Assembly: GCA_041658185.1 (NCBI GenBank)
Contig: JBBAAR010000002.1
Location: forward strand, 143 to 64,142
Length of the DNA stretch: 64,000 nucleotides
Reading direction: 5' to 3'
Origin: Elusimicrobiota bacterium
GTDB lineage: Bacteria; Elusimicrobiota; UBA8919
Part shown: positions 1 to 64,000 of the stretch, piece by piece
Position numbering within the stretch: position 1 is the first letter of the stretch
Layout: each line of letters begins with the position of its first letter
Notes under the pieces: generated by a model
The model's database searches: none
What the model was told of the DNA's origin: nothing
Seen by the model: only the letters and a program-made list of their open reading frames with translations
Translations under genes and position numbers: made by a program

Positions 1-299
1 AAAGAAAACACAGGCGTCTGCCGACGACCATTGTGGCGGATATTTACAGCGGTGAAACCTTTGAATTAAACGGAAAGGGATGTGTTTTTGATTTGTCAAA
101 ATCAGGCATTGCATTTGAAACCAAGATTAAACTTGATGAAAAAAAGCCGTTTTTTATGCGACTGAATATACCGATGGAAGTGATGTGTGAAATTCTCCGC
201 ACCGAAGAAAAAGACGGTATCTATCGGTATGGGGTTAAATTTTCAAAACTGAAAATGTCCGATGCCGTAAAACTTAAAAAAATAGTTCTGGAAGATTGA
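1..299 (+). CDS. PilZ-domain protein, 5'-truncated by the window edge. The frame is open back to position 3 and the listed GTG at 33 is not the real start.
   Basis: The translation contains D-L-S-K-S-G-I-A-F, matching the PilZ (D/N)xSxxG motif. Upstream in-frame residues R-K-H-R-R fit the RxxxR half of the c-di-GMP binding site. There is no stop between the window start and 299. Confidence 0.5.
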   Translation, partial: RKHRRLPTTIVADIYSGETFELNGKGCVFDLSKSGIAFETKIKLDEKKPFFMRLNIPMEVMCEILRTEEKDGIYRYGVKFSKLKMSDAVKLKKIVLED

Positions 300-333
300 A
301 AATGGAACCACAGATGAACGCAGATGGACACAG

Positions 334-2565
334 ATGAAAGTCAAGAACTATCTGCGTAAATCGGCGCCTGTCCCGCTTGCGGGATTTATCTGCGGTTACA
401 AAAATAATATGGAAAATCTTTTTGATGATTTGAATCCGAACCAGCAGGATGCGGTAAAATGCACGGAGGGACCGCTTCTAATTCTCGCAGGTGCAGGTTC
501 CGGGAAGACCCGCGTCATAACTTACCGCATCGCGTATCTTCTCCAAAACGGGGTTAATTCCTGGAACATTCTGGCGATGACATTTACGAATAAAGCGGCC
601 GCCCAGATGAGGGAAAGAATCAATAATCTCGCAGGGCAATCTGCATCAGATATCTGGATTTCCACCTATCATTCTTTTTGTGCAAGGGTTTTACGCCTTG
701 AAGCGGCTTATGCCGGTCTGAACAAGGATTTCACAATTTACGACGACGATGACTCTAAAAAAATAGTTGAGGGCTGCCTTAAAGAGTTGAATTATGACGT
801 TGAAAAATTCAAGCCGTCCGTTATTTCCGGAATGATTTCATCCGCGAAGGACAAACTTTTGGATGCGGAATCTTATGGCATTCATGCGGGTACAACACCC
901 GATCCTATGAAAAAAGTCGCCGCCGGTGTCTATGAACTTTATCAGAAAAAACTGAGCGAAGCGAATGCCGTTGATTTCGGCGACCTTCTGCGGCACACCG
1001 TTGAACTTTTTAAAAACGCCCGAAGCGTGCTGGAAAAATATCAGGAAAGGTTCAAATATATTATGATTGACGAGTATCAGGATACAAATTACGCACAGTA
1101 TGTTCTGACGAAACTTCTGGCTGCGAAATACAAAAACTTATGTGTTGTAGGCGACGATGACCAGGCGATTTATTCCTGGCGCGGCGCCGATGTAAGAAAC
1201 ATTATGGAGTTTGAAAGGGATTATCCTAAAACGACGGTTGTGTATCTTGAACAAAATTACCGTTCTTCCAAAAATATACTTGAAACGGCGGGGAAACTGA
1301 TTTCTTTCAATCATCACAGGAAGCCGAAACAGTTATGGACAAATAAGCCGCAGGGGTTGGACGTTATTTATTCGGAGTTTGCGGATGAATTCGCAGAAGC
1401 CCGCTCTGTCGCAGAAAAAATAAAATCACAAATTTCTACGGAAGGAAAATCGCTTTCGGATTTTGCAGTTTTTTACAGGACAAATGCGCAATCCAGGCTT
1501 TTTGAAGAAACGCTTACCCGCTACGGAATGCCTTTTGTTGTCGTCGGCAGCCAGCGATTTTATGAACGGGCGGAAGTAAAGGATATCCTCGGCTATTTGA
1601 AGTTAATTAATAATCCTTCCGACAACATCGGTTTCAAAAGAATAATCAATACGCCGGCGAGAGGCATAGGAAAAGTTACGTTTTCATCAATAGAGAATAA
1701 TGCCGTTAACTCCGGGAAAAATTTGACGCTTTACGAGTCGGCAAAAGAAATGTATAAAGACGGTCTCCTTCCGAAAGCGGAAAAACTTATCAAACTTGTT
1801 GATTCAATGCTCGCAGAAAAAGAAAATATGGACGCCTCGGAAATTGCAAAAATAGTAATTGATGAAACCGGATACATTCAACTTTTAGAGGCACAGAACG
1901 ACATTGAATCCCGCGGTCGTATTGAAAATATTCAGGAACTTGTGTCGGCAATTGTGGATTTTGAACAGAACTCCCGTGATAAAAGGTTGGCGGCATTTAT
2001 TGAAAATATTGCCCTTGTTTCCGACGTGGATGTTTGGGACGAAAAAAAAGATTTTGTTACCTTAATTACGCTTCATCTTGCCAAAGGACTTGAATTTCCG
2101 TGTGTTTTTATCACCGGTCTTGAGGAAGGACTTTTCCCGGTCGGTAATTCCGCTTATTCTCTGGAAGAACTTGAGGAAGAACGCCGCCTGTGTTATGTAG
2201 GGATGACCCGCGCAAAAGAACATCTTTATCTTTCGGGTGCTTCGCAGCGAAGGGTCTACGGACAGTTGCGCTGGTGTATCCCTTCAAGATTTGTGAAAGA
2301 AGCAGGACTTAAAAAAGAGTGTTCCGGCCCGGTTTTCAGAGATGAAACTCTGATTGGTCCCGGACAGGATACCGTGCAATTGAGTGTTGTCGACGGTAAA
2401 GCAGGTCATTTTTACAGAGGTATGCGGATAAAACATTCGGAGTTCGGAGAGGGAAAAATTTTAGAGGTAAGCGGCGCTGCTGACGACTTAAAAGTTATTG
2501 TTCAGTTTGACGCCGGATTCTGGAAAAAACTTCTGGTAAAATACGCCAATTTGGAAAAAATATGA
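334..2565 (+). CDS. uvrD: ATP-dependent DNA helicase, UvrD/PcrA (superfamily 1A) family
   Basis: 743 aa. Walker A is GAGSGKT, motif II is DEYQDTN, and the Q-motif, helicase motifs III-VI and a C-terminal Tudor-like tail are present. The stop overlaps the gatC start (ATGA). Confidence 0.9.
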   Translation: MKVKNYLRKSAPVPLAGFICGYKNNMENLFDDLNPNQQDAVKCTEGPLLILAGAGSGKTRVITYRIAYLLQNGVNSWNILAMTFTNKAAAQMRERINNLAGQSASDIWISTYHSFCARVLRLEAAYAGLNKDFTIYDDDDSKKIVEGCLKELNYDVEKFKPSVISGMISSAKDKLLDAESYGIHAGTTPDPMKKVAAGVYELYQKKLSEANAVDFGDLLRHTVELFKNARSVLEKYQERFKYIMIDEYQDTNYAQYVLTKLLAAKYKNLCVVGDDDQAIYSWRGADVRNIMEFERDYPKTTVVYLEQNYRSSKNILETAGKLISFNHHRKPKQLWTNKPQGLDVIYSEFADEFAEARSVAEKIKSQISTEGKSLSDFAVFYRTNAQSRLFEETLTRYGMPFVVVGSQRFYERAEVKDILGYLKLINNPSDNIGFKRIINTPARGIGKVTFSSIENNAVNSGKNLTLYESAKEMYKDGLLPKAEKLIKLVDSMLAEKENMDASEIAKIVIDETGYIQLLEAQNDIESRGRIENIQELVSAIVDFEQNSRDKRLAAFIENIALVSDVDVWDEKKDFVTLITLHLAKGLEFPCVFITGLEEGLFPVGNSAYSLEELEEERRLCYVGMTRAKEHLYLSGASQRRVYGQLRWCIPSRFVKEAGLKKECSGPVFRDETLIGPGQDTVQLSVVDGKAGHFYRGMRIKHSEFGEGKILEVSGAADDLKVIVQFDAGFWKKLLVKYANLEKI

Positions 2566-2849
2566 AGATTACAATAAAAGATGTTGAATATGTCGCAAAA
2601 CTTGCACGGCTTTCGTTAACGGTTGATGAAAAGAAGAAATTTGCCGGGCAGTTGAATGCGATTTTGGAGCATATAGACGAACTTAACAAATTAGATACCG
2701 AAGGTGTCCCGCCGACCTCACATGCGGTTGTCATAAAAAATGTCTTTCGCGAAGATGAAATGCAAAAATCCGGATTGACCTCCGATATACTTTCTAATGC
2801 TCCTGAAAAAGAGGATAGGTTTTTCAAAGTCAAAAAAGTGATAGAATAA
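2562..2849 (+). CDS. gatC: Asp-tRNA(Asn)/Glu-tRNA(Gln) amidotransferase subunit C
   Basis: 95 aa. The typical GatC N-terminus (I-x-x-V-x-x-V-A-x-L-A-R-L) is present, the start overlaps the uvrD stop, and gatA follows. Confidence 0.85.
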   Translation: MKITIKDVEYVAKLARLSLTVDEKKKFAGQLNAILEHIDELNKLDTEGVPPTSHAVVIKNVFREDEMQKSGLTSDILSNAPEKEDRFFKVKKVIE

Positions 2850-2869
2850 GTATAACAAATGTTATACTT
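2848..2869 (+). promoter_or_regulatory. Perfect 10-bp inverted repeat with a 2-bp spacer (AAGTATAACA-AA-TGTTATACTT), overlapping the gatC stop and an extended -10 (TGTTATACT) for gatA
   Basis: The palindrome was read directly. A related site ACAAATGTAGTATTT lies at 2921-2935, and the half-site ATGTTATACTTT recurs at 6666-6677 in the promoter of the NifU-like gene. Confidence 0.4.
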
Positions 2870-2954
2870 TACAGACGATAGAAGTTTAATGTAAGAAAAA
2901 ATCACCGACGAGAAAGTAATACAAATGTAGTATTTCTCACTCGGTAAAACTTGT

Positions 2955-4412
2955 ATGGAATTCAGCAATTTAACTGCCTGCGAAATTACAGAAAAAATAA
3001 AAAAACGGGAAATTTCCGCGAAGGAAGTTGCGGAACATTTTCTTAAAAAGATTGAAAAACTTGACGGAAAAATCAATGCCTTCAATTCCGTTTTTGCCGA
3101 AAAATCACTTAAAAAAGCGGATGAAATAGACGGAAAAATCAAAAAAAATGAACCTGTGGGTATTCTTGCCGGTCTTCCTATTGCCATAAAAGATAATATG
3201 TGCATCAAAGGTGAGAAAACAACCTGTTCCTCAAAAATTCTTGAAAATTATATCGCACCTTATAATGCAACGGTCATAGAAAAACTTGAAAAAGAGGATG
3301 CAATTTTTATCGGCAAGACAAATATGGACGAGTTCGCAATGGGTTCATCTTGCGAAAACTCAGCATTTTTTGCCACTAAAAATCCTTGGGATTTAGAAAG
3401 AATTCCTGGTGGTTCGTCGGGCGGAAGCGCCGCCTGCGTTGTAGCCAATATGTCCACAGTATCGCTCGGCTCTGATACCGGCGGTTCTATCAGACAGCCC
3501 GCTTCTCTTTGCGGATGTGTCGGATTAAAACCAACTTACGGAAGGGTTTCAAGATATGGGCTTGTCGCTTTTGCATCATCATTAGACCAAATCGGTCCTT
3601 TTGCGAAAACGGTAAAAGATGCATCACTTATTTTACAAGTGATTTCCGGCTACGATGAAAAGGACTCAACATCCGTAAGAATCCCAGTTGAAAATTATCT
3701 TTCAGAAATTGAAAAAGACATTAAAGGATTAACAATCGGACTTCCGAAGGAGTATTTTATTGACGGTATGGACAAAGAGGTTGAAAAATCCGTTTATGAT
3801 TCCGTAAAAATTTTTGAAAAAGCGGGCGCAAAAATAAAAGAAATATCGCTTCCGAATACAAAATACGCCGTCAGCGTTTATTACATAATTGCACCATCGG
3901 AAGCATCCGCAAATCTTGCAAGATACGACGGCGTAAAATACGGCTTCCGCGCGGCTTCGGATTCGCTTATTGAAATGTATGAAAAAACCCGGGCACTCGG
4001 TTTCGGAAGCGAAGTAAAAAGAAGGATAATGCTCGGAACTTACGCGCTTTCGTCGGGTTATTACGACGCTTATTATCTTAAAGCACAAAAAGTTCGAACA
4101 CTTATAAAAAATGATTTTGACACTGCTTTCAAAAATGTTGATGTAATTCTGACGCCGACAACGCCTTCACCGGCATTCAAAATAGGCGAGAAAATATCCG
4201 ACCCTTTACAGATGTATCTCTCAGATATTTTTACTATTTCCTGCAACCTTGCCGGAATCTGTGGAATCTCTTTGCCCTGCGGTTTTTCGTCGAAAGGGTT
4301 GCCGATTGGACTTCAACTTTTAGGAAAACCGTTTGATGAAAAAACAATTTTAAGGGCCGGGCACAACTTCCAGAAAGAAACCGATTATCATCTGAAAAGT
4401 CCTAATGTATAA
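2955..4412 (+). CDS. gatA: Asp-tRNA(Asn)/Glu-tRNA(Gln) amidotransferase subunit A (amidase-signature enzyme)
   Basis: 485 aa. Amidase signature G-G-S-S-G-G-S-A-A and the catalytic K/S/S context are present, and the gene sits immediately downstream of gatC. Confidence 0.9.
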   Translation: MEFSNLTACEITEKIKKREISAKEVAEHFLKKIEKLDGKINAFNSVFAEKSLKKADEIDGKIKKNEPVGILAGLPIAIKDNMCIKGEKTTCSSKILENYIAPYNATVIEKLEKEDAIFIGKTNMDEFAMGSSCENSAFFATKNPWDLERIPGGSSGGSAACVVANMSTVSLGSDTGGSIRQPASLCGCVGLKPTYGRVSRYGLVAFASSLDQIGPFAKTVKDASLILQVISGYDEKDSTSVRIPVENYLSEIEKDIKGLTIGLPKEYFIDGMDKEVEKSVYDSVKIFEKAGAKIKEISLPNTKYAVSVYYIIAPSEASANLARYDGVKYGFRAASDSLIEMYEKTRALGFGSEVKRRIMLGTYALSSGYYDAYYLKAQKVRTLIKNDFDTAFKNVDVILTPTTPSPAFKIGEKISDPLQMYLSDIFTISCNLAGICGISLPCGFSSKGLPIGLQLLGKPFDEKTILRAGHNFQKETDYHLKSPNV

Positions 4413-6591
4413 AAAACTTCCCTATTTTTTGGTTCCTTTACTTATTCTGATTTTCTACCTGCGCATTTTCTCAACAATAAAAATAAAAAGCGATACTTAC
4501 GATGAACTGAAATGCCTCAAAGCGGGCGAGTATTTAAGCAAAGGCGCCGGCTGGGTTGTAGAGGCGTCCGTTTTTCATCCGCCGCTTTCGTATTATATTC
4601 ACGGGTATCTTCTGAAAAACAGGTTTTTCAAAAACACCGACGAACAAATTTTTTATGCGCGGCTGATTATGGCTGTTTTTGCCGCTCTTTTCGGATTTTT
4701 TGTTTTCAAATATGCCGAAGAAAAATTTGGGACACCGTCGGGACTTGTTGCGCTTTTTCTTTTCACATTCTGCCCGAATATAATTGCATTTTCCTGTTTT
4801 GTCGTGCCTGATATTTTGGTTGCCTTTTTTATATTTTTGGGATTTTACACTTACGAAAAATCACTTGAAAAAACGAAGGACTTCTTCGGCAAAAAATCTG
4901 TTTTTGCGGGGTTGATTTTCGGCTTTGCACTTCTTTCAAAATACACAGGTATTTTTCTGGTTCCGATTTATATTTTACTCGGGCTGAAAAAAATAATTTT
5001 TGAAAAACTTGAAATCAAACATTTTGTAAAACAGTTTTTTGTTGTCTGTGCCGTCGGACTTTTTGTTCTAAATTTGGGCTATAAATTTACGGGAAGTTTT
5101 AAGCCGCTAACCGATTTTTCGTTTGAAAGCAAATTTTTTTCAAAATTGTCGGAAATACCTGTTTTGTCAGAAATTCCGCTTCCGGTTCCCGCCCCGTTCG
5201 TCTATGGTTTTGACATACAGAAACACATTTCCGAAGCGGGACATCCCACATTTCTGCGAGGTGTTAGAAGCATAAAAGGTTGGTGGTATTATTTTATTGT
5301 CGCATTTTTGATAAAAGTTCCGATACCGTTTTTGATATTGTTGTTGGTTGCAATCTTTTATAAACCGAAAGAAAAAATCAATTTGGCAGTTGCCATTTTA
5401 ATACTTACGCTTCCCTTTGTTTTATTCACAAACAGCAATCCCGGGCTGCGATATCTAATACCTATTTTCCCGTTTCTGTTCATTTATGTCAGTGATTTAA
5501 TCAACATAAGAAAAAAGGTTTTTACCGTCGGCTTATGGTTTTTATTAGGATGGTTTGCCGTTGAGAGTATTTTAATTCATCCGCATTATATTGCTTATTT
5601 TAATCAGTTGATAGGCGGTCCAAAAAACGGTTATAAATACCTTGCCGATTCAAACATTGACTGGGGGCAAGACAGATTTCTGGTGCTTAAATATCTCAAA
5701 AAAAATCCGGAAGTAAAATTAAACCCAGTTGAGCCGACTGTCGGGAAAATTCTTATAAATGTAAATAATTTGCAGGACGTTTTTTCCATTGAAGAAAAAC
5801 ACAGATGGCTTAAAAATTTTGAACCCGTCGGCAATATAGGATATTCATGGCTTTTGTATGATATAAAGTTAGACGATTATAAAAAACTTTCGAAAAAAAT
5901 TCCCGGCGATTATTACTTTAACTATTTGCTGGGATTTTTAACGGGAGATAAAAAATTTCTGGAAAAATCAATTGAATTGAACCCGGGATTTACGGATGCG
6001 CGGCTGAAACTCGGGCAACTTTTATCGTCTGAAAATAAAAACGAGCAGGCAATTTTGGAATATAAAAAGATTTTGGAAGAAAATCCGAATAATTATCTGT
6101 CATATAAATATCTCTCGGAAGAATATAAAAAAACCGGAAACAATTTACCCAGCCCTTTCTCAAGGGCTTTTCAGAAAGGGCGGGGTTTAGCCGCCGAATA
6201 CGAAAGAAGATATAAAGTAGCAAAAATATTAAGTTCGTATATTGTTGTGATTTCAACCGCCGAAAATTATTATAAAAATGAGGTTGAAAAAAACCCAAAA
6301 GACGCAAAATTTATAAACAATCTCGGTTTTATCTTCTGGATGAAAGGAGATTTAGATAAAGCGATTTTTTACTTTGAAAAAGCCGTTCAATTACGACCGA
6401 ATTTTATAGATTATTTAGGCAATCTTGCCGCAGTTCACCGTGAGAAAGGCGACAGAAAAAAGTATTACAAATTAAGAAATGAGTATTATCAGAGATATAA
6501 TCTTATATCATCGGCAAGAGTTTCGCAAATACAGTACGGCGATGACAAAATGATTCTGGAAGATGTATTTATTTTACCTGTTGACGAATGA
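4405..6591 (+). CDS. Polytopic membrane glycosyltransferase of GT-C fold (PMT/ArnT/GT39-GT83-like) with C-terminal TPR repeats
   Basis: 728 aa. There are roughly 10 predicted TM helices in the N-terminal ~420 aa. A D-E motif (S-D-T-Y-D-E-L) lies in the first extracytoplasmic loop, as in GT-C enzymes. The C-terminal ~250 aa carry TPR-like repeats (e.g. ...FYFEKAVQLRPNF...). The start overlaps the gatA stop by 8 nt. Confidence 0.6.
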   Translation: MYKKLPYFLVPLLILIFYLRIFSTIKIKSDTYDELKCLKAGEYLSKGAGWVVEASVFHPPLSYYIHGYLLKNRFFKNTDEQIFYARLIMAVFAALFGFFVFKYAEEKFGTPSGLVALFLFTFCPNIIAFSCFVVPDILVAFFIFLGFYTYEKSLEKTKDFFGKKSVFAGLIFGFALLSKYTGIFLVPIYILLGLKKIIFEKLEIKHFVKQFFVVCAVGLFVLNLGYKFTGSFKPLTDFSFESKFFSKLSEIPVLSEIPLPVPAPFVYGFDIQKHISEAGHPTFLRGVRSIKGWWYYFIVAFLIKVPIPFLILLLVAIFYKPKEKINLAVAILILTLPFVLFTNSNPGLRYLIPIFPFLFIYVSDLINIRKKVFTVGLWFLLGWFAVESILIHPHYIAYFNQLIGGPKNGYKYLADSNIDWGQDRFLVLKYLKKNPEVKLNPVEPTVGKILINVNNLQDVFSIEEKHRWLKNFEPVGNIGYSWLLYDIKLDDYKKLSKKIPGDYYFNYLLGFLTGDKKFLEKSIELNPGFTDARLKLGQLLSSENKNEQAILEYKKILEENPNNYLSYKYLSEEYKKTGNNLPSPFSRAFQKGRGLAAEYERRYKVAKILSSYIVVISTAENYYKNEVEKNPKDAKFINNLGFIFWMKGDLDKAIFYFEKAVQLRPNFIDYLGNLAAVHREKGDRKKYYKLRNEYYQRYNLISSARVSQIQYGDDKMILEDVFILPVDE

Positions 6592-6647
6592 AATCGCTTG
6601 ACCCCGTTAGAAGTGGCACATCGTGCTACGATACTTCTAAACAGGAG

Positions 6648-6675
6648 TTGACAAATTCAAAAAATATGTTATACT
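6648..6675 (+). promoter_or_regulatory. Strong sigma70-type promoter (TTGACA-16 nt-TGnTATACT, extended -10) upstream of the NifU-like gene
   Basis: TTGACA at 6648-6653, a 16-nt spacer, TG at 6667-6668 and TATACT at 6670-6675. It lies ~145 nt upstream of the ATG at 6822, and the leader contains two hairpins. Confidence 0.45.
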
Positions 6676-6821
6676 TTTATAAGAGGCATTCAACTACTTT
6701 CGTAGTTGCGAAACCAGTTGAATAGGTTTGGATTTACAGTCGGGAATTGTTATTTCTAATTTTGAAGATTTTGTAATTTTAAGTTTTAATTCTAACCCTT
6801 AACTTTTAAATGGGAGGTTTT

Positions 6822-7043
6822 ATGAAAGAGAAAGTTGAAAAGGCACTGGAAAAAATCAGACCGTTTTTAAAGAGAGACGGCGGTGATGTAAAACTTATTG
6901 ATGTCACGCCCGACGGAGTTGTAAAAGTAAAACTTCTGCTTGCCTGTGCCGGTTGTCCCATGGCATCAATGACATTGAAAAACGGAATTGAGAAGGCGAT
7001 AAAAGAGGAAGTTCCCGAAGTAAAATCTGTTGAAGCGGTGTAA
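6822..7043 (+). CDS. NifU-like (Nfu-type) Fe-S cluster assembly domain protein
   Basis: A GGAGG Shine-Dalgarno at 6812-6816 sits 5 nt before the ATG at 6822, so the listed ORF start 6810 is probably too long. C-A-G-C-P (a CxxC motif) and the Nfu fold-like sequence are present; the protein is 74 aa. Confidence 0.7.
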   Translation: MKEKVEKALEKIRPFLKRDGGDVKLIDVTPDGVVKVKLLLACAGCPMASMTLKNGIEKAIKEEVPEVKSVEAV

Positions 7044-7156
7044 GTAAAAAATTTTATCCAAAAATACAAAAGAATAAAAAGAGTACCGGCACGGTAATTT
7101 TCAGACGGTAAATCGTTCGCTCCGGAATTTTATTTTTTGATGTGTAAAAATAGTAC

Positions 7157-7185
7157 TTGACAAAAATGCAAAAATTGTTTATAAT
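7157..7185 (+). promoter_or_regulatory. Perfect consensus sigma70 promoter (TTGACA-17 nt-TATAAT)
   Basis: TTGACA at 7157-7162, a 17-nt spacer and TATAAT at 7180-7185. The predicted TSS is about 7192-7194. Confidence 0.5.
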
Positions 7186-7191
7186 TATAGT

Positions 7192-7458
7192 GCCGAAGCG
7201 ATGAAATTGCTGGGGCGCTTAATTATATCGCTTTTGATATACTTAAGTAGCGGAAACGAAAATAGCAAATGCCGGTGTAATAATCGGCAGGCGCAAAGTC
7301 GAAGTCCCGAAAAATCGGGAGGCTGGACTGCCGAAAAATGACACATTGAGGGAAGCCGAGTTCTCGGCAGTTCTGGGGTTTTGCAGTTGAGCGGAATGTT
7401 TCGCTGTCGCTCAACATGACATTACCGGGAAGTCGGCTTTCTTTAGCCGACCCACGAA
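7192..7458 (+). ncRNA. Candidate structured RNA or cis-regulatory leader (class unassigned) transcribed from the consensus promoter
   Basis: A ~260 nt GC-enriched segment carries at least five hairpins: gccggtgtaataatcggc, cccgaaaaatcggg, gccgagttctcggc, ttgagcg...cgctcaa and gtcggctttctttagccgac. It ends just before the ATG at 7460. No family signature could be confirmed by eye. Confidence 0.25.
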
Positions 7459-7459
7459 T

Positions 7460-8005
7460 ATGAAAGGAAAAATGTTGAACAGGAAAATCGCAATCATCAC
7501 AATAATTTTTTCCGCTCTGATAGTGGGGTTAGGGATTTCTTTTGCTTTCGGAAATACAATCAACCCCAACTGTCCCGATGAGATAAAACAGGCAATTCAG
7601 AGTTGGGACAAAGGGCTTGATGAAAGGGATGTCAAAAACAATGTAGTCGCCCAATTCATTGGGCAAACGCCTGATAAATCAGGCGACTACAATTTGCGGA
7701 CACTTTTTTTAACATCCCTAATCACCCTTACATTCAACACACCGGTTCACTCTCAAATCATTGTTTCAAACGCGATACAAAAATTATTCACAATTGCCAG
7801 ACACTATCTCCGCCTACCGTCTACCGTCTACCCTATCCCCTCTTTAGTTGCCGTTTTCACCGCTCTCAAACGCTATTTTGAAAAAATATTTCTATTGCTA
7901 TTGGGTTTGATTTTACCGGTAGTTTGTTGTTTTACACTTTCTCACTTTCTCACTTTCTCACTTTCTCACCGACTTTACTATCGTTTCCACAATCTCCGTC
8001 TTTAA
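7460..8005 (+). CDS. Doubtful small ORF. It may be a small signal-anchored protein in its first ~90 codons; its 3' half is translated short tandem repeats.
   Basis: The N-terminus M-K-G-K-M-L-N-R-K-I-A-I-I-T-I-I-F-S-A-L-I-V-G-L is signal/anchor-like. The C-terminal third is encoded by a (CTACCGT)n repeat and (CACTTTCT)4 octamer repeats, giving ...LSHFLTFSLSH... Confidence 0.3.
   Translation: MKGKMLNRKIAIITIIFSALIVGLGISFAFGNTINPNCPDEIKQAIQSWDKGLDERDVKNNVVAQFIGQTPDKSGDYNLRTLFLTSLITLTFNTPVHSQIIVSNAIQKLFTIARHYLRLPSTVYPIPSLVAVFTALKRYFEKIFLLLLGLILPVVCCFTLSHFLTFSLSHRLYYRFHNLRL
7814..7834 (+). repeat. Heptanucleotide tandem repeat (CTACCGT), about 2.8 copies
   Basis: Read directly: ctaccgtctaccgtctaccc. 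Confidence 0.8.
7935..7966 (+). repeat. Octanucleotide tandem repeat (CACTTTCT)x4 plus a partial unit
   Basis: Read directly from the sequence. The unit length is not a multiple of 3 and the repeat lies inside ORF 7460-8005. Confidence 0.9.
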
Positions 8006-8087
8006 TTTTTTAACCCGGCTATCAGTTTAGAATAAATGGTCTGTGCTTTTATGCACACGGGCTATTTCTTGTGGACTGATATTTTTT

Positions 8088-8111
8088 CGCGCGCGTGCGT
8101 GCGTGCATGCG
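8088..8111 (+). repeat. Alternating pyrimidine-purine tract (CG/TG)n, 24 nt, Z-DNA-prone
   Basis: cgcgcgcgtgcgtgcgtgcatgcg, read directly. Confidence 0.8.
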
Positions 8112-8468
8112 TTCGGAGTCCCGACGGAAAAAATGAAAATAATACCCAACTGGTTATTAAATAAAAATTCAGCGATTAAGCGATTGTTGTTATTGCGAGG
8201 GCGAAGCCCGTGGCAATCTTTAGTAAAAATCGTTTACAGGCGGGTTTTACACCTTTTTAGGAGAGTGTTTTTCTTTCCGGTCGGAGTAAAAAAGGAGAGC
8301 GCCAAAAACCAAAACAACAACACTAAAAAACAAAAAAATAAATGTGAGTTTATCCATTATCAATCACCTCCGTTAAAAGCTGCGCCTATGCTCAAGAACA
8401 ATACAAACAAAATCCCACCGGTAATAGCCATTAACCATGAAAATTTATCTGCAAGCGCAATATTGCCG

Positions 8469-11400
8469 ATGATTAGTGTTATTGCGTCCACCTGCGCCAG
8501 ATTAAGAAAAACTTTTGCTAAACCGTCTTTCTGCCGTCTGTTAAATTTCATAAGTGACATTATACCAAAAGCAACAAATTTTGTCAAGGGAAAAATTGGT
8601 TTATGGAAATTAAGAACCGTCCCCGTATTTCTCCCCGTATTTCTTTTAATGTTTATTTGTCTGATAAATCAGACCGCTACAAAGGTTTATGCGGATGATA
8701 TAAAATGGGGAAATTTTCAGGGTCCTGACCCTACTGTTACAGGCAATGGAATGGTTGATGATAATGCCAATACCGACCAGAATAATATGACATTACTTGC
8801 TGCCAGGGGTATCGGTTCCGGTGAACCGTCTATTGCGGTTGGTGTTCGTTTCAGAGCACCTAATAATATGACAATATCAGAGATCGGTCTCTATTTCGGT
8901 GATACAACTATCTCTGCCATGGGTTACAGGGTATATATTACATCAGGTGTTGCAGATGGCTCTTCACCACTCAATTTCTCACTTATAGGGGTTGGGACTG
9001 ATGGTCTGACAACGGGTTGTATCGGTTATTTTAATGACGATGGTACCGGTGCAACCTCAGGTGTATGGAGAGTAACCGGTCCACTTGCCGGTGGGTCCGC
9101 ATGGATTAAAGGCGGCGAGGTCTACTGGATAGTTGTTTCTTCCAGACCGGGCGGTACAGCAGGTGAAGCTTACATACAGGGTTATGTTGCCGAAGGACAG
9201 AATACATATAAATACTGGCAGCAATACGGGTTAAATACAAACAATCTTAAACTTTATGATGACCAGATGATGTGTGCTTACAATATGACCGCTGATAATA
9301 ATGATGCTTATACAAATGCAGCATCTTTAACGCCCTGTATCGCTATAAAATCAGGAGATGGCGGAACTATTTCAAATATGGTTGAGGATACATTAAATAC
9401 TTCAATAGTGGATGATGGTTCAGGAGGATTCAAAAGACAACTGATAAAAGTATCAACTTGTGATTTTAAGGCGGATGCTATCGGGCTTTATCTTTCCAAA
9501 AGTGCTACCGCACCCACGCAACCATTAAAAGCGGTTCTTTATAACAGGCAGGCAGGGACATTTGTAGCAATTGCAACCGCTACTTTTAATGCTGCAGATG
9601 TTCCTGTTACTACTAATATGAACTGGATTGAGTCATATTTTGTGCCATCCGTAACACTTGATGCAAACCAGAATTATGCTATTGTGTTTCATGCACCCGG
9701 TGAAGCAAATGATTATTATGTTCAGTTCATAGGCGGTAATGAACAATATGGCGGGATTACAAATAACCTGTCATTGACTTTTGAAGGCAATACTGATGGT
9801 AAAGGGCAGACCCGTCTGGCTGGCGACCCGTTTTCTGATGCGGGCTGGGCTGATGTTACAACCGGCGAGGCAGGCGGTGATTATGCGTTTTATTTGGTTT
9901 CTGATAAAACAAACCCGAAAGGCGCTATTATTACACCGCCGGAGGGCAGTTATTACAAATCACTTTCTACGATTTCAGGCACTTCAGTAGATGGCGGCGA
10001 ATTAGGCAGATTCGGCATAAAATCATTAGAAATTGCGATTAAAGCGGTAGATTCAAACTGGTGGGATTTTGCAGCGGGCGGCAACGGTCCTGGTGATGGC
10101 GGCTGGGATGAAGGTCTTGCAGAATACACTTCCGTAACACTTCCGCCTTTAACAACAGGGCAGTTTGTATGGAATTATAATTTCAACAATCAGTGGATGA
10201 GCAATATGCAGCATATAGTAAGATGTAAAATAACCGATTTTGCAGATAATGTCCTGACTTTTGACAGAAACCTTATTGTTGACCGCTCTTCGCCTTCTGC
10301 AATTTGCACATTGCCAACAAACAATCAATGGGTAAGCACATATGATATATTACCTACCATTTCAGGAACCGCATGGGATGATTCAATTTACGGCTCGTTT
10401 TCGCCGAATTTTGATGGTATTCAAATACGGTTAGCGCATTTAAACGGCGGGACTTCTTATTACAACGGTGCTTTTGTTGAACCAAACGGAGAGTCAGCAA
10501 CTGTATGGCTTTCTACAGAATCTGCTGGTTCCTGGAGCACATCAATCAGCGAATCAAAACTGAAAGGTGTGTGGGGGAAAAGCAGGTTTGCGATGCCGTG
10601 GAGTGTTGAAGGTTCGTCATATCAGGTAACAGCAAGAGGACAGGATAAAACCGGTAACAGAACAGCCATTGCACTCTATCAGATGACAACTTTTTACTAT
10701 GACCCAAATCCGGGTATTTCTACGGTAACTTATCCCAGTGGACCTTCCTGGGAGAGTATCTCAAGCCCGTATTTCATTGGTGATGCTACCGATACTATTT
10801 CTGCCGAAAATTCAACTAAAAAAGTTTCGCTTGGTACGAAGGTTGAAGTAAAACTGTTGAAAAAAGCAGACGGTACATATTGGCAGGATGATGGCTCATG
10901 GGTCGCTACGCTTCCTGAAGATAGATGGCCATCAACAATAAACCAGGCAGATTCAAGTTATGCGGTTAATAAGGGAACATGGTCATTAAAAGGCCCTGTT
11001 GGTCTTCCAACCGGCAACTATCATATGTTCAGCCGGGTTGTGGATAATGCAGGCAATATTCAAACACAGTTTACGGAAACCGGGGTTTATCGTTCAAGCG
11101 TTTCATTTTCTGTTGATGCTGCTAAACCGCAAACATACATAACTATTCCGAAAAGTGATGCAGAGTCATTAGCAAGAACCGCACCTTTAGCAACTATATC
11201 AGGGACCGCTGAGGATTCGCCTACAGGTAGCCCAGCCAAAGTAGCAGAAGTGCGGTTAGCAATACTTAATCGTTCAATCGGTAATGGCACAACCAGTTTC
11301 TGGTCGCCCGGGAACAGCCAGTGGGTAGAGGGTTCTGTAGCAACTCCTTCAACATATGTTGTCTGCTCTCTTGATACCGCATTTACACCTGCGAAATGGG

Positions 11401-14400
11401 GTTATGTGATGCCGGGCGGTGCGTTAACCAGCGGGCATAAATACGAGGTATTTGCGTGGGCGAAAGACAGTGCGGGAAACTGGCAGGATAATCCTACCGC
11501 CTACCGCGGTCTCAACTATGTTGCTAATTCAACACCTTCTGTGAAATGCTTCTGGTGGGAAGTGGATAAACCGTCAACAACAATAACCTCGTTTTCGCCG
11601 TTTGGTTATCTGCCGTCAATGAGTTCAATCGGAGGGACCTCTGTTGAAAATTACGGAAGCGGTCCTGCGAATACGGTTGCAAAAGTCCAGGTTCGTATTT
11701 CAAAAACAATAAACGACAATACGGCATTGACATACGGCGTATCGGCGACAACAGGGACATTTGAGACAGACGCAGGGTTCACGAGTTGGCTTGACGCCGG
11801 AGCAGTGACCTCGCCCTGGGAGGTTACGGTATTATCAACACAGCCGTTTGACAGCGGCGGTTCTTATATTGTCCGTTCAAGGGCATATGATAACACATAC
11901 AAATTTGATGCTGCCGAAGGCGGGCCCGGTAGTGCGTTCTCCAACACCGAGAACTATTCGCCGGGCGTCTGGTCGGTCAATCGCTCTTCTTTTACTTTTG
12001 ACAATGTTCTGCCATATGAGAATGATATTGTTTTTCCCGCCGCGGGTAATTCACGGCTGAATAACAACCCGATGACATTCAACGGCTACTCAAAAGATGC
12101 GGTTGCTATGGCACAGACCGGCTCCATAGAGTTCCAGTTGATTGAAAACCGGCTTGAAGCGAATGCAAGATACTGGAAATCAGGCACTAACGATTGGTTT
12201 GATTTCGCGAATGCCGACTGGGCTAATGCTGACTGGTGTGCGCCGTCAATAGAGGTATGGGCTACTTCATCAACCTGGACAAAAGCATTTGCTTCCGGTA
12301 AGTTCGCAAATAACGCTATATATTCGTTAAGAACAAAGTCAAAAGACAGAGCGAGTAATTATACAACCCTTTATTCAACAAGAACATATACTTTTGATAC
12401 CACAGCACCGGAGACAGCAGTTACCAATACCAAGCCGCCTACATACATAAATAATACATATGCATCACAAATAGAAGGCACCGCACTGCAGACGGATTAT
12501 CAGTATATTCAGTTAAGGACAAGACGGTATTATGATATGTACACTTGGGAAGGGACTGTTTTTAATGTTGACGTCAACACAAAAACAGTAACCGGATACG
12601 GCGGCAACAACTGGTACTATGTGAATATTTCTACAAAAGACCTTACTGATGGCGCAACTTACGGGATACTCTGCTGGGGAACTGATGTTGCTACTAATAT
12701 TGAATCCACAGCAGCCAAGCCGGACTATGTATTTTATTACGATATAACAAGACCTACACAGACCATCACAAAGCCCGCACAGAACGAAGTTGTAACATCG
12801 CTGCCTGCAATTACCGTTAATGCGGGCGACACTGTGCCTGCTGCAAATCGTGTAGCAAGCGGTATTGTTGAGGTAAAGATAAAAATAGTGGCAACTCAAC
12901 TTTATTCAAACACAACATACTGGAGCGGCACGCTTGTTGGTGGATGGACACCTACTGAGACATGGCTGCCGACTGAAGCGAGTGGTAATAACTGGGTGTA
13001 TCCACTTGCGGGCTATGTAATGCCGTCCTTCACCGATGACAAACTTTACGAAGTAATCGCAAAATGTAAAGATAATTCAGGTAACTGGTCTATTGTGTAT
13101 TCAACAAACGGGTTCAAGCAGGACCAGACATCACCGACGCAGTCAACAATACTCAGACCATCAGCAAACAATATCTTTTTTAACCAACTAACAACACTTT
13201 CCGGACAGTCACAGGATTCCGCCAACACCTCCAATATCACACGAGTAGATATCACAATCCGGGATATGACACTTGGCTCAACTTATTGGCAGGGTTCTAA
13301 TAATACCTGGATACAGACATCAACAGTAACGACAAAGAATTATGCTGCAACACCTGTGACCTGGCAGTATGATGTTTCAGCAGTAAATCCTTTTACAACA
13401 GGGCGTCGGTATGAAATGACTGTAAAGGCTTATGATGCGCCCGGCAACGGCGAGGCAGTGCCGCCTACCCGCTATTTCTATTATGATGTTTCGCAGCCGA
13501 CTACGACCGTAATAACTCCAACGCCGGGAAGTATAGTGGCTTCACTTCCTGAAATTACAGGTCGTGCCGGCGATAACCCATCGGTTCAGGCAGGTATCCA
13601 AAAAGTTGAAGTCCAGATATATGACGGCGCCCAATACTGGAGTCCCTGGACAGGTAGTTGGGGCGGTGTCGGCGTATGGTATTCTTCTTCACCGTCAGAT
13701 GGTAATATTTACGCCGCCGGTATATGGAAAACTACGGCACCGTGGACTTCCGGCAGTAAATACTGGATAAGAAGCAGGGCATATGACGGCTCCGTCAACC
13801 AGAATGAAACAGGCGGCGGACAGTACGAAGACCCGAACTACGAAGCGACATTTACATATGACAATACCCCGCCGTTGATAAAACTTGTTACGCCCGCAGC
13901 AAGCAAAACACGGCTCAGTTCTCTGCCTACTATATCAGGCACCTGTCAGGATGGTATAAGGATAAATACATCAGGTCCTATAGAAATAAACATACAGAAT
14001 ACAGGCGAGGTCGGCGCTCAAGTAACATGGAATGGCACCGGATGGAATGCCGGTTCGGATGATGGTTTATGGCTCGCTACAAATACATTTGTAGGCGGCT
14101 ATTCCGGTGGCGGCGGGCAGGTATCAAGCGGCACCTGGAATTACACATATCAATATGTGCTGAATGCATCAACCCCTTCACCGCCGAGTAGATACCAGTT
14201 AAGAATACAATCAAGAGACGAAGCGGGAACATATTCGGTAATTTATTCAACAAAATTCTGGTATGATAAAGTCAAACCGGTTTCGGAAGTGACAAACCCC
14301 GGCGCAACTTATATTTCTCAATTAGGCACTATTTCCGGCACTTCTTCGGCTGACACAAATCCGGTGATTTCAGGAGTACAGATAAAAATCAAACGCCTCT

Positions 14401-17400
14401 CGGATAATGCTTTATGGGGTGGTAGTGCATGGGATGGTGCCGGATATAACAATGCAAGTTCAGTTGAGGTATATTCATCAAGCGGTATATGGGTATACAA
14501 TCCCGGTACACCCGTAGCACTTACCCCTGGTACGTCATACCAGATATATACATTTGCGACTGACCAGGCGGATAATATAGAAAATGAAAATACGCATCCG
14601 ATATTCTGGTATGATACGACCGCGCCGACAACAAAAATAGAATATCCGCTCAGCAACGGTGAGACAACGGGTCTTCCGACACTGTCCGGGACCGCTTCGG
14701 ACAATCTTTCAGGCGTTTCACAGGTCCGGATAAAAATTCAGGATGATTTTACAACGGATGGCGGGAAATCATGGAATGGTTCTGTTTGGGATACAAATGA
14801 TAACTGGGTTACTGCGGGTCTCGGCTACAATGCATCAATTGGTGTTTCAACTTGGACATACATATATTCCGGCGCTTCGCTCAACGATTGGTATTGGCTC
14901 ACCTCAAAGGGATATGACGGCGCTACTCCTATAAATACTCAAACAAGTTATGCGGTTGGTACATCATCCAACAGGTTTATAGCGGATACTTCATTTACAG
15001 GACCGACGATTATAATGAGACCGAAGTCCGATGATGATTCAATTGCCAGAAAGGACTTGACAACAATTTCAGGAACATCTTATGATACTCGCTCGCATTA
15101 TTTGGTTCAGGCGACGCTTCAGTGGTTGACCTATAACGGGTTGACAAGTGCCACGACTTTTTGGGACGGTTCGCAATGGCTTCAGGGAGCAGTTAACGGC
15201 TCTACAAAAGTTGTCTGTGAAAGAAGCGGTTCAGGAACAGAGATAAACTGGTGGTATGATTGCACATCGGCGATGACCAGCGGGCACAAATACGAGACCC
15301 GCGTTTATGCACGGGACAATGCCGGTAACTGGCTTGCCGAATATGGTGCTTATGTTAAGGGTGGTACGGATACGGTCAAGCAGTTCTGGTATGATAGTTC
15401 AGTCCCGGCATCAACTATTACGGTTCCGTCAGGCGGAATAATATCAATGCTTACAGACCCTGTATTAGCAACAATTTCCGGAACATCCGTTGACAATCCT
15501 TCATCAGGTGCCAGCGGTGTGGGTAAAGTAAAATGGTGTTTATCAAATGACGGCGATACCCAATCGTTCCGCATCTGGTCTGTTTCATCAGGAACCTGGG
15601 AAACAGGACTGTATTATAATGATGGTGAATCAATATCCGGCGCCTGGAGTCCCTGGAAAGGTTTATTTTACAGCACCCAAGCATTTAATAGCGGCTCAAC
15701 ATATCGTTTGAGAGCAAAAGCGATAGATAATGCGGTTGCCTCAATCGGCGAAGCGTCCGGTTCCGGAAATACGGAGGCGGACAAATCATATTATGACAGC
15801 CGATTCAGATGGGATACAGAAGCACCTTTATCAAAGATAGAAAAACCTACCCTGACGGAAGCCCCTCCCGGCGGTTCGGGACGACTAAACTCGCTCGCAA
15901 CCGTTTCAGGAACTGCGGATGACGACACCGGCACCGGCAAAATAAATTCAAACGGCGTAAAACTCAATATAAAAGATGTAACCCAAAACAAGATGATGCA
16001 GTCGGATTATTCATGGATAGCAACTCCGGCTGACGAGAACAACTGGCCATGGGTTGATACGCTCTTTTACGGTGTTTATCCGGGTTCTTGGACTTATAAT
16101 TATTCCGTGGTCGGTTCAACTAATAATGATGTATATCAGATAATAGCGAAAGCGTGGGATGCTTCTAATCCTGCAAATGCCCAGACGGTAAATATTACTT
16201 CCCGGACTTTTGTGTGGGATAAGACAAACCCTGTAACCACGGTTACAAATCCGGCGGCAACATACATATCCGATTTAGGAACGCTTACCGGCGCATCTTC
16301 TTTTGACACAAAACTTTCGCCGGGGATACAAATAAAGGTGAAAAGAATGACTGATGACAAGACATGGCTCAACACCGATTGGGCTTCCGGCGATAACCCG
16401 AACTATGTCACGACTAATGACGGCGGCGGCACTAATCCTGACAACTGGAGTTATAATGCCATAACCAACTCAAATCTTACAGCCGGTACTTCTTATCAAA
16501 TTACAACCTGGGCGGAAGATATAGCAGGAAATGTTGAAGCACAGGCAGTAAAGCGGACATTCTGGTATGACAACCAGAAGGCATCTGCGACAATAGTTTT
16601 TCCTGAGAATGACAAAGAGGCGACCGGTTGGCCTGTATTTTACGGCAGCGGCTGGGATGATTTAGCAGGGACGGATACTATAAAGATAAAGTTACAGCGA
16701 AAGGTGGACGGACTGTTCTGGAATGCCGCTTCCGGTGCTAACGGTTCCTGGGGCGGTGAGATATGGAATAATAGCGAGGTATATGGCTCGTCTTGGGTAT
16801 ATCGGTATGGCACCGGTAATGCTACTCTTAGCGAGTGGTATTATTTAACGGTGAAGGCGGCAGACAAAGCGTCGCCTGCAAACGAGCAAACCGTTTTTGA
16901 AACAAGCCCGGAAGCGGTTAAGTCATCATGTACATTCATAGTTGATGACAAAGCGCCGACCAATCTTAAATTCACAATACCTAATCTTGATAACGAAGGA
17001 ATAGCGAGAAAGGATATTCTGACGTTTTCCGGTTCTTCTTCCGACAACCGCACTCATTCTAAAGTTGAAATGACTTTAAGGGATTTAACATGGGGGACAA
17101 GTTTCTGGTCGGGTTCGCAGTGGCTTCAAGGTGTTGATAACGGCTCAACCAGGGTGGTCTGCGGTAAAACGACCGGCGCGCCGCCTGAAACAATCACATG
17201 GAATTATTCCGTCGGTGCATCAACGATGGTTTCGGGACATAAATATGAGGTTCGCGTGTGGGCAATGGATACTGCCACCAACTGGACGGCGAATTCCGGG
17301 GCATATGTTCAGTATCCCGGTGCAGGTTCAACGGATACCGTGAAACGGTTCTGGTATGAATCAACCGAGCCGGATTCGGTAATACTCAGTCAATCAGAGG

Positions 17401-20400
17401 GTTTGAGGTATTCAACATTATTGACAATATCCGGCACCGCAACAGACACAGGAGCAATTAATAATTCCGGTGTCGCCGATTTATCCGACGGCGGAATAAA
17501 GATACAGATTTCAAACTCCGACGACAGCAAGTTTTATTTTAGATGGGCATCTTCAGGTACGATGCAGGCATCCGGAAGTGTCAACTGGATAACGGTCGGA
17601 GATTATTCTGCTCCCCCGGTGTGGAGTACCGCAGCGCTTGCTGCGTGCGCCGATTTTATTGACGATTCAACATACAAAATAAAAGTAAAGGCAACCGATA
17701 AAGCTAGACCTTCGGCAAATGATACCGCAACGAACCTGGGAAATGAAGAGGTATCAATATCTTCAATAAACTTCACATGGGATAACCAGGCGCCGAAGGT
17801 TTTAACGACAATGCCGTTAGGTAATGCGGGGAAATTCAATTCAATGACCACAATTTCCGGTACTTGCGTTGATAACGGTGATAAGGACAATCCCGCGGGT
17901 AAGATGGCAACTTCCGGAACGGCGGAGTTAAATATAGTCAACCTGACCGGCGGTAAAGCAACCTGGAACGCAGGCGGATGGTGGGATGCCGGCGAACTCC
18001 CAAATCAATGGGTATCAACTTCAACTTTTATCGGTTATTCTTCCGGCACCTGGAACTATACGATGAAAAACAGCGATTGGACAACGGCGAACCAGTACCG
18101 AATAAGGGTGAGGGTAAAAGATGCGACATTGCCATCACCGGGGCTATATTCAGCAGTTAATGTTTCCACATTTACATATGATACCGACAAGCCGGTTTCT
18201 ACGGTTGGTTATCCGGCAACATCACCTGCATACTTGAATACATTCACACAATCAATAAGCGGCAGTGTTGATTCCGATGCAACATCCGTCAGTATAAAGA
18301 TAAGAAGAAATGACGGAAAGACCTGGCAGGTGGGCAGCAGTGATTTTGCTTCAGATACAAATGATATTTATTCTCCTTTAGGTAACTGGGATAGTGTGAC
18401 GCCTGCGGCCGGCAGTTGGAATTATTCCGCACTTATAAACAAAACTACAGACGGCTATAGATATGAGATATTGACAAAGGCGCTTGATGAGGCGGCGAAT
18501 GAGGAAATTATCACCGGCCCGCTTAAAAATTTAACAACATTTTTCTTTGACCTGACAATACCGGTTCGCTCAACAATCACATATCCGACATCTACGCCTG
18601 AAACGGCGATATCAATAATTCGCGGCGATTGTTCCGACTCTTTGCCCGCCGGCGGTTCTTTCGCTACCGGAATTGCCGAAGTAAATATAAGGGTGAGGGA
18701 TACGGTCCAGGGCAATGCGACATACTGGACAGGCACAGGTGAAACATGGATAGAGGATAACACGCACAATGCATACTGGCTTACAACCACACTTTCTGCA
18801 GATTCAACCGGCTGGTGGCGCGCGACGGTTCCGACATGGACATCAGACAGGGTATATGAAGTAACAGCGAAGGCAAAAGACAAAGCACTCAACTGGGGAA
18901 CGAATTATTCCACCCAGACATTCAAACGGGATACCGCCCCGCCGACAGTTACTATCGGGAAGCCCTCAACCGGCGGACTCTACAGAAATTCATTATTGAG
19001 TATTACCGGCAATGCGACCGACCCCGGCACCCCCGCCACGTCAAAAATAAAAGAGGTCCATTATGCAGTTCGTGATTTAACGCTCGGTACGACTTGGTGG
19101 ACGGGTAGTTCGTGGTTTTCAGGTGATAACACAACCTTTTGGATTACACTTTCATCAACGCCGGTTGAGTATTTCGCTGACGGAACAAATGTAACATGGT
19201 CAACGGGTGCGGTTAATTTTGCTTCAGGTCATTATTACAAAATTTCCGTCCGTTCAAATGATGTTGCGGGAAATATGACAACGGATTCAAACTGCGCGAT
19301 AAAATATCTCTATTACGACTTCGCCGCGCCAACGACAACAATCACAAATGTAACTAACGGGAATGGCTACTCAACCCTGCCTTCTATTTCCGGTCAGGCA
19401 GGGGATAACGGAATTCCCAATCAGTCGGGTGTGAAAAAAGTTGATGTTCAAATTATAGAGGGTGCTAATTACTGGTCGCCGTGGACCGGCTGGGCGGGTA
19501 GTGCTGTTTGGTATTCTTCGTCGCCGAGTCAGGGAAATTTCTATTCTGCCGGCGTCTGGACAACTTCCGCCTCCTGGTCAAATGACAAGACATACATAAT
19601 CAAATATAAAGGTCATGATAATTCGTGGGATGAAAACGAGGCGCAAAACGGGAATGTTGAGTCGGAAAATACAAAAACATTTACATATGATACACAAGCA
19701 CCAATCTCTACAACAACTTTTCCGGCGGCACCGAACGGTTTGACAATTAACGCACTTTCTACGATTTCAGGAACCGCGGAAGATACCGGCTCCAATCCCA
19801 ATATAGCGGTAAAATTAAACAGTGTGAAAATCAACATTTATGATATTGATTTGAACCAGACATTAAATGCGGCTCAGCAGTGGGTCGGCGGGGAGTTGGG
19901 GACTTGGCTTACATCTATAAATCCGCAGGACAACTGGACAACCTGGTATTACACAATAAATTATCCGACTGCCACCTGGGTTGACGGTGTTTTGTACAGG
20001 GTAAAAACAATGGCGACCGATTTAGCAAATACGGACGAGCCAACTTATCCAATTAGAACATTTAGAATAGATATATCTTCGCCTTCATCCGTGATAACTG
20101 AGCCGGATGCACCGATAGAAAGAGTGCTTGAAAAAATATTAGGAACTGCTGCTTCTGATACAGTTACAACAAAAATCCGGCTGAAAAAGTTTGAGGGCGG
20201 AACGACTTATTGGTGGACGGGTATCGGCGGCAACTGGATAAATGCCGGCGGCGGCGGTGATGACGAGGCATCTTCCGTCTGGAAACTTTATAATGACGGT
20301 TCATCGGCTACGAACTGGCGTTATACCCACGCCGATTTCGCCAATTCTTCCGCATTCACAACCGGAACCACTTATTATGTAACCGCGCGTGCTTGGGATA

Positions 20401-23400
20401 ATGCTACAAACTGGAAAGATTCGGCAAGTTGGCAATTCAGGTTTGATAACATCCCGCCCACATCTTCAATTGCCGCGCCTCCGGCACAATATAAGCCGCC
20501 GTCTACATTAGAAGGAAGATACAAGACACTACCGATAATTTCCGGATATTGTTCAGACCAACCTGCAGGCGTACAAACATTATATTTTACACTTACTGAT
20601 GGAACATCATACTATCAAAATGTAACCCTTGACTGGTTAACAACCGTATCAACCTGTACTGCAACATTATCCGGAAATGCAACCTACTGGCAGAGAGGGA
20701 CTGCAGGCTCACCAATTACAGGATATACAACCGATAAACAGTATGCATTAAAGGTCTGGGGTAAGGATGCCGTTGCTAATGAAAATTACAGCACATATTT
20801 TGCTTCTCTTACATTTATATATGATAGTCAGGGACCTGCTACGACCATAAGATATCCGGATACACCGAAATTAAAATCACTTGTAACAATTTCCGGAACC
20901 GCGAAAGAAACGGAAACAAATTATCCGGGGATTGTCAACAATGTCCGAATTGCAATAAAGGATTCAACACTTGGGAATGCTACCTATTACAACGGGGTTT
21001 ATTCTTCATCTAACTGCTGGGTTAATACGGGTGAACAGTGGATTGATGCCACCGGCGGCGGTGCACTACTTGTTGCACCATGGACTTACGGCTTTACCGT
21101 CAATTACGAGACCAATGTCTGGGTTGATAATCATGAATACATAGTTTATGCAAAATCATATGACGAGACAACGCAAAACGAGGGTTCTGCCGCCAGCGTT
21201 ACATTTACTTACGATAGAAGCGCACCGGTTTCTTCAACAACATTTTTTACGGACGGCAAATTCCTTCAGCCGTTTACAACGATTTCCGGAACTTGTGCGG
21301 AAGATACAAAAACGGATGGTGTCGGAATTTCGCTAAAAAAAGGTGCTCAATACTGGACAGGTTCCGGCGACACCTGGTCCGGAACTGAACAATGGCCGGC
21401 GGCTGCAACAGTGGGTTCTAATCCAAAGAGATTTAATATAAACTTTAATACTGACTGGTGGATAGATGGGCAATTGTATTACATAAAATCATGCTCAACC
21501 GATACCGCTTATAATGTTGAGACAACACCGATACAGAAATCATTCACGATTGATTCAACCACGCCTACGCTGACAACTATAAAACCGGCGGCAAATACAT
21601 ATTATCAAAAATCCTCACTTGTTACAATTTCCGGCACTTCCGTTGATTTGGCGGGGAGTAATGCCGGAAAATTCAACAATAATCCAATAAAGGTCTGCAT
21701 TAAGAATATTTCAGCCAACAAATACTGGGAAGACAACAATTGGAAGGACTGGGCAGCATTGACCAGCCAACCCCCGTGGCAGACAGCGTCATGGACATTT
21801 TATGATATTGCAGTAGCAACAGCCGGTTATTGGTCATATTCAGTGGCAGAATCTTCGTGGACATCAGGAAAGAACTACATGGTTTGGGTGGGAGTTAACG
21901 ACCAGGCGACAAATAAAGTTGATTACACGCAAGCCGACATTCAGGGTTCAAACGGCGGAATAACATTCTATTGTGATTCAGATGCTCCGGTAACAGATGT
22001 TCAAAATCCCGCTAATGCTTCAAATCTGAATAGTGATTCCGCACCTGCGTCTAAAATTTGGGGAAATTACCTTGAGCAACCGGGCTACAATCCGATTGCA
22101 TTTTATAATTCGGGTAACAGGGCTGTTGCTGTAAAAATAAAGAGAGAGCCGGCAATTGGCGGTAACGCATGGTGGGACACTTCTGATTGGACTGCACTTG
22201 AAACATGGAATGATAACAGTTCTGTTTGGGTTGATACCTGGACATATTCCTGGGGCGCGTCAAATATGACCAATTACTCAACATACTATATCTATCTACA
22301 AGCATATGATAACGCACTTCCATATCCGGGTAATTTGGAAACAACAGGCGGCACTGTAAAATCACAGTTTAAGTATGATATAACAAAGCCGACCTCATCC
22401 GTTTCGGTTCCGCCGACAGGAACACCGCATTATAAATCGCTTCTGACAATTTCCGGGTCTTCATATGATGATTTTTCCGGTATGAGTAAGGTGCGTGTTG
22501 AGGTTTATGATGTTGACGGTAATGTCTACTGGTCAACCGCCGGCTGGAAAGCGTCCGGCGAACTTTCTTCAACTTATTTTGATACGCAGGGTTTACAGCC
22601 GTGGACTACTTCCTGGGCAACAAATATCTGGACAAATCATCGTCAATACAGGGTGAAAACAAGGGCAAGGGATAACTCCCAAAACGATGAGGACGAAAAA
22701 GCGGCAAATACCAGATACTTTATCTATGATACTACCGCACCTGTTTCTTTTGTTGTGATGCCTTCAACAGTTCCAACGATGCCGCATGAATACAATACTA
22801 CCTCAATGCCGACAATTTCAGGAACCTGTTCCGATATGTTGCCCGGTTTGGTTGTCGGCGCATCAGTTGCATTTAGATTGACAGATGTTAATAATGCCGA
22901 CATTGCTAATGGTTGGTGGACTGGTTCTGCATGGACAGGCCCAAGCCCGTACTGGCTGAATACCCCTGAATTTACGGATATTGGCGGCGGTACTTATACA
23001 TGGAAAATAAATACAACTACCGCTACATGGAACAACGATACATGGTATCGCGTTTATGCGTTGGCGATTGATAAAGCGGGAAATATGGAAAACAACGGTT
23101 CTGCCGAGGACAATTTCCCGAACGGTTACTCCTGGTTCAAATACCGCGTACCCGAACCGGTTGCATATATCAATTTCCCGGGTACAAACAATCTGCATTA
23201 CCGCCTGGGGCAACTACCTTCTATTTCCGGTAATACTACCGAAGGGACTGATGATATTCAAATTCTGATTAGACGGGATACGCCGGGTGTTGGCGACCCG
23301 CCGGGTATTCATTACTGGAATGCACTAACTTCATCCTGGACAGTGACTGAAAAATGGAACTCCAACGAGGACGGAATACAATACCTGCCGCTTACAGTGG

Positions 23401-26400
23401 GCTGGAAATATGATATTGGTGATTCCACCTGGACTAACGGCGCCGCCTATACATTTTTGGCGAAGGCACATATACCGTCACCGGATATATGGCAGACCGT
23501 ACCGACGGAAAGAGCGGGTATCGTTTATGATACAACACTTCCGGCATCGTCAATAATAATTCCTGACAGCACTGTCGGATATTACAGGTCATCATTAGCA
23601 ATGCTTTCTGGCAATCACTCGGATGCCTCGCCGGGCCAGGTGACAAAAACAGAAATAGAACTGAAAAAAGAGGTTACACCCGATACTTGGTACTGGCTGG
23701 ATGTGAAATGGGCATCCGGTACCGCTATCACCGGCGGTAATGAATGGAGGCAGTACACTTCTTCGGATGCTACAAAATGGTATTATAATTCTTTGTCAAA
23801 TTCATGGACAACAAATCAAAAACACACATTGCGTTGCCGCTCCACCGACAAAGCGGGCAATATACAGACCAGTTTTGGTTCGGTTAATTTCTTTATTGAT
23901 GATTCTACTCCGACCGCTAAAATAGAAGGACCGGTCAACGGTCAGGTCCGTTCTTCAATTGCAACGATTTCCGGAACGGTTGATGACGGTGCGATATCCG
24001 GCTCAACATTAGACCAGCAACTCAAAGATGTCCGCATCCGTATAAAAAATGAATATGGTAACTGGTATGACGGCACTTCCTTCACTTTTCCGACTTCAAC
24101 ATTCGTCGTCTGCGGATTATCATATGGTTTAACACCTGCAACATTCACATTAACCGGTGTGCCTTGGACAAATGCGAAAAGATACACGATTTATCTTGAA
24201 GCGATGGACAAAGCAGGAAATATCAACGATACTTACGCTGTCGGCATCACTTCCGTGACAATTATTTCGGATATATCGCCGGCCGGGAATCCTTCATCAG
24301 TGGTTGGAAATCCCTATCCCGCGGAAGGTGTCTCATATTCAACACCGGTAGCGGGAGGCGACTTGCAATGGTCGGGCACCTGTTTAGACCCCAATCCGGG
24401 GAATAATGCAGGGATAGAAGGTTCCGTTCAGGGCGCGGTAAAAGCGCGGCTTCTGAAACTGACCTCACCGACAACTGACTACTGGAATGGTTCCGGGTGG
24501 CAGGTGTGGTATTCGTCCTATCCGTTTATAAACGGGCCGACTACGGATGCCGGCGGGAATAACTGGACATGGCTGTTCTCAGCCGGTGATACTGTTTCCG
24601 ATAAACAATATATTATCAATACTCAGGCACAGGATAAAGCATTGCCGTCAGCAAATATAGAAGGCAGCGGAGTCAGTTATTCCACAAGAACATTTATTAT
24701 TGATAACACGCCGCCGGTGTCGGCAAGATTTGAGCCGCAGAATAATACATTCAGAACTTCACTTGCCACGATTTCCGGCACAGTAAATTCTTATATTTCC
24801 GGAACTTACGGCGTCGGGATTGCTATACAAAAAAATTCTAACAACTGGTACTGGCAGTATGATACGACAAACTGGTATTCAACTGTAACCTGGCATACAA
24901 CAAATGTAACCGGCTCTACTTGGACATTTTCAAATGTTCCTACATTTGTTGATGGTCTTCAATATCACATAATTTCAATGTCAACAGATAATGCGAAGAA
25001 TGTTGAAGTCACAGGTGCTTCATCAACAACATTTACCTGCGATAAAACAAACCCATCCGTTTCAATATCTTCGCCTATTACCGACGGGAATTATAATTCT
25101 TCCTTTGCAACTATTTCCGGCGTTGCCGGTGATACGCTTTCCGGAATAAATAATGTCAAAATAAAAGTGAAAAATAATACTGATTCTAAGTGGTGGGACG
25201 GCGGTAAGTGGGATGCGATAATAGAGGGGAATGCTCCCTGGCTCGCATGCACTTATTCCGGAGGGAACTGGAATTATGACAGCATGTTATCAACCTGGGT
25301 CGCCAACAAACAATATCTTGTCAAAGCAAAAGCTACCGATGTTGCTACGAATGAGACAATAACTGCGGACAGATATTTCACTTTTGATACGCAGTCGCCG
25401 ATTTCTTCCTCAACCGCCATAACGCAATCGTATTACAACAATACGCTTGCTACACTTTCAGGCACCGCGAACGATGCAATTGCGACACCCAATTCAGGAC
25501 TTTCCGCAACCGGTGTAAAAATAAGAATCACAAATGTGTCTGCCGGTAAATATTATAACGGCGGAATTTCGTGGAATACGGATTCAACTAACTGGAGGGA
25601 TTCAGCATATTCGGCAATTGACGAAAAATGGACATTGGTTATTGATACGAATGCGTGGGAACAGGACGGCTTGCAGAATACATTTAAAGTTGAATCAAAG
25701 GCGATTGACAGGGCGGCGAACGAGGAGACCGTCGGATTAGGTCAGACCGACCAGTTTATTTATGATGTCTCCAAACCGACAACTACCGTTTTCAAACCGA
25801 TAAATAACGGCTACTACGGTAAGAATAATAATCTCCCGACAATTTCAGGGACCTGTTCGGATACGGGAAGCAGTGTTAATAAAGTTGAAATTGTTCTTAA
25901 AAATATTGACGGTTATTACTGGAACGGTCAGCAACAGCAATGGAAATTGGCGTCGTTGGGTATTGTTTGGTCAACAACTACTCTTACAAGTGATAAAACG
26001 ACCTGGTATGTAGAAGTTGCCACAACAAATTACGCCTCCGGTGTAAATTATTTGGTCTGGGCGCGGGTTTATGACAATGCGGGAAATATCAGCACATATG
26101 ACGACGGTTCAATAACGGGAAACTCCGGCGGGCATCAGTTCAAATGGGATACCGATAATCCGAACTCATATGTTAATTATATTTCCTCCGGGCAACCTAT
26201 CAATTTTAGACCTTCCCAGGTTTCAGGAACTTCATATGACGGACTAACAGGTTCTGAAGTTTCCTCAATAATGATAAGAATTCAACGTAAACCGGAGGAG
26301 ACCTGGTGGTATGGAGGCAGTTGGCAAGCCAATGAGCAATGGTATTATAGTGTTACTAATATGGCGTGGTATTTTACAACTCCCGTTGGTTTGTGGGAAG

Positions 26401-29400
26401 ATAACCATCAATATACTATATGGACAAGGGCAGCAGATAATTCCGGAAATGAAGAGGGAAACGGGACAGGCAATGCAAATACCAGCCGTGCATCCGTATT
26501 TATAGTGGACTTTTCATCACCGACTACGACAATTACGGCGCCCGGACAGGCATATTACAAAGACCTTTCAACTTTATCCGGCGGTTCATCAGACCCGAAT
26601 ACTTTTGCTTCCGGCGTCAAAGGTGTTGATGTTTCAATTCATGACGGAACAAAATACTTCAACGGAACAACATGGGTGACAGGTTCCGAAACATACATTA
26701 AGGCGTCAACGCCGACTACCACGACATGGGAATATGTGATTAACACATCAACATGGACGGACAACGTTACATATTACATAAAGACAAAAAGTTATGATTT
26801 TGCAACAAATACCCAGACGGTTGCGACTGCCTATCAATTTTTAGTAGACCGCTCATCGCCGACCGCATACATTACAAATCCGCCGGATGGCACGGAAGGA
26901 CTTGAACAACTTCCGACCATTTCCGGGACATGCAATGATACTTTACCCGGCGAGATTGACAAAGTTGCAATTTATGTGAAAGGGTTAGGGGTAACGAACC
27001 CGTATCTAAATCTTTTCTGGGGAAAACACGGCGATGAGGTTTGGGAATGGGGAATATCTGAAGATATTTGGACGACTACATCAACGCTTACGACCTGGCA
27101 GTGGCCCTCAAATGTTTCATGGGCATCCTCAATGCAACAGTATGAAATCGGGGTAAAGCCGGTTGATAAAGCGGGGAACGGGACTTATCGGGTTGATGTT
27201 ACCACATTTACAATAGGCCCGCCGGCACCATGGACTATTATTCAGGGATTGACCGCAAACGGCTCCTATTCATCTCTTACCATTATTTCAGGAACAAGCG
27301 GGAATTGTACGGAATCGCCCGGCTGGGTCGGGCTTGGTATAAAACGGCTTTCTGGTATCAATGACCAGCGGTGGAATGGTTCTGCGATATCACCATTCTG
27401 GCAGGTGACTGGCTCTTCATGGATAGCGACTTCAAATGTCCCCGCCTGGCAGATAAATATGCCTTTAATGTTTGTTTCTTATTCATCATATACCGTTCAA
27501 TCAAACGGTAAAAACCCGCAGAATGTTACGGAAGAAGGGCTCGGCTTTCCGTCGCCGAATGTCACATACACGATTTACTATGATACATTTGCGCCGGTAT
27601 CTACGGTTTTGGAACCGAACTCAAGTTATGAAAAATGGCTTGATACTATTTCCGGAACCGCTTTGGACGGTATAGGTGCGGGCGTCAATAATGTTGACTC
27701 CAGAATTATATGGACATCCTCAACGACTGCCGAGTCGGTAAATCCCAACTGGAATTCGTCTTTACAGAAATGGACGACGAATACTTTCTGGATTACGCAG
27801 GATTTCTCGTCGCCTCCAAACTGGCAATTTACGCTCACTTACCCGACGAATGTCTGGGCAAACGGCGGCGAGTATAAAGTTGTCCCGCGGTCAACCGGCA
27901 AAGAAATCCCCGCGCTTGTTGAAAGCGGCAATGCGGGTTATACTTTCAAATACGATATTTCCACCCCGACTGCGAAGATAGAACTGCCGGTTAATGATAA
28001 AACATATACATCAATCCCGACGATTTCGGGCACTTTATCAGATACGCCTTGGGGCAATTCAGCGGTCTCGGAAATAGCGGTTGCCGTCTATAACCATGTT
28101 CTCGGAAAATGGCTTACGCCCGGCGGTGCTTTCAACCTGAACTCCGCAAACTTCTTCACAAACGGCGTCAATTTTGTAACAAATGTTGTCCCGTCAACAT
28201 GGACTTATACGGTTGCCGGGACATTCACACCCGCGAATAATGTCAAATATACCGTTTGTGTTAGGGCGAAGGATATCGCCGGAAATGAGATGAATAATTT
28301 TGTACTCGGCACATCTTCAAATACATTTATTTATGATACCGCTAAGCCGGAATCTGCTGTTGTCAATCCCGGTGAGGGCGATAAACGGAACTCAACAACA
28401 CTTGGAACAATTTCAGGCACTACTTACGACCCCGGCACATATTTTGCCGAGGTTTCATCAGTTACAATTATGATAAGAAATACTGATGACGGAACATACT
28501 GGACGGGTTCAGGATGGGCACAGTGGTATTCAACATATCCTTATATTGCAGGTGTTGATACGGAAACGATTACTGCGCAAACACTGAAATGGAGTTATGA
28601 AGATATTATTCCGAGCGATTTAACATCCGATAAAAATTATGCGGTCAATATTATGGCGTTTGATAAAGCGCTGCCGGATTCAAACGATGAAAATGTTGTT
28701 TTAACAAGAACTTTTGTCTACGATGCCACGCCACCAACTGCATCACTTACAAAACCGCCACAGCCGAATTTATCATACATAAAAGAACTTTTAACGATTT
28801 CAGGGAATGCTAACGGCGACCTTGCAGGACTTAAAGCGGTGCGTCTGACTATAAAATGTCTATCTGGCAGCGAACCCGCGTTAGACGACTACTGGCAGGG
28901 CGGCGGCGGCGGTTGGCAGGCGTATAATTCAACGGCGTCCTGGAATACGGCGTCAACGGCAAACGATTGGACATATACGGCGGTGCCAAGTTGGGAAAGC
29001 GGCGCGAAATATGAACTGGAACTGAAAACGACCGACTATGCAAATAATGTCCAGACGGTTATAGCAACTACGACATTTTTGTTTGATGACACCGTGCCGA
29101 CATTATCAGTTTCAGCGCCTTCAAATGACGGCAATTACGGTCCTCAAAATCAACTTTTGACATTAAACGGAAATTGCAACGACCCGGTCGGCGCAGGCGG
29201 TTCGGCATCCGGATTAAATAAAGTCACTTTGATATTAAAAGACACAACGCAGTCAACGACATATTACAACTGGGCAACGCAGGTTTGGGAGAATGCTCCG
29301 ACACTAACAGTTAATCACTCTACTAATACGACACCTTCTGCGGGTGCCTGGTCAATAACAAAAACGCTTGGAAACTGGGGTTGGGCGACTGCAAAACGAT

Positions 29401-32400
29401 ATGAATTAAAAGCATGGTCAACCGATAACGCCGGCTGCGTTTCATCAACATCAACCTATCAGTTTGATTACGACGACCAGCCGCCGGTTTCAATAATCCA
29501 AACACCCAACCAATCGCATCACAACAATTCACTTTCTCAACTTTCAGGGACAGCGTCTGATACGGGCGCTTCGGAATTTTCAACGATGAAAATTATGGTG
29601 AAGTGGGACGACCAGACGAAATACTGGCAGGGTTCTGATTGGGGCGCTTCTGCTGTCTGGGTAAATGCAACAGGTGTTGCACCGTGGACTTATTCAATAC
29701 CCGTTTCATCATATACGGACAATAATTATTATGTCGTTTATTCGTCCGGGATAGATGACTCACAAAACTATCAGACCGTTATTTCTTCCTACGGTTTTTA
29801 CTATGATATAAAACATTCAACGACAATTTTGACAATGCCTAACAGGTATCAGGGAACCGTTTTACAATACCAGCCGTTTGCAACTATTTCAGGCACATCT
29901 TTTGATGAAAATTCAAATGCATCCGGCGTTCAGGTTACAAAAATTGCCGCCTATAATTACAACGATACAAAATTCTGGAACGGTTCTGCGTGGACGGCTT
30001 CTACGCATTGCTGGACGACGGCGACATCTCTTACGCCCGGAAACACAATCTGGCAGTTTGTTAAACCGTGGACATGGTCGGAAATACAGTACGATGTGTA
30101 TTCGCAGGTGATTGATAACGCCGGAAATGTTTCTTCCCATATATCAACTTCAACATTTAAGATTGATTCATCTTCGCCGACATCTATAGTTACATTGCCG
30201 GTAACTGCTACAGCGCGTACGGCAGCGCCTGCCGGCCCGGTTACGATTTCAGGGACTTCCAGCGATGTTAACGGCGATGTCAATGTTATCAAGGTCTACA
30301 TAAAACGGATGTCGGGTGCGCCGAAATGGTGGAATCCGTCCGGCGGCGATTTTGATTTGAATAATGAGAATGTTCCGCCGATAAGTGCTTCCGGTGCTGC
30401 TCCGTGGACTTATACACATGTCGCATTCATAGAAAGTAAGTTCACGACCGGTGCAACCTACTGGGCATATTCTTCTGCATGGGACAATGCGGGTAATCAG
30501 GAAACACTGCCCGGCGGAGCGTCGTCATATTTTATCTGGGATGTAACCCCGCCGACATCAACCGTGACGAATACAAATATATTAAGCGGTTATGCGAATT
30601 CATTAGCGACGATAAGCGGCTCAGCGGAAGATGTAACGCCGACGACACCAGCCGGCGCCCAGAAATCAGACGGGATAAGCAATGTGCAGATACAGGTATC
30701 ATCATATACCGGAAGCGGATGGTCTGAAGTAACTAACTGGATAGATAAGAGTGGAATAGGAGTAAAATCAGGTACTCAAATCTCTACCTTTACCTATACT
30801 ACTTTACCCGCGCATACAATATCCGGCAAGAGATATTTAATAAAGACAAGAGCGAACGATAACGCACTTCCTTCAACCGGCAACGCCGAAAACGGCGATG
30901 TCAAAACCGGCTATACGATCGTGTATGATACCAATCCGCCTGTCAGCGGAATTTCGTATCCTTCCGCGGGCGGTAATTACGGGCCGCAGAAGAATTTAGC
31001 GACGATGTCAGGTGCGGTATCTGACAAGCCGGATGCATCGGGCAGTGTATTTAACACCGGAATATCAACGGTTCAGGTTAGGATATATGGCTATACAGAA
31101 GGTCAGTATTACAACGGGACGGCATTTTCGGGTAGCGGGACATTTTGGCGGTCTTGTGAGGTTTCAGCCGGTGTCTGGAATTATCCGGGCAATGCGGGCG
31201 ATGGTGTGCCGCCGTTTTCAGACGGACAGTATCAGTTGGAAGTAAGGGCACAGGACGGAGCGCAGAATTACGAGTCAGCGATAACGACGATAACGGTTAA
31301 ATATGACACGATGGTGCCTACATCAACTATAACGATGCCGTATCTTGGCTGGCACAGTAATTTTGCTACAATAAGCGGAACGGCGATAGATACAGGTGTA
31401 GGTGCGGCTAAGGCGGATGTGCAAAAGGTGGAGATCTCGCTCCAGCGGGACCCCGATACCGGCGGGAACTACTGGGACGGCGGCGGCTTCAACAATCCCG
31501 GCGAGACACCGCTAACAACGACTAAGACGGATATCGGCGGCGGTATCTGGAAATGGACTTATGCGACGGTGCCCGACTGGACAACATATAACGGCATCAA
31601 GATGAAAGTGAAAAGCAAGAGTTATGACAATTCAAATAATGTTGAGACGCCGGGATTATTACAGCAAGCGACATTTTATGTTGATGTATCAACACCGACG
31701 GTCAACATATTAAGTCCGGTGGTAAATATATCAACGATTTCTACATTAACAACGATATCCGGCACAGCGAATGATACACCGGCGACAGGTCAGATAAATG
31801 ATGTCAAAATCCGTATTTACAGGTTTATAGATGAGAAATACTGGAGCGGCAGCACATTTAATATAGACAAGACACTTTCTGAGACCGCGTGGTTTATTCC
31901 CGTGACAACAAATTCAGCCGGGAGCGAGTGGAAGCATCCGTTTAATTCTACCGACTGGAACAATGGGTATCTGTACAGGATAGAGGCGAAGGTGAACGAC
32001 AGAGCGGGCAACTATCAGACAAACTATTCAACGCGTGAGTTCAGGATTGACTATTCTTCACCGACAAGCAAGGTGGAGTTGCCCGTTCATAGTTCGGTTA
32101 TTTCACAATACACAAAGATAACGGGCACAGCGTCGGATACCGGCGGGTTAAAGAGCGTAAATATATCGGTGGTTCGGCTGGATACAAACAAATACTGGGA
32201 GTCGGCAGTCCAGAAATGGAATCAGAACACGACTTACTGGATAGAGGTAACGCCCGTAAGCGGCTGGACGAGTTGGGAGTTTCCAAATACACAGATAACC
32301 CAGTCGGACTTAACCAACGGAGTAAGTTACTGGGTGACGACGATTTCTACGGATGTGTCGCAGCCGCCGTTAGTAGAAGTTCCTTCATCTGCCCGTGGTT

Positions 32401-35400
32401 CGTATTTTATCTTTGACACGACACCGCCGGTGAGTGATGTATTAAGTCATATTAATGGCGGGAAATACAATTCAATAAGTACGATAAGTGGTACCTGTAA
32501 TGACGTCCAGCCGAACACACCTTCCGGTGCTGTGTATTCAAATACAATTTCATCGGTTCAAATATCATTACAGAATTTTTCACTTGGGACAACATACTGG
32601 AACGGCAGTAATTGGATTGAAAGCGTTTTCTGGAACTGGTCAAGCAACTTCGTTGCCGGCAACTCAACCTGGACATATACGGGAATAACCAACGGCGATT
32701 TTCGTTCGGGCTATAAATACAAAATAAAGACGCGGAGTTATGACGGCGCGATTCCTAATAATGTGCAGTCGGTGTTAAACGAATACACGATAATTTATGA
32801 CACCCATCCGGCAGATACGGCGCTCACACTTCCTGTTGAGGCGGATAATTACGGAGGCCCTAACAAGACGGTATCAACAATAACGGTTACATCGGTTGAC
32901 TATCCGACGACTGTTGGAACTGTGATATATAACTCATCAACATCAATAGTCGCTGTCCGTGTATCTTCCGGGACAACCGGCGCCGATTACTGGACCGGCA
33001 GTGCCTGGGGCGGCGGCTCAGGTAACTGGCTTTCCACTACATATGACGGCAGTGATAACAAGTGGAAATTATATTATTCGTCTTTACCTGTTTGGGGTAA
33101 TCATTCAACATACAAAGTGGAGACAAAAGCGACCGATAATGCGGGCAATGTAGAAATATCTTATGCCACGTCAACATTCAAATATGACACAGTAAATCCT
33201 ACATCAACGGTATCAATTCCGTATAGTAGTTTCCACAGGTCAATAACAATATCAACCGGGACCTGCGCCGACAGTTGGTCAGATATAGAGAAGGTGTATG
33301 TTCAGATATCAAGCATAACCGGCGGGACTGCATACTGGCTTGATTCAGCGAATAACTGGTCCGGTACTGATAATAATAGCTGGCTTGATGCAACTATCAG
33401 CGGTTCTAACTGGACTATTTATTCGTCATCAATGCCTAATGACGGCAGTTGGGATAGCGGCCCGCAATTCACAATTAAAAGTAAGGCGAAGGATAAATCA
33501 AACAATGAGCAAAGCCCTGTTGCGAGCCGGAGTTTTGTAATTGACTCATCAACGCCGACGGTAGAGATAGTAACGCCTGCAAACGGGGTAACCTCAACGT
33601 TACCGGTGATATCCGGAACGGCGAATGACACGCCGTCAACAGGGCATATTAAGGATGTGAAGATAAGGATATTCCGTCAGACGCTAACCGGCGGACCGAG
33701 CAACAAATACTGGAATTGGGGTGAAAGTATTTTTGATAATACAGCCGCCGAGGATGCATGGTTTATACCGTCGTCAACAAACTCTGCCGGCACCGCGTGG
33801 AGCCATCCGTTTACTAATTGGACAACATCATCAACATACCGTATAGAAGCAAAAGTTGACGACCAGTCCGGCAATTATCAGTTATCATACAGCACGAGGA
33901 CATTCACGTTTGACGATTCATCGCCGGAAAGCAAGGTAATTCTACCCGCGAATAGCAGTGTGCTCTCTCAATTAACAAGTATTTCAGGAACTGCATATGA
34001 TGCCTCGGGACTAACCAATGTGCGGGTAGCGATACAACAATTATCAGACAAGAAATACTGGGTGGACCCGACAGACAGGTTTGCTCAAACCACTACGAAT
34101 TATATTTTAGTGACCCCGGACAACGGATATTTCAACTGGAAATATACAACACTGACAAGCGCTTATTTAACCAACGGGACAAGTTACTGGGTGACAAGCA
34201 TTTCTTCCGACACCTCAAATCCGCAGTTAGTGGAAATACCGTCTGGTGCTCGCGGCTCATATTTTGTGTATGATACGACAGCACCGACATCTAATATATT
34301 ATCGTTGGTAGATACGAAGTCGTATTCGGCGATAACATTATCAAGCGGGAGTTGTTCTGATGTTCAGCCGACACCTTTACCGCCGGGTGCTGCGTATTCA
34401 AACATAATATCGTCGGTGGAAATATCAATACGGAATTTTTCATTAGGGACAACATACTGGAACGGGACAAGTTGGCAGGAAAGTGTTGTATGGTCATCGG
34501 CGACTAATTATGCAGCCGATAAAAGCACGTGGACATATAATAATATGACAAATGCGTTCAAGAGCGGTTGGCAATACAAATTCAAAACGAGGGGCTATGA
34601 CGGTGCGTTGCCGAACAATATCCAGACGGTATTTAATGAATACACGGTTGTATTTGACACCCATCCGCCGACATCAACGGTGGATTATCCGTCATCTGCA
34701 AATCCGAACTATGGACCCAACAGAGCGTTATCGTCAATATCCGGCACCAGCGACGACCTGTTATCAACGCCTAACAATGCGGGAGTGAACAAAGTTCAGG
34801 TGAGAATATCATCTTCAACGCAGTATTGGAACGGAACGACTTGGGACTTTTCATCAAGCAATTGGCTCGCCGCCACAGGAGTTGCAGAGTTCGTATATTC
34901 ATCAACGCCTGTGTGGGAAAACGGCGGGACATACACGGTAGAATCAAAAGCGATAGATAATGTAATACCTTCCGGAAATGTCCAGGCAGCATATTCAACT
35001 ATAAATTTCAAATACGACAACGTTAAGCCGGTATCACAGGTAACGGAGCCGAACAGCCAGTTTGAGAAAGACATAACGACAATATCCGGTAATGCGTCGG
35101 ATAGTTTCTCTACAGTTGAAAATGTTTCTGTGCGGGTTTCCTCATATACATCCGGCGGATATGTAGTCCAGCAGAACTGGACAGTTGCGCAGGCGTCAAC
35201 CAGTTGGACATATCCGTATTCAACATGGGTTAATGGCGTGAAATACAAAGTAGAGTCGCAGGCGAAAGACCGCTCGCAGAACTTACAGACCACACCGAAC
35301 AGTTATGAATTTACTTACGATATATCCGTTCCGACGGTAACAGTTGTTACGCCGAATAACGGTGCGTTAAATCCTTCAGGACTTACATCAATATCCGGGA

Positions 35401-38400
35401 CCGCACTTGATTTCCCGACGGGTACTTCGCCCGATTTAACAACAGCGTTATTAAAAGTTCAGGTCAGGATAAAGCACCAGACGGGACCTTACTGGAATCC
35501 GTCGCAATCAACTTACAACATTGATTATGCGACTGCCGCATGGTATGATGCGAATTATCTATCTCCGGATTGTACTTTCTGGATGGCGACAAAACCATCA
35601 TTCACAAATAATACGTCATACTTTATTGAAGCAATCGCATATGATAAAGCGGGCAATACGCCGATATATGTTTCAACGAGGACAATAAAGATAGATGAGC
35701 AACCGCCGACAAGTTATGTCAACACGCCGGGCAACCAGGTCATCAAAACAATAGTAAATAATCTTATTGAAGGAACATCTTCCGACGGTGAGACAGGCGT
35801 GGCAACCGTGAAGTTTTATCTGAGAAGGAACACCGACGACAAATACTACAAGAGTGATATAGACCCGGACTTCTCCGAGACGGGAGTTACATTTAATACG
35901 TTATCTCCGCCTTTGAATAATTGGACATTTAATATTCAGGTGGCGACATTTACATCCGGCACATCATATTGGGCGTACACTTCCGGACAGGATGACTCCG
36001 GCAATGTGGAATCAACGCCCGGAGCTGGAGCAAAAACCTTTGTGTGGGACATAACCCCGCCGACATCAACCGTGACAAATGCGAATGTATTGACTGGTTA
36101 TGCAAATTCATTAGCGACGCTCTCAGGAAGTGCGGAAGATGTAACGCCGACGACACCCGCAGGTGCTCAGAAATCGGACGGGATAAGCAATGTGCAGATA
36201 CAGGTATCGTCATATACAGGTACTGCGTGGTCTGTGATAACCGACTGGCCAACGGGTTCAACCAGCCAGGGCGTAAAAGCCGGGACACAAATATCCACAT
36301 TTACATTTTCTACATCGGCATCGCACCGTATTAGCGGAACCAAGTATCTGATAAAGACGAGGGCGAATGACAATGCACTGCCTGCCTCAGGCAACGCCGA
36401 AAACGGCGACATCAAAGCCGGCTACACGATTGTATATGATGAACTTCCGCCGTCTACCAGTATTTATATGCCGGTTAATACACAAAATTATGGGCCTTCA
36501 AAAGCACTTGTTACAATTTCCGGTTCTGCGTGGGATAATCCTGAAACAGGAGTTGGTGTTTTCAATACAGATGTTTCATCAGTTCAGGTTCGTATTAATG
36601 ACGGCGGCGGTGATAGCAGCTACTGGAACGGCGCCACCGCTTTTGATGGCGGTGAAAATTCGTGGTTCAATGCGAACTGGTATGTCGGTGCATCTTCTTA
36701 CAGTTATACATCGCCGAATTGGTCTGATGGAAAGCAATACACGGTAAATTCAAGAGGACTTGACCGCGCGGGAAATATTGCGATTGCTATTTCAACAAAT
36801 GTATTCCAGTATGATACACAAAAACCCACATCAACAATTTCTCTGCCATATGCACAATGGCATGATAATTTTTCAGTGAGCACCGGCACGGCGCAGGACC
36901 CTGACACCAGTTATGAATCGGATGTCAACAGCATACAAGTTGCAATCAAAAATCTTGATGTTGCCCCACCGAATAATTTCTGGAACGGGTTAAATAATTT
37001 TAATGCTAATGAGGCATCATCGTGGAGAGTGACAACAAAATCCGGCAGCAGTCCCATCTATAAATGGACTTATCCATCCGGTGATACGATGCCCGACTGG
37101 TTCAGTTATGACGGCGTAAGAATAGAATTCCGCTCACGCGCAATTGATAAATCAAACAACACCGAACTTTTCCGTGCGACAACTTTCTGGGTTGATGTTT
37201 CTTCGCCGACCGTTCTCAACTTGACGCCCGCTCAGGGAACCACAAGAATTTCTTCGCTTTTGACGATTTCAGGAACAGCAGTTGATTCACCGTCAACCGG
37301 AAAAGTGAACACGGTAAAAATCCGCATAAAGAGAGAAACACCTCTGGCATACTGGAATGGCAGTGCATTTAGTATTGATTTAACCGATCCGGAGCAGGCG
37401 TGGTTCACACCATCATTGACGCCCGATTGCACAATCTGGTGGTATGGTTTTGACCCGGCGAAATGGGAGGACGGAAAACTGTTTGAACTTAATTCAAAAT
37501 CAATAGATAAAACGGGGAAATACTCACTGACATTTTCAACAAGCAACTTTACGATTGATTATTCCTCGCCGACAAGTTTTGTCGGAATACCGTCAAACGG
37601 CAGTTTTGTAAAAACATTCTCGCAAATTTCCGGTTCCGCTTCCTCAAATGATATTGCAAATACATATATTTCCGTAAAAAATCTTTACAACAATCTATAC
37701 TGGGATGGTGCTAACGATTTCAATTCCGGACCTGTTGTCTGGCGTCCCAAATCAACACTGAATAACTGGCTTTCTTCCGCAACATGGAATTATACTGTTT
37801 TAACACAGGATAAACTAACTTCGGGCGTTTCTTACTATGTAATGAGTTTCTCGTCGGACACTTCTTCGCCGTCTTTAATTGAAACACCTTCTGCTGCAAG
37901 GGCATCACTGTTTGTGTTTGATTCTACGGAACCATTTACGGCGATTTTAACTCCGGACAGTGCATATCACAACTCGTCGTTAACGGCGATTTCCGGAACT
38001 GCCGAGGATTACCCCGCATTTTCCGGCGCAAGGATTTCAACGCCTTTGACGAATGTTGATATGTACATAGTCAGACACGGCTCTAATTCCTCAACGACAG
38101 AAAAATATTTCAACGAAACAAATTTTGTTGAAAACGGCGGTTTGCCTTACTGGATACCGGTTTCAACCGCCAACCAGCCCGCGTGGAATTATTCTGTAGG
38201 TACGGATTTTTGGACACCGTCGTCATCATATACAGTAAAAGTTAAAGCAACCGACCGTGCATCAAATGTCCAGGGGACACAGTTCTCTTATACAAGCAAA
38301 ACATTCTGGTATGACAATGTGCTTCCGACATCAACGGTGACGCTGCCACCGTCCGGCAATCCGCCTTATAAAACTCTTACGACAATTTCCGGCACCTGCG

Positions 38401-41400
38401 AGGATGAAGTGGCAACGGTGAGGACGATTTCAACGATGACCGTTCTTATTCAGGATGTCACACTCGGCAGCACATATTACAATGTTGTCGGCGTTGCGTG
38501 GGTTTCCGGAAGCGAGTATTGGGGCAATTACGCTTCAACAAACTCTGTTGGAACTCAATGGCAACTATCGGTTCCGGATTCCGCGTGGACAAATACTCAC
38601 CAATACAAAATAATAAGTAAAGCGAAAGACCGTGCAGGCAACTGGGAGACATCGTCAACAGAGAAGACATTCGTTTATGATGTAACCGCTCCGACATCGG
38701 TTGTCGTTGTTCCTGCAAAAAATACCGGTTACAAAACTTTACCAACAATTTCCGGGACAGCATCGGATGCTTACAATTTATCAGTCGTCAAATTGTCAAT
38801 AAAACAGAACGAACCGAACGGATATTATTATTCCACAGGGAGCAGTTCATTCACAGCTGCAACTGAAACATGGTTTGATGCGAAGACGTTAGACGGCTGG
38901 GCAACATGGTCTTCTACAAGGGCATCCGCAAATTCCTGGAACGATATTTTAGAAAGCGGAAAGTGGTATATTTTAAGGTCTTCTGCGACTGATATTGCAA
39001 CCAACTGGCAGACAATTTCATCTTCTAATGTGTTCACTTTTGATAATATTGCACCGCTTACGGCAGTTGTGACACCGGTTCAGTCATCAACTATTTCTGC
39101 CTTGGGGACTATTTCAGGCACGACTTTTGACGGCGCATCAGGACCATCAGCAGTAAAAATCTCTATCAAAGAAATAAATACTAATCGTTATTGGCAGGGC
39201 GGTGCATGGGGCGGCGCCGGCGGTAGTGAAGTGTATCTGGTTGCTTCAACCGGTGTAGTTGTCGGGAGTACCTTGACATGGACATATCCGGGCTTCATCG
39301 GCGGAACGACACCGGGATGGAATCCCGCAGGTGCTGACTATGATATGCATGTCTACGGTATTGATAATGCAGATAATCCTGAGATTGTTTCTTCAACCCG
39401 AACTTTCCATTTTGATGCACAATCACCGACGACACTTGTGACTTACCCGTTAATGAATGGAACATCATTCTTCCATAATTTGCCGACGATTTCGGGCACT
39501 GCATTAGATAACAAAGCCGGTATCGCTTCCGATGCAGTAAAAGTTGCAATTAAGAAATCCGGCGGGGATTGGTATGACGGCGCTGATTTTGTTTCACCAA
39601 CGCCGCAGTGGTGGGTTGCAACAGGCACATATCCATGGACTTATTCAATTGTAGATGCAAATTACGCGGATGCATCAACCTATATTGCATATTCATCCGC
39701 AACTGACAGGGCAACGCCTGCAAATTTACAGACAGCGGTTTCGTCCAGAACATTTACTATTGACCGTTCATCGCCGACCTCAACGGTTATTGCTCCGGCA
39801 AATGATTCAATTATAAACTCACTGACCTGGATTTCCGGAGATGTTACGGATACGGTCAGCGGTCCGAAAAATGATGGGACTGGGACAAAAGTGATGCTCA
39901 CATATCTATCAGGGGCAACAACAAATTACTGGACCGGCTCCGTTTGGACGACTACGGAATCAACGGCATCAACAACCGGAACGGAAACATGGCAGCTCGC
40001 CGCGCCGAATTTTGCGGGACTTTCACAGACGAGGTTCTATGTTAAATCCGTTACCGAGGATAATGTCGGACTGCGCCAAGAAACAAACAACACAAAGTCA
40101 TTCGTATATGATGTTACAGCACCGACATCCGCAGTTACACTTCCTGTCAATAATGAGTATTACGGTCCGTCCAAAACACTTCCGGCAATATCAGGCACAT
40201 CAAACGACCCGTATACCGTGACGGCGGCGTCAATTTCCATACAAAAATCTTATCAGAGCGGTTTACCTTTGCCAAATACGTTCTGGATGTTCTCATCTTC
40301 AAATTGGGGCGAGACGCAGGAATGGAAGATTTGCACGCAGTTAGTCGGCGGCAGTTGGGCAACATGGTATTTCAATGTTCCGGATGCCGCACCCAATTAT
40401 ATCTGGTCTAACGAGGGTGTTTATAAAATTTATGTAAAAGCAAAGGATACGGCCGGTAATGAAAGCAGCGGGTCTGCATTTTATGTTCAAAACATCAAAT
40501 ATGATACAACATTACCGGTTTCAAATATTTCTATTCCAAACAAACCATACTATGGACAGAATCTAACGACTATATCAGGCGGCGCCTCTGATAGCGGCGG
40601 TTCTTCACTTCAAAAAACGCAAATTCGTATAACATGGCCCGCCCAGGCAACCCCGCCGAGTCACGGTGGTGCGGAATATTGGAGTACTTCTCTCAACAAC
40701 TGGACATCTGATTCCGGCAGTTGGAACGATACCACTCCGCCTGCTGCGACATGGAAATATACTCAAATCTCAACTTCAAATTACACGGAAAATCATTATT
40801 TTGTGATTGAAAGCAGGGCGTTGGATAATTCAAATAATACACAAACCAGTATTTCTTCATATACATTTACTTTTGATATAACCCCGCCGGATTCGTTGCT
40901 TACAAAACCGAATCCATCTATAAGTAAATATAACGCCATCCCTACAATTTCAGGTACCACATCTGACAATTACTTAATGAAGACATCCACGCCGGTTGAG
41001 ATAAGTATAAAGGAAATATCAACATATGGTTACTGGGACAATACCGCAGGTAATTATATGGGCTTCTCCCCGAGGGTCTGGAATGTTGTTACTACGACGG
41101 CACCGTTCCAACTTACTATAAAAACAAACGGACCGTTTGGTACGCCATGGTTGAACACCGGAAGTTATGAAGTTGTTTCTAAAAGTTATGATATGGCCGA
41201 AAATGCCGAGGTGTCTTATTCAACTGCTACATTTATATATGACATTTCAGCACCGGATACTCTTGTTGTTATGCCGTCAACCGGAGCGGCTAAAACATAT
41301 CTGGCATTGCCGACCATTTCAGGAACCACCGGGAGTGATGCTGTTTCAGTCAGGATTGCCGTTCAGAACACAACGGACAAAAAATACTGGGACAATTTTG

Positions 41401-44400
41401 GCGACGGTTTATGGGTGGATGGCTATAAAGACAATCAGCATGCTGGTGTAATTGTTGCCAACACATGGAAGTTTTATAATCAGAACGGTTCTTTTAATGC
41501 TGATGATGATTGGCCTGCTTGGACAAGTAATACCTCATACTATGTCTGGGCTTATACGGTTGATGACGCTACCAATCAGGGTCCTGTGCTTTCAACCGCG
41601 ACATTTATGTTTGATAACACGGTTCCGCAGTCGGCAGTTGTGAAGCCGGCCCCATGGCCTTCTTACTACAAACAGGGTTCTATTACAACAATTTCAGGTA
41701 CTGCTTCCGACCAGACCAGCACAGTTGTTTCACCCGTAAAGTTTCAGATATTAGAAAACGACCCTGTCGGGAATACTTCATATTATTATTCCGGCGGCGC
41801 CGGTGGGTTCAATAATGCCGCGGAAACACCGCTGAATGCACCGTTTGTCGGCGCCTCTTCAGGAACCTGGAGTTATGACGATGTATTTCTTGGCGGTGCT
41901 TACCAATCCGGCAGATATTACAATGTCCGCTCATATGCGAAGGACTCAACCAATAACGAGCAGTCAACCAATACAATTACATGGAACAGATTTTTGTATG
42001 ACACCGCCAAGCCGACTTCAACTATTACAAAACCGCTTGCGGATACTGCCTGGCTGAAAACCGATATTGTTACGATTTCAGGCACTGCATCAGATAATGT
42101 AGAATCGCCGAAACATTATTCCGGTATCGCAGATAATACCAAAATAGAACTCTCAATACTTAAAGAGCCGAATTCTTATTGGTACAGATGGACCTCTTCC
42201 GGCACCTGGCAGACAGGTGTGAACTGGTTCAATTCAGCCAATTATGATGGTAGTAATCTATGGTATTATGTATTCCCGCAGCCGGACGGCTCCGATTTTG
42301 ACCCCGGCAAGTATTATCAAATCAAAACCAGAATAACCGACAGAGCCGATAATCTTTATAATACACAGACGGCAAACAGATTCCTGGTTCGCGCGGATGC
42401 CGCATACTTTGTGGTCTCACAGATAAATGTGCCTACTGCAGGCGGCTCATCCGACCTCAAAGTAGAAGTGTTTAATAGTGAAGGCGGTCTCGCGGTTGAC
42501 TATGATAAATGGATTGAGTTTTACACGCCGAACGGGCCCGAGGGTTCTGGACTACTACCGTCGACAACCAAATTCTTCGGCGTTTCGGAAGGCGGCGTGA
42601 AATGGATGTATGCTTCACAGGGCTGGGGTGTAACACTGCGTAAAGCTGCAAACAATACTGCTTTCAATCCGGGTACCAGAACCGTTTATGTCCGAGAAGT
42701 CGGCGCGCCGGGCATCAACAGTCAATCACCGCCGGCACCTACGGCATCACAAACCGGAATAGTCGTTAATCCGCTGCCTTGGACAAAATTGAGAGTGCTT
42801 GTGCCGTCTCAAACTCGTGACCCCGGTAATACTTCAACCAATGGTAGATCCGGAGGCATTGCGACACAGACAGCAGGGAATTCCTTCACAATTATTGCTG
42901 ATGCCTGTGACGACTACTGGAACCTTGTTGATACCGGTACTCCTGTTAATGTTGCTTTTGATGACGCAGACGACCCATATGCTATTGATGGCGAGGGCTT
43001 GTATCAAATCACCGCCGGCTCCGTCGTCGTTTCGGGATTAAAATTCCGTGTTGCCGGTAACAATAAAAACATAATTATCTCAACATATACTAAATCCGAT
43101 ACTTCCTCAAATATAGATGTCAATTATGACTCTGCCAATAAACTTTTAGTTCTTGCTCCCGGTGAGACGGCGCAGCCGGGGTCTTTATTAGGTAAAACCG
43201 GTGCCGTTGTTGCCCAGACCGCAGGTGCTCCATTTGATGTAACTGTAAATGCCTGCGATTTATACTGGAACAAAAACCTTGCTGCGTCTCACATTACTAC
43301 AATGACGACTACTGATGTTTATGATACCGAACCCTCAACACGCGCTTTGACGAACGGTTCTACAACATTTACGCTGACGCTTGTTACTGCCACAACTCAA
43401 TATATTTCCGCACTTGCTACCGGTCTTACTTCAAATACGACTTATGTTTATATCAAACCGAATCTTGCAACACGACTGCAACTGTTGGTTCCCGGCGAAA
43501 CGCTCGCACCCGGTAAACCTGGCGGAAAAAATCAGGTCTATCAAACATTTTCCGCTGGTGTGGATTATGTTGTTACAGTCAACCTTGTTGATAACTGGTA
43601 CAATATCCAGAAGGATACAGATATGCCGTCAGTCCGGGTTTATACACTTTCACCGACTGATGTTGACCAGACATATTCACTTATAAATGCTACAAGGACA
43701 TATACGATTAATTTCACAGCTGCCGGAAACAGGCAAATAGAAATAGATAATCAAACAGGATACCTCAATTATGATGCCAGTGCGTCTACTACGGTTGTGG
43801 TGATACCTGGTGTTGCCGACCGCCTGCGGCTGCTTATGCCGGGCGAGACAGCACAGGGCTATCCGGCAGTTACGGGAGGTAAGATTGGGAGTCCGTCGGA
43901 AAGAACAGCGGGTGTCAATTTTTCAGTAACAGTTCAGGCCTGCGATGTTCGCTGGAATACAACAACTTCCGGAGGCAACCAATCAATAAGGGTTACAGCA
44001 CATTCTTCCGACCAACCCTATACACCTAATATATGGACGGATAGTTTAGCATCTAACGGTGAGAAAATCATTTCCGGTATTTATGTGAGGAAAGCGACAC
44101 CGACTACTTTCTATGTTGAAGATATAGATATTACGGAGCCTGAGATGTCAACTCAGACGGTGTATAATGTTTCCGTCGTGCCAGACCCGACAGCCAACCA
44201 GTTGAAACTTCAACTTCTTGTTCCCGGTGAAACTGCAATGGCCGGCAAGAATACCTCCCCGCTTGGCAAAACAGGAACACCTTCTGAAAGAGTATCCGGT
44301 ACGCCTTTCACGGTAACGGTAAATCTTGTTGATGCTAACTGGAACAAATATAACGACGGTCTCACTGTCGGCGCAACTGTGCAGATAACAACGGATGACC

Positions 44401-47400
44401 CGTATGATACTCATCCGTCTTCAGCAGCGCTCAGTTTCGGGGTGAAGACATTTACCAATACTTTAATAAGGGCTGCGACATGTCTTATAACCGCGGCCGA
44501 TGTGGACGGTATCGGCGACCAGTACGAGCAGGATATATCGCCGCAGGTGACTACTGTCTCCGGCAATCCGGTTAAACTTCAAATTCTCGTTCCTGATGAA
44601 ACTCCTGTCCAGGGTTCCGGAAAGAGCGGGTTCGTCCAGAACCAGACGGCGGGAATTAACTATACTGTTACCGTAAGGGCATGCGATACTAACTGGAACC
44701 TTGTTACAACAACCGCACCTACCGTTTCGTTGATATCAAACGATAATTATGCCGAGATAGAAACGGCGCATGCATTAACACAGGGTGCGACTACATTTAC
44801 CGTTTCTTTAAGAGCGAATACCGCCGAAGTGGCGTCCAGAAGTTTGACGGCAACTTACGGCGGGTCTATGTCGCAGCAGCAGTCCGGCAACTTTATTGTT
44901 TATTCGTCCGCACCTGTAAAACTTCAGATTCTTGTGCCTGGTGTAACTGCTGTTGAAGGAGATGTCTCAAATAACGGGAGAACCGGCGACCCGGATGAAA
45001 TGACTGCAGGTATCAATTATACTGCAACAGTTAATCTGACCGACCCCTATTGGAATAAGGTAATTTCACTTGGCTCGGACACAACGGTCCAGATAACCGC
45101 CTCGGCGCCTTATTACAATCAGCCGGCAAGCAATTATCTTGAAGACGGAACACGGTTGTTCACGCTTGCGGTTCTTTCATCCGGAAGTTGGACGGCAACC
45201 TCGTCGGATGTTGACGGCGTTCCCCCGATTTATACTGCCGATACATCCGCATTAATACCGGTTATTTCTTCCGGTGCGGTCAAATTACAGGTGCTTCTGC
45301 CCGGTGAAACAGCAGTGCCCGGTAGCGGGAAAACGGGTACGCCGTCTAACAGGACCGCCGGGCTTCAATTCACGATAACGGTTAACGGCGTTGACCCGAA
45401 CTGGAATATAGACGGCGCCGCAGGGCATCTGGTTACGGTTGTAACTACCGATGAGTTTGATGCGAATCCAGGCGCCAATACTCTTTCATCAGGTCAGAGA
45501 ACGTTTGACATAGTAGGCGGGAATAAAACAGCGGGAACACTTGTTCATAAAGCAACTGCAACCGCCTCCGGACTTAATGCCGGGTATTCCTCCTATTGGA
45601 CAGTTGTTGCTTCCGCTTCGGTTCGTCTGCAACTTTTGATGCCGGGACAGACCGCAGTGCCGGGCTCTTCAGCGGGAAAAACAGGAACTCCTTCCGCTCA
45701 ATACTCAAATGTGCCGTTCAATGTTACCGTCAACGCAACCGACCTGTATTGGAATAACTCAATAACCGGCGATGGCGATACTGCCGTCCGGCTTACTTCA
45801 AATGATGAGTTTGTATCCTTGATAGATAATAATTTAGAAAACGGGACAACGAATTTCTGGGTAACATTAAAGAAATCAACGCCCACCGCGCAAATTACAG
45901 TAATTGATAATTCAGGCGGCGCTGTGAGAACCTCAACATCTGCGTTCTGCGTCGTCAATTCATCTAATGCCGTAAAACTTTTAATACTTATGCCGGGTGA
46001 AACATATCTGCCGGGTTCTACGACAACCGACGGCAAAACCGGTTCCATTTCAACACTTACCGCGGGAACTCAATTTCAGTTAACGGTTAAGGGCGTAGAT
46101 GTCAACTGGAACACGGTAAATATAGCCCAGCAAATTCGTGTAGAAACACCAACCGATATTTATGACACTAATAATATTGACCAGTGGCTGCAGACGGGAG
46201 GGCTATGGTCTGGAACGACTGTCTACTGGTGGACATTCAAAACGGCGTCCGCCGCTCATCAGATGAAGGCGCTGGATATAGACGGCGACAGCACGCTTTT
46301 AAGCACATATACTCAGACAGGAATAAACGTTACTGCCGCTCCTGCCGCACAACTTCAGATAATTTTGCCTGGTGAAACTGCGGTTGCGGGAGACACCGCG
46401 AATAACGGAAGGACCGGCTCGCCGTCCACTCTTACCGCCGGAAATCCGTTCACGGTTACGGCAAATGCTGTTGATAATAATTACAATATTTCAAGTTCCG
46501 CTCAGCAAATAAAAGTAACTTCTGACGATACAAACGCGCCCGGTCCCTGGACCAGAATTTTGCAAAGCGGAACCACCTATTTTTCGCTTACGCTCAATAC
46601 CAGCGGATATGTTACGCTCACGCTTGCCGACGATGAGTTAGGTACTTTGCCGAATTACCCGCAGGATGAGAGAAGTGCAGCGGTTATTTCCGGCGATGTC
46701 GGCAAACTGCTTGTGCTTATTCCAGGCGAAACGCACCAGCCCGGAAATACATCAGTTAATGGAAAAACCGGTACGCCCGGCAATCAGACGGCAGGCATAA
46801 CATTTATGGCGACCTGTTATGCAACGGACAACTGGTTCAATATAGTATCCACCAATCCCACGCTGCCCGTCCGTTTAACTACCGACGACCCGAACGATAC
46901 ACCGAGTTACATTGATTTAACTTTGACTGCCGGCACAACTTATTATCCCGTGAAATTGAGAACTGTAAATAATTCCACAGACGGTTCAATTTGGGTAATT
47001 ACCGTTGCGAAAACCGGGCTGGTTTCATCAACATCAACCGTGAAATTAGGACCCAACAGCGGTGATAACAAACTTCAGATTTTAATGCCGGGCGAAGTTG
47101 CGCAGCCGGGGACCCAGACCGGCAAGGACTCAACCGGACTGCAGACCCGCACCGCCGGTGTTTCATTCTCGCTGACCGTTAATGCGGTTGACAATCAATG
47201 GAACTGGGTTAAGTTCACCGACTGGCCGACCAATTCAAATCAGAAACAGGTTACCGGTGTTTCCGTTGTGACAACCGACCCATATGATGCAGACGATATA
47301 AATAACCAGGACATCACCAATCTCGGTCAGCGAACATTCTCACACGCATTTGTTACAGGTGGGAGTCCGGGAAAAACTTGGAAATCAACCGCAACCGCTT

Positions 47401-50400
47401 CGGGATATACATCCGATTCATCGCCTTGGGTAACTGTCGTCTCATCCGGCGCGACAAAACTTCTGGCGATTCTGCCCGGCGAGAGTTGGCTTGAAGGTTC
47501 TCCGACAGGTAAGACGGGAAACCCGACAGCAAGAACCGTTTATAATACATTCACAGTAACTGTCCGCTCGGTTGACCCGAACTTCAACTATGTAAATTCA
47601 TCAACACATACCGTGAAAGTTACGACAAATGATATTTTTGACAATGATATAGGAGAGTTGGCGCTTAATAACGGTGAAAAGAATTTTAACATTCAATTAT
47701 TTACGGCGCAGATGTCCTCAATCACCGCACAGACAGTCGGTGTCTATTATTCAACGCTTACGCTTTCAAACTATACCTCGCAGGAATTTTTATGCGTGTC
47801 ATCGGCTCCGGTGAAATTGCAGGTTATTGTTCCCGGCGAAACGGCTGTTCCAGGTTCATCAAGCGGATATACCGGCGAGGCATCCACAAGGACAGCGGGC
47901 GCACCTTTCGTAGCAACGGTTAATCTTGTTGACCTGAAATGGAATGTCACAACCACATATGCGCCGATTGTTTCTGTTGACACGGATGACATATACGATG
48001 CAGAACCCGGCAATTTGCAACTTACAAACGGCACGACATATTTTGTATTCACGCTGGTTAAGAAATCCACCGGGACAACAATTATCGCGTACGCTACCGG
48101 TTATTCTACCGGCACCTCACGGTTTGTGCCGGTAACTTATGGCAATCCGACGAAACTTATGGTTCTGGTGCCGGGCGAGACCGCTTTACAGGGTTCTCCT
48201 AACGGAAAAACTGGCACGCCTGCCAACCCGTTTGTTGTCAATTCAACATTTACGATAACGGTCAATGCCTGCGACCCGTATTGGAATATAGTAAAAGATA
48301 CAGATCCAGTTGTATCTTTAACTACAACTGATTTATTTGATGATGAAACATTATTACAGGGTGCGTTAGTTAAAGCCGACGGTTCAAGGACATTCAATAT
48401 CACATTCAAAACCGGAAATATGCAGGGATATAATTTGAGTTATGCGACGCAGACGATTTCCGTAAGTCCAAGCGGCTCTGTGCTTACTTCAACAATAACT
48501 CCTACTCTTACTGTCAATCCGGCGACACAGGACCGATTGCTCGTATCGGTTCCGGGAGAGACAATTATTTGCGGAACAACTACTGCAACCGGAAAAATCG
48601 GCTTACCCAATACACAAACGGCAGGTATCGGTTTCTGGATTACCGTCAACGGCTGTGACAACCAATGGAACAGACAGCCGAATACCGTAGCGACGGTAAA
48701 ACTTTACACGACCGACCCCAATGATAATTCTTACGAGCCGTCAGCGTTTAATTTGCCCAACGGAACGACAAATGTTTATATTACAATGGTAACTAACGGC
48801 GCGTGGAAGATTTGGGCTGAGGACCAGGACGGTACGGCTGTCGCCGTTTCAACTACTTCTGATATTACGATAGATGCCGGCGCTTTTGTTTCGCTGAACC
48901 TTTTAGTTCCGTCCCGAACACAGGTTACGGGTGTCGGTAATACCGGCACTGTCCAGCCGCAGACGGCCGGCGTGCCGTTTCAGGTAACTGTAAATGCCAG
49001 AGATTCCAATTACAATACAAAAACAACAATTACAGATACGGTCAACATTGTGACCGACGACCTATGGGATACTGAGCCGTCAAATGTCGCCCTTGTTTTA
49101 GGGACTACCTGTTTCTGGATTGATTTGCGGACAGCAAGAGTAAGTTCTGCCTGCGCCACCGACATTAGCGATTTCGGCAAAAACTCATCAACTGCGGCAA
49201 TAACCGTTTCTCCGAGAAATGTGACACCTGTATTTTTGCAACTTGTTATGCCTGGTGAAACCGCTGTTCCGGGAAAAGGCGAAGCGCAAGTTGGTTCACC
49301 TATTGGCGGAAAATCCGGGGCTCCTTCTCAAAGAACTGCCGGCTCTCCGTTCACTATAACATTAAATGCCTGTGACAGATACTGGAATAAATTTACATCT
49401 TATGAACCGGGGCTCGGTTCCGATTGGCCGGCCGTCGCAAAAATTGAAACGACCGACCAGTTTGATGCGGTGATTTCGTCAAAAGCACTGACAAACGGAA
49501 CCACTGTAGTAAGTTTAACATTCTTCACTGCCGGTGTGATTTACTCAACGGCAACTGACATAATATCTGGTGGACCTGAGTGGAATAGTTATAGTTCGTC
49601 GGTTGCGGTGGTTGCCAATTCCGGTTCAACAAAGAAAATGCACATTCTCTTGCCCGGTGAAACGCCGCTGCCCGGTTCATCAACCGGGAAAACTGGAACT
49701 GTGATAACGCAAACGGTTATGAACCAATTTACCGTCACCGCGCGGGCGACCGACGAGTGGTGGAACATTTTAACCGGTGATCCTCAGGCATCGGTTACTG
49801 TTACAACTCCAAATGACCCATATGCCACCAGTTCACAAAATAGTACACTTGTAGCAGGGTTAAAAACATTTACAATTTCGCCGACTGGTCCGTGTTTTGC
49901 GATTTCAACATATACGGTTATGGCGGACGCCGGCGCTCAATATACTACATATACGACGGCTAATTTTGACGTTGTTCCAAATACTACTACGGCAAAATTG
50001 CAGGTGCTTGTTCCGGGTGAGACCGCTCTTCCCGGTTCGTCAAACGGTAAAACCGGCTTGGTTACAAACAGAACCGCCGGCACGCAATTTTTCGTTACCG
50101 TCAATCTTGTTGACTCCAGATTTAACAGAATAACCGGAACTCTCCCGCAGCCGGCAGTTGTAATTTATACCACCGATTTATATGATACCCAGCAGGGATA
50201 TACATCGCTTACGAATTATACGAAACCCGACTTCCCGGTTATGTTTGTTACAGCAGGAAGTGCCCAACTTTGCGCTTCAACAACCGATTATTATTTCCAG
50301 AATTATCATTTTGAAGCATCAACCTCTCCGACACTCACCGTTGATGTAGGTGCGGCGGCTCGTCTGCAGGTCATAGCCCCCGGCGAAACGGCTGTCCCCG

Positions 50401-53400
50401 GTTATTACTCCGTTGCGGAGTCGACATGGACGGGAAAGACCGGTTCTCCAAATTGGGCTGCCGCCGATTCCGCATTTTCTGTTGTTGTCAACATTACAGA
50501 TGGTCACTGGAACCTGGTTCCATCCGCCAATACAAGCGTCCGCCTTGAAACATCAGATACAAATGATGCCGACCCGTTCCCGTCAGCAGCCGGTGTCTCA
50601 ACCGTCGGCGGTACAACCAATATAAATGTAACTATGGTTACAATGGGAACATGGACGGTTACCGCCGTTACCGTTCCTCCTGGCGTCTATACATCAACTA
50701 CATCAAAAGGGATAAATATCAGACCCGGCGCCGCATCAAGATTCCAGGTTCTTGTGCCTAATCAGACGAATGCACCGGGAACTTCAACGGGCAAAACTGG
50801 AACCGTCGCTACGCAGACAGCCGGCATACCGTTCGGAGTTACCGTCTATTCAACGGATAACCTGTGGAATATAATCGGCACTACATACTATGTTCTTGTT
50901 GATATGGTGACAAACGACCCTTATGACATTCATCCGTCGTCCCAGCCGCTTCAGGACGCAACAACTTATTTTACAGTAACGCCTGTTACACAGCAGATAA
51001 CTACCTTGACTGCGCAGACAACTTGCGGACTAACGTTGAATAATTCAAGCACGATGACGGTAGTTGCCAATACTGCCGAACATTTCCTTTTGTTAATGCC
51101 CGGTGAGACAGCCGTGCAAGGTAAATGGAATGAAACACCATATGGTAAGACAAGTAATCCAACTGAACGGACAGCGGGTTCCCCATTTTATGTTACTGTA
51201 AGAGCGGTTGATGATTTCTACAACTGGGCGGCGGCGAGTTTCCTGGTGGATTTGGGTTGCACGGATTCTTACTGGTCCGCTCCCACGGCTAAACAACTTG
51301 TAAGCGGATATACGACATTCTATGTTACACTTTATACCGGTAATAACGGTGCAATGACAGGACCTGCTACACATCAAATTTGGGCTTGGGATAATGATCC
51401 TACGCCGCCGCCGGACGTTACCATTTCAAGTTCACCTGTGATTACTGCGGTTCCGGGAACGAGAAGTCGCCTGCAAGTGCTTATGCCCGGTGAAACGGCT
51501 GTTCCGGGTAAATGGTCAACTTTGCCATATGGAAAGAATGCTTCATTTGATTCATATGGAATACTTACTACCACCCAGACAGCAGGCAGTCCGTTTGTAG
51601 CGACTGTCAATGGCGTAGATGCACAATACAACCGTGTTTATAATGGTCTCGGCAGCGATGTCAGTGTTACAGTTCAGTTGGGCGACCCATATGATGTGCC
51701 TTCCAGTCAAAACAAGCCTCTGTCCAACGGGACAACTTTGTTCACATTTACACCTTTATTGGCAAATACAACAACCGATATATACTCGCAGGCAAGCGGT
51801 TACGGCGTATGGTATAGTACTTTTGTAAATGTTAAGCCGTCCGGTCCTTACCAGTTGCAGGTAATTCTGCCGGGCGAAACGGCTGTTGAGGGTCAGGGTA
51901 AAACCGGCTCTCCTACCGAAAGAACCGCCGGCAGTATATTTAAGATAACCGTCAACGGCGTAGATTACTCGTGGAACAAGATTATTACGGATACATCGTC
52001 AAAAATAAAAATTCAAACTCTTGACCCGTTTGATGCAACACTGCCGTCGCTGTTTTTACAGGCGGGCACGACTTATTTCCATCCGACGCTTGTTACCGCG
52101 GCGACATACTGGACGATAACCGCATCAACGGATACGACTGCCGCCGCCCAGAATTATCTGCCGAATACATCAACATTATTTACTGTCTCCGCCGCCGCTA
52201 AAGACCGTTTGCAGGTGCTTGTTCCGAATGAAACAGCGGTGCCCGGCGATTCGGCGAACAGCGGCAAAACCGGTTCAATTACTACAAAGACGGCCGGCGG
52301 GACATTTACAGTTACCGTCAACGGCTGCGATCAATTTTATAACAAGCAGACATCAGATAACAGTACTTCCTTAGTGTTGGAAGTAACGGATGGTTATGAC
52401 GAGCCGCCGACTCAAAATCTTGCTTTTTCACAGGGCCAGCAGACATTTAATATAACGCCGGTGTCCGTTTCAACATTTACTCAGGTGAAAGTAGTCGGCA
52501 GCGGTTATTCAGACGGCTGGTCGGGTCTTATAGATGTTACACACACCTCGCCGTATCGTCTGCAGGTAATTCTGCCCGGCGAGACCGCATTACCGGGTGA
52601 ATGGTCAGGTGGGTATGGTGCAATATCACCATATGGTAAGACAGGTTCACCCGCTGCACAAACGGCCGGCACTTTATTTACCGTTACTGTAAACGGTGTT
52701 GATATCTACTGGAATAAAATTACATCATTGCCCCAGTCAACATCAACTATAAAACTGGACACAAGCGATATCTATGACATAAACCCGACTAATAAAGCGC
52801 TTACGGACGGCTCAACTACCTTCTCTGTTACGCTTGTTACCGTTTCTACATACACCGTTGCCGTCGCTTCCGACGCTACCGTAAATTATTATCCGAACGA
52901 CCCGAACTCATCGGCGTTGGTTTCCGTCGGTCCGGGTGCAAAAACACAATTGCAGGTTTTGGTTCCGGGCGAAACTCAGGTCCCCGGCAAGTGGAACAAC
53001 GGAGTTAACCAGCCGCCATACGGAAAGACAGGTTCTCCGGATACTCAGCCGGCTGCGACATATTTTAAGGTAACCGTTAACGGATGCGATAACTACTGGA
53101 ACACCGTAACCGGTGATAATTCCGTGCAGGTTTGGGTAAATACGGATAATAACTTTGATGTGGTGCCTGCAACCACTACATTACAGGGTGGAACAACATT
53201 CTTCTGGCTCAATTTGAGAGTAACGGGATTAAGGAAAACAACCGGTTATGCGGAAAATGATGCGTATTCAATGGGCTCGTCAACATTTATACCGGTATCT
53301 GTCGGTGATTATAAGAAGCTGCAGATTCTGGTGCCTGGCGAAACTGCGGTTCCGGGTGATGTGGCTAATTTTGGCAAGACAGGTTCGCCTGCGACGATGA

Positions 53401-56400
53401 CTGCCGGCGTTCCTTTCACGGTGACTGTCAACGCCTGCGATGACGCATACAATATCAATCCAAGTATTGTCAGCCAAATTGATATTTGGACGACCGACCC
53501 GTATTCTAATTATTATTTGTCGGACGGCGAATCAAACGCAATTTTACAATCAGGGACAACATATTATCCGCTCACGATGGTAACTGCTTCGCTGTGGAGC
53601 GGAACGACTTATACTATAACAGCATATGATTTGGATAGTATCGATCCATTACATCCGCAAAATACTTCACCCGGTGTGCCGACAACTTACGGCGATGCCG
53701 TAAAATTACAGGTCTTGCTGCCGGGCGAGACGGCTGTCCCTGGTTCGCCAACCGGTAAAACGGCAGTAACGCCGTCAACACAAACGGCAGGGGTCCCTTT
53801 CATAATAACGGTTAACGGCGTTGACTCCAACTGGAACAGGAACCTTACTGTTGCCGAGCAGGTGACGATTCAGACGACGGATTTATACGATACGGCGCCG
53901 TCGGGCCAGGGTCTTGCTAACGGTACCACGACATTTTCTATTACGTTTAAAACCGGCGCCAAAGGACTTACGCCGCGAACTACTCATCAGATATGTGCCA
54001 CCAATCAGCCGGGTTATACGCTGGTTTCAAATACTTCAACTGTCGTTGCCTGCAAACCGGATTCCATTTCAAAACTTTTAATAATTCTGCCCGGTGAAAG
54101 CGCGGTTGCCGGAAAGAATACCGAACCGTACGGAAAGACCGGAAATCCCGGGAATTGGACAGTAGGCGCATCAACCGGTATAACAGTAGTTGCCTGTGAC
54201 AGCAATTTCAATGTCAAAGATGTCAACCAATCGGTACAGCCGAACGTGTATATTTCACTTTCGGACCCGTTTGATGAATCCAATCAAAATCTTTCACTTT
54301 ATGCGAATGGCTATAGAACATTTTCTGTTATACCTTTCACGGTAGGATTATGTTCTGCTACTGCGTGGTCTACCGGATACGAGCAATACACATCAACAAA
54401 AGTTACGGTTGTTGCAGGTGCAGCGACACAGTTGCAGGTTCTGGTTCCGGGAGAAACCGCTCGTCCCGGTGATACGTTAAACAGCGGGAAAACAGGCGTA
54501 CCTGATAGTGATGGGAATAATGCCAACGGTGTCCAGTCATTTGTTGCAGGAACTGGTTTTAAGGTAACTATAAATGCCTGCGATGACAAGTGGAATGTTA
54601 ATTCGGCTGATACATCAAACATAGAGATTACGACAACGGACAATTATGATACTGCTGACCCTGCGAGCAGAACACTTCAAGGCGGGGTGACATATTACAC
54701 TGCGACGTTCATAACTTCGGAAGGGGTGGGAAGCGGAATTACAATTACTGCTGTTGACAACAGCAGTCCGTTTATGAATCCCGGCACCTCTGCCAATGTC
54801 CCGATGGTTCCGGGAACACCGGAACGGCTACAAATACTTGTGCCGGAAGAAACACCGCTTGCGGGTTCTTCATCAGGTAAAACAGGCAGTATAGCAATAC
54901 AAACAGCAGGAATGCCGTTCACAGTTATCGTTCGTGCCTGTGATAGCAACTGGAATATAACACAATCATCGCCGATTGTTCAACTGACAACTTTTGACAC
55001 AAATGACATTGACCCGGTATCTTTCCAGTTGGAAGCGACCGGTACGAAGACGGCGAGCATCACTTTTGTAACGTCAGGAATTTCCTCTATGACAGTTGAT
55101 GACACCGAGGGATGGGGCTATACTTTTAATTATTATATCACGCCGCAAATCACTGTTAACCCGAGCGCTCCCGTTAAACTTCAACTTTTAATTCCGAATG
55201 AGACATCGCTTCCGGGTTCATCAAGCGGTAAAACCGGAACCGTTGCAAGCAGACAAGCGGGTCTGTCGTTTGATGTCACAGTGAATCTCTGTGATACCAA
55301 CTGGAACAAAGTGCCCAATCCCGCCAGTTATAATCCGGGTTCCTGGCAGAAACCGATACCGGATGTTAAAATAACCTCGCCGCTCGACGGCTACGATGTT
55401 GAGCCGGATACAAAAACGCTTGACCTCGGCTCATATATATTCAATATGACTTTGAGGATGGCATCCACACAGCATCTGAGAGCGGAAGATATTGACGGTC
55501 AGTCACCCGGTTATGCAGCCAACAATTCTTCAACTTTCTCTGTTACGCCCGCTGCCATTGCCGGATTACAAATACTACTTCCCGGCGAGACGGCAGTTCC
55601 CGGTTCCGGGGATTATACAATTGATCCAACAGGAGGCAAAACGGGTTCTCCTTCTAATAGAACCGCGGGAATACAGTTCACCGTCACCGTTTCCCTTGTT
55701 GACCAATATTTCAACGTAAGAACTGAAGATGATTCAACACATGTATGGGTTGAGACCAATGACCTTTATGACGCCCAGCCGACCACCCAGACGCTTAATG
55801 CCGGCATCGCATATCTCAATGATACAAAACTTGTAACAGCGACAACTTTTCATATATTTACAACGGGAAATGGTGTTAATCCGTCATGGAACATTTCAAG
55901 TCCGCTGTTCACCGTCGCATATTCAACGGCTACAAAATTGCAGGTAATTTTATCAGGTGAAACATCGGCACCGGGAAAACCGCCTTACACGGATAATACC
56001 GGTGGAAAAACTGGAACGCCTTCTACAAAGATTGCAGGCGCAGCATTTTCAATTACCGTTTATGCGACGGACGATTACTGGAACAGGATAACGGCAAATC
56101 CTCCAGATCCAATAAATATAGGAATAACATCACCCGACCCGCTGTTTATTCCGCCAACATCTGCAACTCTAAATAACGGTTTTAAGGAATTTAACATCGC
56201 AAACGGTTTAAGAACCGCATGGTCAACCAATACCGTCTGTGCATCCGATATAGACGGCACACTGCCAAACCTTGCCGCATCAACCTCAACAATAGTAAGG
56301 ATTTATCCTGAGCCGGCAGCATTTATGGCGTTTTCGCAGGTGCAGTCCGCTGCCGTTGCCGGAAGTCCGATATATCCGCGTCTGACCGTATATGATAAAT

Positions 56401-59400
56401 TCGGTAATGTATGCTCCACAGGCACGAATGTTTATACAAACAGTGTTATATTCTCTGTTCCTGCGGAGGAGATGTTCACCGGGAAACAGGAGCCGTCAGT
56501 TCCTGCAAACATCACATTTACTTCTCTTTATGCCGGCACTACCGTTCTTTACAGCGGTCATCCTTCCGGTCCTTATGTGTTAAAGAAGGCGGGAGATCTT
56601 CATATCCATGCTAATCAAGTCGGTAATGCGACAATTTCAACCAACAGACCTGCTTCTCCACCTACTACGTATTTCGGCTCCACTGACCCGACAATTACCG
56701 TCTCCGCAGGACCCATACAGGCGGTTCTTGTATCTCCGAATATATCCGCGGAAGACCCGACGAATGTTTCCCCCTCGCCGCCTGGCAGAAAACAGATAGA
56801 GGGGCAGGTTGTGGACGAGTTTGAGAACTCAATTTCTTCCGACGGGATTACTTGCTATATTAGCGTTGTTGACACGGGAACGTCCACAAATATCGGTAGT
56901 GTTAAAGATAACAGTTCCGTTGTCTGGACATCAACTACCACCGATACAGGCGGGAAAGTCGGCGGTGCGCTCGGTAATCTTTATTATTATGTTTCCACTA
57001 AAAAAGCTGATTTTGCAAGAATCTGGATAGCTACAATGACTGCCCCGTCGGATGTTTCACAATTTGTGAATCTGAAACAAAATATTTCGGCAAAAATGCT
57101 CACCATCGGCGGCAACCCGGAAAAACTTGTGTTTATTTCATCGCCGACATCTGCAACCGCCGGCAATTATTCCGAAAAGGTTAAATATATCATTGAAAGG
57201 CAGGACTCGTTTAACAACCCGACGGAGCAAATGCCTGCATCAGACATTTCGCTTCTTTTGCCTCCCGGCGAACTTACCACCCACACCAATTCAGGAAAAA
57301 CATATCAGTTAAATTTCGGCTTCCGTAATGCGGGCGACAATTTTATAAGCAGTGTAAAAATTCCATATGAAGATGCTGCGGCTGATGTCGGCGGCGCTCA
57401 ATATGTTGCCAGCCGCGCCGCATTCTGGTATAATGACGAGATGGCATCTGTCCCTGTAGGCGAGGATAGCAGAACAGGAACCTGGTCAATAACATCAAAA
57501 CTCGGAACATATGAGATAACACACAACCTCCCTGTCAATTCCGCGCAAGCGGTCAAGGTTGCTTTTGATAATCCGTCCCGGACGCTCACGGCAGGAAAAG
57601 CGAAATTAGGTGCCGCGGATGTCAATTTTGAGGTTGAACTGCAGGATAACTTTAATAACCCGGTGTTTTCAACCGCCCCCTTCGTTGTTAATCTCACTGT
57701 TGAAAGAACTGCATCCGCAAATAACGATGCCTACGGGTTTTCAAATTCAACCGTTACGGTTCAACCAATATATCCGACAGGGGGATTTGTAATACAGATT
57801 ACATCGGTCACAATACCTTTGGGATATTATTATGCAACATTCTATTATCTGGATACCTGCTCCACGGAGTTACAGGGTGTAGGAAAACCAAAAATAACTG
57901 CGACACCGCAGTGGGCGATAGCATCTTCCACAAACGGGCCGACTGTTATTGCGGATGGAATTGCCAAGATTGCCTTCCCGCAGACATATTACGGCAACCT
58001 CACGGCCGGGACAACTTCCGGCGCCATCTGGATTCAGACAAGAGACATATATTCCAATCCTTCGGCGGTAACCGCCTCCGAGGTGTTTGAGTTAACATCA
58101 AACGGAACCGGATTTAAGAAGTTTTATTCGCCTAACAGCGGCTGGTTGGTAGGAACCGGGCAGTGCAAGATGAATCTTGGTGAGAAAACAACATTTTTCT
58201 ACTATCTGGATGTTGTCGTCGCTACTCCTACGCTTTCCGCCGCGAGAAGCCCGTGGACAGCGGAAACCTCATCCATAACGGTAGTCGCCAGCAGGGTTGA
58301 GTCGCTTGCCATAGAGTTTTCTGGTGTTCAAAGCAGACGGCTTATAGCAGGTACAACCATACAATGTTATCCCGATTATAACACAACCGGTTCAACCGAT
58401 ACGAGGTTTATAGTAAGAACCCGCGACCTTTACGGCAACATTACTGCGCCTACAATAGATATGTATCTTGATATCCAGAGCAATTCGCTTGACGGTGATA
58501 TCGGCGATATAAACTTCAACTGGTACGGGTATAACGCCGCCGGTAAAATTCTTATTGCTTCAAATACTACTGATGGCGTATTCTATTACCGGGATGAGAA
58601 AACAGGTAATCCTATAATTACAATAGCAGAGAAGGCAGACCAGTTTGTTTATGATATTGTAAATGCTACGACATCGCCGACTATCACGCCTGCAAAAGCA
58701 TCTGATTTTTCAGTTGTGAAACAGGTTGAGAATATCTCCGTTAATACGCCTGCAAACGTTTTAATAATAGCAATAGATGATTTTGGAAATATTGCTGCGG
58801 GCGACTCAATAAACGGCAACTATTATATCGGAACCGCTTCATTCAGCGTGTCGGGTAAAGGAACCGTTACACCAAACCAATATACATTTACAACAGGTGA
58901 AAGCGGCGATAAAGGGCAGCACCCGATACAGGTTCAATCAAAGTATATTGAGCCGTTAAAAATATCTGCGACGGATTATGTTACAAAGACAGGTCAGTAT
59001 TCAAATGACCCAAATAATTGGATAACCGGCTGGACGGATGGCATGGGTATCCCCGGTAGCCCGGGTTCATCAACGGATTTATCAACAAAAGGCGGGTTAT
59101 TGGCCACTGATGACCAGGCGCCCGAACCTAATAACCTTGCCAAAATGGCGATTGGGATTGCTCAATATCTATATCAGGGCGATGGCTATAGAGCCGACTC
59201 ACCGGCGCCAAAAGCCATGGGGCGTCTCTCACTTAAAACGGTTCCCAGCGGGAATCTCTACTGGAATAACTTGAGGGTAGATCTGTCGTCAGGAACAGGC
59301 GGCTGCAGCGCTACCACCGGAGAGATAGGCGAGATTGCACTTTACAGAGATGCTAACGGCAACGGTTTATTTGACGGCGAAACATCACTTGGAGGCACAC

Positions 59401-62400
59401 CGGTTGATACATTTATTTCATCCGGCAATATAATATCTGATACCAATAAATATTGCATATTGGACCTTTCAGGCGATAAACTTCAAACTATTGGTCCGTC
59501 GGAGAGCGTCTACTTTGTTACCGTTAGAATACCGGTTGCCGCTACAAAGGAAAGGACTGTAGGAATAGGGATATATGGAACGGATAGTTTCGGCAAAGGT
59601 TCGGGTTCCGTTGACCTTGCAGCGAACGCAATACCGTTCATATCGTATAATTCCATAATCCAGACACAGCCGCCATATGTCACGGTAATTTCCTCGGATA
59701 TAGCCGCATGGTATCCCGGGACAGAGGGTACGAAACAATATCCGAACGTTCCGCAGGGAACATCCAATGTCGGTATTCTTAAATTGGGTATGTGGACAAA
59801 TGAATTCTCATCTTATTTAAGGAGAATCAGGGTTGCCGCGACCGGTACTGGTCCCGGCGCCGGTAGAACCTCCCAGGATATTGAATATGTTCAACTCTGG
59901 CTTGATAGAAATCAGAATGGCTTGTTTGACTATGCATTGGATAAACCTCCGGTTGCTACAGTCAACTTCTCAACTGGCACGACATGGATAGATATAGCGG
60001 ATAAGAATCCGCCGGATGGTATTAATGATAACGATGAGAATACAACAATTGATATTGAAGATTTGATAAATACAACCACAAGATACTACTTTATTGTTTA
60101 TAAAATCGGCGATAACGCACAGATTACCGATACAATAGGCGTAAAGATTCCTATTGACCAGATAATTTTACTGTCAGGCAGCGGTGCATTAGCGACGCAT
60201 GAAGAATTTCAGTCATCCCAGCCATCCGTCAGCCCGACCGTGGACCATTTGCGCCTTGAACCTGTAGTTTCAAATATGCCCCCCGACTTTGTTACCCAGG
60301 GCCAGCAAAATGTAGGGATGGGTGTATTTAAGTTAACTACATTACAAAATGCTGCTATATGGAAGAATCTTAAACTTGACCGTCTTGGCTTGGCGGGCAG
60401 TTCCGATGCGGATATAACGGGCGTCAAGGTTTGGTTAGATGTCAATAATAATGCGCTTCTTGATCCGACAAGCGACCAAGTGGTAGTGTTAAGTTCAAGG
60501 AAATTCGGCGAGGCGCCGGATGGTCCCGGACAGGCAACTCTTACAATTATCGGCCCATATGACGGTCAGGAAATAAAAATGGTTCCGAAACAATATATTG
60601 TGTCATATGATTTCTCATATTTTGCAACACTCGGTACCACCAATCTTGGATTTACAATCCCGACAACTGATTACATAGTTATTCTTTCGCCGGATATCGT
60701 TGATGTCTATAACAGTATCCCGCCGTTACCAAGAAACACGGGCGATATGAATGAATATCCGGATACCGTTGTGTGCACTCCGAATTCGTTGGCGCCGGTG
60801 ACTTTACAGCAGGGTGCAACAAATGTCGCGATGATTCGTTTCAATATGAAAACGACAAATTCCTGGGCGCCGTGGGAGAGGGTAAAAATTAAACGGCTCG
60901 GCAATTCCAGAGATACGGATGTCAGCAGTGTAAAAATAGTAAAGGATAACGGCGACGGTGTGTTCAATGTTAATATTGATACAATTATAGGAACCGGCTA
61001 TTTCAACAATAAGGGAATTCCCGGCGAGGCCGATGTGAGATTTTCAACCTGGCCGGTTAACTATACCCAGACAATTTCAACATATACCCGGTATTATTAT
61101 GTCGTCTATGATCTTTCAGATTTGGCGGTTCCGGATTTCTATATCGGTGCGGGGTTTGAAAATATTGATTCCACCTCAAGTGCCCTTGCCGCCCTCCAGT
61201 TTAGTTCCCTGGACAAACCGGAATATATTTCGGAGCCTAATGTTATGGGAACGACTAATCTGCCGTTCACAACATACACAGGCTTTCCGCAATCTCCTTA
61301 TACTTTACTTGTGCCGACGCCGCGAGTTGTTACCGTCGTGCCGACCGATCTTGAAAAGACGGTGTGTGCCCTCGGCGCCGGTATCGCTCTATCCGAAACG
61401 GATATTCCTATTTACCCCGCAAACGGCGGTGCCGAGGCGTTTGACCCGCATTCAGTTGAGGTCAGTCCCGGCGTCGGTGGCAGAAGAGTGCTTGTTGATA
61501 ATGAAGTTATCTATTACACCGCGGTCTCAACCGGTATTGATGTCACAAATTATCTTCGGAATGCATCTCGCGGTGACCCAACTCTTGCCAATTCAGTAGT
61601 TTCGGGACACAGCGCTAATACAACCATTTGGAAGGCGTTCATTCAATCGGAGCAGAATGTCCCGATGCTTAAACTTTCACTGTCCTGCAACGGCTATAAT
61701 GTCAAGTGGTCTCAGTTGCGTCTGAAGAGGGAAACTCTTGCCGGCGGGAATGTTCTTGACTCGGATGTCCTTGAAATAAAGGTCTGGCGCGATGCTGAAG
61801 GGTCCTACTACGGCAAATTCTCCGCGGATGATGTCTGTATTTCAACCGGGATTTACTATCCTTACAAGTTTGGCTCGCCTGGTTTCAATTATCAAGGAAC
61901 CGAAGGTATGGCTTATATTGATTTGGATGACCCTGAGTGGAAAACAAAATATACCCCCGGCGTGCCGGGAAGTTATGCGGTTATCACTACCACTCCGGCG
62001 ATTTACTATGTCACATTTGACATTTCGCAATCGGCGAGGGAAGATGATTCCATCGGCTGCTCCGTATTCGGATTCAAGGTCAACGACCCCAACACCGTTT
62101 CTGCACCGATTATCAAATCCGCCACACCTAAAATCAAATCAACAAGGGATATTATGGAAGTCCGTTGGGAAAACAGAGCCAAAGCCACAGTTCTTCAAGC
62201 AGCGGACAATTATGCAATGCTTGCCCTTGACCTGCAAACCGCCACTCGTGAAGCAATATGGACCGGTTTAAAAATTAAAAAGACCGGTCTGGCGATTGAC
62301 ACCGATGTGGATATAATAGACATCTATAAAGATACCAACTTTTCTAATGAACTGGAAGTATCTACTGTAACCGGTCAGGGTGATGAAAAACTTACGCTTA

Positions 62401-64000: not shown

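Follow-up and report, generated by a model that had tools for sequence, protein, structure and literature searches.

We found that the 56-kb open frame on the plus strand of the window (the whole stretch of DNA analysed, 64,000 nucleotides long) is genuine, a single unbroken gene from an Elusimicrobiota bacterium that has not been cultivated, and we consider its product, of about 18.8k aa, to be probably a fibrillar adhesin held by its C-terminus, in which a base shared by relatives carries a stalk of variable length with a head at its far end. Its size by itself is no novelty: counts of proteins exceeding 10,000 aa exist for this phylum, as far as the accessible portions of the surveys go, and homologues of 17–18k aa lie unannotated in public MAGs. 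What is new is the anatomy, namely a candidate C-terminal anchor, a conserved base of 8–9 modules plus a C-terminal domain (CTD), a stalk that varies 2.6-fold and a rare head, together with module families that neither Pfam nor NCBIfam covers; the conserved gene cluster around the giant has not been described previously. A CTD of the type IX secretion system (T9SS) superfamily beside PorV/PorQ- and PorP-type barrels, in a phylum without reports of type IX secretion, suggests either that T9SS-like sorting is wider than thought or that these parts serve another pathway.

The reading frame and its limits

From 8031 to 64000, the plus-strand frame in which 8031 is the first codon base runs for 18,656 codons with 0 stops, although base composition would lead one to expect about 1,020 (log10 P of none, about −456). 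Each of the remaining five frames carries 714–1,279 stops across this interval, and the longest open run in shuffled sequence (n = 20) was 207 codons. The original prediction had called this frame free of stops and had taken the off-frame and antisense ORFs for its short shadows, and both statements hold, the longest competitors within 8031–64000 being 558 nt on the plus strand and 504 nt on the minus strand. The small minus-strand ORFs at 8247–8587 were absent from protein collections and gave no significant Pfam match, and Rfam and tRNA scans of the window returned nothing.

An exact 50-mer taken at the window end had no match among genome or metagenome contigs, and the 3′ end was reached by way of a 50%-identical locus (L083), the homologues of whose downstream gene led to a protein (P0107) on an ENA metagenome contig of 194,834 bp. 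This contig, ERZ27247322:k141_299182, is identical to the window over the 14,412 + 8,762 nt compared (about 23 kb), and the locus on it (L084) is identical to window 55239–64000. There the giant gene stops at the equivalent of window position 64,772, that is, 772 nt or 257 codons beyond the window, giving a protein of 18,767 aa from the ATG at 8469 or of 18,879 aa from the ATG at 8133; the latter is the ENA gene call, whose length agrees exactly with the frame in the window. The earlier description of a gene of at least 18,500 codons that was still running was right as to size, at about 18.8k aa in total, and overstated as to the continuation; an extension of the 3′ end, which it had proposed as a check, yielded the stop codon together with a candidate sorting domain of T9SS type at the C-terminus, a signal that was on its list.

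In-frame alternatives to the start at 8469 are the ATG at 8133, chosen by the ENA caller, and the ATG at 8388, and in one homologue (P0086) a long pre-sequence likewise precedes the hydrophobic core. The opening 440–570 nt of this frame, from 8031 up to roughly 8468 or 8600, are probably non-coding, because their translation is unlike the rest and homology to relatives begins only at DDIKWGN (window 8694); coherent protein throughout, as originally claimed, is found for most of the frame but probably not for this part.

The best pair of DNA repeats is 82% identical over 210 nt, and the modules have mean identities of 27–38% at the protein level; the repeats are therefore too diverged in DNA for collapse or expansion during assembly to be the source of the array. 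The contig, of 183–195 kb, carries ordinary housekeeping genes as neighbours, and the flanking proteins MFA5778741-46 are deposited at NCBI as 'Elusimicrobiota bacterium'. GatA compared with GTDB representatives was uninformative as to taxonomy, its best match being only 60% identical and its matches spread across Poribacteria, Planctomycetota, Thermodesulfovibrionales and other groups.

Anatomy of the protein

The features of the gene and its product are as follows.

8031–64000, plus strand: stop-free frame of the giant gene; 0 stops, ENA call of 18,879 aa, stop located on the ENA contig
8469–8471, plus strand: start codon ATG, most likely but uncertain; no in-frame ATG, GTG or TTG from there to the hydrophobic core
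8586–8693, plus strand: predicted Sec-type signal peptide (KGKIGLWKLRT, core VPVFLPVFLLMFICLI, then NQTATKVYA), with predicted cleavage before DD; from hydropathy and alignment
8694–9893, plus strand: unique 400-aa N-terminal head, two beta-sandwich lobes by appearance; putative distal tip or binding domain
9894–42398, plus strand: T1 array, 86 Ig-like modules in tandem, each about 128 aa long, delimited by internal HMM iteration
42399–42773, plus strand: junction module between T1 and T2, about 125 aa long; no match to the profile of either array
42774–56282, plus strand: T2 array, 37 modules in tandem that recur about every 120 aa; Ig fold of invasin/intimin type
56283–59168, plus strand: non-periodic stretch of about 960 aa with Big_1-like motifs; no Pfam or NCBIfam match
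59169–63761, plus strand: T3 array, 8 modules, each about 180 aa long except for one that an insertion brings to 279 aa; D.NGNG.FD loop, cohesin/CBM-like beta-sandwich
63762–64000, plus strand: start of the C-terminal tail, with the first FN3-like domain cut by the window end; from the translation of the ENA contig

The sole hydrophobic segment of the giant protein lies at aa 191–219 of the frame (window 8601–8687) by hydropathy. A positively charged n-region and a VYA/DD site accompany it, and the alignment to the head of a homologue begins exactly after that site; the segment thus appears to be the N-terminal Sec signal peptide that a T9SS cargo carries, and the signal peptide and unique head of the original prediction are borne out. 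The head itself drew only a sub-threshold Pfam match (DUF4082, E = 0.021), and its relatives among 1.84 billion representatives number only two, P0067 (42% identity) and P0086.

The T1 modules share the motif TISGTA.D ... A.D.AGN ... F.YD..P at a mean pairwise identity of 27% and form a super-repeat of five modules, with identity raised at lags of 5, 10 and 15 modules. Against the PDB, the T1 profile matched the BIg tetramer of region II of MpAFP/MpIBP (4p99, E = 2.5e-8), an RTX adhesin (5irb, E = 5.9e-5) and SiiE (2yn3, E = 3.5e-3). The T2 motif reads KLQVLVPGETAVPG..GKTG.P..QTAG.PFTVTVNA.D..WN, and a fold search places T2 near Big_1 domains; sequence-profile searches of the PDB with T2 and T3 returned nothing significant, so that both arrays required fold searches. 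Self-seeded single-module HMMs found no partners for 56283–59168 or for the T1/T2 junction, and the T1, T2 and T3 profiles had no match within 56283–59168. The whole comes to about 145 modules (86 + 37 + 8, plus about 1,000 aa of irregular sequence, plus the terminal FN3 domains and CTD) with periods of 110–180 aa (0.35–0.55 kb), in place of the several hundred kb-scale modules first supposed. A domain search of the translation, also proposed at the outset, could be carried through but recognised almost nothing: Pfam over the whole in-window frame and NCBIfam over selected pieces gave only sub-threshold fragments of Big_3_3, DUF4082 and OmpL47. RTX/HemolysinCabind, SprB, Big_1 and IAT_beta had no Pfam match, and in the parts scanned neither collection revealed any domain of an enzyme or peptidase, nor SecA, GGDEF or dockerin.

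The 257 aa beyond the window comprise the remainder of the first FN3 domain, a second FN3 domain and a 105-aa T9SS-type/FlgD_ig-like CTD that ends in RKIGVIH. Taken by itself, this CTD lies under the curated thresholds of all models: it reaches FlgD_ig at E = 4e-4 and 20.7 bits (cut-off 27), or E = 0.0046 for a 344-aa C-terminal piece, and has no TIGR04183 match at E ≤ 0.01. Locally it matches the CTDs of PorU (E = 4e-4) and of a protease that depends on T9SS (E = 2e-5). A profile built from 24 orthologous CTDs matched the PorU CTD (6za2) over the full domain at E = 8.8e-8; weaker matches were the CTD of PorZ (5m11, E = 0.061) and, at E = 0.36, a Por sorting domain from a PorV–CTD complex (8glj_D). 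Among the family members, FlgD_ig is matched by 24 of 24, Por_Secre_tail (PF18962) by 17 and CHU_C (PF13585) by 15. Membership in the T9SS sorting-domain/FlgD_ig superfamily is supported at the level of the family profile, while strict model membership of the giant's own sequence is unsupported. The CTD is also the best-conserved part of the protein, the last 270 aa being 50% identical between the ENA locus and the related locus L087, as compared with 27–32% for the body, and all giants end in RK[IV]G[IV][IL][HN].

A full HMMER scan of 1.84 billion representatives yielded 85 relatives. Word-index protein searches with the last 900 aa, and with the head plus three T1 modules, gave no matches, and because the HMMER scan found 85 relatives these zeros reflect a sensitivity limit rather than absence. 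Intact homologues of 17,969, 17,339, 12,253, 11,316, 7,967 and 7,235 aa occur in independent MAGs, and a further one, of at least 16,403 aa, is cut by a contig end. Every homologue has 8–9 T3 modules and the CTD, in a total length that runs from 7.2k to 18.9k aa, and stalk length ranges 2.6-fold between relatives. At a related locus from another assembly (L091), the giant is split into genes of 725+, 1,453, 605 and 171 aa.

Gene neighbourhood and competing explanations

The gene directly downstream of the giant, named PorV/PorQ family protein at NCBI, matches NF033709 PorV_fam at 118.6 bits (cut-off 90). In 8 of 9 sampled genomes a giant lies upstream of such a PorV/Q-TPR gene, directly or with one or two small genes between, and in all nine, whose PorV/Q proteins are 34–100% identical, a FliG_M/FliG_C-TPR gene comes next after it. 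The FliG-like protein matches TIGR00207 over positions 108–333 of 338 at 123.9 bits and has two hydrophobic segments, one on either side of a 170-aa stretch; a FliF/SctJ-like ring motif considered for its N-terminus found only a non-significant PDB match (SpoIIIAG, E = 0.65). Genes for FlbD, MotA_ExbB and MotB_plug+OmpA follow within 5 kb in three of the nine genomes (L092, L094 and L095), one of which (L094) has the PorV/Q-FliG-MotAB set without a giant; on the window's contig and in the two closest relatives, no MotAB occurs within 12 kb downstream. The cluster holds a second cargo/barrel pair, a protein with a CHU_C type-B CTD followed by a PorP_SprF-LysM protein whose barrel scores 30.3 bits against PorP_SprF (cut-off 22.3). 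A further downstream protein, of 1,098 aa, has no PDB, Pfam or NCBIfam match and no hydrophobic segment; the part read, its N-terminal 320 aa, is coiled-coil-like. In the 8 kb that precede the giant and the 12 kb that follow it, neither SprA/Sov, PorK/L/M/N or GldK/L/M/N and PorU/PorZ nor T1SS genes were found.

A barrel predicted for the outer membrane is thus at hand that could serve a T9SS cargo as shuttle or anchor. Type A CTDs are known partners of PorV, and SprB, a gliding adhesin of 669 kDa, is bound through its CTD by SprF (PMC9143113). The Elusimicrobiota barrel may nevertheless act in a pathway other than T9SS, because the Pfam family UPF0164, to which PorV/PorQ proteins belong, has members in spirochaetes and other organisms that lack T9SS. 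To our knowledge, the accepted range of T9SS is limited to Bacteroidota and their FCB relatives; the host lies outside that range, as its neighbouring proteins are deposited as Elusimicrobiota bacterium, and our literature search found no paper linking Elusimicrobia with T9SS.

From homology and the conserved gene order we infer that the 105-aa CTD is recognised by the PorV/PorQ-family barrel encoded next door, after the signal peptide seen in the sequence has presumably directed the chain through Sec; recognised in this way, the protein would be held by its C-terminus. The 8–9 T3 modules, the FN3 domains and the CTD would form a conserved base beside the outer membrane, and the 86 T1 and 37 T2 Ig-like modules a stalk whose length differs between relatives. 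The 400-aa head would then sit at the far end, where it might bind a surface, a polymer or another cell, at a distance of roughly 0.6–0.7 micrometres if the stalk is extended, a figure estimated from about 145 modules at 4–5 nm each. A tandem Ig-like stalk together with a putative anchor, formed by the CTD and the adjacent barrel, is part of what characterises a fibrillar adhesin; the class also calls for a recognisable ligand-binding domain, for which the head, with its sub-threshold DUF4082 match, is a candidate. The core of the original reading, a giant modular beta-sandwich surface fibre or adhesin, is upheld by the intact frame, the diverged repeats and the intact relatives, and its length figure stays an estimate.

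One could envision an extension of this explanation, which we consider rather unlikely, in which a machine spanning the envelope and powered by ions has the giant as its active part outside the cell. Its proposed parts are a membrane FliG-like rotor (transmembrane segments, FliG_M/FliG_C and TPR), a long coiled-coil protein, a FlbD-MotA-MotB stator and a PorV/Q-type barrel, and the motor would move the fibre along or around the cell, like SprB gliding on the GldLM-driven T9SS, or would instead energise secretion or retention, for which MotAB-like SiiAB with the giant adhesin SiiE is a precedent. The FliG_M/FliG_C-TPR gene that follows PorV/Q-TPR in 9/9 genomes, the FlbD-MotA-MotB genes within 5 kb in 3/9, the TIGR00207 score of the FliG-like protein with its flanking hydrophobic segments, and the precedent of SprB (PMC9143113, PMC8986121) all speak for such coupling, and the invariant FliG-like neighbour with FlbD-MotAB is a lead to a motor-coupled surface system. 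Against it, MotAB is lacking within 12 kb downstream in the window's contig and the two closest relatives, one genome has the PorV/Q-FliG-MotAB set but no giant, the stators may be those of ordinary flagella whose genes happen to lie close by, and the resemblance of the FliG-like N-terminus to a ring motif is non-significant. It is likewise doubtful, if possible, that the giant is the surface fibre of an undescribed machine of Elusimicrobiota and their relatives that joins a flagellar-type motor to type-IX-type outer-membrane parts; the latter would be the PorV/PorQ-TPR barrel, the PorP/SprF-LysM barrel and the CTD-bearing cargo. If true, this would be a new ion-driven apparatus that secretes, anchors or moves an adhesin, a third solution beside GldLM/T9SS gliding and SiiAB/SiiE.

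The protein could also be an envelope scaffold, a surface layer, sheath or matrix in which the cohesin-like T3 modules assemble proteins and the Ig arrays lie flat along the cell. Although Pfam and NCBIfam recognise no adhesive domain in it, and T9SS type A cargo of P. gingivalis makes an electron-dense surface layer (PMC9143113), this is improbable: some 145 tandem modules with a unique terminal head are the anatomy of a fibrillar adhesin and not of a lattice S-layer (PMC8286594, PMC9210967), and a constant base under a stalk varying 2.6-fold fits the reach-setting behaviour of 'periscope' proteins (PMC9704523). We find it scarcely credible that the gene is a chimeric or repeat-expanded assembly, or an unexpressed pseudogene. 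The chance of 18,656 stop-free codons is about 10^-456, near-identical DNA repeats able to mislead an assembler are lacking, the 183–195 kb contig has ordinary housekeeping neighbours, and C-terminal architecture and gene order are kept in seven other giants (one cut by a contig end), which together outweigh the short-read origin of the metagenome assembly (the contig name is MEGAHIT-style) and the broken giant at L091. A multifunctional giant of the Omnitrophota style, predatory or cell-wall-degrading, with embedded enzymes, peptidases and SecA-like domains, is brought to mind by the grouping of Elusimicrobiota with the PVC-related phyla surveyed for such giants and by a PilZ gene at window 33–299, pilZ being a flanking gene of Omnitrophota giants in the available portions of that survey (bioRxiv 10.1101/2023.11.21.568195). 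The likeness extends to an uncultivated PVC-related lineage, single ORFs that run to tens of kilobases and a scarcity of recognised domains. However, the Omnitrophota giants (Archaeovorins, dockerin-type; West-Roberts et al. 2023), as far as the accessible text describes them, exceed 30,000 aa and combine transmembrane anchors with domains of enzymatic, C39/S8 peptidase and SecA-like kinds. The Elusimicrobiota giant, of 18.8k aa, showed no enzymatic, peptidase or SecA domain, nor GGDEF or dockerin, where it was scanned; besides the head, the junction and about 1,000 irregular residues, it is simply a modular fibre made up of a CTD and beta-sandwich modules of four kinds. It lies below the 30,000-aa class, which the same accessible text reports only in Omnitrophota (bioRxiv 10.1101/2023.11.21.568195), and such a function is extremely unlikely.

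Comparison with known giant surface proteins

Like the C-terminally anchored fibrillar adhesin that we favour, SprB of Flavobacterium johnsoniae, a T9SS type B cargo, is a very large repetitive surface protein with a Sec signal and a C-terminal T9SS-superfamily sorting domain, and its gene is directly followed by that of a FadL-like PorV/PorP-family barrel, SprF, which is believed to retain the CTD on the cell exterior (PMC9143113). The Elusimicrobiota giant is, however, three times longer (18.8k vs 6.5k aa), comes from another phylum and has unrelated repeats, with no Pfam SprB match; its CTD family scores best on FlgD_ig/type A models and not on CHU_C, its barrel has a TPR extension that sets it apart from SprF, and a FliG-like protein, not GldLM, is the conserved neighbour.

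The RTX/T1SS adhesins (MpIBP of Marinomonas primoryensis, SiiE of Salmonella and the LapA type) resemble the giant in an extender of about 100 tandem BIg modules, the T1 profile matching the domains of MpIBP region II and SiiE by sequence, and in an expected length below one micrometre. Such adhesins have no Sec signal, end in RTX repeats and a T1SS signal, and are retained N-terminally, and their genes adjoin those of an ABC transporter, an MFP and TolC. In contrast, the giant has a predicted Sec signal, a T9SS-type CTD, no RTX repeats and no T1SS genes in the 8 kb before it or the 12 kb after it, and because the Sec signal and CTD stand in place of the RTX end, its polarity is presumably reversed relative to theirs. 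The T2 fold resembles the Big_1 domains of invasin and intimin (inverse autotransporters), but the giant lacks their N-terminal beta-barrel, LysM and C-type lectin tip, and sequence similarity is undetectable.

The rank among the largest bacterial proteins that the original prediction gave the gene is sound as to length, about 18.8k aa, but less so as to exceptional size, as the phylum is already known for proteins of at least 10,000 aa. These are reported as frequent in Elusimicrobiota in the consulted portions of one survey (bioRxiv 10.1101/2023.11.21.568195), and those of another record an enrichment in proteins of more than 5,000 aa (PMC11573180); the architecture, CTD and neighbourhood of the Elusimicrobiota giants are not described in those portions of either source. 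The gene offers a handle on how small uncultivated bacteria spend 56 kb of genome on a reach of about half a micrometre.

Compared with the fibrillar adhesins and 'periscope' proteins (Monzon et al. 2021/2022; Whelan et al. 2022), the giant stands at the extreme of the class in length, and it has been left unannotated because the domains of its stalk, head and base are outside the Pfam sets used for detection. It shares with them the tandem Ig stalk, the unique terminal domain and the putative envelope anchor, and in both the number of stalk repeats differs widely between relatives.

Extent and integrity of the open frame

As the original prediction held, the plus-strand frame from 8031 contains no stop up to the window's last base (55,970 nt, 18,656 codons), where base composition leads one to expect ~1,020; the remaining five frames carry 714–1,279 stops each over the same interval, no rival open stretch exceeds 558 nt (+) or 504 nt (−), and 20 shuffles produced open runs of at most 207 codons. 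The open frame is thus real and far beyond chance, and the giant is an intact gene.

The window matches ENA metagenome contig ERZ27247322:k141_299182 (182,877 bp; window = contig position − 156, from an exact match of the upstream GatA protein), on which the giant is called as 18,879 residues from an ATG at window 8133. At NCBI the neighbouring proteins are MFA5778741-46 ("MAG: Elusimicrobiota bacterium"); their contig there measures 194,834 bp. To reach the 3′ end, we started in a JGI metagenome, at a locus of 50% identity (L083), and went through its downstream gene to the homologue P0107 on the 194,834-bp contig, and from there to L084 (contig positions 55,395–77,023), a public copy of the window's contig whose first 8,762 nt are identical to window 55239–64000; its 5′ counterpart, L001, is identical to window 1–14412. 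Extension to a stop and a C-terminal sorting signal, proposed with the original prediction, yielded both: a stop at window-equivalent 64,772 and, at family-profile level, a C-terminal domain (CTD) of the type IX secretion (T9SS) superfamily. There are thus 18,913 open codons, encoding 18,879 aa (ATG 8133) or 18,767 aa (ATG 8469), so that the frame described as still incomplete does run past the window, but lacks just 257 residues there. Among the matches listed from GTDB species representatives, none to GatA exceeded 60% identity, and hence no close representative was found.

Because the best DNA repeat pair within the giant is only 82% identical over 210 nt, collapse or expansion of repeats by the assembler is an implausible source of the gene. 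In another assembly (L091 1–7091; ENA ERZ28563683 scaffold_1152) a related giant is broken into genes of 725+, 1,453, 605 and 171 aa, whereas the same locus in NCBI GCA_036804825.1 (L090 1–7091) holds a single 17,339-aa gene. Pseudogenisation at strain level, phase variation or faulty assembly could account for the split, and the discrepancy is a reason for caution over any single giant ORF.

Module anatomy and relatives

Self-seeded HMM iteration and MAFFT alignments gave the following layout (aa numbered from window position 8031), in which Ig-like and cohesin-like sandwiches follow one another along the giant.

8694–9893 (+), aa 222–621: head, a unique 400-aa domain
9894–42398 (+), aa 622–11,456: T1 array, 86 Ig-like modules of ~128 aa, mean identity 27%
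42399–42773 (+): T1/T2 junction, 125 aa, outside either array
42774–56282 (+): T2 array, 37 invasin/intimin-like Ig modules, period ~120 aa, mean identity 38%
56283–59168 (+): non-periodic region, ~960 aa
59169–63761 (+): T3 array, 8 cohesin/CBM-like modules of ~180 aa
63762 onward (+): tail (FN3-like, FN3, 105-aa CTD), mostly past the window end

Of the Pfam/InterPro scan suggested with the original prediction, the Pfam side was run on the whole in-window frame, with NCBIfam on selected pieces, and almost nothing was recognised in 18.7k residues; the head matched DUF4082 alone in Pfam, below threshold. The T1 profile matches bacterial Ig-like extender domains of the Marinomonas ice-binding adhesin (4p99, E=2.5e-8), as well as RTX adhesin 5irb and Salmonella SiiE 2yn3. 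T1 modules form a super-repeat of five, with identity of 0.29–0.31 at lags 5, 10 and 15 against a baseline of 0.265, indicating that the array grew by duplication of ~1.9-kb blocks. The most recent internal duplications agree with this protein-level period: 30531–30940 and 36039–36451 are spaced 5,508–5,511 nt apart (15 modules; 71–82% DNA identity), and 32310–32679 and 34167–34539 are spaced 1,857–1,860 nt apart (five modules; 70–73%).

An exhaustive HMMER search with head, T3 and tail as query, covering 1.84 billion representatives, returned only 85 proteins at E≤0.001, nearly all through T3 and two through the head; 38 of them carry the same CTD at the extreme C-terminus. One, P0020, is a 719-aa "mini" relative in which a separate signal peptide leads into two T3 modules, FN3 and CTD, and it shares 59% identity with the C-terminal region of the giant; base and CTD can thus exist without the stalk. 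A word-indexed search with two 900–1,000-aa pieces gave zero matches, as against these 85 (some 45–59% identical), and the 18,879-aa giant is apparently missing from the indexed collection; word-indexed negatives are unreliable for giant repetitive proteins.

The 5′ end and upstream genes

The sole hydrophobic segment of the whole protein by hydropathy, at frame aa 191–219 (8601–8687), has K/R residues ahead of it and NQTATKVYA/DD after it, and alignment with P0086, an N-terminal fragment of a relative, opens exactly at DDIKWGN, right behind the VYA/DD site. This fits a predicted, cleaved Sec signal peptide, in line with the one originally proposed. No in-frame ATG, GTG or TTG occurs between 8469 and the hydrophobic core, making ATG 8469 the most economical start; the assignment is uncertain. 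Translation of 8031 to ~8468 is unlike the rest of the protein. The region and the genes ahead of it contain the following.

33–299 (+): PilZ-domain gene (c-di-GMP receptor), at the window's left edge
334–2565: UvrD/PcrA
2562–2849: GatC
2955–4412: GatA
4405–6591 (+): family-39 glycosyltransferase (PMT-type, protein O-mannosyltransferase-like) fused to TPR repeats
6648–6675 (+): promoter with TG, 11/12 match, upstream of the NifU-like gene
6822–7043: NifU-like protein
7157–7185 (+): sigma-70 consensus promoter, perfect 12/12, upstream of the 7460–8005 gene
7460–8005: 176/181-aa membrane protein, last gene ahead of the giant
8247–8363 (−): small membrane-protein-like ORF (38/36 aa), behind the 8559–8587 promoter
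8360–8587 (−): small membrane-protein-like ORF (75/63 aa), behind the same promoter
8559–8587 (−): sigma-70 consensus promoter, perfect 12/12 (TTGACA-17-TATAAT with extended TG), directed leftwards

Two perfect 12/12 promoters within 2.5 kb is far above chance, and they may drive the giant gene. The minus-strand promoter and ORFs (8247–8587) sit antisense to the stretch taken by the ENA caller as the giant's N-terminus; both ORFs are absent from protein collections, uncalled by gene callers and without significant Pfam match. The glycosyltransferase gene lies 1.9 kb upstream of the giant, whose exported protein is 23% Ser+Thr; it is a candidate for glycosylating the fibre. PilZ genes lie immediately downstream of Omnitrophota giant genes, according to a preprint (bioRxiv 10.1101/2023.11.21.568195); here the PilZ gene is 8 kb upstream with housekeeping genes between, so its link to the giant is doubtful.

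The C-terminal domain and the downstream cluster

No other part of the family is as well conserved as the CTD (ISQVSNYPNPFDTRKGG...WEGKNELGDFVARGGYIAHIK...RKIGVIH). Built from 24 orthologous CTDs, a profile matches the CTD of the T9SS sortase PorU over the whole domain (E=8.8e-8) and FlgD Ig domains at ~1e-5; its matches to the PorZ CTD (5m11, E=0.061) and to a Por sorting domain (8glj_D, E=0.36) are weaker. In Pfam, FlgD_ig is matched by 24/24, Por_Secre_tail by 17/24 and CHU_C by 15/24. These matches place the CTD, at the family level, in the T9SS sorting-domain superfamily, the giant's own copy, taken alone, being below threshold on every curated model. Just past the window lies a cluster (L084 10001–20958; contig positions 65,395–76,352), comprising:

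First gene past the giant: PorV/PorQ-family barrel with TPR (PorV/Q-TPR), scoring 118.6 bits where the cut-off is 90
Downstream: protein with two hydrophobic segments, FliG middle and C-terminal domains and TPR (FliG-TPR)
Downstream: 1,098-aa protein, no hydrophobic segments, N-terminal part coiled-coil-like
Downstream: 542-aa protein with a CHU_C (type B) CTD at its end
Downstream: PorP/SprF-like barrel fused to coiled coil and LysM
Downstream: histidine kinase

Neighbourhoods in this contig and eight further assemblies, sampled through PorV/Q-TPR homologues (34–100% identity to the L083 query)
Assembly (locus); giant; FliG-TPR; FlbD-MotA-MotB within 5 kb
This contig (L084); 18,879 aa; yes; no
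ERZ4902888 (L085); at least 16,403 aa, cut by contig end; yes; no
GCA_040757695.1 (L086); 11,316 aa; yes; no
GCA_020523885.1 (L087); 7,235 aa; yes; no
GCA_016929635.1 (L088); 17,969 aa; yes; no
GCA_036804825.1 (L090); 17,339 aa; yes; no
GCA_044221725.1 (L092); 7,967 aa; yes; yes
GCA_017880035.1 (L094); none, RND efflux genes in place; yes; yes
GCA_043819795.1 (L095); 12,253 aa; yes; yes

The pairing of giant and PorV/PorQ barrel is conserved across genomes: a giant lies upstream of the PorV/Q-TPR gene in 8/9 and FliG-TPR downstream in 9/9, and all eight giants have 8–9 T3 modules and the CTD irrespective of total length. The third cluster gene encodes a 760–2,100-aa protein without Pfam match. 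Beyond it, the window's clade has the CHU_C cargo, the PorP/SprF-LysM barrel and the histidine kinase, and three other genomes have FlbD-MotA-MotB. The cluster looks like an undescribed envelope-spanning system. The boldest reading, a motor-coupled surface-fibre machine of a new kind, is in our view unlikely, though it would matter greatly were it to hold.

The giant combines an N-terminal export signal, a T9SS-superfamily CTD and an adjoining PorV/PorQ-family barrel gene. CTDs have known binding partners: PorV for those of type A, and SprF for that of the 669-kDa gliding adhesin SprB (PMC9143113). Export is probably by Sec, and, by likeness to these pairs, the adjoining barrel would recognise the giant's CTD and so tether it to the outer membrane. 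Such anchoring would set the polarity, with the conserved T3/FN3/CTD base membrane-proximal, then a T1+T2 stalk that varies in length, and the head farthest out, ~0.6–0.7 micrometres from the membrane (~145 modules × 4–5 nm). Fibrillar adhesins and "periscope" proteins share this arrangement (PMC8286594, PMC9210967, PMC9704523). The CHU_C protein followed by the PorP-LysM protein, a second cargo/barrel pair, mirrors PorP-PorE, proposed for non-mobile type B cargo (PMC9143113).

Other classes do not fit. An RTX/T1SS adhesin is rejected because a Sec signal is present and RTX repeats and, nearby, T1SS genes are absent; an inverse autotransporter, because there is no N-terminal barrel; and an Omnitrophota-type giant, because Pfam and NCBIfam show no enzymatic, peptidase or SecA-like domain in the parts scanned and the protein is below 30,000 aa. 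To our knowledge, an Elusimicrobiota host lies outside the accepted range of T9SS, and with its own CTD under curated thresholds the giant cannot be classed as a genuine T9SS substrate.

The original emphasis on record size is weak, since very large Elusimicrobiota genes are already documented statistically (bioRxiv 10.1101/2023.11.21.568195; PMC11573180), and the giant and its 17–18k homologues are already in public MAGs. We found no paper describing this anatomy, the module families missing from Pfam and NCBIfam, a T9SS-type CTD paired with PorV/PorP-type partners in Elusimicrobiota or the conserved neighbourhood of FliG-like and MotAB genes, and these points appear to be new. In more distant relatives, outside the window's clade, a stand-alone FlgD_ig gene of ~130 aa lies between the giant and PorV/Q-TPR (L087 9532–9939, L088 9580–9975, L090 9533–9922); its product looks like a free copy of a sorting or anchor domain.

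Follow-up and report, generated by a model that had tools for sequence, protein, structure and literature searches.

The 64,000-nucleotide stretch of DNA analysed here (the window) contains a single stop-free frame of 18,656 codons, extending from position 8031 as far as the end of the window. The corresponding gene call on the source contig, from an Elusimicrobiota MAG, encodes a protein of 18,879 aa and about 2 MDa. The features along the frame are listed below.

8031..8594, + strand: stop-free in-frame stretch of 188 codons upstream of the signal-like segment (0 stops, vs 12-14 in the other forward frames)
8595..8690, + strand: signal-peptide-like segment, IGLWKLRTVPVFLPVFLLMFICLINQTATKVYA followed by DD (direct reading of the sequence)
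8691..9902, + strand: N-terminal non-repeat region, 404 aa (Pfam DUF4082 at E 0.032, below threshold)
9903..42374, + strand: type-A array of 86 tandem modules, predicted Ig-like, median 125 aa (HMM domain table, alignment, AF2 di-module, Foldseek)
14262..17354, + strand: older super-repeat zone, modules 12-14 duplicated as 17-19 (identities.46.36.55)
30537..39038, + strand: younger super-repeat zone, a 5-module unit and a re-duplicated block (in-register identities)
42375..42785, + strand: junction segment between the arrays, 137 aa, matching neither module HMM
42786..56318, + strand: type-B array of 37 tandem modules of ~120 aa (HMM)
56319..59147, + strand: type-C region, including a clear pair of ~124-aa repeats at 57759-58499 (homology to P0140)
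59148..63755, + strand: eight type-D units with a core of ~137 aa and a period of ~170-275 aa (HMM, alignment)
63756..64000, + strand: first part of the C-terminal tail, cut by the window end with 257 residues beyond (gene call of 18,879 aa)

The gene caller placed the start at ATG 8133. Codon usage across 8031..8594 was intermediate (score -0.14; coding sequence +0.41, intergenic sequence -0.45 to -0.75), and translation of this 188-codon leader is uncertain. No ATG, GTG or TTG lies directly ahead of the signal-like segment; ATT 8595 is preceded by AAGGGA, and the relatives P0037 and P0050 have a short leader ahead of the homologous domain. P0050, which comes from an Endomicrobiales MAG, has an N-terminus homologous to the non-repeat region that follows (E 5.8e-40), and a word-index search returned no homologs of this region beyond P0050.

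The first-pass annotation had described about 90 modules of ~125 aa at 9900-42420. An HMM built iteratively from the protein's own sequence detected 86 back-to-back type-A modules at 9903-42374, each at E 1e-14 to 5e-31, with lengths of 101-148 aa (mean 125.9) and a median that agreed with the earlier estimate. The array is real and makes up most of the stalk of a secreted surface protein. The motif proposed for the modules was borne out at the level of alignment columns. The N-terminal part of the module carries D2 (80/86), P6 (82/86), P13 (76/86) and the I-S-G-T columns (66/86, 68/86, 84/86 and 56/86, respectively), followed by D32 (71/86) and V-x-I-x-I. The aromatic columns comprise Y-W (51/86 and 66/86), two further W (60/86 and 65/86), W84 (79/86) and Y99 (77/86), and the C-terminal part contains D107 (83/86), N111 (74/86), E/Q113 (58/86) and F121 (73/86). 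As literal strings the elements were rarer: ISG[TS] occurred in 49 of the 86 modules, D.AGN in 19 and the full A.D.AGN.[EQ] in 6. Tryptophan accounts for 4.0% of the array, or about 5 residues per module. No two modules are identical, as had been stated, the highest pairwise identity being 78% over a background of 25 ± 4%. The composition of the protein (24% Ser+Thr, 0.4% Cys) is typical of extracellular repeat proteins.

Structure prediction supports an Ig-like beta-sandwich fold for the type-A module, in a tandem extender arrangement, as had been proposed. The AF2 model of two consecutive modules consisted of two beta-sandwiches joined by a 5-residue linker (pLDDT 91.2, pTM 0.84), and the aromatic-rich stretch was modelled as short extra strands between strands C and E; this stretch contributes to a module that is indeed longer than the classical BIg domain (~90-100 aa). 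In a Foldseek search the di-module matched, with probability 1.0, the RTX-adhesin extender tetra-tandems 6xi3 and 6xi1, which were the best matches, as well as RbmA, titin FN3 and P-cadherin. Weak sequence matches of the type-A profile included the SiiE BIg domains (2yn3), MpIBP RII (4p99, 5irb) and protocadherin.

Assignment to a Big_3_5/He_PIG-type family did not hold, neither being present among the 25 families listed at E <= 1 of 37 weakly matched. No part of the frame, scanned as 4,900-aa pieces, passed a Pfam threshold; no module reached any Pfam cutoff, and those with printed scores were far under the curated values. The nearest sequence families were Big_13 (PF19077; 18/86 modules, best E 1.9e-5), Big_7 (PF17957; 10/86), Big_3_3 (PF13750; 2/86), Big_3_2 (PF12245) and Big_3_4 (PF13754), with matches mainly over the C-terminal F-G hairpin. 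Relatives with full-length matches to the type-A profile, such as P0082 with its 12 modules, scored well over threshold for Big_3_4, Big_13, Big_3_2 and Big_3_3.

Mean identity between modules peaked at lags of 5, 10 and 15 (0.296, 0.273 and 0.284, vs ~0.25), a periodicity limited to modules 4-25 and 55-76. Across modules 4-25 (11112-19685) mean identity was 0.31 at lag multiples of 5, vs 0.235. A reported ~1.1 kb duplication was recovered there, 14262-15389 aligning in register with 16215-17354 at the amino acid identities given in the list. In the younger zone, a ~3.3 kb block had been described as re-duplicated, and 30537-33539 does recur at 36045-39038 (.78.39.33.44.40.25.34.25). A ~1.86 kb unit said to occur three times corresponds to a 5-module unit with two clear copies, 31680-33539 and 33540-35315 (.59.52.57.42.37), and a third at 37191-39038 that is only partly recognisable (.44.40.25.34.25). 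The super-repeat is visible at the protein level; nucleotide self-comparison left just three weak matches (67.6-74.8% identity; offsets 1857, 5508 and 8421). The match at offset 8421 (45272-45406 vs 53693-53836) falls inside the type-B array.

Judged by their sequence divergence, the super-repeat copies are old. Block copies differ with dS >= 1 and dN/dS of 0.14-0.27, and their DNA identity does not exceed 75%. Exact repeats anywhere in the ORF reach no more than 32 bp, with just two 31-mers present more than once. Because the copies are this old (37-59% amino acid identity), the array constitutes an evolutionary record and not the assembly hazard that had been suggested. The lag-5 peaks, block identities and dN/dS values support the proposed growth by segmental duplication followed by divergence, in which multi-module blocks, here of 5 modules, were duplicated repeatedly and all copies then held under purifying selection.

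Downstream of the junction segment, to which sequences in the relatives P0062 and P0041 appeared similar by eye, lie repeats that the first-pass annotation, ending at 42.4 kb, had not included: the same protein goes on with the type-B array of 37 modules and then with two additional types of repeat. The type-B consensus is KLQVLVPGETAVPG..GKTG.P..QTAG.PFTVTVNAVD.NWN. Kinship between type-A and type-B modules was not detectable (hhalign probability 3.4%), and type-B modules had no sequence match in Pfam, NCBIfam or PDB. For the type-C region, the complete relative P0140 has a homologous stretch at residues 1121-1762 (E 6e-60). Type-D units carry a D.NGNG.FD loop motif; their AF2 model was all-beta at moderate confidence (pLDDT 64), and its weak Foldseek matches (E >= 7e-3) were to a candidate sialidase and to CBM32/discoidin modules, so that the fold assignment is tentative.

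The type-A module family is widespread and poorly annotated, occurring in 7,657 representative proteins with up to 55 modules each. Among 20 matches looked up, 14 had a phylum-level label, Elusimicrobiota in every case, and the other 6 had none. The order of type-A followed by type-B modules recurred in P0038 and P0062. The complete relative P0140, together with P0125, P0148 and P0098, shared a homologous C-terminal domain, for which FlgD_ig scores were 34.7 bits in P0140 and 30.4 in P0148 (cutoff 27) and just under the cutoff in P0125 (25.8). An ortholog from another metagenome, L003, was 57% identical over the last 891 residues of the window and continued for 257 aa more, agreeing with the window protein in B/C/D order and in distance to the stop codon. 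Those 257 residues comprise an FN3-like region and a C-terminal domain resembling FlgD_ig and the T9SS type-A domain, with scores under the curated cutoffs (FlgD_ig 20.7 vs 27; TIGR04183 17.8 vs 23). The gene downstream of the L003 giant encodes a PorV/PorQ-family protein with TPR repeats (NF033709, 132.7 bits, cutoff 90), and another gene there encodes a TPR-containing FliG_M/FliG_C-like protein (PF01706, 87.9 bits).

Very large as it is, the protein can be recognised as a giant bacterial fibre or adhesin and is no new kind of system. We consider it likely that an Elusimicrobiota bacterium exports it to the cell surface as such a fibre or adhesin, with an extended stalk made up mainly of the 86 modules. 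The N-terminal signal-like segment would direct Sec export, after which each type-A module would fold into a nine-stranded Ig-like beta-sandwich connected to its neighbour by the short conserved linker F-x-Y-D-x-x-x-P. The near-invariant acidic or amide residues D2, D32, D107, N111 and E/Q113 may occupy the domain junctions and, by analogy with cadherins, SiiE and RTX-adhesin extenders, possibly bind Ca2+. The type-A array would then form a stiff rod with a length of very roughly 0.35-0.45 μm, extended by the type-B, C and D repeats to a stalk that is best read as roughly half a micron. A C-terminal T9SS-type (FlgD_ig-like) sorting domain, predicted by orthology, would retain the protein at the outer membrane, probably together with the PorV/PorQ-family barrel of a neighbouring gene; as the window includes neither the final 257 residues of the protein nor the genes downstream, this anchoring is read from the one 57%-identical ortholog. 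The N-terminal non-repeat domain, far from the cell, is probably the distal tip and a likely site of binding.

Were the protein instead released or loosely attached, it would be a scaffold of the matrix, sheath or S-layer-like type, the Ig-like modules assembling into a mesh or coat outside the cell. Among the fold matches is RbmA, a biofilm scaffold, Pfam scans identified no adhesive, ligand-binding or enzymatic domain (the N-terminal DUF4082 signal being sub-threshold), and many relatives have no recognisable C-terminal domain, though most of these are truncated by contig ends. However, the ortholog and complete relatives share a conserved C-terminal domain of the sorting type, and one chain of ~19,000 aa made of non-identical modules fits reach better than a lattice, leaving the scaffold unlikely.

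Slightly less probable again is a SprB-like mobile adhesin, delivered by a T9SS-like route and moved or put under tension by a motor, for gliding or for active contact between cells as in epibiosis or predation. SprB, too, is a giant protein built of repeats, and its gene adjoins a PorP-like barrel gene. The ortholog resembles T9SS cargo in its signal peptide, very long repeat region, ~100-aa C-terminal beta-sandwich and adjacent PorV/PorQ-family gene; the FliG-like gene is likewise directly downstream of the giant gene. Unlike such cargo, its C-terminal domain scores below cutoff, no SprB-repeat match was found in the Pfam scans of the frame, and the sequences examined contained neither T9SS core genes nor genes for a GldL/M-like motor. 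Moreover, both the C-terminal domain and the gene context are taken from the ortholog and not from the protein's own contig, FliG-like domains occur in other settings too, and PorV/PorQ-family barrels alone do not prove a T9SS. To our knowledge, T9SS is established in a group that excludes the phylum Elusimicrobiota, and none of the papers retrieved in a literature search linked the two.

An RTX-type adhesin (LapA/MpIBP/SiiE-like), exported C-terminus first by a T1SS and retained by an N-terminal plug with BIg extenders, was the context implied by the first-pass annotation and is now very improbable. The overall logic is shared: extenders of MpIBP (Marinomonas primoryensis), of the large Marinobacter and Aeromonas adhesins (4p99, 6xi3, 6xi1) and of SiiE (2yn3) form stalks of dozens to about 120 tandem Ig-like domains, joined by short linkers, that hold a binding region away from the cell, and type-A modules have the conserved D-x-(A/S)-x-N hairpin and Asp residues in addition to the structural and weak profile matches above. 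In contrast to those extenders, which are ~90-104 aa long and near-identical, type-A modules are ~125 aa, predicted to be nine-stranded with a Trp-rich C'-D-E region, and highly diverged (25% identity). RTX nonapeptides were absent, with one chance GGxGxD in 18,656 residues; the N-terminus has a hydrophobic signal-like segment; the genes upstream, for UvrD, GatC, GatA, a GT39 glycosyltransferase and NifU, include none for an ABC, MFP or TolC component; and the L003 giant ends in the FlgD_ig/T9SS-like domain and is followed by PorV/Q-like and FliG-like genes, not by T1SS genes. The RTX/T1SS reading is thus largely refuted.

A reading of the array as an artefact of assembly, or as a pseudogene in decay, with its repeats collapsed or expanded, is refuted for practical purposes: the source is a short-read metagenome assembly (a k141 contig) and the relative P0035 has 100%-identical 4-module copies that are possibly artefactual, but the frame is free of stops over 56 kb, exact repeats are minimal, the copies diverged under purifying selection, and an independent ortholog and hundreds of relatives exist.

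A surface fibre of this kind differs from described Omnitrophota giants, which carry HEAT, TPR or enzymatic domains (Archaeovorins) or dockerin and thrombospondin repeats, none of which is present here. The 18,879-aa protein is one of the Elusimicrobiota giants; proteins of >10,000 aa have been reported to be frequent in this phylum, where they were left uncharacterised, and a role in attachment has been proposed for those of at least 10,000 aa (West-Roberts et al. 2023, 10.1101/2023.11.21.568195; PMC11573180).

In a six-frame scan, the giant protein is encoded by a single frame of 18,656 codons, open from 8031 up to the final base of the window. An exact match to the upstream GatA protein puts the beginning of the window at position 157 of the source contig (ENA ERZ27247322:k141_299182; 182,877 bp). 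The gene call on this contig places the start at window position 8133 (ATG) and the 3′ end about 770 nt past the window end, and its 18,879-aa product has no Pfam families on record. Four successive kinds of repeat, termed types A to D, were delimited along the frame, type A being the array under study.

Features of the giant protein, in order
8595-8690, + strand: signal-peptide-like hydrophobic segment with a VYA/DD site, read from the sequence and the leaders of relatives
After the signal-like segment: N-terminal non-repeat region of 404 aa, with a DUF4082 signal below threshold
9903-42374: type-A array of 86 contiguous modules (HMM)
Between the type-A and type-B arrays: junction of 137 aa
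42786-56318: type-B array of 37 tandem modules of ~120 aa (HMM)
Between the type-B array and the type-D units: type-C region
59148-63755: eight type-D units (HMM)

With a sorting domain inferred by orthology, the locus makes up a nearly complete, self-consistent giant protein consisting of the signal-like segment, a tip domain, repeat types A, B, C and D and the sorting domain. Word-index searches returned no homologue for either the N-terminal domain or the C-terminal 900 aa, and no relative was found when GTDB species genomes were queried with the N-terminal protein. The 188 codons upstream of the signal-like segment (8031-8594) contained no in-frame stop, against 12-14 stops in the other two forward frames, and their codon usage was between coding and intergenic. 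There was no ATG, GTG or TTG just before the hydrophobic segment, the ATT at 8595 is preceded by AAGGGA, and the leaders of relatives are short. A real N-terminal extension, a non-canonical start and a constrained leader are all possible explanations of this stretch.

As seeds for the type-A HMM we took the sequence lying between ISG[TS] motifs that recur at regular spacing, and the model was then iterated on the giant protein itself. Each of the 86 modules was matched at E 1e-14 to 5e-31, nearly all over the full model, with a median period of 125 aa (range 101-148). The first-pass annotation had placed about 90 modules at 9900-42420, which was essentially right, and its module motif, running from D-x-[TS]-x-P to A-x-D-x-A-G-N-x-[EQ], is the correct column consensus of the type-A alignment. 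Conservation among the 86 modules was highest at G28 (84), D107 (83), P6 (82), D2 (80), W84 (79) and Y99 (77), followed by N111 (74), D32 (71) and E/Q113 (58). Taken literally, D.AGN was present in just 19 modules and the complete A.D.AGN.[EQ] in 6. Tryptophan made up 4.0% of the array and serine plus threonine 24%.

AlphaFold2 was run on modules 76-77 with an alignment composed of the 85 consecutive di-modules of the giant protein. The Ig-like fold claimed from sequence alone was borne out by the model, which consisted of two all-beta sandwiches with nine strands per module and no long helices (pLDDT 91.2, pTM 0.84). The strands followed the order A, A′, B (T-I-S-G-T), C (V-x-I-x-I), three short ones spanning Y-W-x-G...W...W, E (W-x-Y), F (Y-x-V...A-x-D) and G (T-F-x-Y-D). 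The aromatic-rich segment that had been described as an insert is therefore predicted to be an enlarged C′-D-E region of an Ig-like sandwich. Modules were joined by a five-residue linker (D-x-x-x-P), and this short conserved linker, together with the pTM of 0.84, suggests a defined interdomain geometry in the model.

Comparison of the model with the PDB by Foldseek gave 275 matches at E <= 1e-3, and the returned structures were exclusively tandem Ig-like, FN3 and cadherin domains. The best (E 3e-6) was 6xi3, a tetra-tandem from the extender of a large RTX adhesin, ahead of RbmA, titin FN3, 6xi1 and P-cadherin, all five with a probability of 1.0; TM-scores were low (0.25-0.48) because the query comprised two domains. 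The sequence profile of the 86 modules matched solved structures weakly and over the F-G hairpin only, with the SiiE BIg structure 2yn3 at E 0.01 and protocadherin-15, MpIBP RII and others at E > 0.2 only. Judged by the predicted model, the type-A module is Ig-like (E-set) on both counts, as a confident all-beta sandwich and by its likeness to solved Ig-like, FN3 and cadherin domains.

Assignment to a sequence family was less direct. Nothing scored above threshold when the 18,656 residues were scanned against Pfam in 4,900-aa pieces (the sole signal was Big_3_3, 17.6 bits against a cutoff of 27), and NCBIfam gave no relevant match. Scanned module by module at E <= 1, Big_13 was matched by 18 of the 86 modules (best 1.9e-5), Big_7 by 10, Glucodextran_B by 3 and Big_3_3 by 2; no type-A module reached the gathering threshold of Big_13, Big_7 or Big_3_3, the Big_13 scores being 14.7-15.7 bits against 27 for the modules with printed scores. 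The Big_3_5 (PF16640) or He_PIG (PF05345) type proposed in the first-pass annotation was not supported, as neither family was among the 25 listed of the 37 matched at E <= 1 or in the large-piece scans, and Big_9 and Cadherin were likewise absent from those 25. A relative from the protein search, P0082, aligned with the type-A profile along 12 complete modules (779 bits) and itself scored 159 bits with Big_3_4, 155 with Big_13, 108 with Big_3_2 and 83 with Big_3_3, while word-index homologues carried PF19077, PF13750, PF12245 and PF17957. Through such intermediate sequences, the homology of type A to the Big_3_x/Big_13 group is real.

At E <= 1e-3 the type-A profile retrieved 7,657 representative proteins, of which 1,107 reached E <= 1e-30; many had 20-55 full-length modules and were cut off by contig ends. 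Among 20 hits that were looked up, all 14 with a phylum-level label came from Elusimicrobiota/Endomicrobiia MAGs, and the other six were unnamed or labelled only 'bacterium'. NCBI names were inconsistent ('Ig-like domain repeat', 'RHS repeat domain-containing', 'carboxypeptidase regulatory-like', hypothetical), as seen among relatives P0035-P0045, P0050, P0062 and P0140. Type A thus represents an abundant Ig-like module family that is not captured by Pfam or NCBIfam at threshold, and a dedicated profile would improve the annotation of thousands of metagenomic proteins. One Endomicrobiales MAG is the source of both P0050 and P0062, relatives that resemble two pieces, on separate contigs, of a single giant ortholog. 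The genomic context of a small relative, P0002, consisted just of more large Ig-repeat genes.

The history of the array was examined by comparing modules with one another. Identity averaged 25 +/- 4% with a maximum of 78%, and its dependence on lag peaked at 5, 10 and 15 only. The lag-5 signal was limited to modules 4-25 (0.31 vs 0.235) and 55-76 (0.36 vs 0.257) and was absent from modules 26-54. The super-repeat claimed in the first-pass annotation was largely recovered at the protein level. The five-module unit at 31680-33539 aligned in register with 33540-35315 (identities.59,.52,.57,.42 and.37), as did the block at 30537-33539 with 36045-39038 (.78,.39,.33,.44,.40,.25,.34 and.25) and that at 14262-15389 with 16215-17354 (.46,.36 and.55). 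The proposed third copy of the unit, at 37191-39038, was recognisable in its first two modules and not in the remaining three (.44,.40,.25,.34 and.25).

Only three DNA self-matches were detected, all weak (67.6-74.8% identity; offsets 1857, 5508 and 8421), the third lying inside the type-B array. The longest exact repeat over the whole ORF was 32 bp and only two 31-mers recurred. Duplicated module pairs had dS >= 1 and dN/dS of 0.14-0.27. With the weak DNA self-matches, these values indicate ancient duplications whose copies purifying selection has maintained. The assembly hazard attributed to these duplications does not hold here, given their age, exact repeats of at most 32 bp and DNA copies only 67.6-74.8% identical. 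The type-A array cleanly records how it grew, through the duplication of blocks under purifying selection. The size of the duplicated block varies by lineage, being 5 modules here, 10 in P0035 (including copies that are 100% identical) and 11 in P0038; P0045 showed a faint 3-4-module signal.

Modules 55 (30537-30923) and 70 (36045-36434) were 78% identical in protein and 75% in DNA and hold the longest exact repeat of the ORF, the 32 bp at 30669 and 36177. The modules flanking them within the same duplicated block were only 33-39% identical. This contrast points to gene conversion acting in patches or to constraint that is stronger locally.

The type-B array, which the first-pass annotation had missed, has the consensus KLQVLVPGETAVPG..GKTG..QTAG.PFTVTVNAVD.NWN and gave no match to the PDB (by sequence), Pfam or NCBIfam. 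That type B is a diverged form of type A was rejected (hhalign probability 3.4%). The order A then B recurs in P0038 (43 A, 13 B) and P0062 (20 A, 33 B), and P0140, a complete relative, has both types with overlapping ranges (11 A, 5 B) and a type-C region as well (E 6e-60). Tail repeats were compared by sliding-window phmmer, a BLASTP self-comparison being uninformative. In the type-D units a pair of Asp residues is invariant and a D.NGNG.FD loop motif looks like a calcium-binding loop; a word-index search found no type-D homologues. A type-D unit was modelled by AlphaFold2 as an all-beta domain, with confidence no better than moderate (pLDDT 64). Structurally it matched, weakly, a candidate sialidase and CBM32/discoidin modules (E >= 7e-3), only a hint of what type D may resemble.

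The C-terminus was approached through an orthologous metagenome locus, L003 (JGI Ga0208373_1000532), found by a metagenome scan. Its giant ORF was 57% identical to the final 891 window residues of the giant protein and showed a matching order, with type-B modules (at least 11) followed by 4 type-C repeats and 8 type-D units. It ran 257 residues beyond the point at which the window ends, the exact number missing from the window protein. This tail contained a weak FN3-like region and then a C-terminal domain starting NYPNPFD, which resembles FlgD_ig and T9SS type-A sorting domains at scores below the cutoffs (FlgD_ig 20.7 against 27, TIGR04183 17.8 against 23) and has local matches to C-terminal domains within the PorU, PorZ and T9SS-dependent M6-like models. 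The C-terminal domain of P0140 passed the FlgD_ig cutoff (34.7 against 27), and three further relatives (P0125, P0148 and P0098) end in a domain homologous to it.

Genes downstream of the giant ORF in L003, in order
1: PorV/PorQ-family outer-membrane barrel fused to TPR repeats (NF033709, 132.7 bits; cutoff 90)
2: FliG_M/FliG_C-like protein with TPR repeats (PF01706, 87.9 bits)
3 and 4: a 1,206-aa protein without a match; an FN3/Ig protein

The first two occupy L003 12913-16766 and adjoin the giant gene with its T9SS-like C-terminal domain, a PorV/Q-like and FliG-like context that is unexpected for Elusimicrobiota. In the sequence covered, the window and the L003 locus, the PorV/PorQ-family gene next to the ortholog was the sole candidate component of the T9SS machinery (SprA/Sov, PorK-N, PorU, PorV), and a literature search found nothing relevant on T9SS in Elusimicrobiota.

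The best-supported reading of the giant protein is that of a Sec-exported, outer-membrane-associated fibre or adhesin. Its 86 type-A modules would make up two thirds of a stalk, on the distal side, with the N-terminal domain presented at the tip and the C-terminal sorting domain at the cell-proximal end. At ~4-5 nm per Ig-like domain, as in RTX-adhesin extenders, the type-A array would span, very roughly, 0.35-0.45 µm and the whole protein more than half a micron. The nearly invariant Asp/Asn positions might bind Ca2+ at the module junctions. We infer Ca2+ binding, rigidity, orientation and adhesion for the giant fibre.

Two kinds of known giant protein were weighed against this reading. Among Omnitrophota giants, the Archaeovorin class has HEAT, TPR and enzymatic domains and the Dockerin-type class dockerin together with thrombospondin type-3 repeats (10.1101/2023.11.21.568195); Pfam found none of these in the 18,656 residues of the giant protein. 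RTX adhesins come closer, since the giant protein would work like an RTX-adhesin extender, yet it lies outside that family on all three features tested. RTX repeats were represented by one isolated GGxGxD in 18,656 residues, and the C-terminal tail of L003 had neither RTX repeats nor an RTX Pfam match (last 420 aa read, last 688 aa scanned). No T1SS genes (ABC transporter, MFP, TolC) were found upstream of the giant gene or downstream of the L003 ortholog. Finally, RTX/T1SS adhesins have no Sec signal and carry an N-terminal retention module, whereas the giant protein has the signal-like segment at 8595-8690.

A more far-reaching proposal, which we consider improbable, is that Elusimicrobiota possess T9SS-like sorting and anchoring of megadalton Ig-like fibres, dependent on the C-terminal domain and PorV/PorQ, with the FliG_M/C-like TPR protein coupling them to a motor. 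If true, this would amount to a SprB-like adhesin system, mobile or under tension, that serves in gliding or in actively attaching to other cells, and the 125-aa Trp-rich module would be a dedicated stalk domain family of the T9SS-like pathway. To our knowledge, no SprB-like T9SS/motor adhesin system is known in Elusimicrobiota.

Giant tandem-Ig stalk and surface proteins are a well-known kind, and the giant Elusimicrobiota protein changes no concept. What is distinctive is a 125-aa Trp-rich Ig-like family missed by curated libraries, an array unusual in its size and good preservation, and, in the ortholog L003, a C-terminal domain of T9SS-like character in a protein whose gene has PorV/Q-like and FliG-like neighbours. 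Very large proteins have been reported as frequent in Elusimicrobiota, which are reported to be unusually rich in huge proteins, none of them known to have been dissected (10.1101/2023.11.21.568195; PMC11573180).

The genes upstream of the giant gene are ordinary chromosomal genes, encoding PilZ, UvrD/PcrA, GatC, GatA, a GT39/PMT_2-TPR glycosyltransferase, NifU and a small unknown ORF. The UvrD, GatA and GT39 proteins are also present in a MAG that NCBI labels as Elusimicrobiota bacterium (MFA5778741.1, MFA5778743.1 and MFA5778744.1). The GT39/PMT_2-family (GT-C type) glycosyltransferase, with C-terminal TPR repeats (4405-6591), lies two genes upstream of the giant gene, at a distance of ~1.5-2 kb. 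It is a candidate enzyme for O-glycosylation of the fibre, in which Ser+Thr account for 24% of the repeat arrays, but its proximity may be coincidental. ORFs of 159-166 aa nested within the giant gene, at 34796-35293 on the minus strand and at 61099-61599 and 61792-62271 in other frames of the plus strand, are most likely spurious.

Follow-up and report, generated by a model that had tools for sequence, protein, structure and literature searches.

The 37-module repeat array encoded in this stretch of Elusimicrobiota DNA, 64,000 nucleotides in length and referred to here as the window, is probably best explained as a series of Ig-like domains in which a near-invariant motif acts as an intramodule stabiliser, the whole forming a rod in an exported surface fibre or adhesin. 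Some 4,500 aa of a protein of ~18,900 aa that carries essentially no annotation can now be described, and the array stands out as a distinct Ig-like family whose signature is clear, whose fold is predicted with confidence and whose boundaries are set.

The features of the giant gene are collected in Table 1. Frame +3 is free of stop codons from position 8031 to the window end (63998), a run of 18,656 codons, and the called gene start corresponds to record position 8289 (ENA ERZ27247322 k141_299182). The real start codon is uncertain, the in-frame ATGs closest upstream of the hydrophobic segment being located at 8469, 8388 and 8133. Zero above-threshold Pfam matches were returned for the 18,656 aa encoded within the window. 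The first array is organized as a super-repeat of ~620 aa, or about five modules by offset histogram, has sub-threshold matches to Big_3_3, and consists of modules of another type than those of the 37-module array. Units of the third repeated region share recurring W.GL.IE.TG ... D..I.LYKD motifs and have 60% identity with the Elusimicrobiota protein fragment P0154. The same protein also contains an isolated module of the short type downstream of the 37-module array. No ligand-binding head domain was identified across the giant protein. Genes encoding at least 10,000 aa have been reported from Elusimicrobiota before (bioRxiv 10.1101/2023.11.21.568195).

Table 1. Features of the giant gene, in window coordinates.
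Feature	Position	Strand	Basis or remark
Giant array-bearing gene	8133..64000	+	Product of 18,879 aa (source-contig call); ~257 codons beyond the window end
Hydrophobic segment TVPVFLPVFLLMFICLIN, then ..KVYA/DD; by sequence resembles a signal peptide or membrane anchor (putative)	8625..8678	+	Read off the translation
First array, W-rich modules of ~123 aa with DxAGN-type turn	9603..42455	+	Self-BLAST clustering, sequence reading
37 tandem modules of an unnamed Ig-like domain, 111-134 aa each	42780..56315	+	HMM segmentation, alignment A1
Reference module, number 15 of 37	47808..48146	+	Basis for structure prediction and residue numbering
Single short-type module (Big_1-like, ~97-aa class)	58680..59009	+	A4 HMM, E = 5e-8
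Third repeated region, units of ~190 aa	59553..63605	+	Self-BLAST cluster, homologue search, pairwise alignment

Segmentation with an HMM built on 16 seed modules resolves 37 contiguous modules (ORF aa 11584-16095, a 4,503-aa array), each with E = 1e-21 to 1e-40 and following one another head to tail without linkers, and finds nothing else at E < 1e-3 in the rest of the giant protein. The initial annotation had placed ~37 modules at 42780-56290; the count and the start are exact, and the true end lies 25 nt further on. Tandem Repeats Finder identified no DNA-level repeat, and the repetition is therefore kept at the level of the protein, where module-to-module identity averages 33% (range 19-50%) independent of the distance between modules. 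Codons of the conserved motif vary from copy to copy, and 8 occurrences of the back-translated PGETAVPG pattern were counted where 0 would be expected.

Within alignment A1 of the 37 modules, which has the consensus xxKLQxLxPGETAxPG..GKTGxP..TAGxxFxVTVNxxDxxWN...TxDxYD...LxxGTTxF, residues G20, D42 and N46 are invariant (module-15 numbering) and conservation is 90% or higher at L4, P9, T12, G16, T37 and G75, confirming that the motif is far more conserved than the rest of the module, overall identity being just 33%. In 728 modules of other proteins, conservation is 93% for P9, 95% for G16, 97% for G22, 98% for D44, 91% for an aromatic residue at 47, 97% for N48 and 96% for G78. The residue at the turn-Gly position is W (67%), Y (18%) or F (13%) in the array and W (63%), F (16%) or Y (12%) family-wide. 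The unpaired Cys reported in about a third of modules immediately precedes the invariant Asp in 14 of the 37 (38%), the others carrying V, T or R; family-wide this position is V in 66%, T in 19% and C in 9%, and Cys is therefore not a conserved functional residue. The TTDxYD element described for each module recurs in this protein and is largely local to it, the first Asp alone being conserved family-wide (89%). Both W47 and GKTG are equally conserved in the first, last and internal modules of arrays, and are for this reason regarded as intramodule features.

AlphaFold2 (AF2) modelling of module 15 yields a confident all-beta Ig-like sandwich (pLDDT 96.6) with predicted strands at residues 3-7, 11-13, 21-23, 33-41, 54-59, 69-71, 76-82, 87-95 and 107-110. 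The model fits the two-sheet, 7-9-strand Ig-like sandwich in the broad sense (E-set-type bacterial Ig domains); its top Foldseek matches in the PDB are all Ig-like, the best TM score being 0.70 and the lowest E 3e-4, and include GH2 Ig-like domains (TM 0.68-0.70), filamin and macroglobulin MG domains. A di-module was also modelled with confidence (pLDDT 93.6, pTM 0.85, junction pLDDT 97-98), and its Foldseek matches include SbsC domains and the invasin-family adhesin InvE, while its inter-domain geometry matches none of the solved tandems (TM 0.3-0.4).

The initial annotation could assign the motif to no named family, and this is borne out by Pfam and NCBIfam searches of the 4,503-aa array, which gave no match, by scans of the 37 modules one by one against Pfam at E <= 10, which gave no recurring family, and by a PDB profile search with the module, which gave nothing significant; no described Pfam family covering the full module was found. 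Big_1 (PF02369) has no match on the array at E <= 1 and none in the 37 single modules at E <= 10, the sole related match in the single-module scans being one to Invasin_D3 (E = 0.037), and no array module reaches or nears the Big_1 gathering threshold of 34.9 bits. Nor is the turn after strand B of the Big_1 D-x-x-G-N type, its Asp and Asn being invariant and its Gly position aromatic. A short class of repeat (alignment A4) provides the connection: hhalign aligns columns 22-116 of A1 with A4 at 98.75% probability (E = 1.5e-16), and the A4 HMM matches all 37 array modules. Members of A4 in turn have weak matches to Big_1 (20/27, best E = 1.4e-6, with bit scores below the Pfam cut-off where given), Invasin_D3 (8/27) and Big_3_5 (6/27), and SbsC is a weak sequence match of the short-class profile. 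The Big_1-like architecture proposed earlier thus probably holds, though only as remote, transitive homology (AF2 and Foldseek; A1 to A4 to Big_1), in which the ~95-residue module core would be a remote homologue of Big_1/invasin-type Ig domains sharing with its Big_1-like relatives the TAG turn, B strand, Asp/Asn B-C turn and LxxG C'-E turn. Specific to the family are an N-terminal extension of ~20 residues (L-Q-x-L-x-P-G-E-T-A, then P-G, a variable loop, and G-K-T-G-x-P) and the Trp or other aromatic replacing the Gly of the DxxGN turn. The array domain, distinct and so far unmodelled, could well represent a new family.

The module family is not rare. Its profile matches 5,735 protein clusters (50% identity clusters), with full modules in 124 of the best 150, and the phylogenetic spread of genome loci with the motif is mostly within Elusimicrobiota. 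For the majority of related genome loci the frame is open over the entire ~6-kb stretch examined, with up to 19 modules. A protein of Mucilaginibacter psychrotolerans (P0012, WP_133231127.1) contains 11 modules.

Evidence for what the motif does comes from covariation among 765 modules, in which, by statistics that take no account of module relatedness, an acidic residue at 11 pairs with a basic residue at 23 with an odds ratio of 20 (p = 5e-38), far above the general background of ~3. Positions 5, 13, 41 and 47 are also coupled, switching between a 'QANW' state and an L-[LFY]-[YR]-[WFY] state. This E11-K23 and Q5/A13/N41/W47 covariation suggests that the motif is mainly an intramodule structural clasp and not a P-loop, and each module would then depend on the near-invariant residues for its folding and stability. 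Taken with the predicted secondary structure, the covariation is consistent with a Glu11-Lys23 ion pair that would join two short N-terminal strands, and with a packed Gln5/Ala13/Asn41/Trp47 cluster that would fix the extension onto the B strand, these being the physical contacts that may underlie the coupling. It is unlikely that the extension with these two groups of residues goes further and forms a dedicated mechanical clamp or a covalent or metal-dependent lock. If it did, every Ig module would be guarded along its A-strand edge against force-induced unfolding, and the module would be a hallmark building block from which Elusimicrobiota and a few other phyla could make load-bearing fibres that extend hundreds of nanometres from the cell surface.

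Other functions for the conserved residues were weighed against this structural role. The likeness of G-K-T-G to a Walker-A motif or P-loop, by which the modules would bind nucleotides, is superficial (G-x(n)-G-K-T against GxxxxGK[ST]), and nucleotide binding had already been judged unlikely; the spacing from the preceding Gly to GKT varies by 0-14 residues, K-T-G falls in a predicted beta strand that no helix follows, the domain being all-beta, some modules have R, Y or N in place of the Lys, and no P-loop family was matched, so that membership of the P-loop NTPases is effectively refuted. Each module could instead be a binding unit, lectin-like for example, with E11, K23, D44, W47, N48 and D64 as a repeated ligand site and the array as a multivalent adhesive surface in place of a passive stalk. 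Sugar-binding sites typically have conserved Trp, Asp, Asn and Lys, the best structural neighbours are located in glycoside hydrolases, and the residues are equally conserved in terminal and internal modules, which implies a role independent of a like neighbour. We nevertheless consider this rather unlikely: the matched GH2 Ig-like domains are presumably neither catalytic nor sugar-binding, no carbohydrate-binding family was matched, and the E11-K23 and 5/13/41/47 groups covary as compensating ion-pair and packing changes, as is typical of structural residues. D44, N48 and G78 are invariant also in the short Big_1-like class (D34, N38 and G67 of A4), and therefore look like fold determinants and not a family-specific site.

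A further possibility, and a quite improbable one, is that the conserved residues stiffen or lock the rod, either through Ca2+ at module junctions, as in the BIg repeats of RTX adhesins and in cadherins, or through an intramolecular isopeptide bond (CnaA/CnaB type) between Lys23 and an Asn or Asp with Glu11 as the catalytic residue, as in Gram-positive pilins and the giant adhesin of Mobiluncus. In its favour, the junction in the di-module model is fixed with confidence (pTM 0.85), and the loops that hold the conserved residues should, from standard Ig topology, be found at both poles of the module. E11 and K23 are lost together as a catalytic Glu and reactive Lys would be, and cross-linked Ig-like repeats are known in one giant adhesin (PMC10619420). 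However, Arg replaces Lys at position 23 in 11% of modules family-wide (8% in the array), and Gln replaces Glu at position 11 in 14%; an isopeptide bond could not form with either substitution, but an ion pair or hydrogen bond would accommodate both. In addition, no third partner follows K23, N41 and D64 showing background association only, and the 105 modules that have neither K nor R still keep D44 without exception. The motif is not relaxed in terminal modules, which speaks against a Ca2+ site confined to the junctions, Pfam gave no match of the protein to HemolysinCabind, the RTX repeat family, and acidic residues make up just 7.8% of the array. Repeats can also be mis-assembled in metagenomes, yet the array is almost certainly neither an artefact of assembly or annotation nor a stretch of repetitive non-coding DNA, in view of the 56-kb stop-free frame, motif codons that differ among copies, hundreds of independent homologous arrays in other genomes, and modules of 19-50% identity with no DNA-level repeat, which leave nothing to collapse or mis-join.

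As a series of internally stabilised Ig-like domains, the array would form a long and probably fairly stiff rod, ~150 nm in length if each domain spans ~4 nm, and would be one segment of a cell-surface fibre or adhesin of ~18,900 residues, most likely serving as stalk or spacer by analogy with other giant adhesins. The giant protein is presumably exported. Within the window, which ends ~257 aa short of the C-terminus, the protein showed neither an RTX/T1SS signal nor an LPXTG motif nor an autotransporter domain, and the 18,656 aa have no match to HemolysinCabind or related families, unlike RTX/T1SS adhesins. Homologues of ~2,000 aa carry a terminal Por_Secre_tail, scoring 37.7-44.6 bits against a cut-off of 27 in P0035, P0039 and P0060 and borderline in P0022. 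The tail of P0154 (NYPNPFD...), the closest homologue of the giant protein, has weak similarity to NCBIfam T9SS C-terminal domains (E = 4e-4 and 5e-3) and no match to Pfam Por_Secre_tail.

Giant surface proteins with stalks of tandem Ig-like domains are familiar, and the array reveals no new mechanism or new kind of biology. A curated model of the domain would annotate many giant proteins now named 'hypothetical' or 'beta strand repeat-containing', and would make it easier to establish how the cell surface is organised in a phylum of which few members have been cultured.

Among known systems, the array modules resemble Big_1 and Invasin_D3 (PF09134), the Ig-like domains of invasin and intimin, in being bacterial Ig-like sandwiches (~90-100 aa) of the kind found in tandem in surface adhesins, with a common Asp-x-x-x-Asn turn after the B strand and an LxxG turn before strand E; they differ in the replacement of the turn Gly by Trp, Phe or Tyr and in full length, 111-134 aa against ~93 aa in Big_1, with ~20 extra N-terminal residues that contribute two to three short strands. 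Closer is the A4 class, an unnamed ~97-aa repeat of large proteins (P0015, P0038, P0046, P0084 and P0143) with the motif TAGxxFxVTVTAxDAFGN...GYxGTVHFTSSD...LxxGxGTF..TLKTAG.QTITATD, which is homologous across the whole Ig core, shares the invariant Asp, Asn and Gly, and likewise forms long tandem arrays (12-34 copies). It is without the PGET...GKTG extension, however, retains Gly in the turn, and has the sub-threshold Big_1 and Big_3_5 matches that are absent for the array module. SiiE, the BIg repeats of RTX adhesins, the Mobiluncus mulieris adhesin and SbsC likewise place tens of Ig-like domains in series in a very large protein; the array differs from these giant adhesins and S-layer proteins in its host phylum, Elusimicrobiota, and no evidence for Ca2+ sites or covalent cross-links was found in its modules. 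The SprB-like T9SS proteins of Bacteroidota are a further parallel, as homologues with 6-9 array-type modules carry Por_Secre_tail, one of them together with SprB and PKD domains, whereas the giant protein is ~10 times longer than these homologues and belongs to another phylum.

The 37 tandem modules of the array represent a real subfamily of bacterial Ig-like domains, widely distributed and as yet without a model, that is related, remotely and through an indirect link, to Big_1/invasin, the Ig-like domains of invasin and intimin. An HMM trained on 16 seed modules and scanned against the giant open reading frame (ORF) delimits 37 contiguous modules at ORF residues 11584 to 16095, each with an E value between 1e-21 and 1e-40, and detects no further module below E = 1e-3 elsewhere in the giant protein. 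The initial annotation, made from the sequence alone, thus had the start of the array, the module count and the module size right, and its end fell 25 nt short of the true one. In an alignment of the array modules numbered on module 15 (47808-48146), G20, D42 and N46 are invariant, and L4, P9, T12, G16, T37 and G75 are conserved in at least 90% of copies.

Pairwise identity among the 37 modules averages 33% (range 19-50%) and is independent of the distance between modules, and Tandem Repeats Finder identifies no DNA-level repeat in the array; recent tandem duplication or homogenisation was therefore rejected. A reading of the array as an assembly or annotation artefact was also rejected. Low identity between neighbours is the expectation for tandem Ig arrays of the titin type, which are selected against inter-domain misfolding. 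The back-translated PGETAVPG pattern occurs eight times against zero expected, with codons that vary from copy to copy; together with the lack of a DNA repeat, this indicates that the repeat is old and that selection at the protein level preserves its motif. A cysteine immediately before the invariant aspartate, described initially as conserved, is indeed present in 14 of the 37 modules, and alternates at that position with Val, Thr and Arg; its functional conservation does not hold, as the same position is V in 66%, T in 19% and C in only 9% of 728 full modules from other proteins. A functional or disulphide role for this residue was rejected on the basis of this interchange and of the zero or one Cys found in most modules.

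No named family accounts for the module, as had been proposed: the 4,503-aa array has no match in Pfam-A or NCBIfam, the 37 modules scanned singly at E ≤ 10 reveal no recurring family, and a profile search of PDB sequences yields nothing significant. AlphaFold2, supplied with the 37 modules as its input alignment, predicts a single module as an all-beta domain of ten short strands (pLDDT 96.6, pTM 0.88), for which Foldseek searches of the PDB return Ig-like sandwiches exclusively. The top matches are Ig-like domains of GH2 beta-galactosidases (TM 0.68-0.70, E ~3e-4), accompanied by filamin repeats, macroglobulin MG domains and transglutaminase C-terminal domains. The GKTG element, whose likeness to a P-loop had already been judged superficial, has variable spacing and lies on a predicted beta strand within this all-beta fold, and nucleotide binding was rejected on these grounds. 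A two-module model is also confident (pLDDT 93.6, pTM 0.85, junction residues at 97-98), suggesting that adjacent modules hold a defined relative orientation; solved Ig tandems (SbsC, InvE, filamin and the CbhA Fn3 domains) match this model domain by domain only, with TM of 0.3-0.4.

A word-indexed search of protein sequences using the module profile recovered no more than two fragments, and an exhaustive HMMER search against 1.84 billion representative proteins was required to reveal a widespread family, with 5,735 proteins at E ≤ 1e-3, 2,965 at ≤ 1e-10 and 777 at ≤ 1e-30. Among the best 150 of these 5,735, 124 carry full modules, matching the whole profile, with up to 29 per protein, and 26 carry only short modules. 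The 37 modules described here form the longest array among the proteins examined, many of which are fragments. The main signature noted in the window holds across the 728 full modules from other proteins: P9 is found in 93%, G10 in 88%, E11 in 80% (Q in 14%), G16 in 95%, G22 in 97%, K23 in 73% (R in 11%), G25 in 84%, G33 in 89%, D44 in 98%, an aromatic W/F/Y47 in 91%, N48 in 97%, D64 in 89% and G78 in 96%. The TTDxYD and NGTT details of the original motif are less general.

The taxonomic range was surveyed in one genome per GTDB species using the pattern [LV]PGETAV[PE]G with tblastn confirmation, a scan seeded with a six-module subset of the array and biased to exact-pattern copies. Of its 66 loci, 48 belong to Elusimicrobiota/Endomicrobia, six to unclassified 'bacterium' entries, three each to Bacteroidota (including Pedobacter) and Verrucomicrobiota (including Pedosphaera), two to Chloroflexia, and one each to Gemmatimonadaceae, Ignavibacteriaceae and Obscuribacterium; a single Streptomyces locus is spurious and lacks the module. 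In most loci the frame stays open over all of the ~6 kb retrieved, which holds up to 19 modules. The best module identity among the GTDB species representatives is 71%, hence the genome studied here is not one of them, and tblastn searches of phage and plasmid collections produced no match. The best matches are named at NCBI as 'hypothetical protein', 'beta strand repeat-containing protein' (Mucilaginibacter psychrotolerans WP_133231127.1) or 'RHS repeat domain-containing protein, partial'. None of the titles and abstracts listed by full-text literature searching concerns this module. Genes of at least 10,000 aa are reported as frequent in Elusimicrobiota, and Elusimicrobia/Elusimicrobiota are among the phyla named in reports of huge or giant proteins (bioRxiv 10.1101/2023.11.21.568195; PMC11573180).

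Covariation across 765 full modules, calculated with the phylogeny of the modules ignored, points to structural roles for the conserved residues. An acidic residue at position 11 accompanies a basic residue at position 23 with an odds ratio of 20 (p = 5e-38), far above the background of ~3 that subfamily structure creates between any two consensus residues, and modules in which Glu11 is replaced by Gln often have I, V, N, Y or L in place of Lys23. As the two positions also lie on two short predicted strands (11-13 and 21-23), we infer that E11 and K23 form an ion pair fastening a small N-terminal hairpin. The highest APC-corrected mutual information links positions 13-41, 5-13 and 5-41, with 5-47 also high, and these four positions switch jointly between 'Q-A-N-W' (244 modules) and hydrophobic or aromatic sets such as L-Y-R-W, L-L-Y-W and L-F-Y-F. 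This suggests intramodule packing of the N-terminal strands against the end of strand B and the aromatic residue in the B-C turn.

An isopeptide bond between Lys and Asn/Asp is not supported, given that a fraction of modules have R instead of K or Q instead of E and that no third covarying partner was detected. The idea that the motif is conserved solely as a junction between like modules was downgraded because W47 and GKTG are unrelaxed at the array ends, although end modules may abut other Ig-like domains: in homologue arrays, aromatic 47 is present in 95% of first modules compared with 92% of internal ones, and G22, K/R23 and G25 show no difference between last and internal modules. Ca2+ sites at the module junctions are not supported either, given the unrelaxed motif of terminal modules and the lack of any RTX-type family match. 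That each module binds a ligand, making the array a multivalent binding surface, is unlikely, as the conserved residues behave as structural ones. The subfamily is not mechanistically surprising; it would be of use as a new domain model and for the annotation of giant Elusimicrobiota surface proteins. In the last modules of homologue arrays (P0003 to P0152), the Ala of the TAG turn (profile position 32) is found in 48% compared with 89% internally (p = 1e-15), which suggests a specialised terminal module variant in these arrays.

The array lies within frame +3, which runs open for 18,656 codons from position 8031 to the end of the window. On ENA record ERZ27247322 k141_299182 (182,877 bp) the gene call starts at record position 8289, or window position 8133, gives an 18,879-aa product and ends ~257 codons beyond the window. 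The start codon (8133-8680, + strand) is uncertain; the candidate ATGs at 8469, 8388 and 8133 have a hydrophobic signal-like segment 52-164 residues downstream, and the codons immediately before this segment (GTC AAG GGA AAA ATT) are non-start. The N-terminus may be a membrane anchor or an extended leader. Directly upstream of the called ATG, at 8095-8125 (+), lies a G+C tract of alternating purines and pyrimidines, CGCGCGCGTGCGTGCGTGCATGCG. Genes and protein segments are listed in the accompanying table.

Genes upstream of the giant gene and segments of its product, with window positions
Feature	Position	Strand	Remarks
UvrD/PcrA helicase		same as giant gene	upstream, 1st in order
GatC		same as giant gene	upstream, 2nd in order
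GatA-type amidase		same as giant gene	upstream, 3rd in order
PMT_2 + TPR glycosyltransferase	4405-6591	+	4th in order, ~1.5 kb upstream of giant gene
NifU-like ORF		same as giant gene	upstream, 5th in order
ORF of 176-181 aa		same as giant gene	upstream, 6th in order; no family match
Hydrophobic signal-like segment	8625-8678	+	part 1, N-terminal
First array	9603-42455	+	part 2; W-rich ~123-aa modules, differing from those of the 37-module array
37-module array	42780-56315	+	part 3
~1,080-aa stretch	after the array	+	part 4; one short-type module
Isolated short-type module	58680-59009	+	the short-type module of part 4; short-class HMM match
~190-aa repeats	59553-63605	+	part 5; recurring W.GL.IE.TG and I.LYKD.N..G motifs

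The first array makes up the first ~10,950 aa, with modules bearing an ..A.D.AGN.. turn and a super-repeat of ~620 aa (about five modules; offset peaks at 620 and 1210-1240 aa). Here, as in the rest of the giant protein outside the 37-module array, the only Pfam matches are sub-threshold hits to Big_3_3; the ~190-aa repeats have no family match, and searching PDB sequences with the N-terminal, linker and C-terminal regions found nothing. The closest relative of the C-terminal region, P0154 from an Elusimicrobiota MAG (60% identity), extends beyond the residue aligned with the end of the window by exactly 257 residues, the number that the window lacks. It finishes in an fn3-like domain, matched by Pfam at E = 0.0011, and a tail starting NYPNPFD with a weak likeness to C-terminal domains of the T9SS and FlgD types. 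By this homology, the C-terminus of the giant protein is probably an fn3-like domain plus a tail of beta-sandwich fold that starts NYPNPFD. Homologues with 6-9 modules end in a bona fide Por_Secre_tail, one of them also having SprB and PKD repeats, which supports a cell-surface location. With ~4 nm per Ig-like domain, the 37 linker-less domains would form a rod roughly 150 nm long, which would be one section of a very large, putatively exported protein. We speculate that the N-terminal extension of each module may clamp the edge of the A strand, the usual starting point of force-induced unfolding in Ig domains. The array is 15.5% Thr with about two N-x-S/T sequons per module, and the neighbouring PMT_2/GT-C-type gene with TPR is protein mannosyltransferase-like, making glycosylation of the giant protein by its product conceivable.

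The short modules of the family are ~97 aa long and cover profile positions ~25-118, with the consensus TAGxxFxVTVTAxDAFGN..GYxGTVHFTSSD..LxxGxGTF..TLKTAG.QTITATD. Pfam matches are absent over the modules of full-class proteins, and proteins of the short class have Big_1 and Big_3_5 matches below threshold; scanned singly, 20 of 27 short modules match Big_1 (best E = 1.4e-6), eight Invasin_D3 and six Big_3_5. The short-class HMM matches all 37 window modules, and profile-profile comparison links these to the short class with a probability of 98.75% (E = 1.5e-16) over alignment columns 22-116. Through this link the sequence profiles relate the module core to Big_1 by remote, transitive homology, and it is in this sense, rather than as Big_1 membership by score, that the comparison made in the initial annotation is right and its interpretation as an uncharacterised Ig-like subfamily is supported. 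Directly after module 37, positions 56316-56630 (+) read AAFMAFS..AVAGSPIYPRLTVYDKFGN and resemble a short-type (DxFGN) module, with no significant score from either the module or the short-class HMM. In the alignment of short-class modules, the C'-E-F segment (LTNGVGTFSVTLKTAGSQTIT; P0015, P0038, P0046 and others) weakly matches a 21-residue segment of antibody CH1, with whole-sequence E values down to 3e-5 and per-domain E of ~1, probably a fold-level or compositional resemblance.

Compared with the short class and its Big_1 relatives, the window family adds ~20 N-terminal residues, LQxLxPGETAxPG and GKTGxP separated by a variable 0-14 residues, and replaces the Gly of the relatives' DxFGN with an aromatic residue, mostly Trp. 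D44, N48 and G78 are common to the window family and the short Big_1-like class, and are most simply read as turn-forming determinants of the fold.
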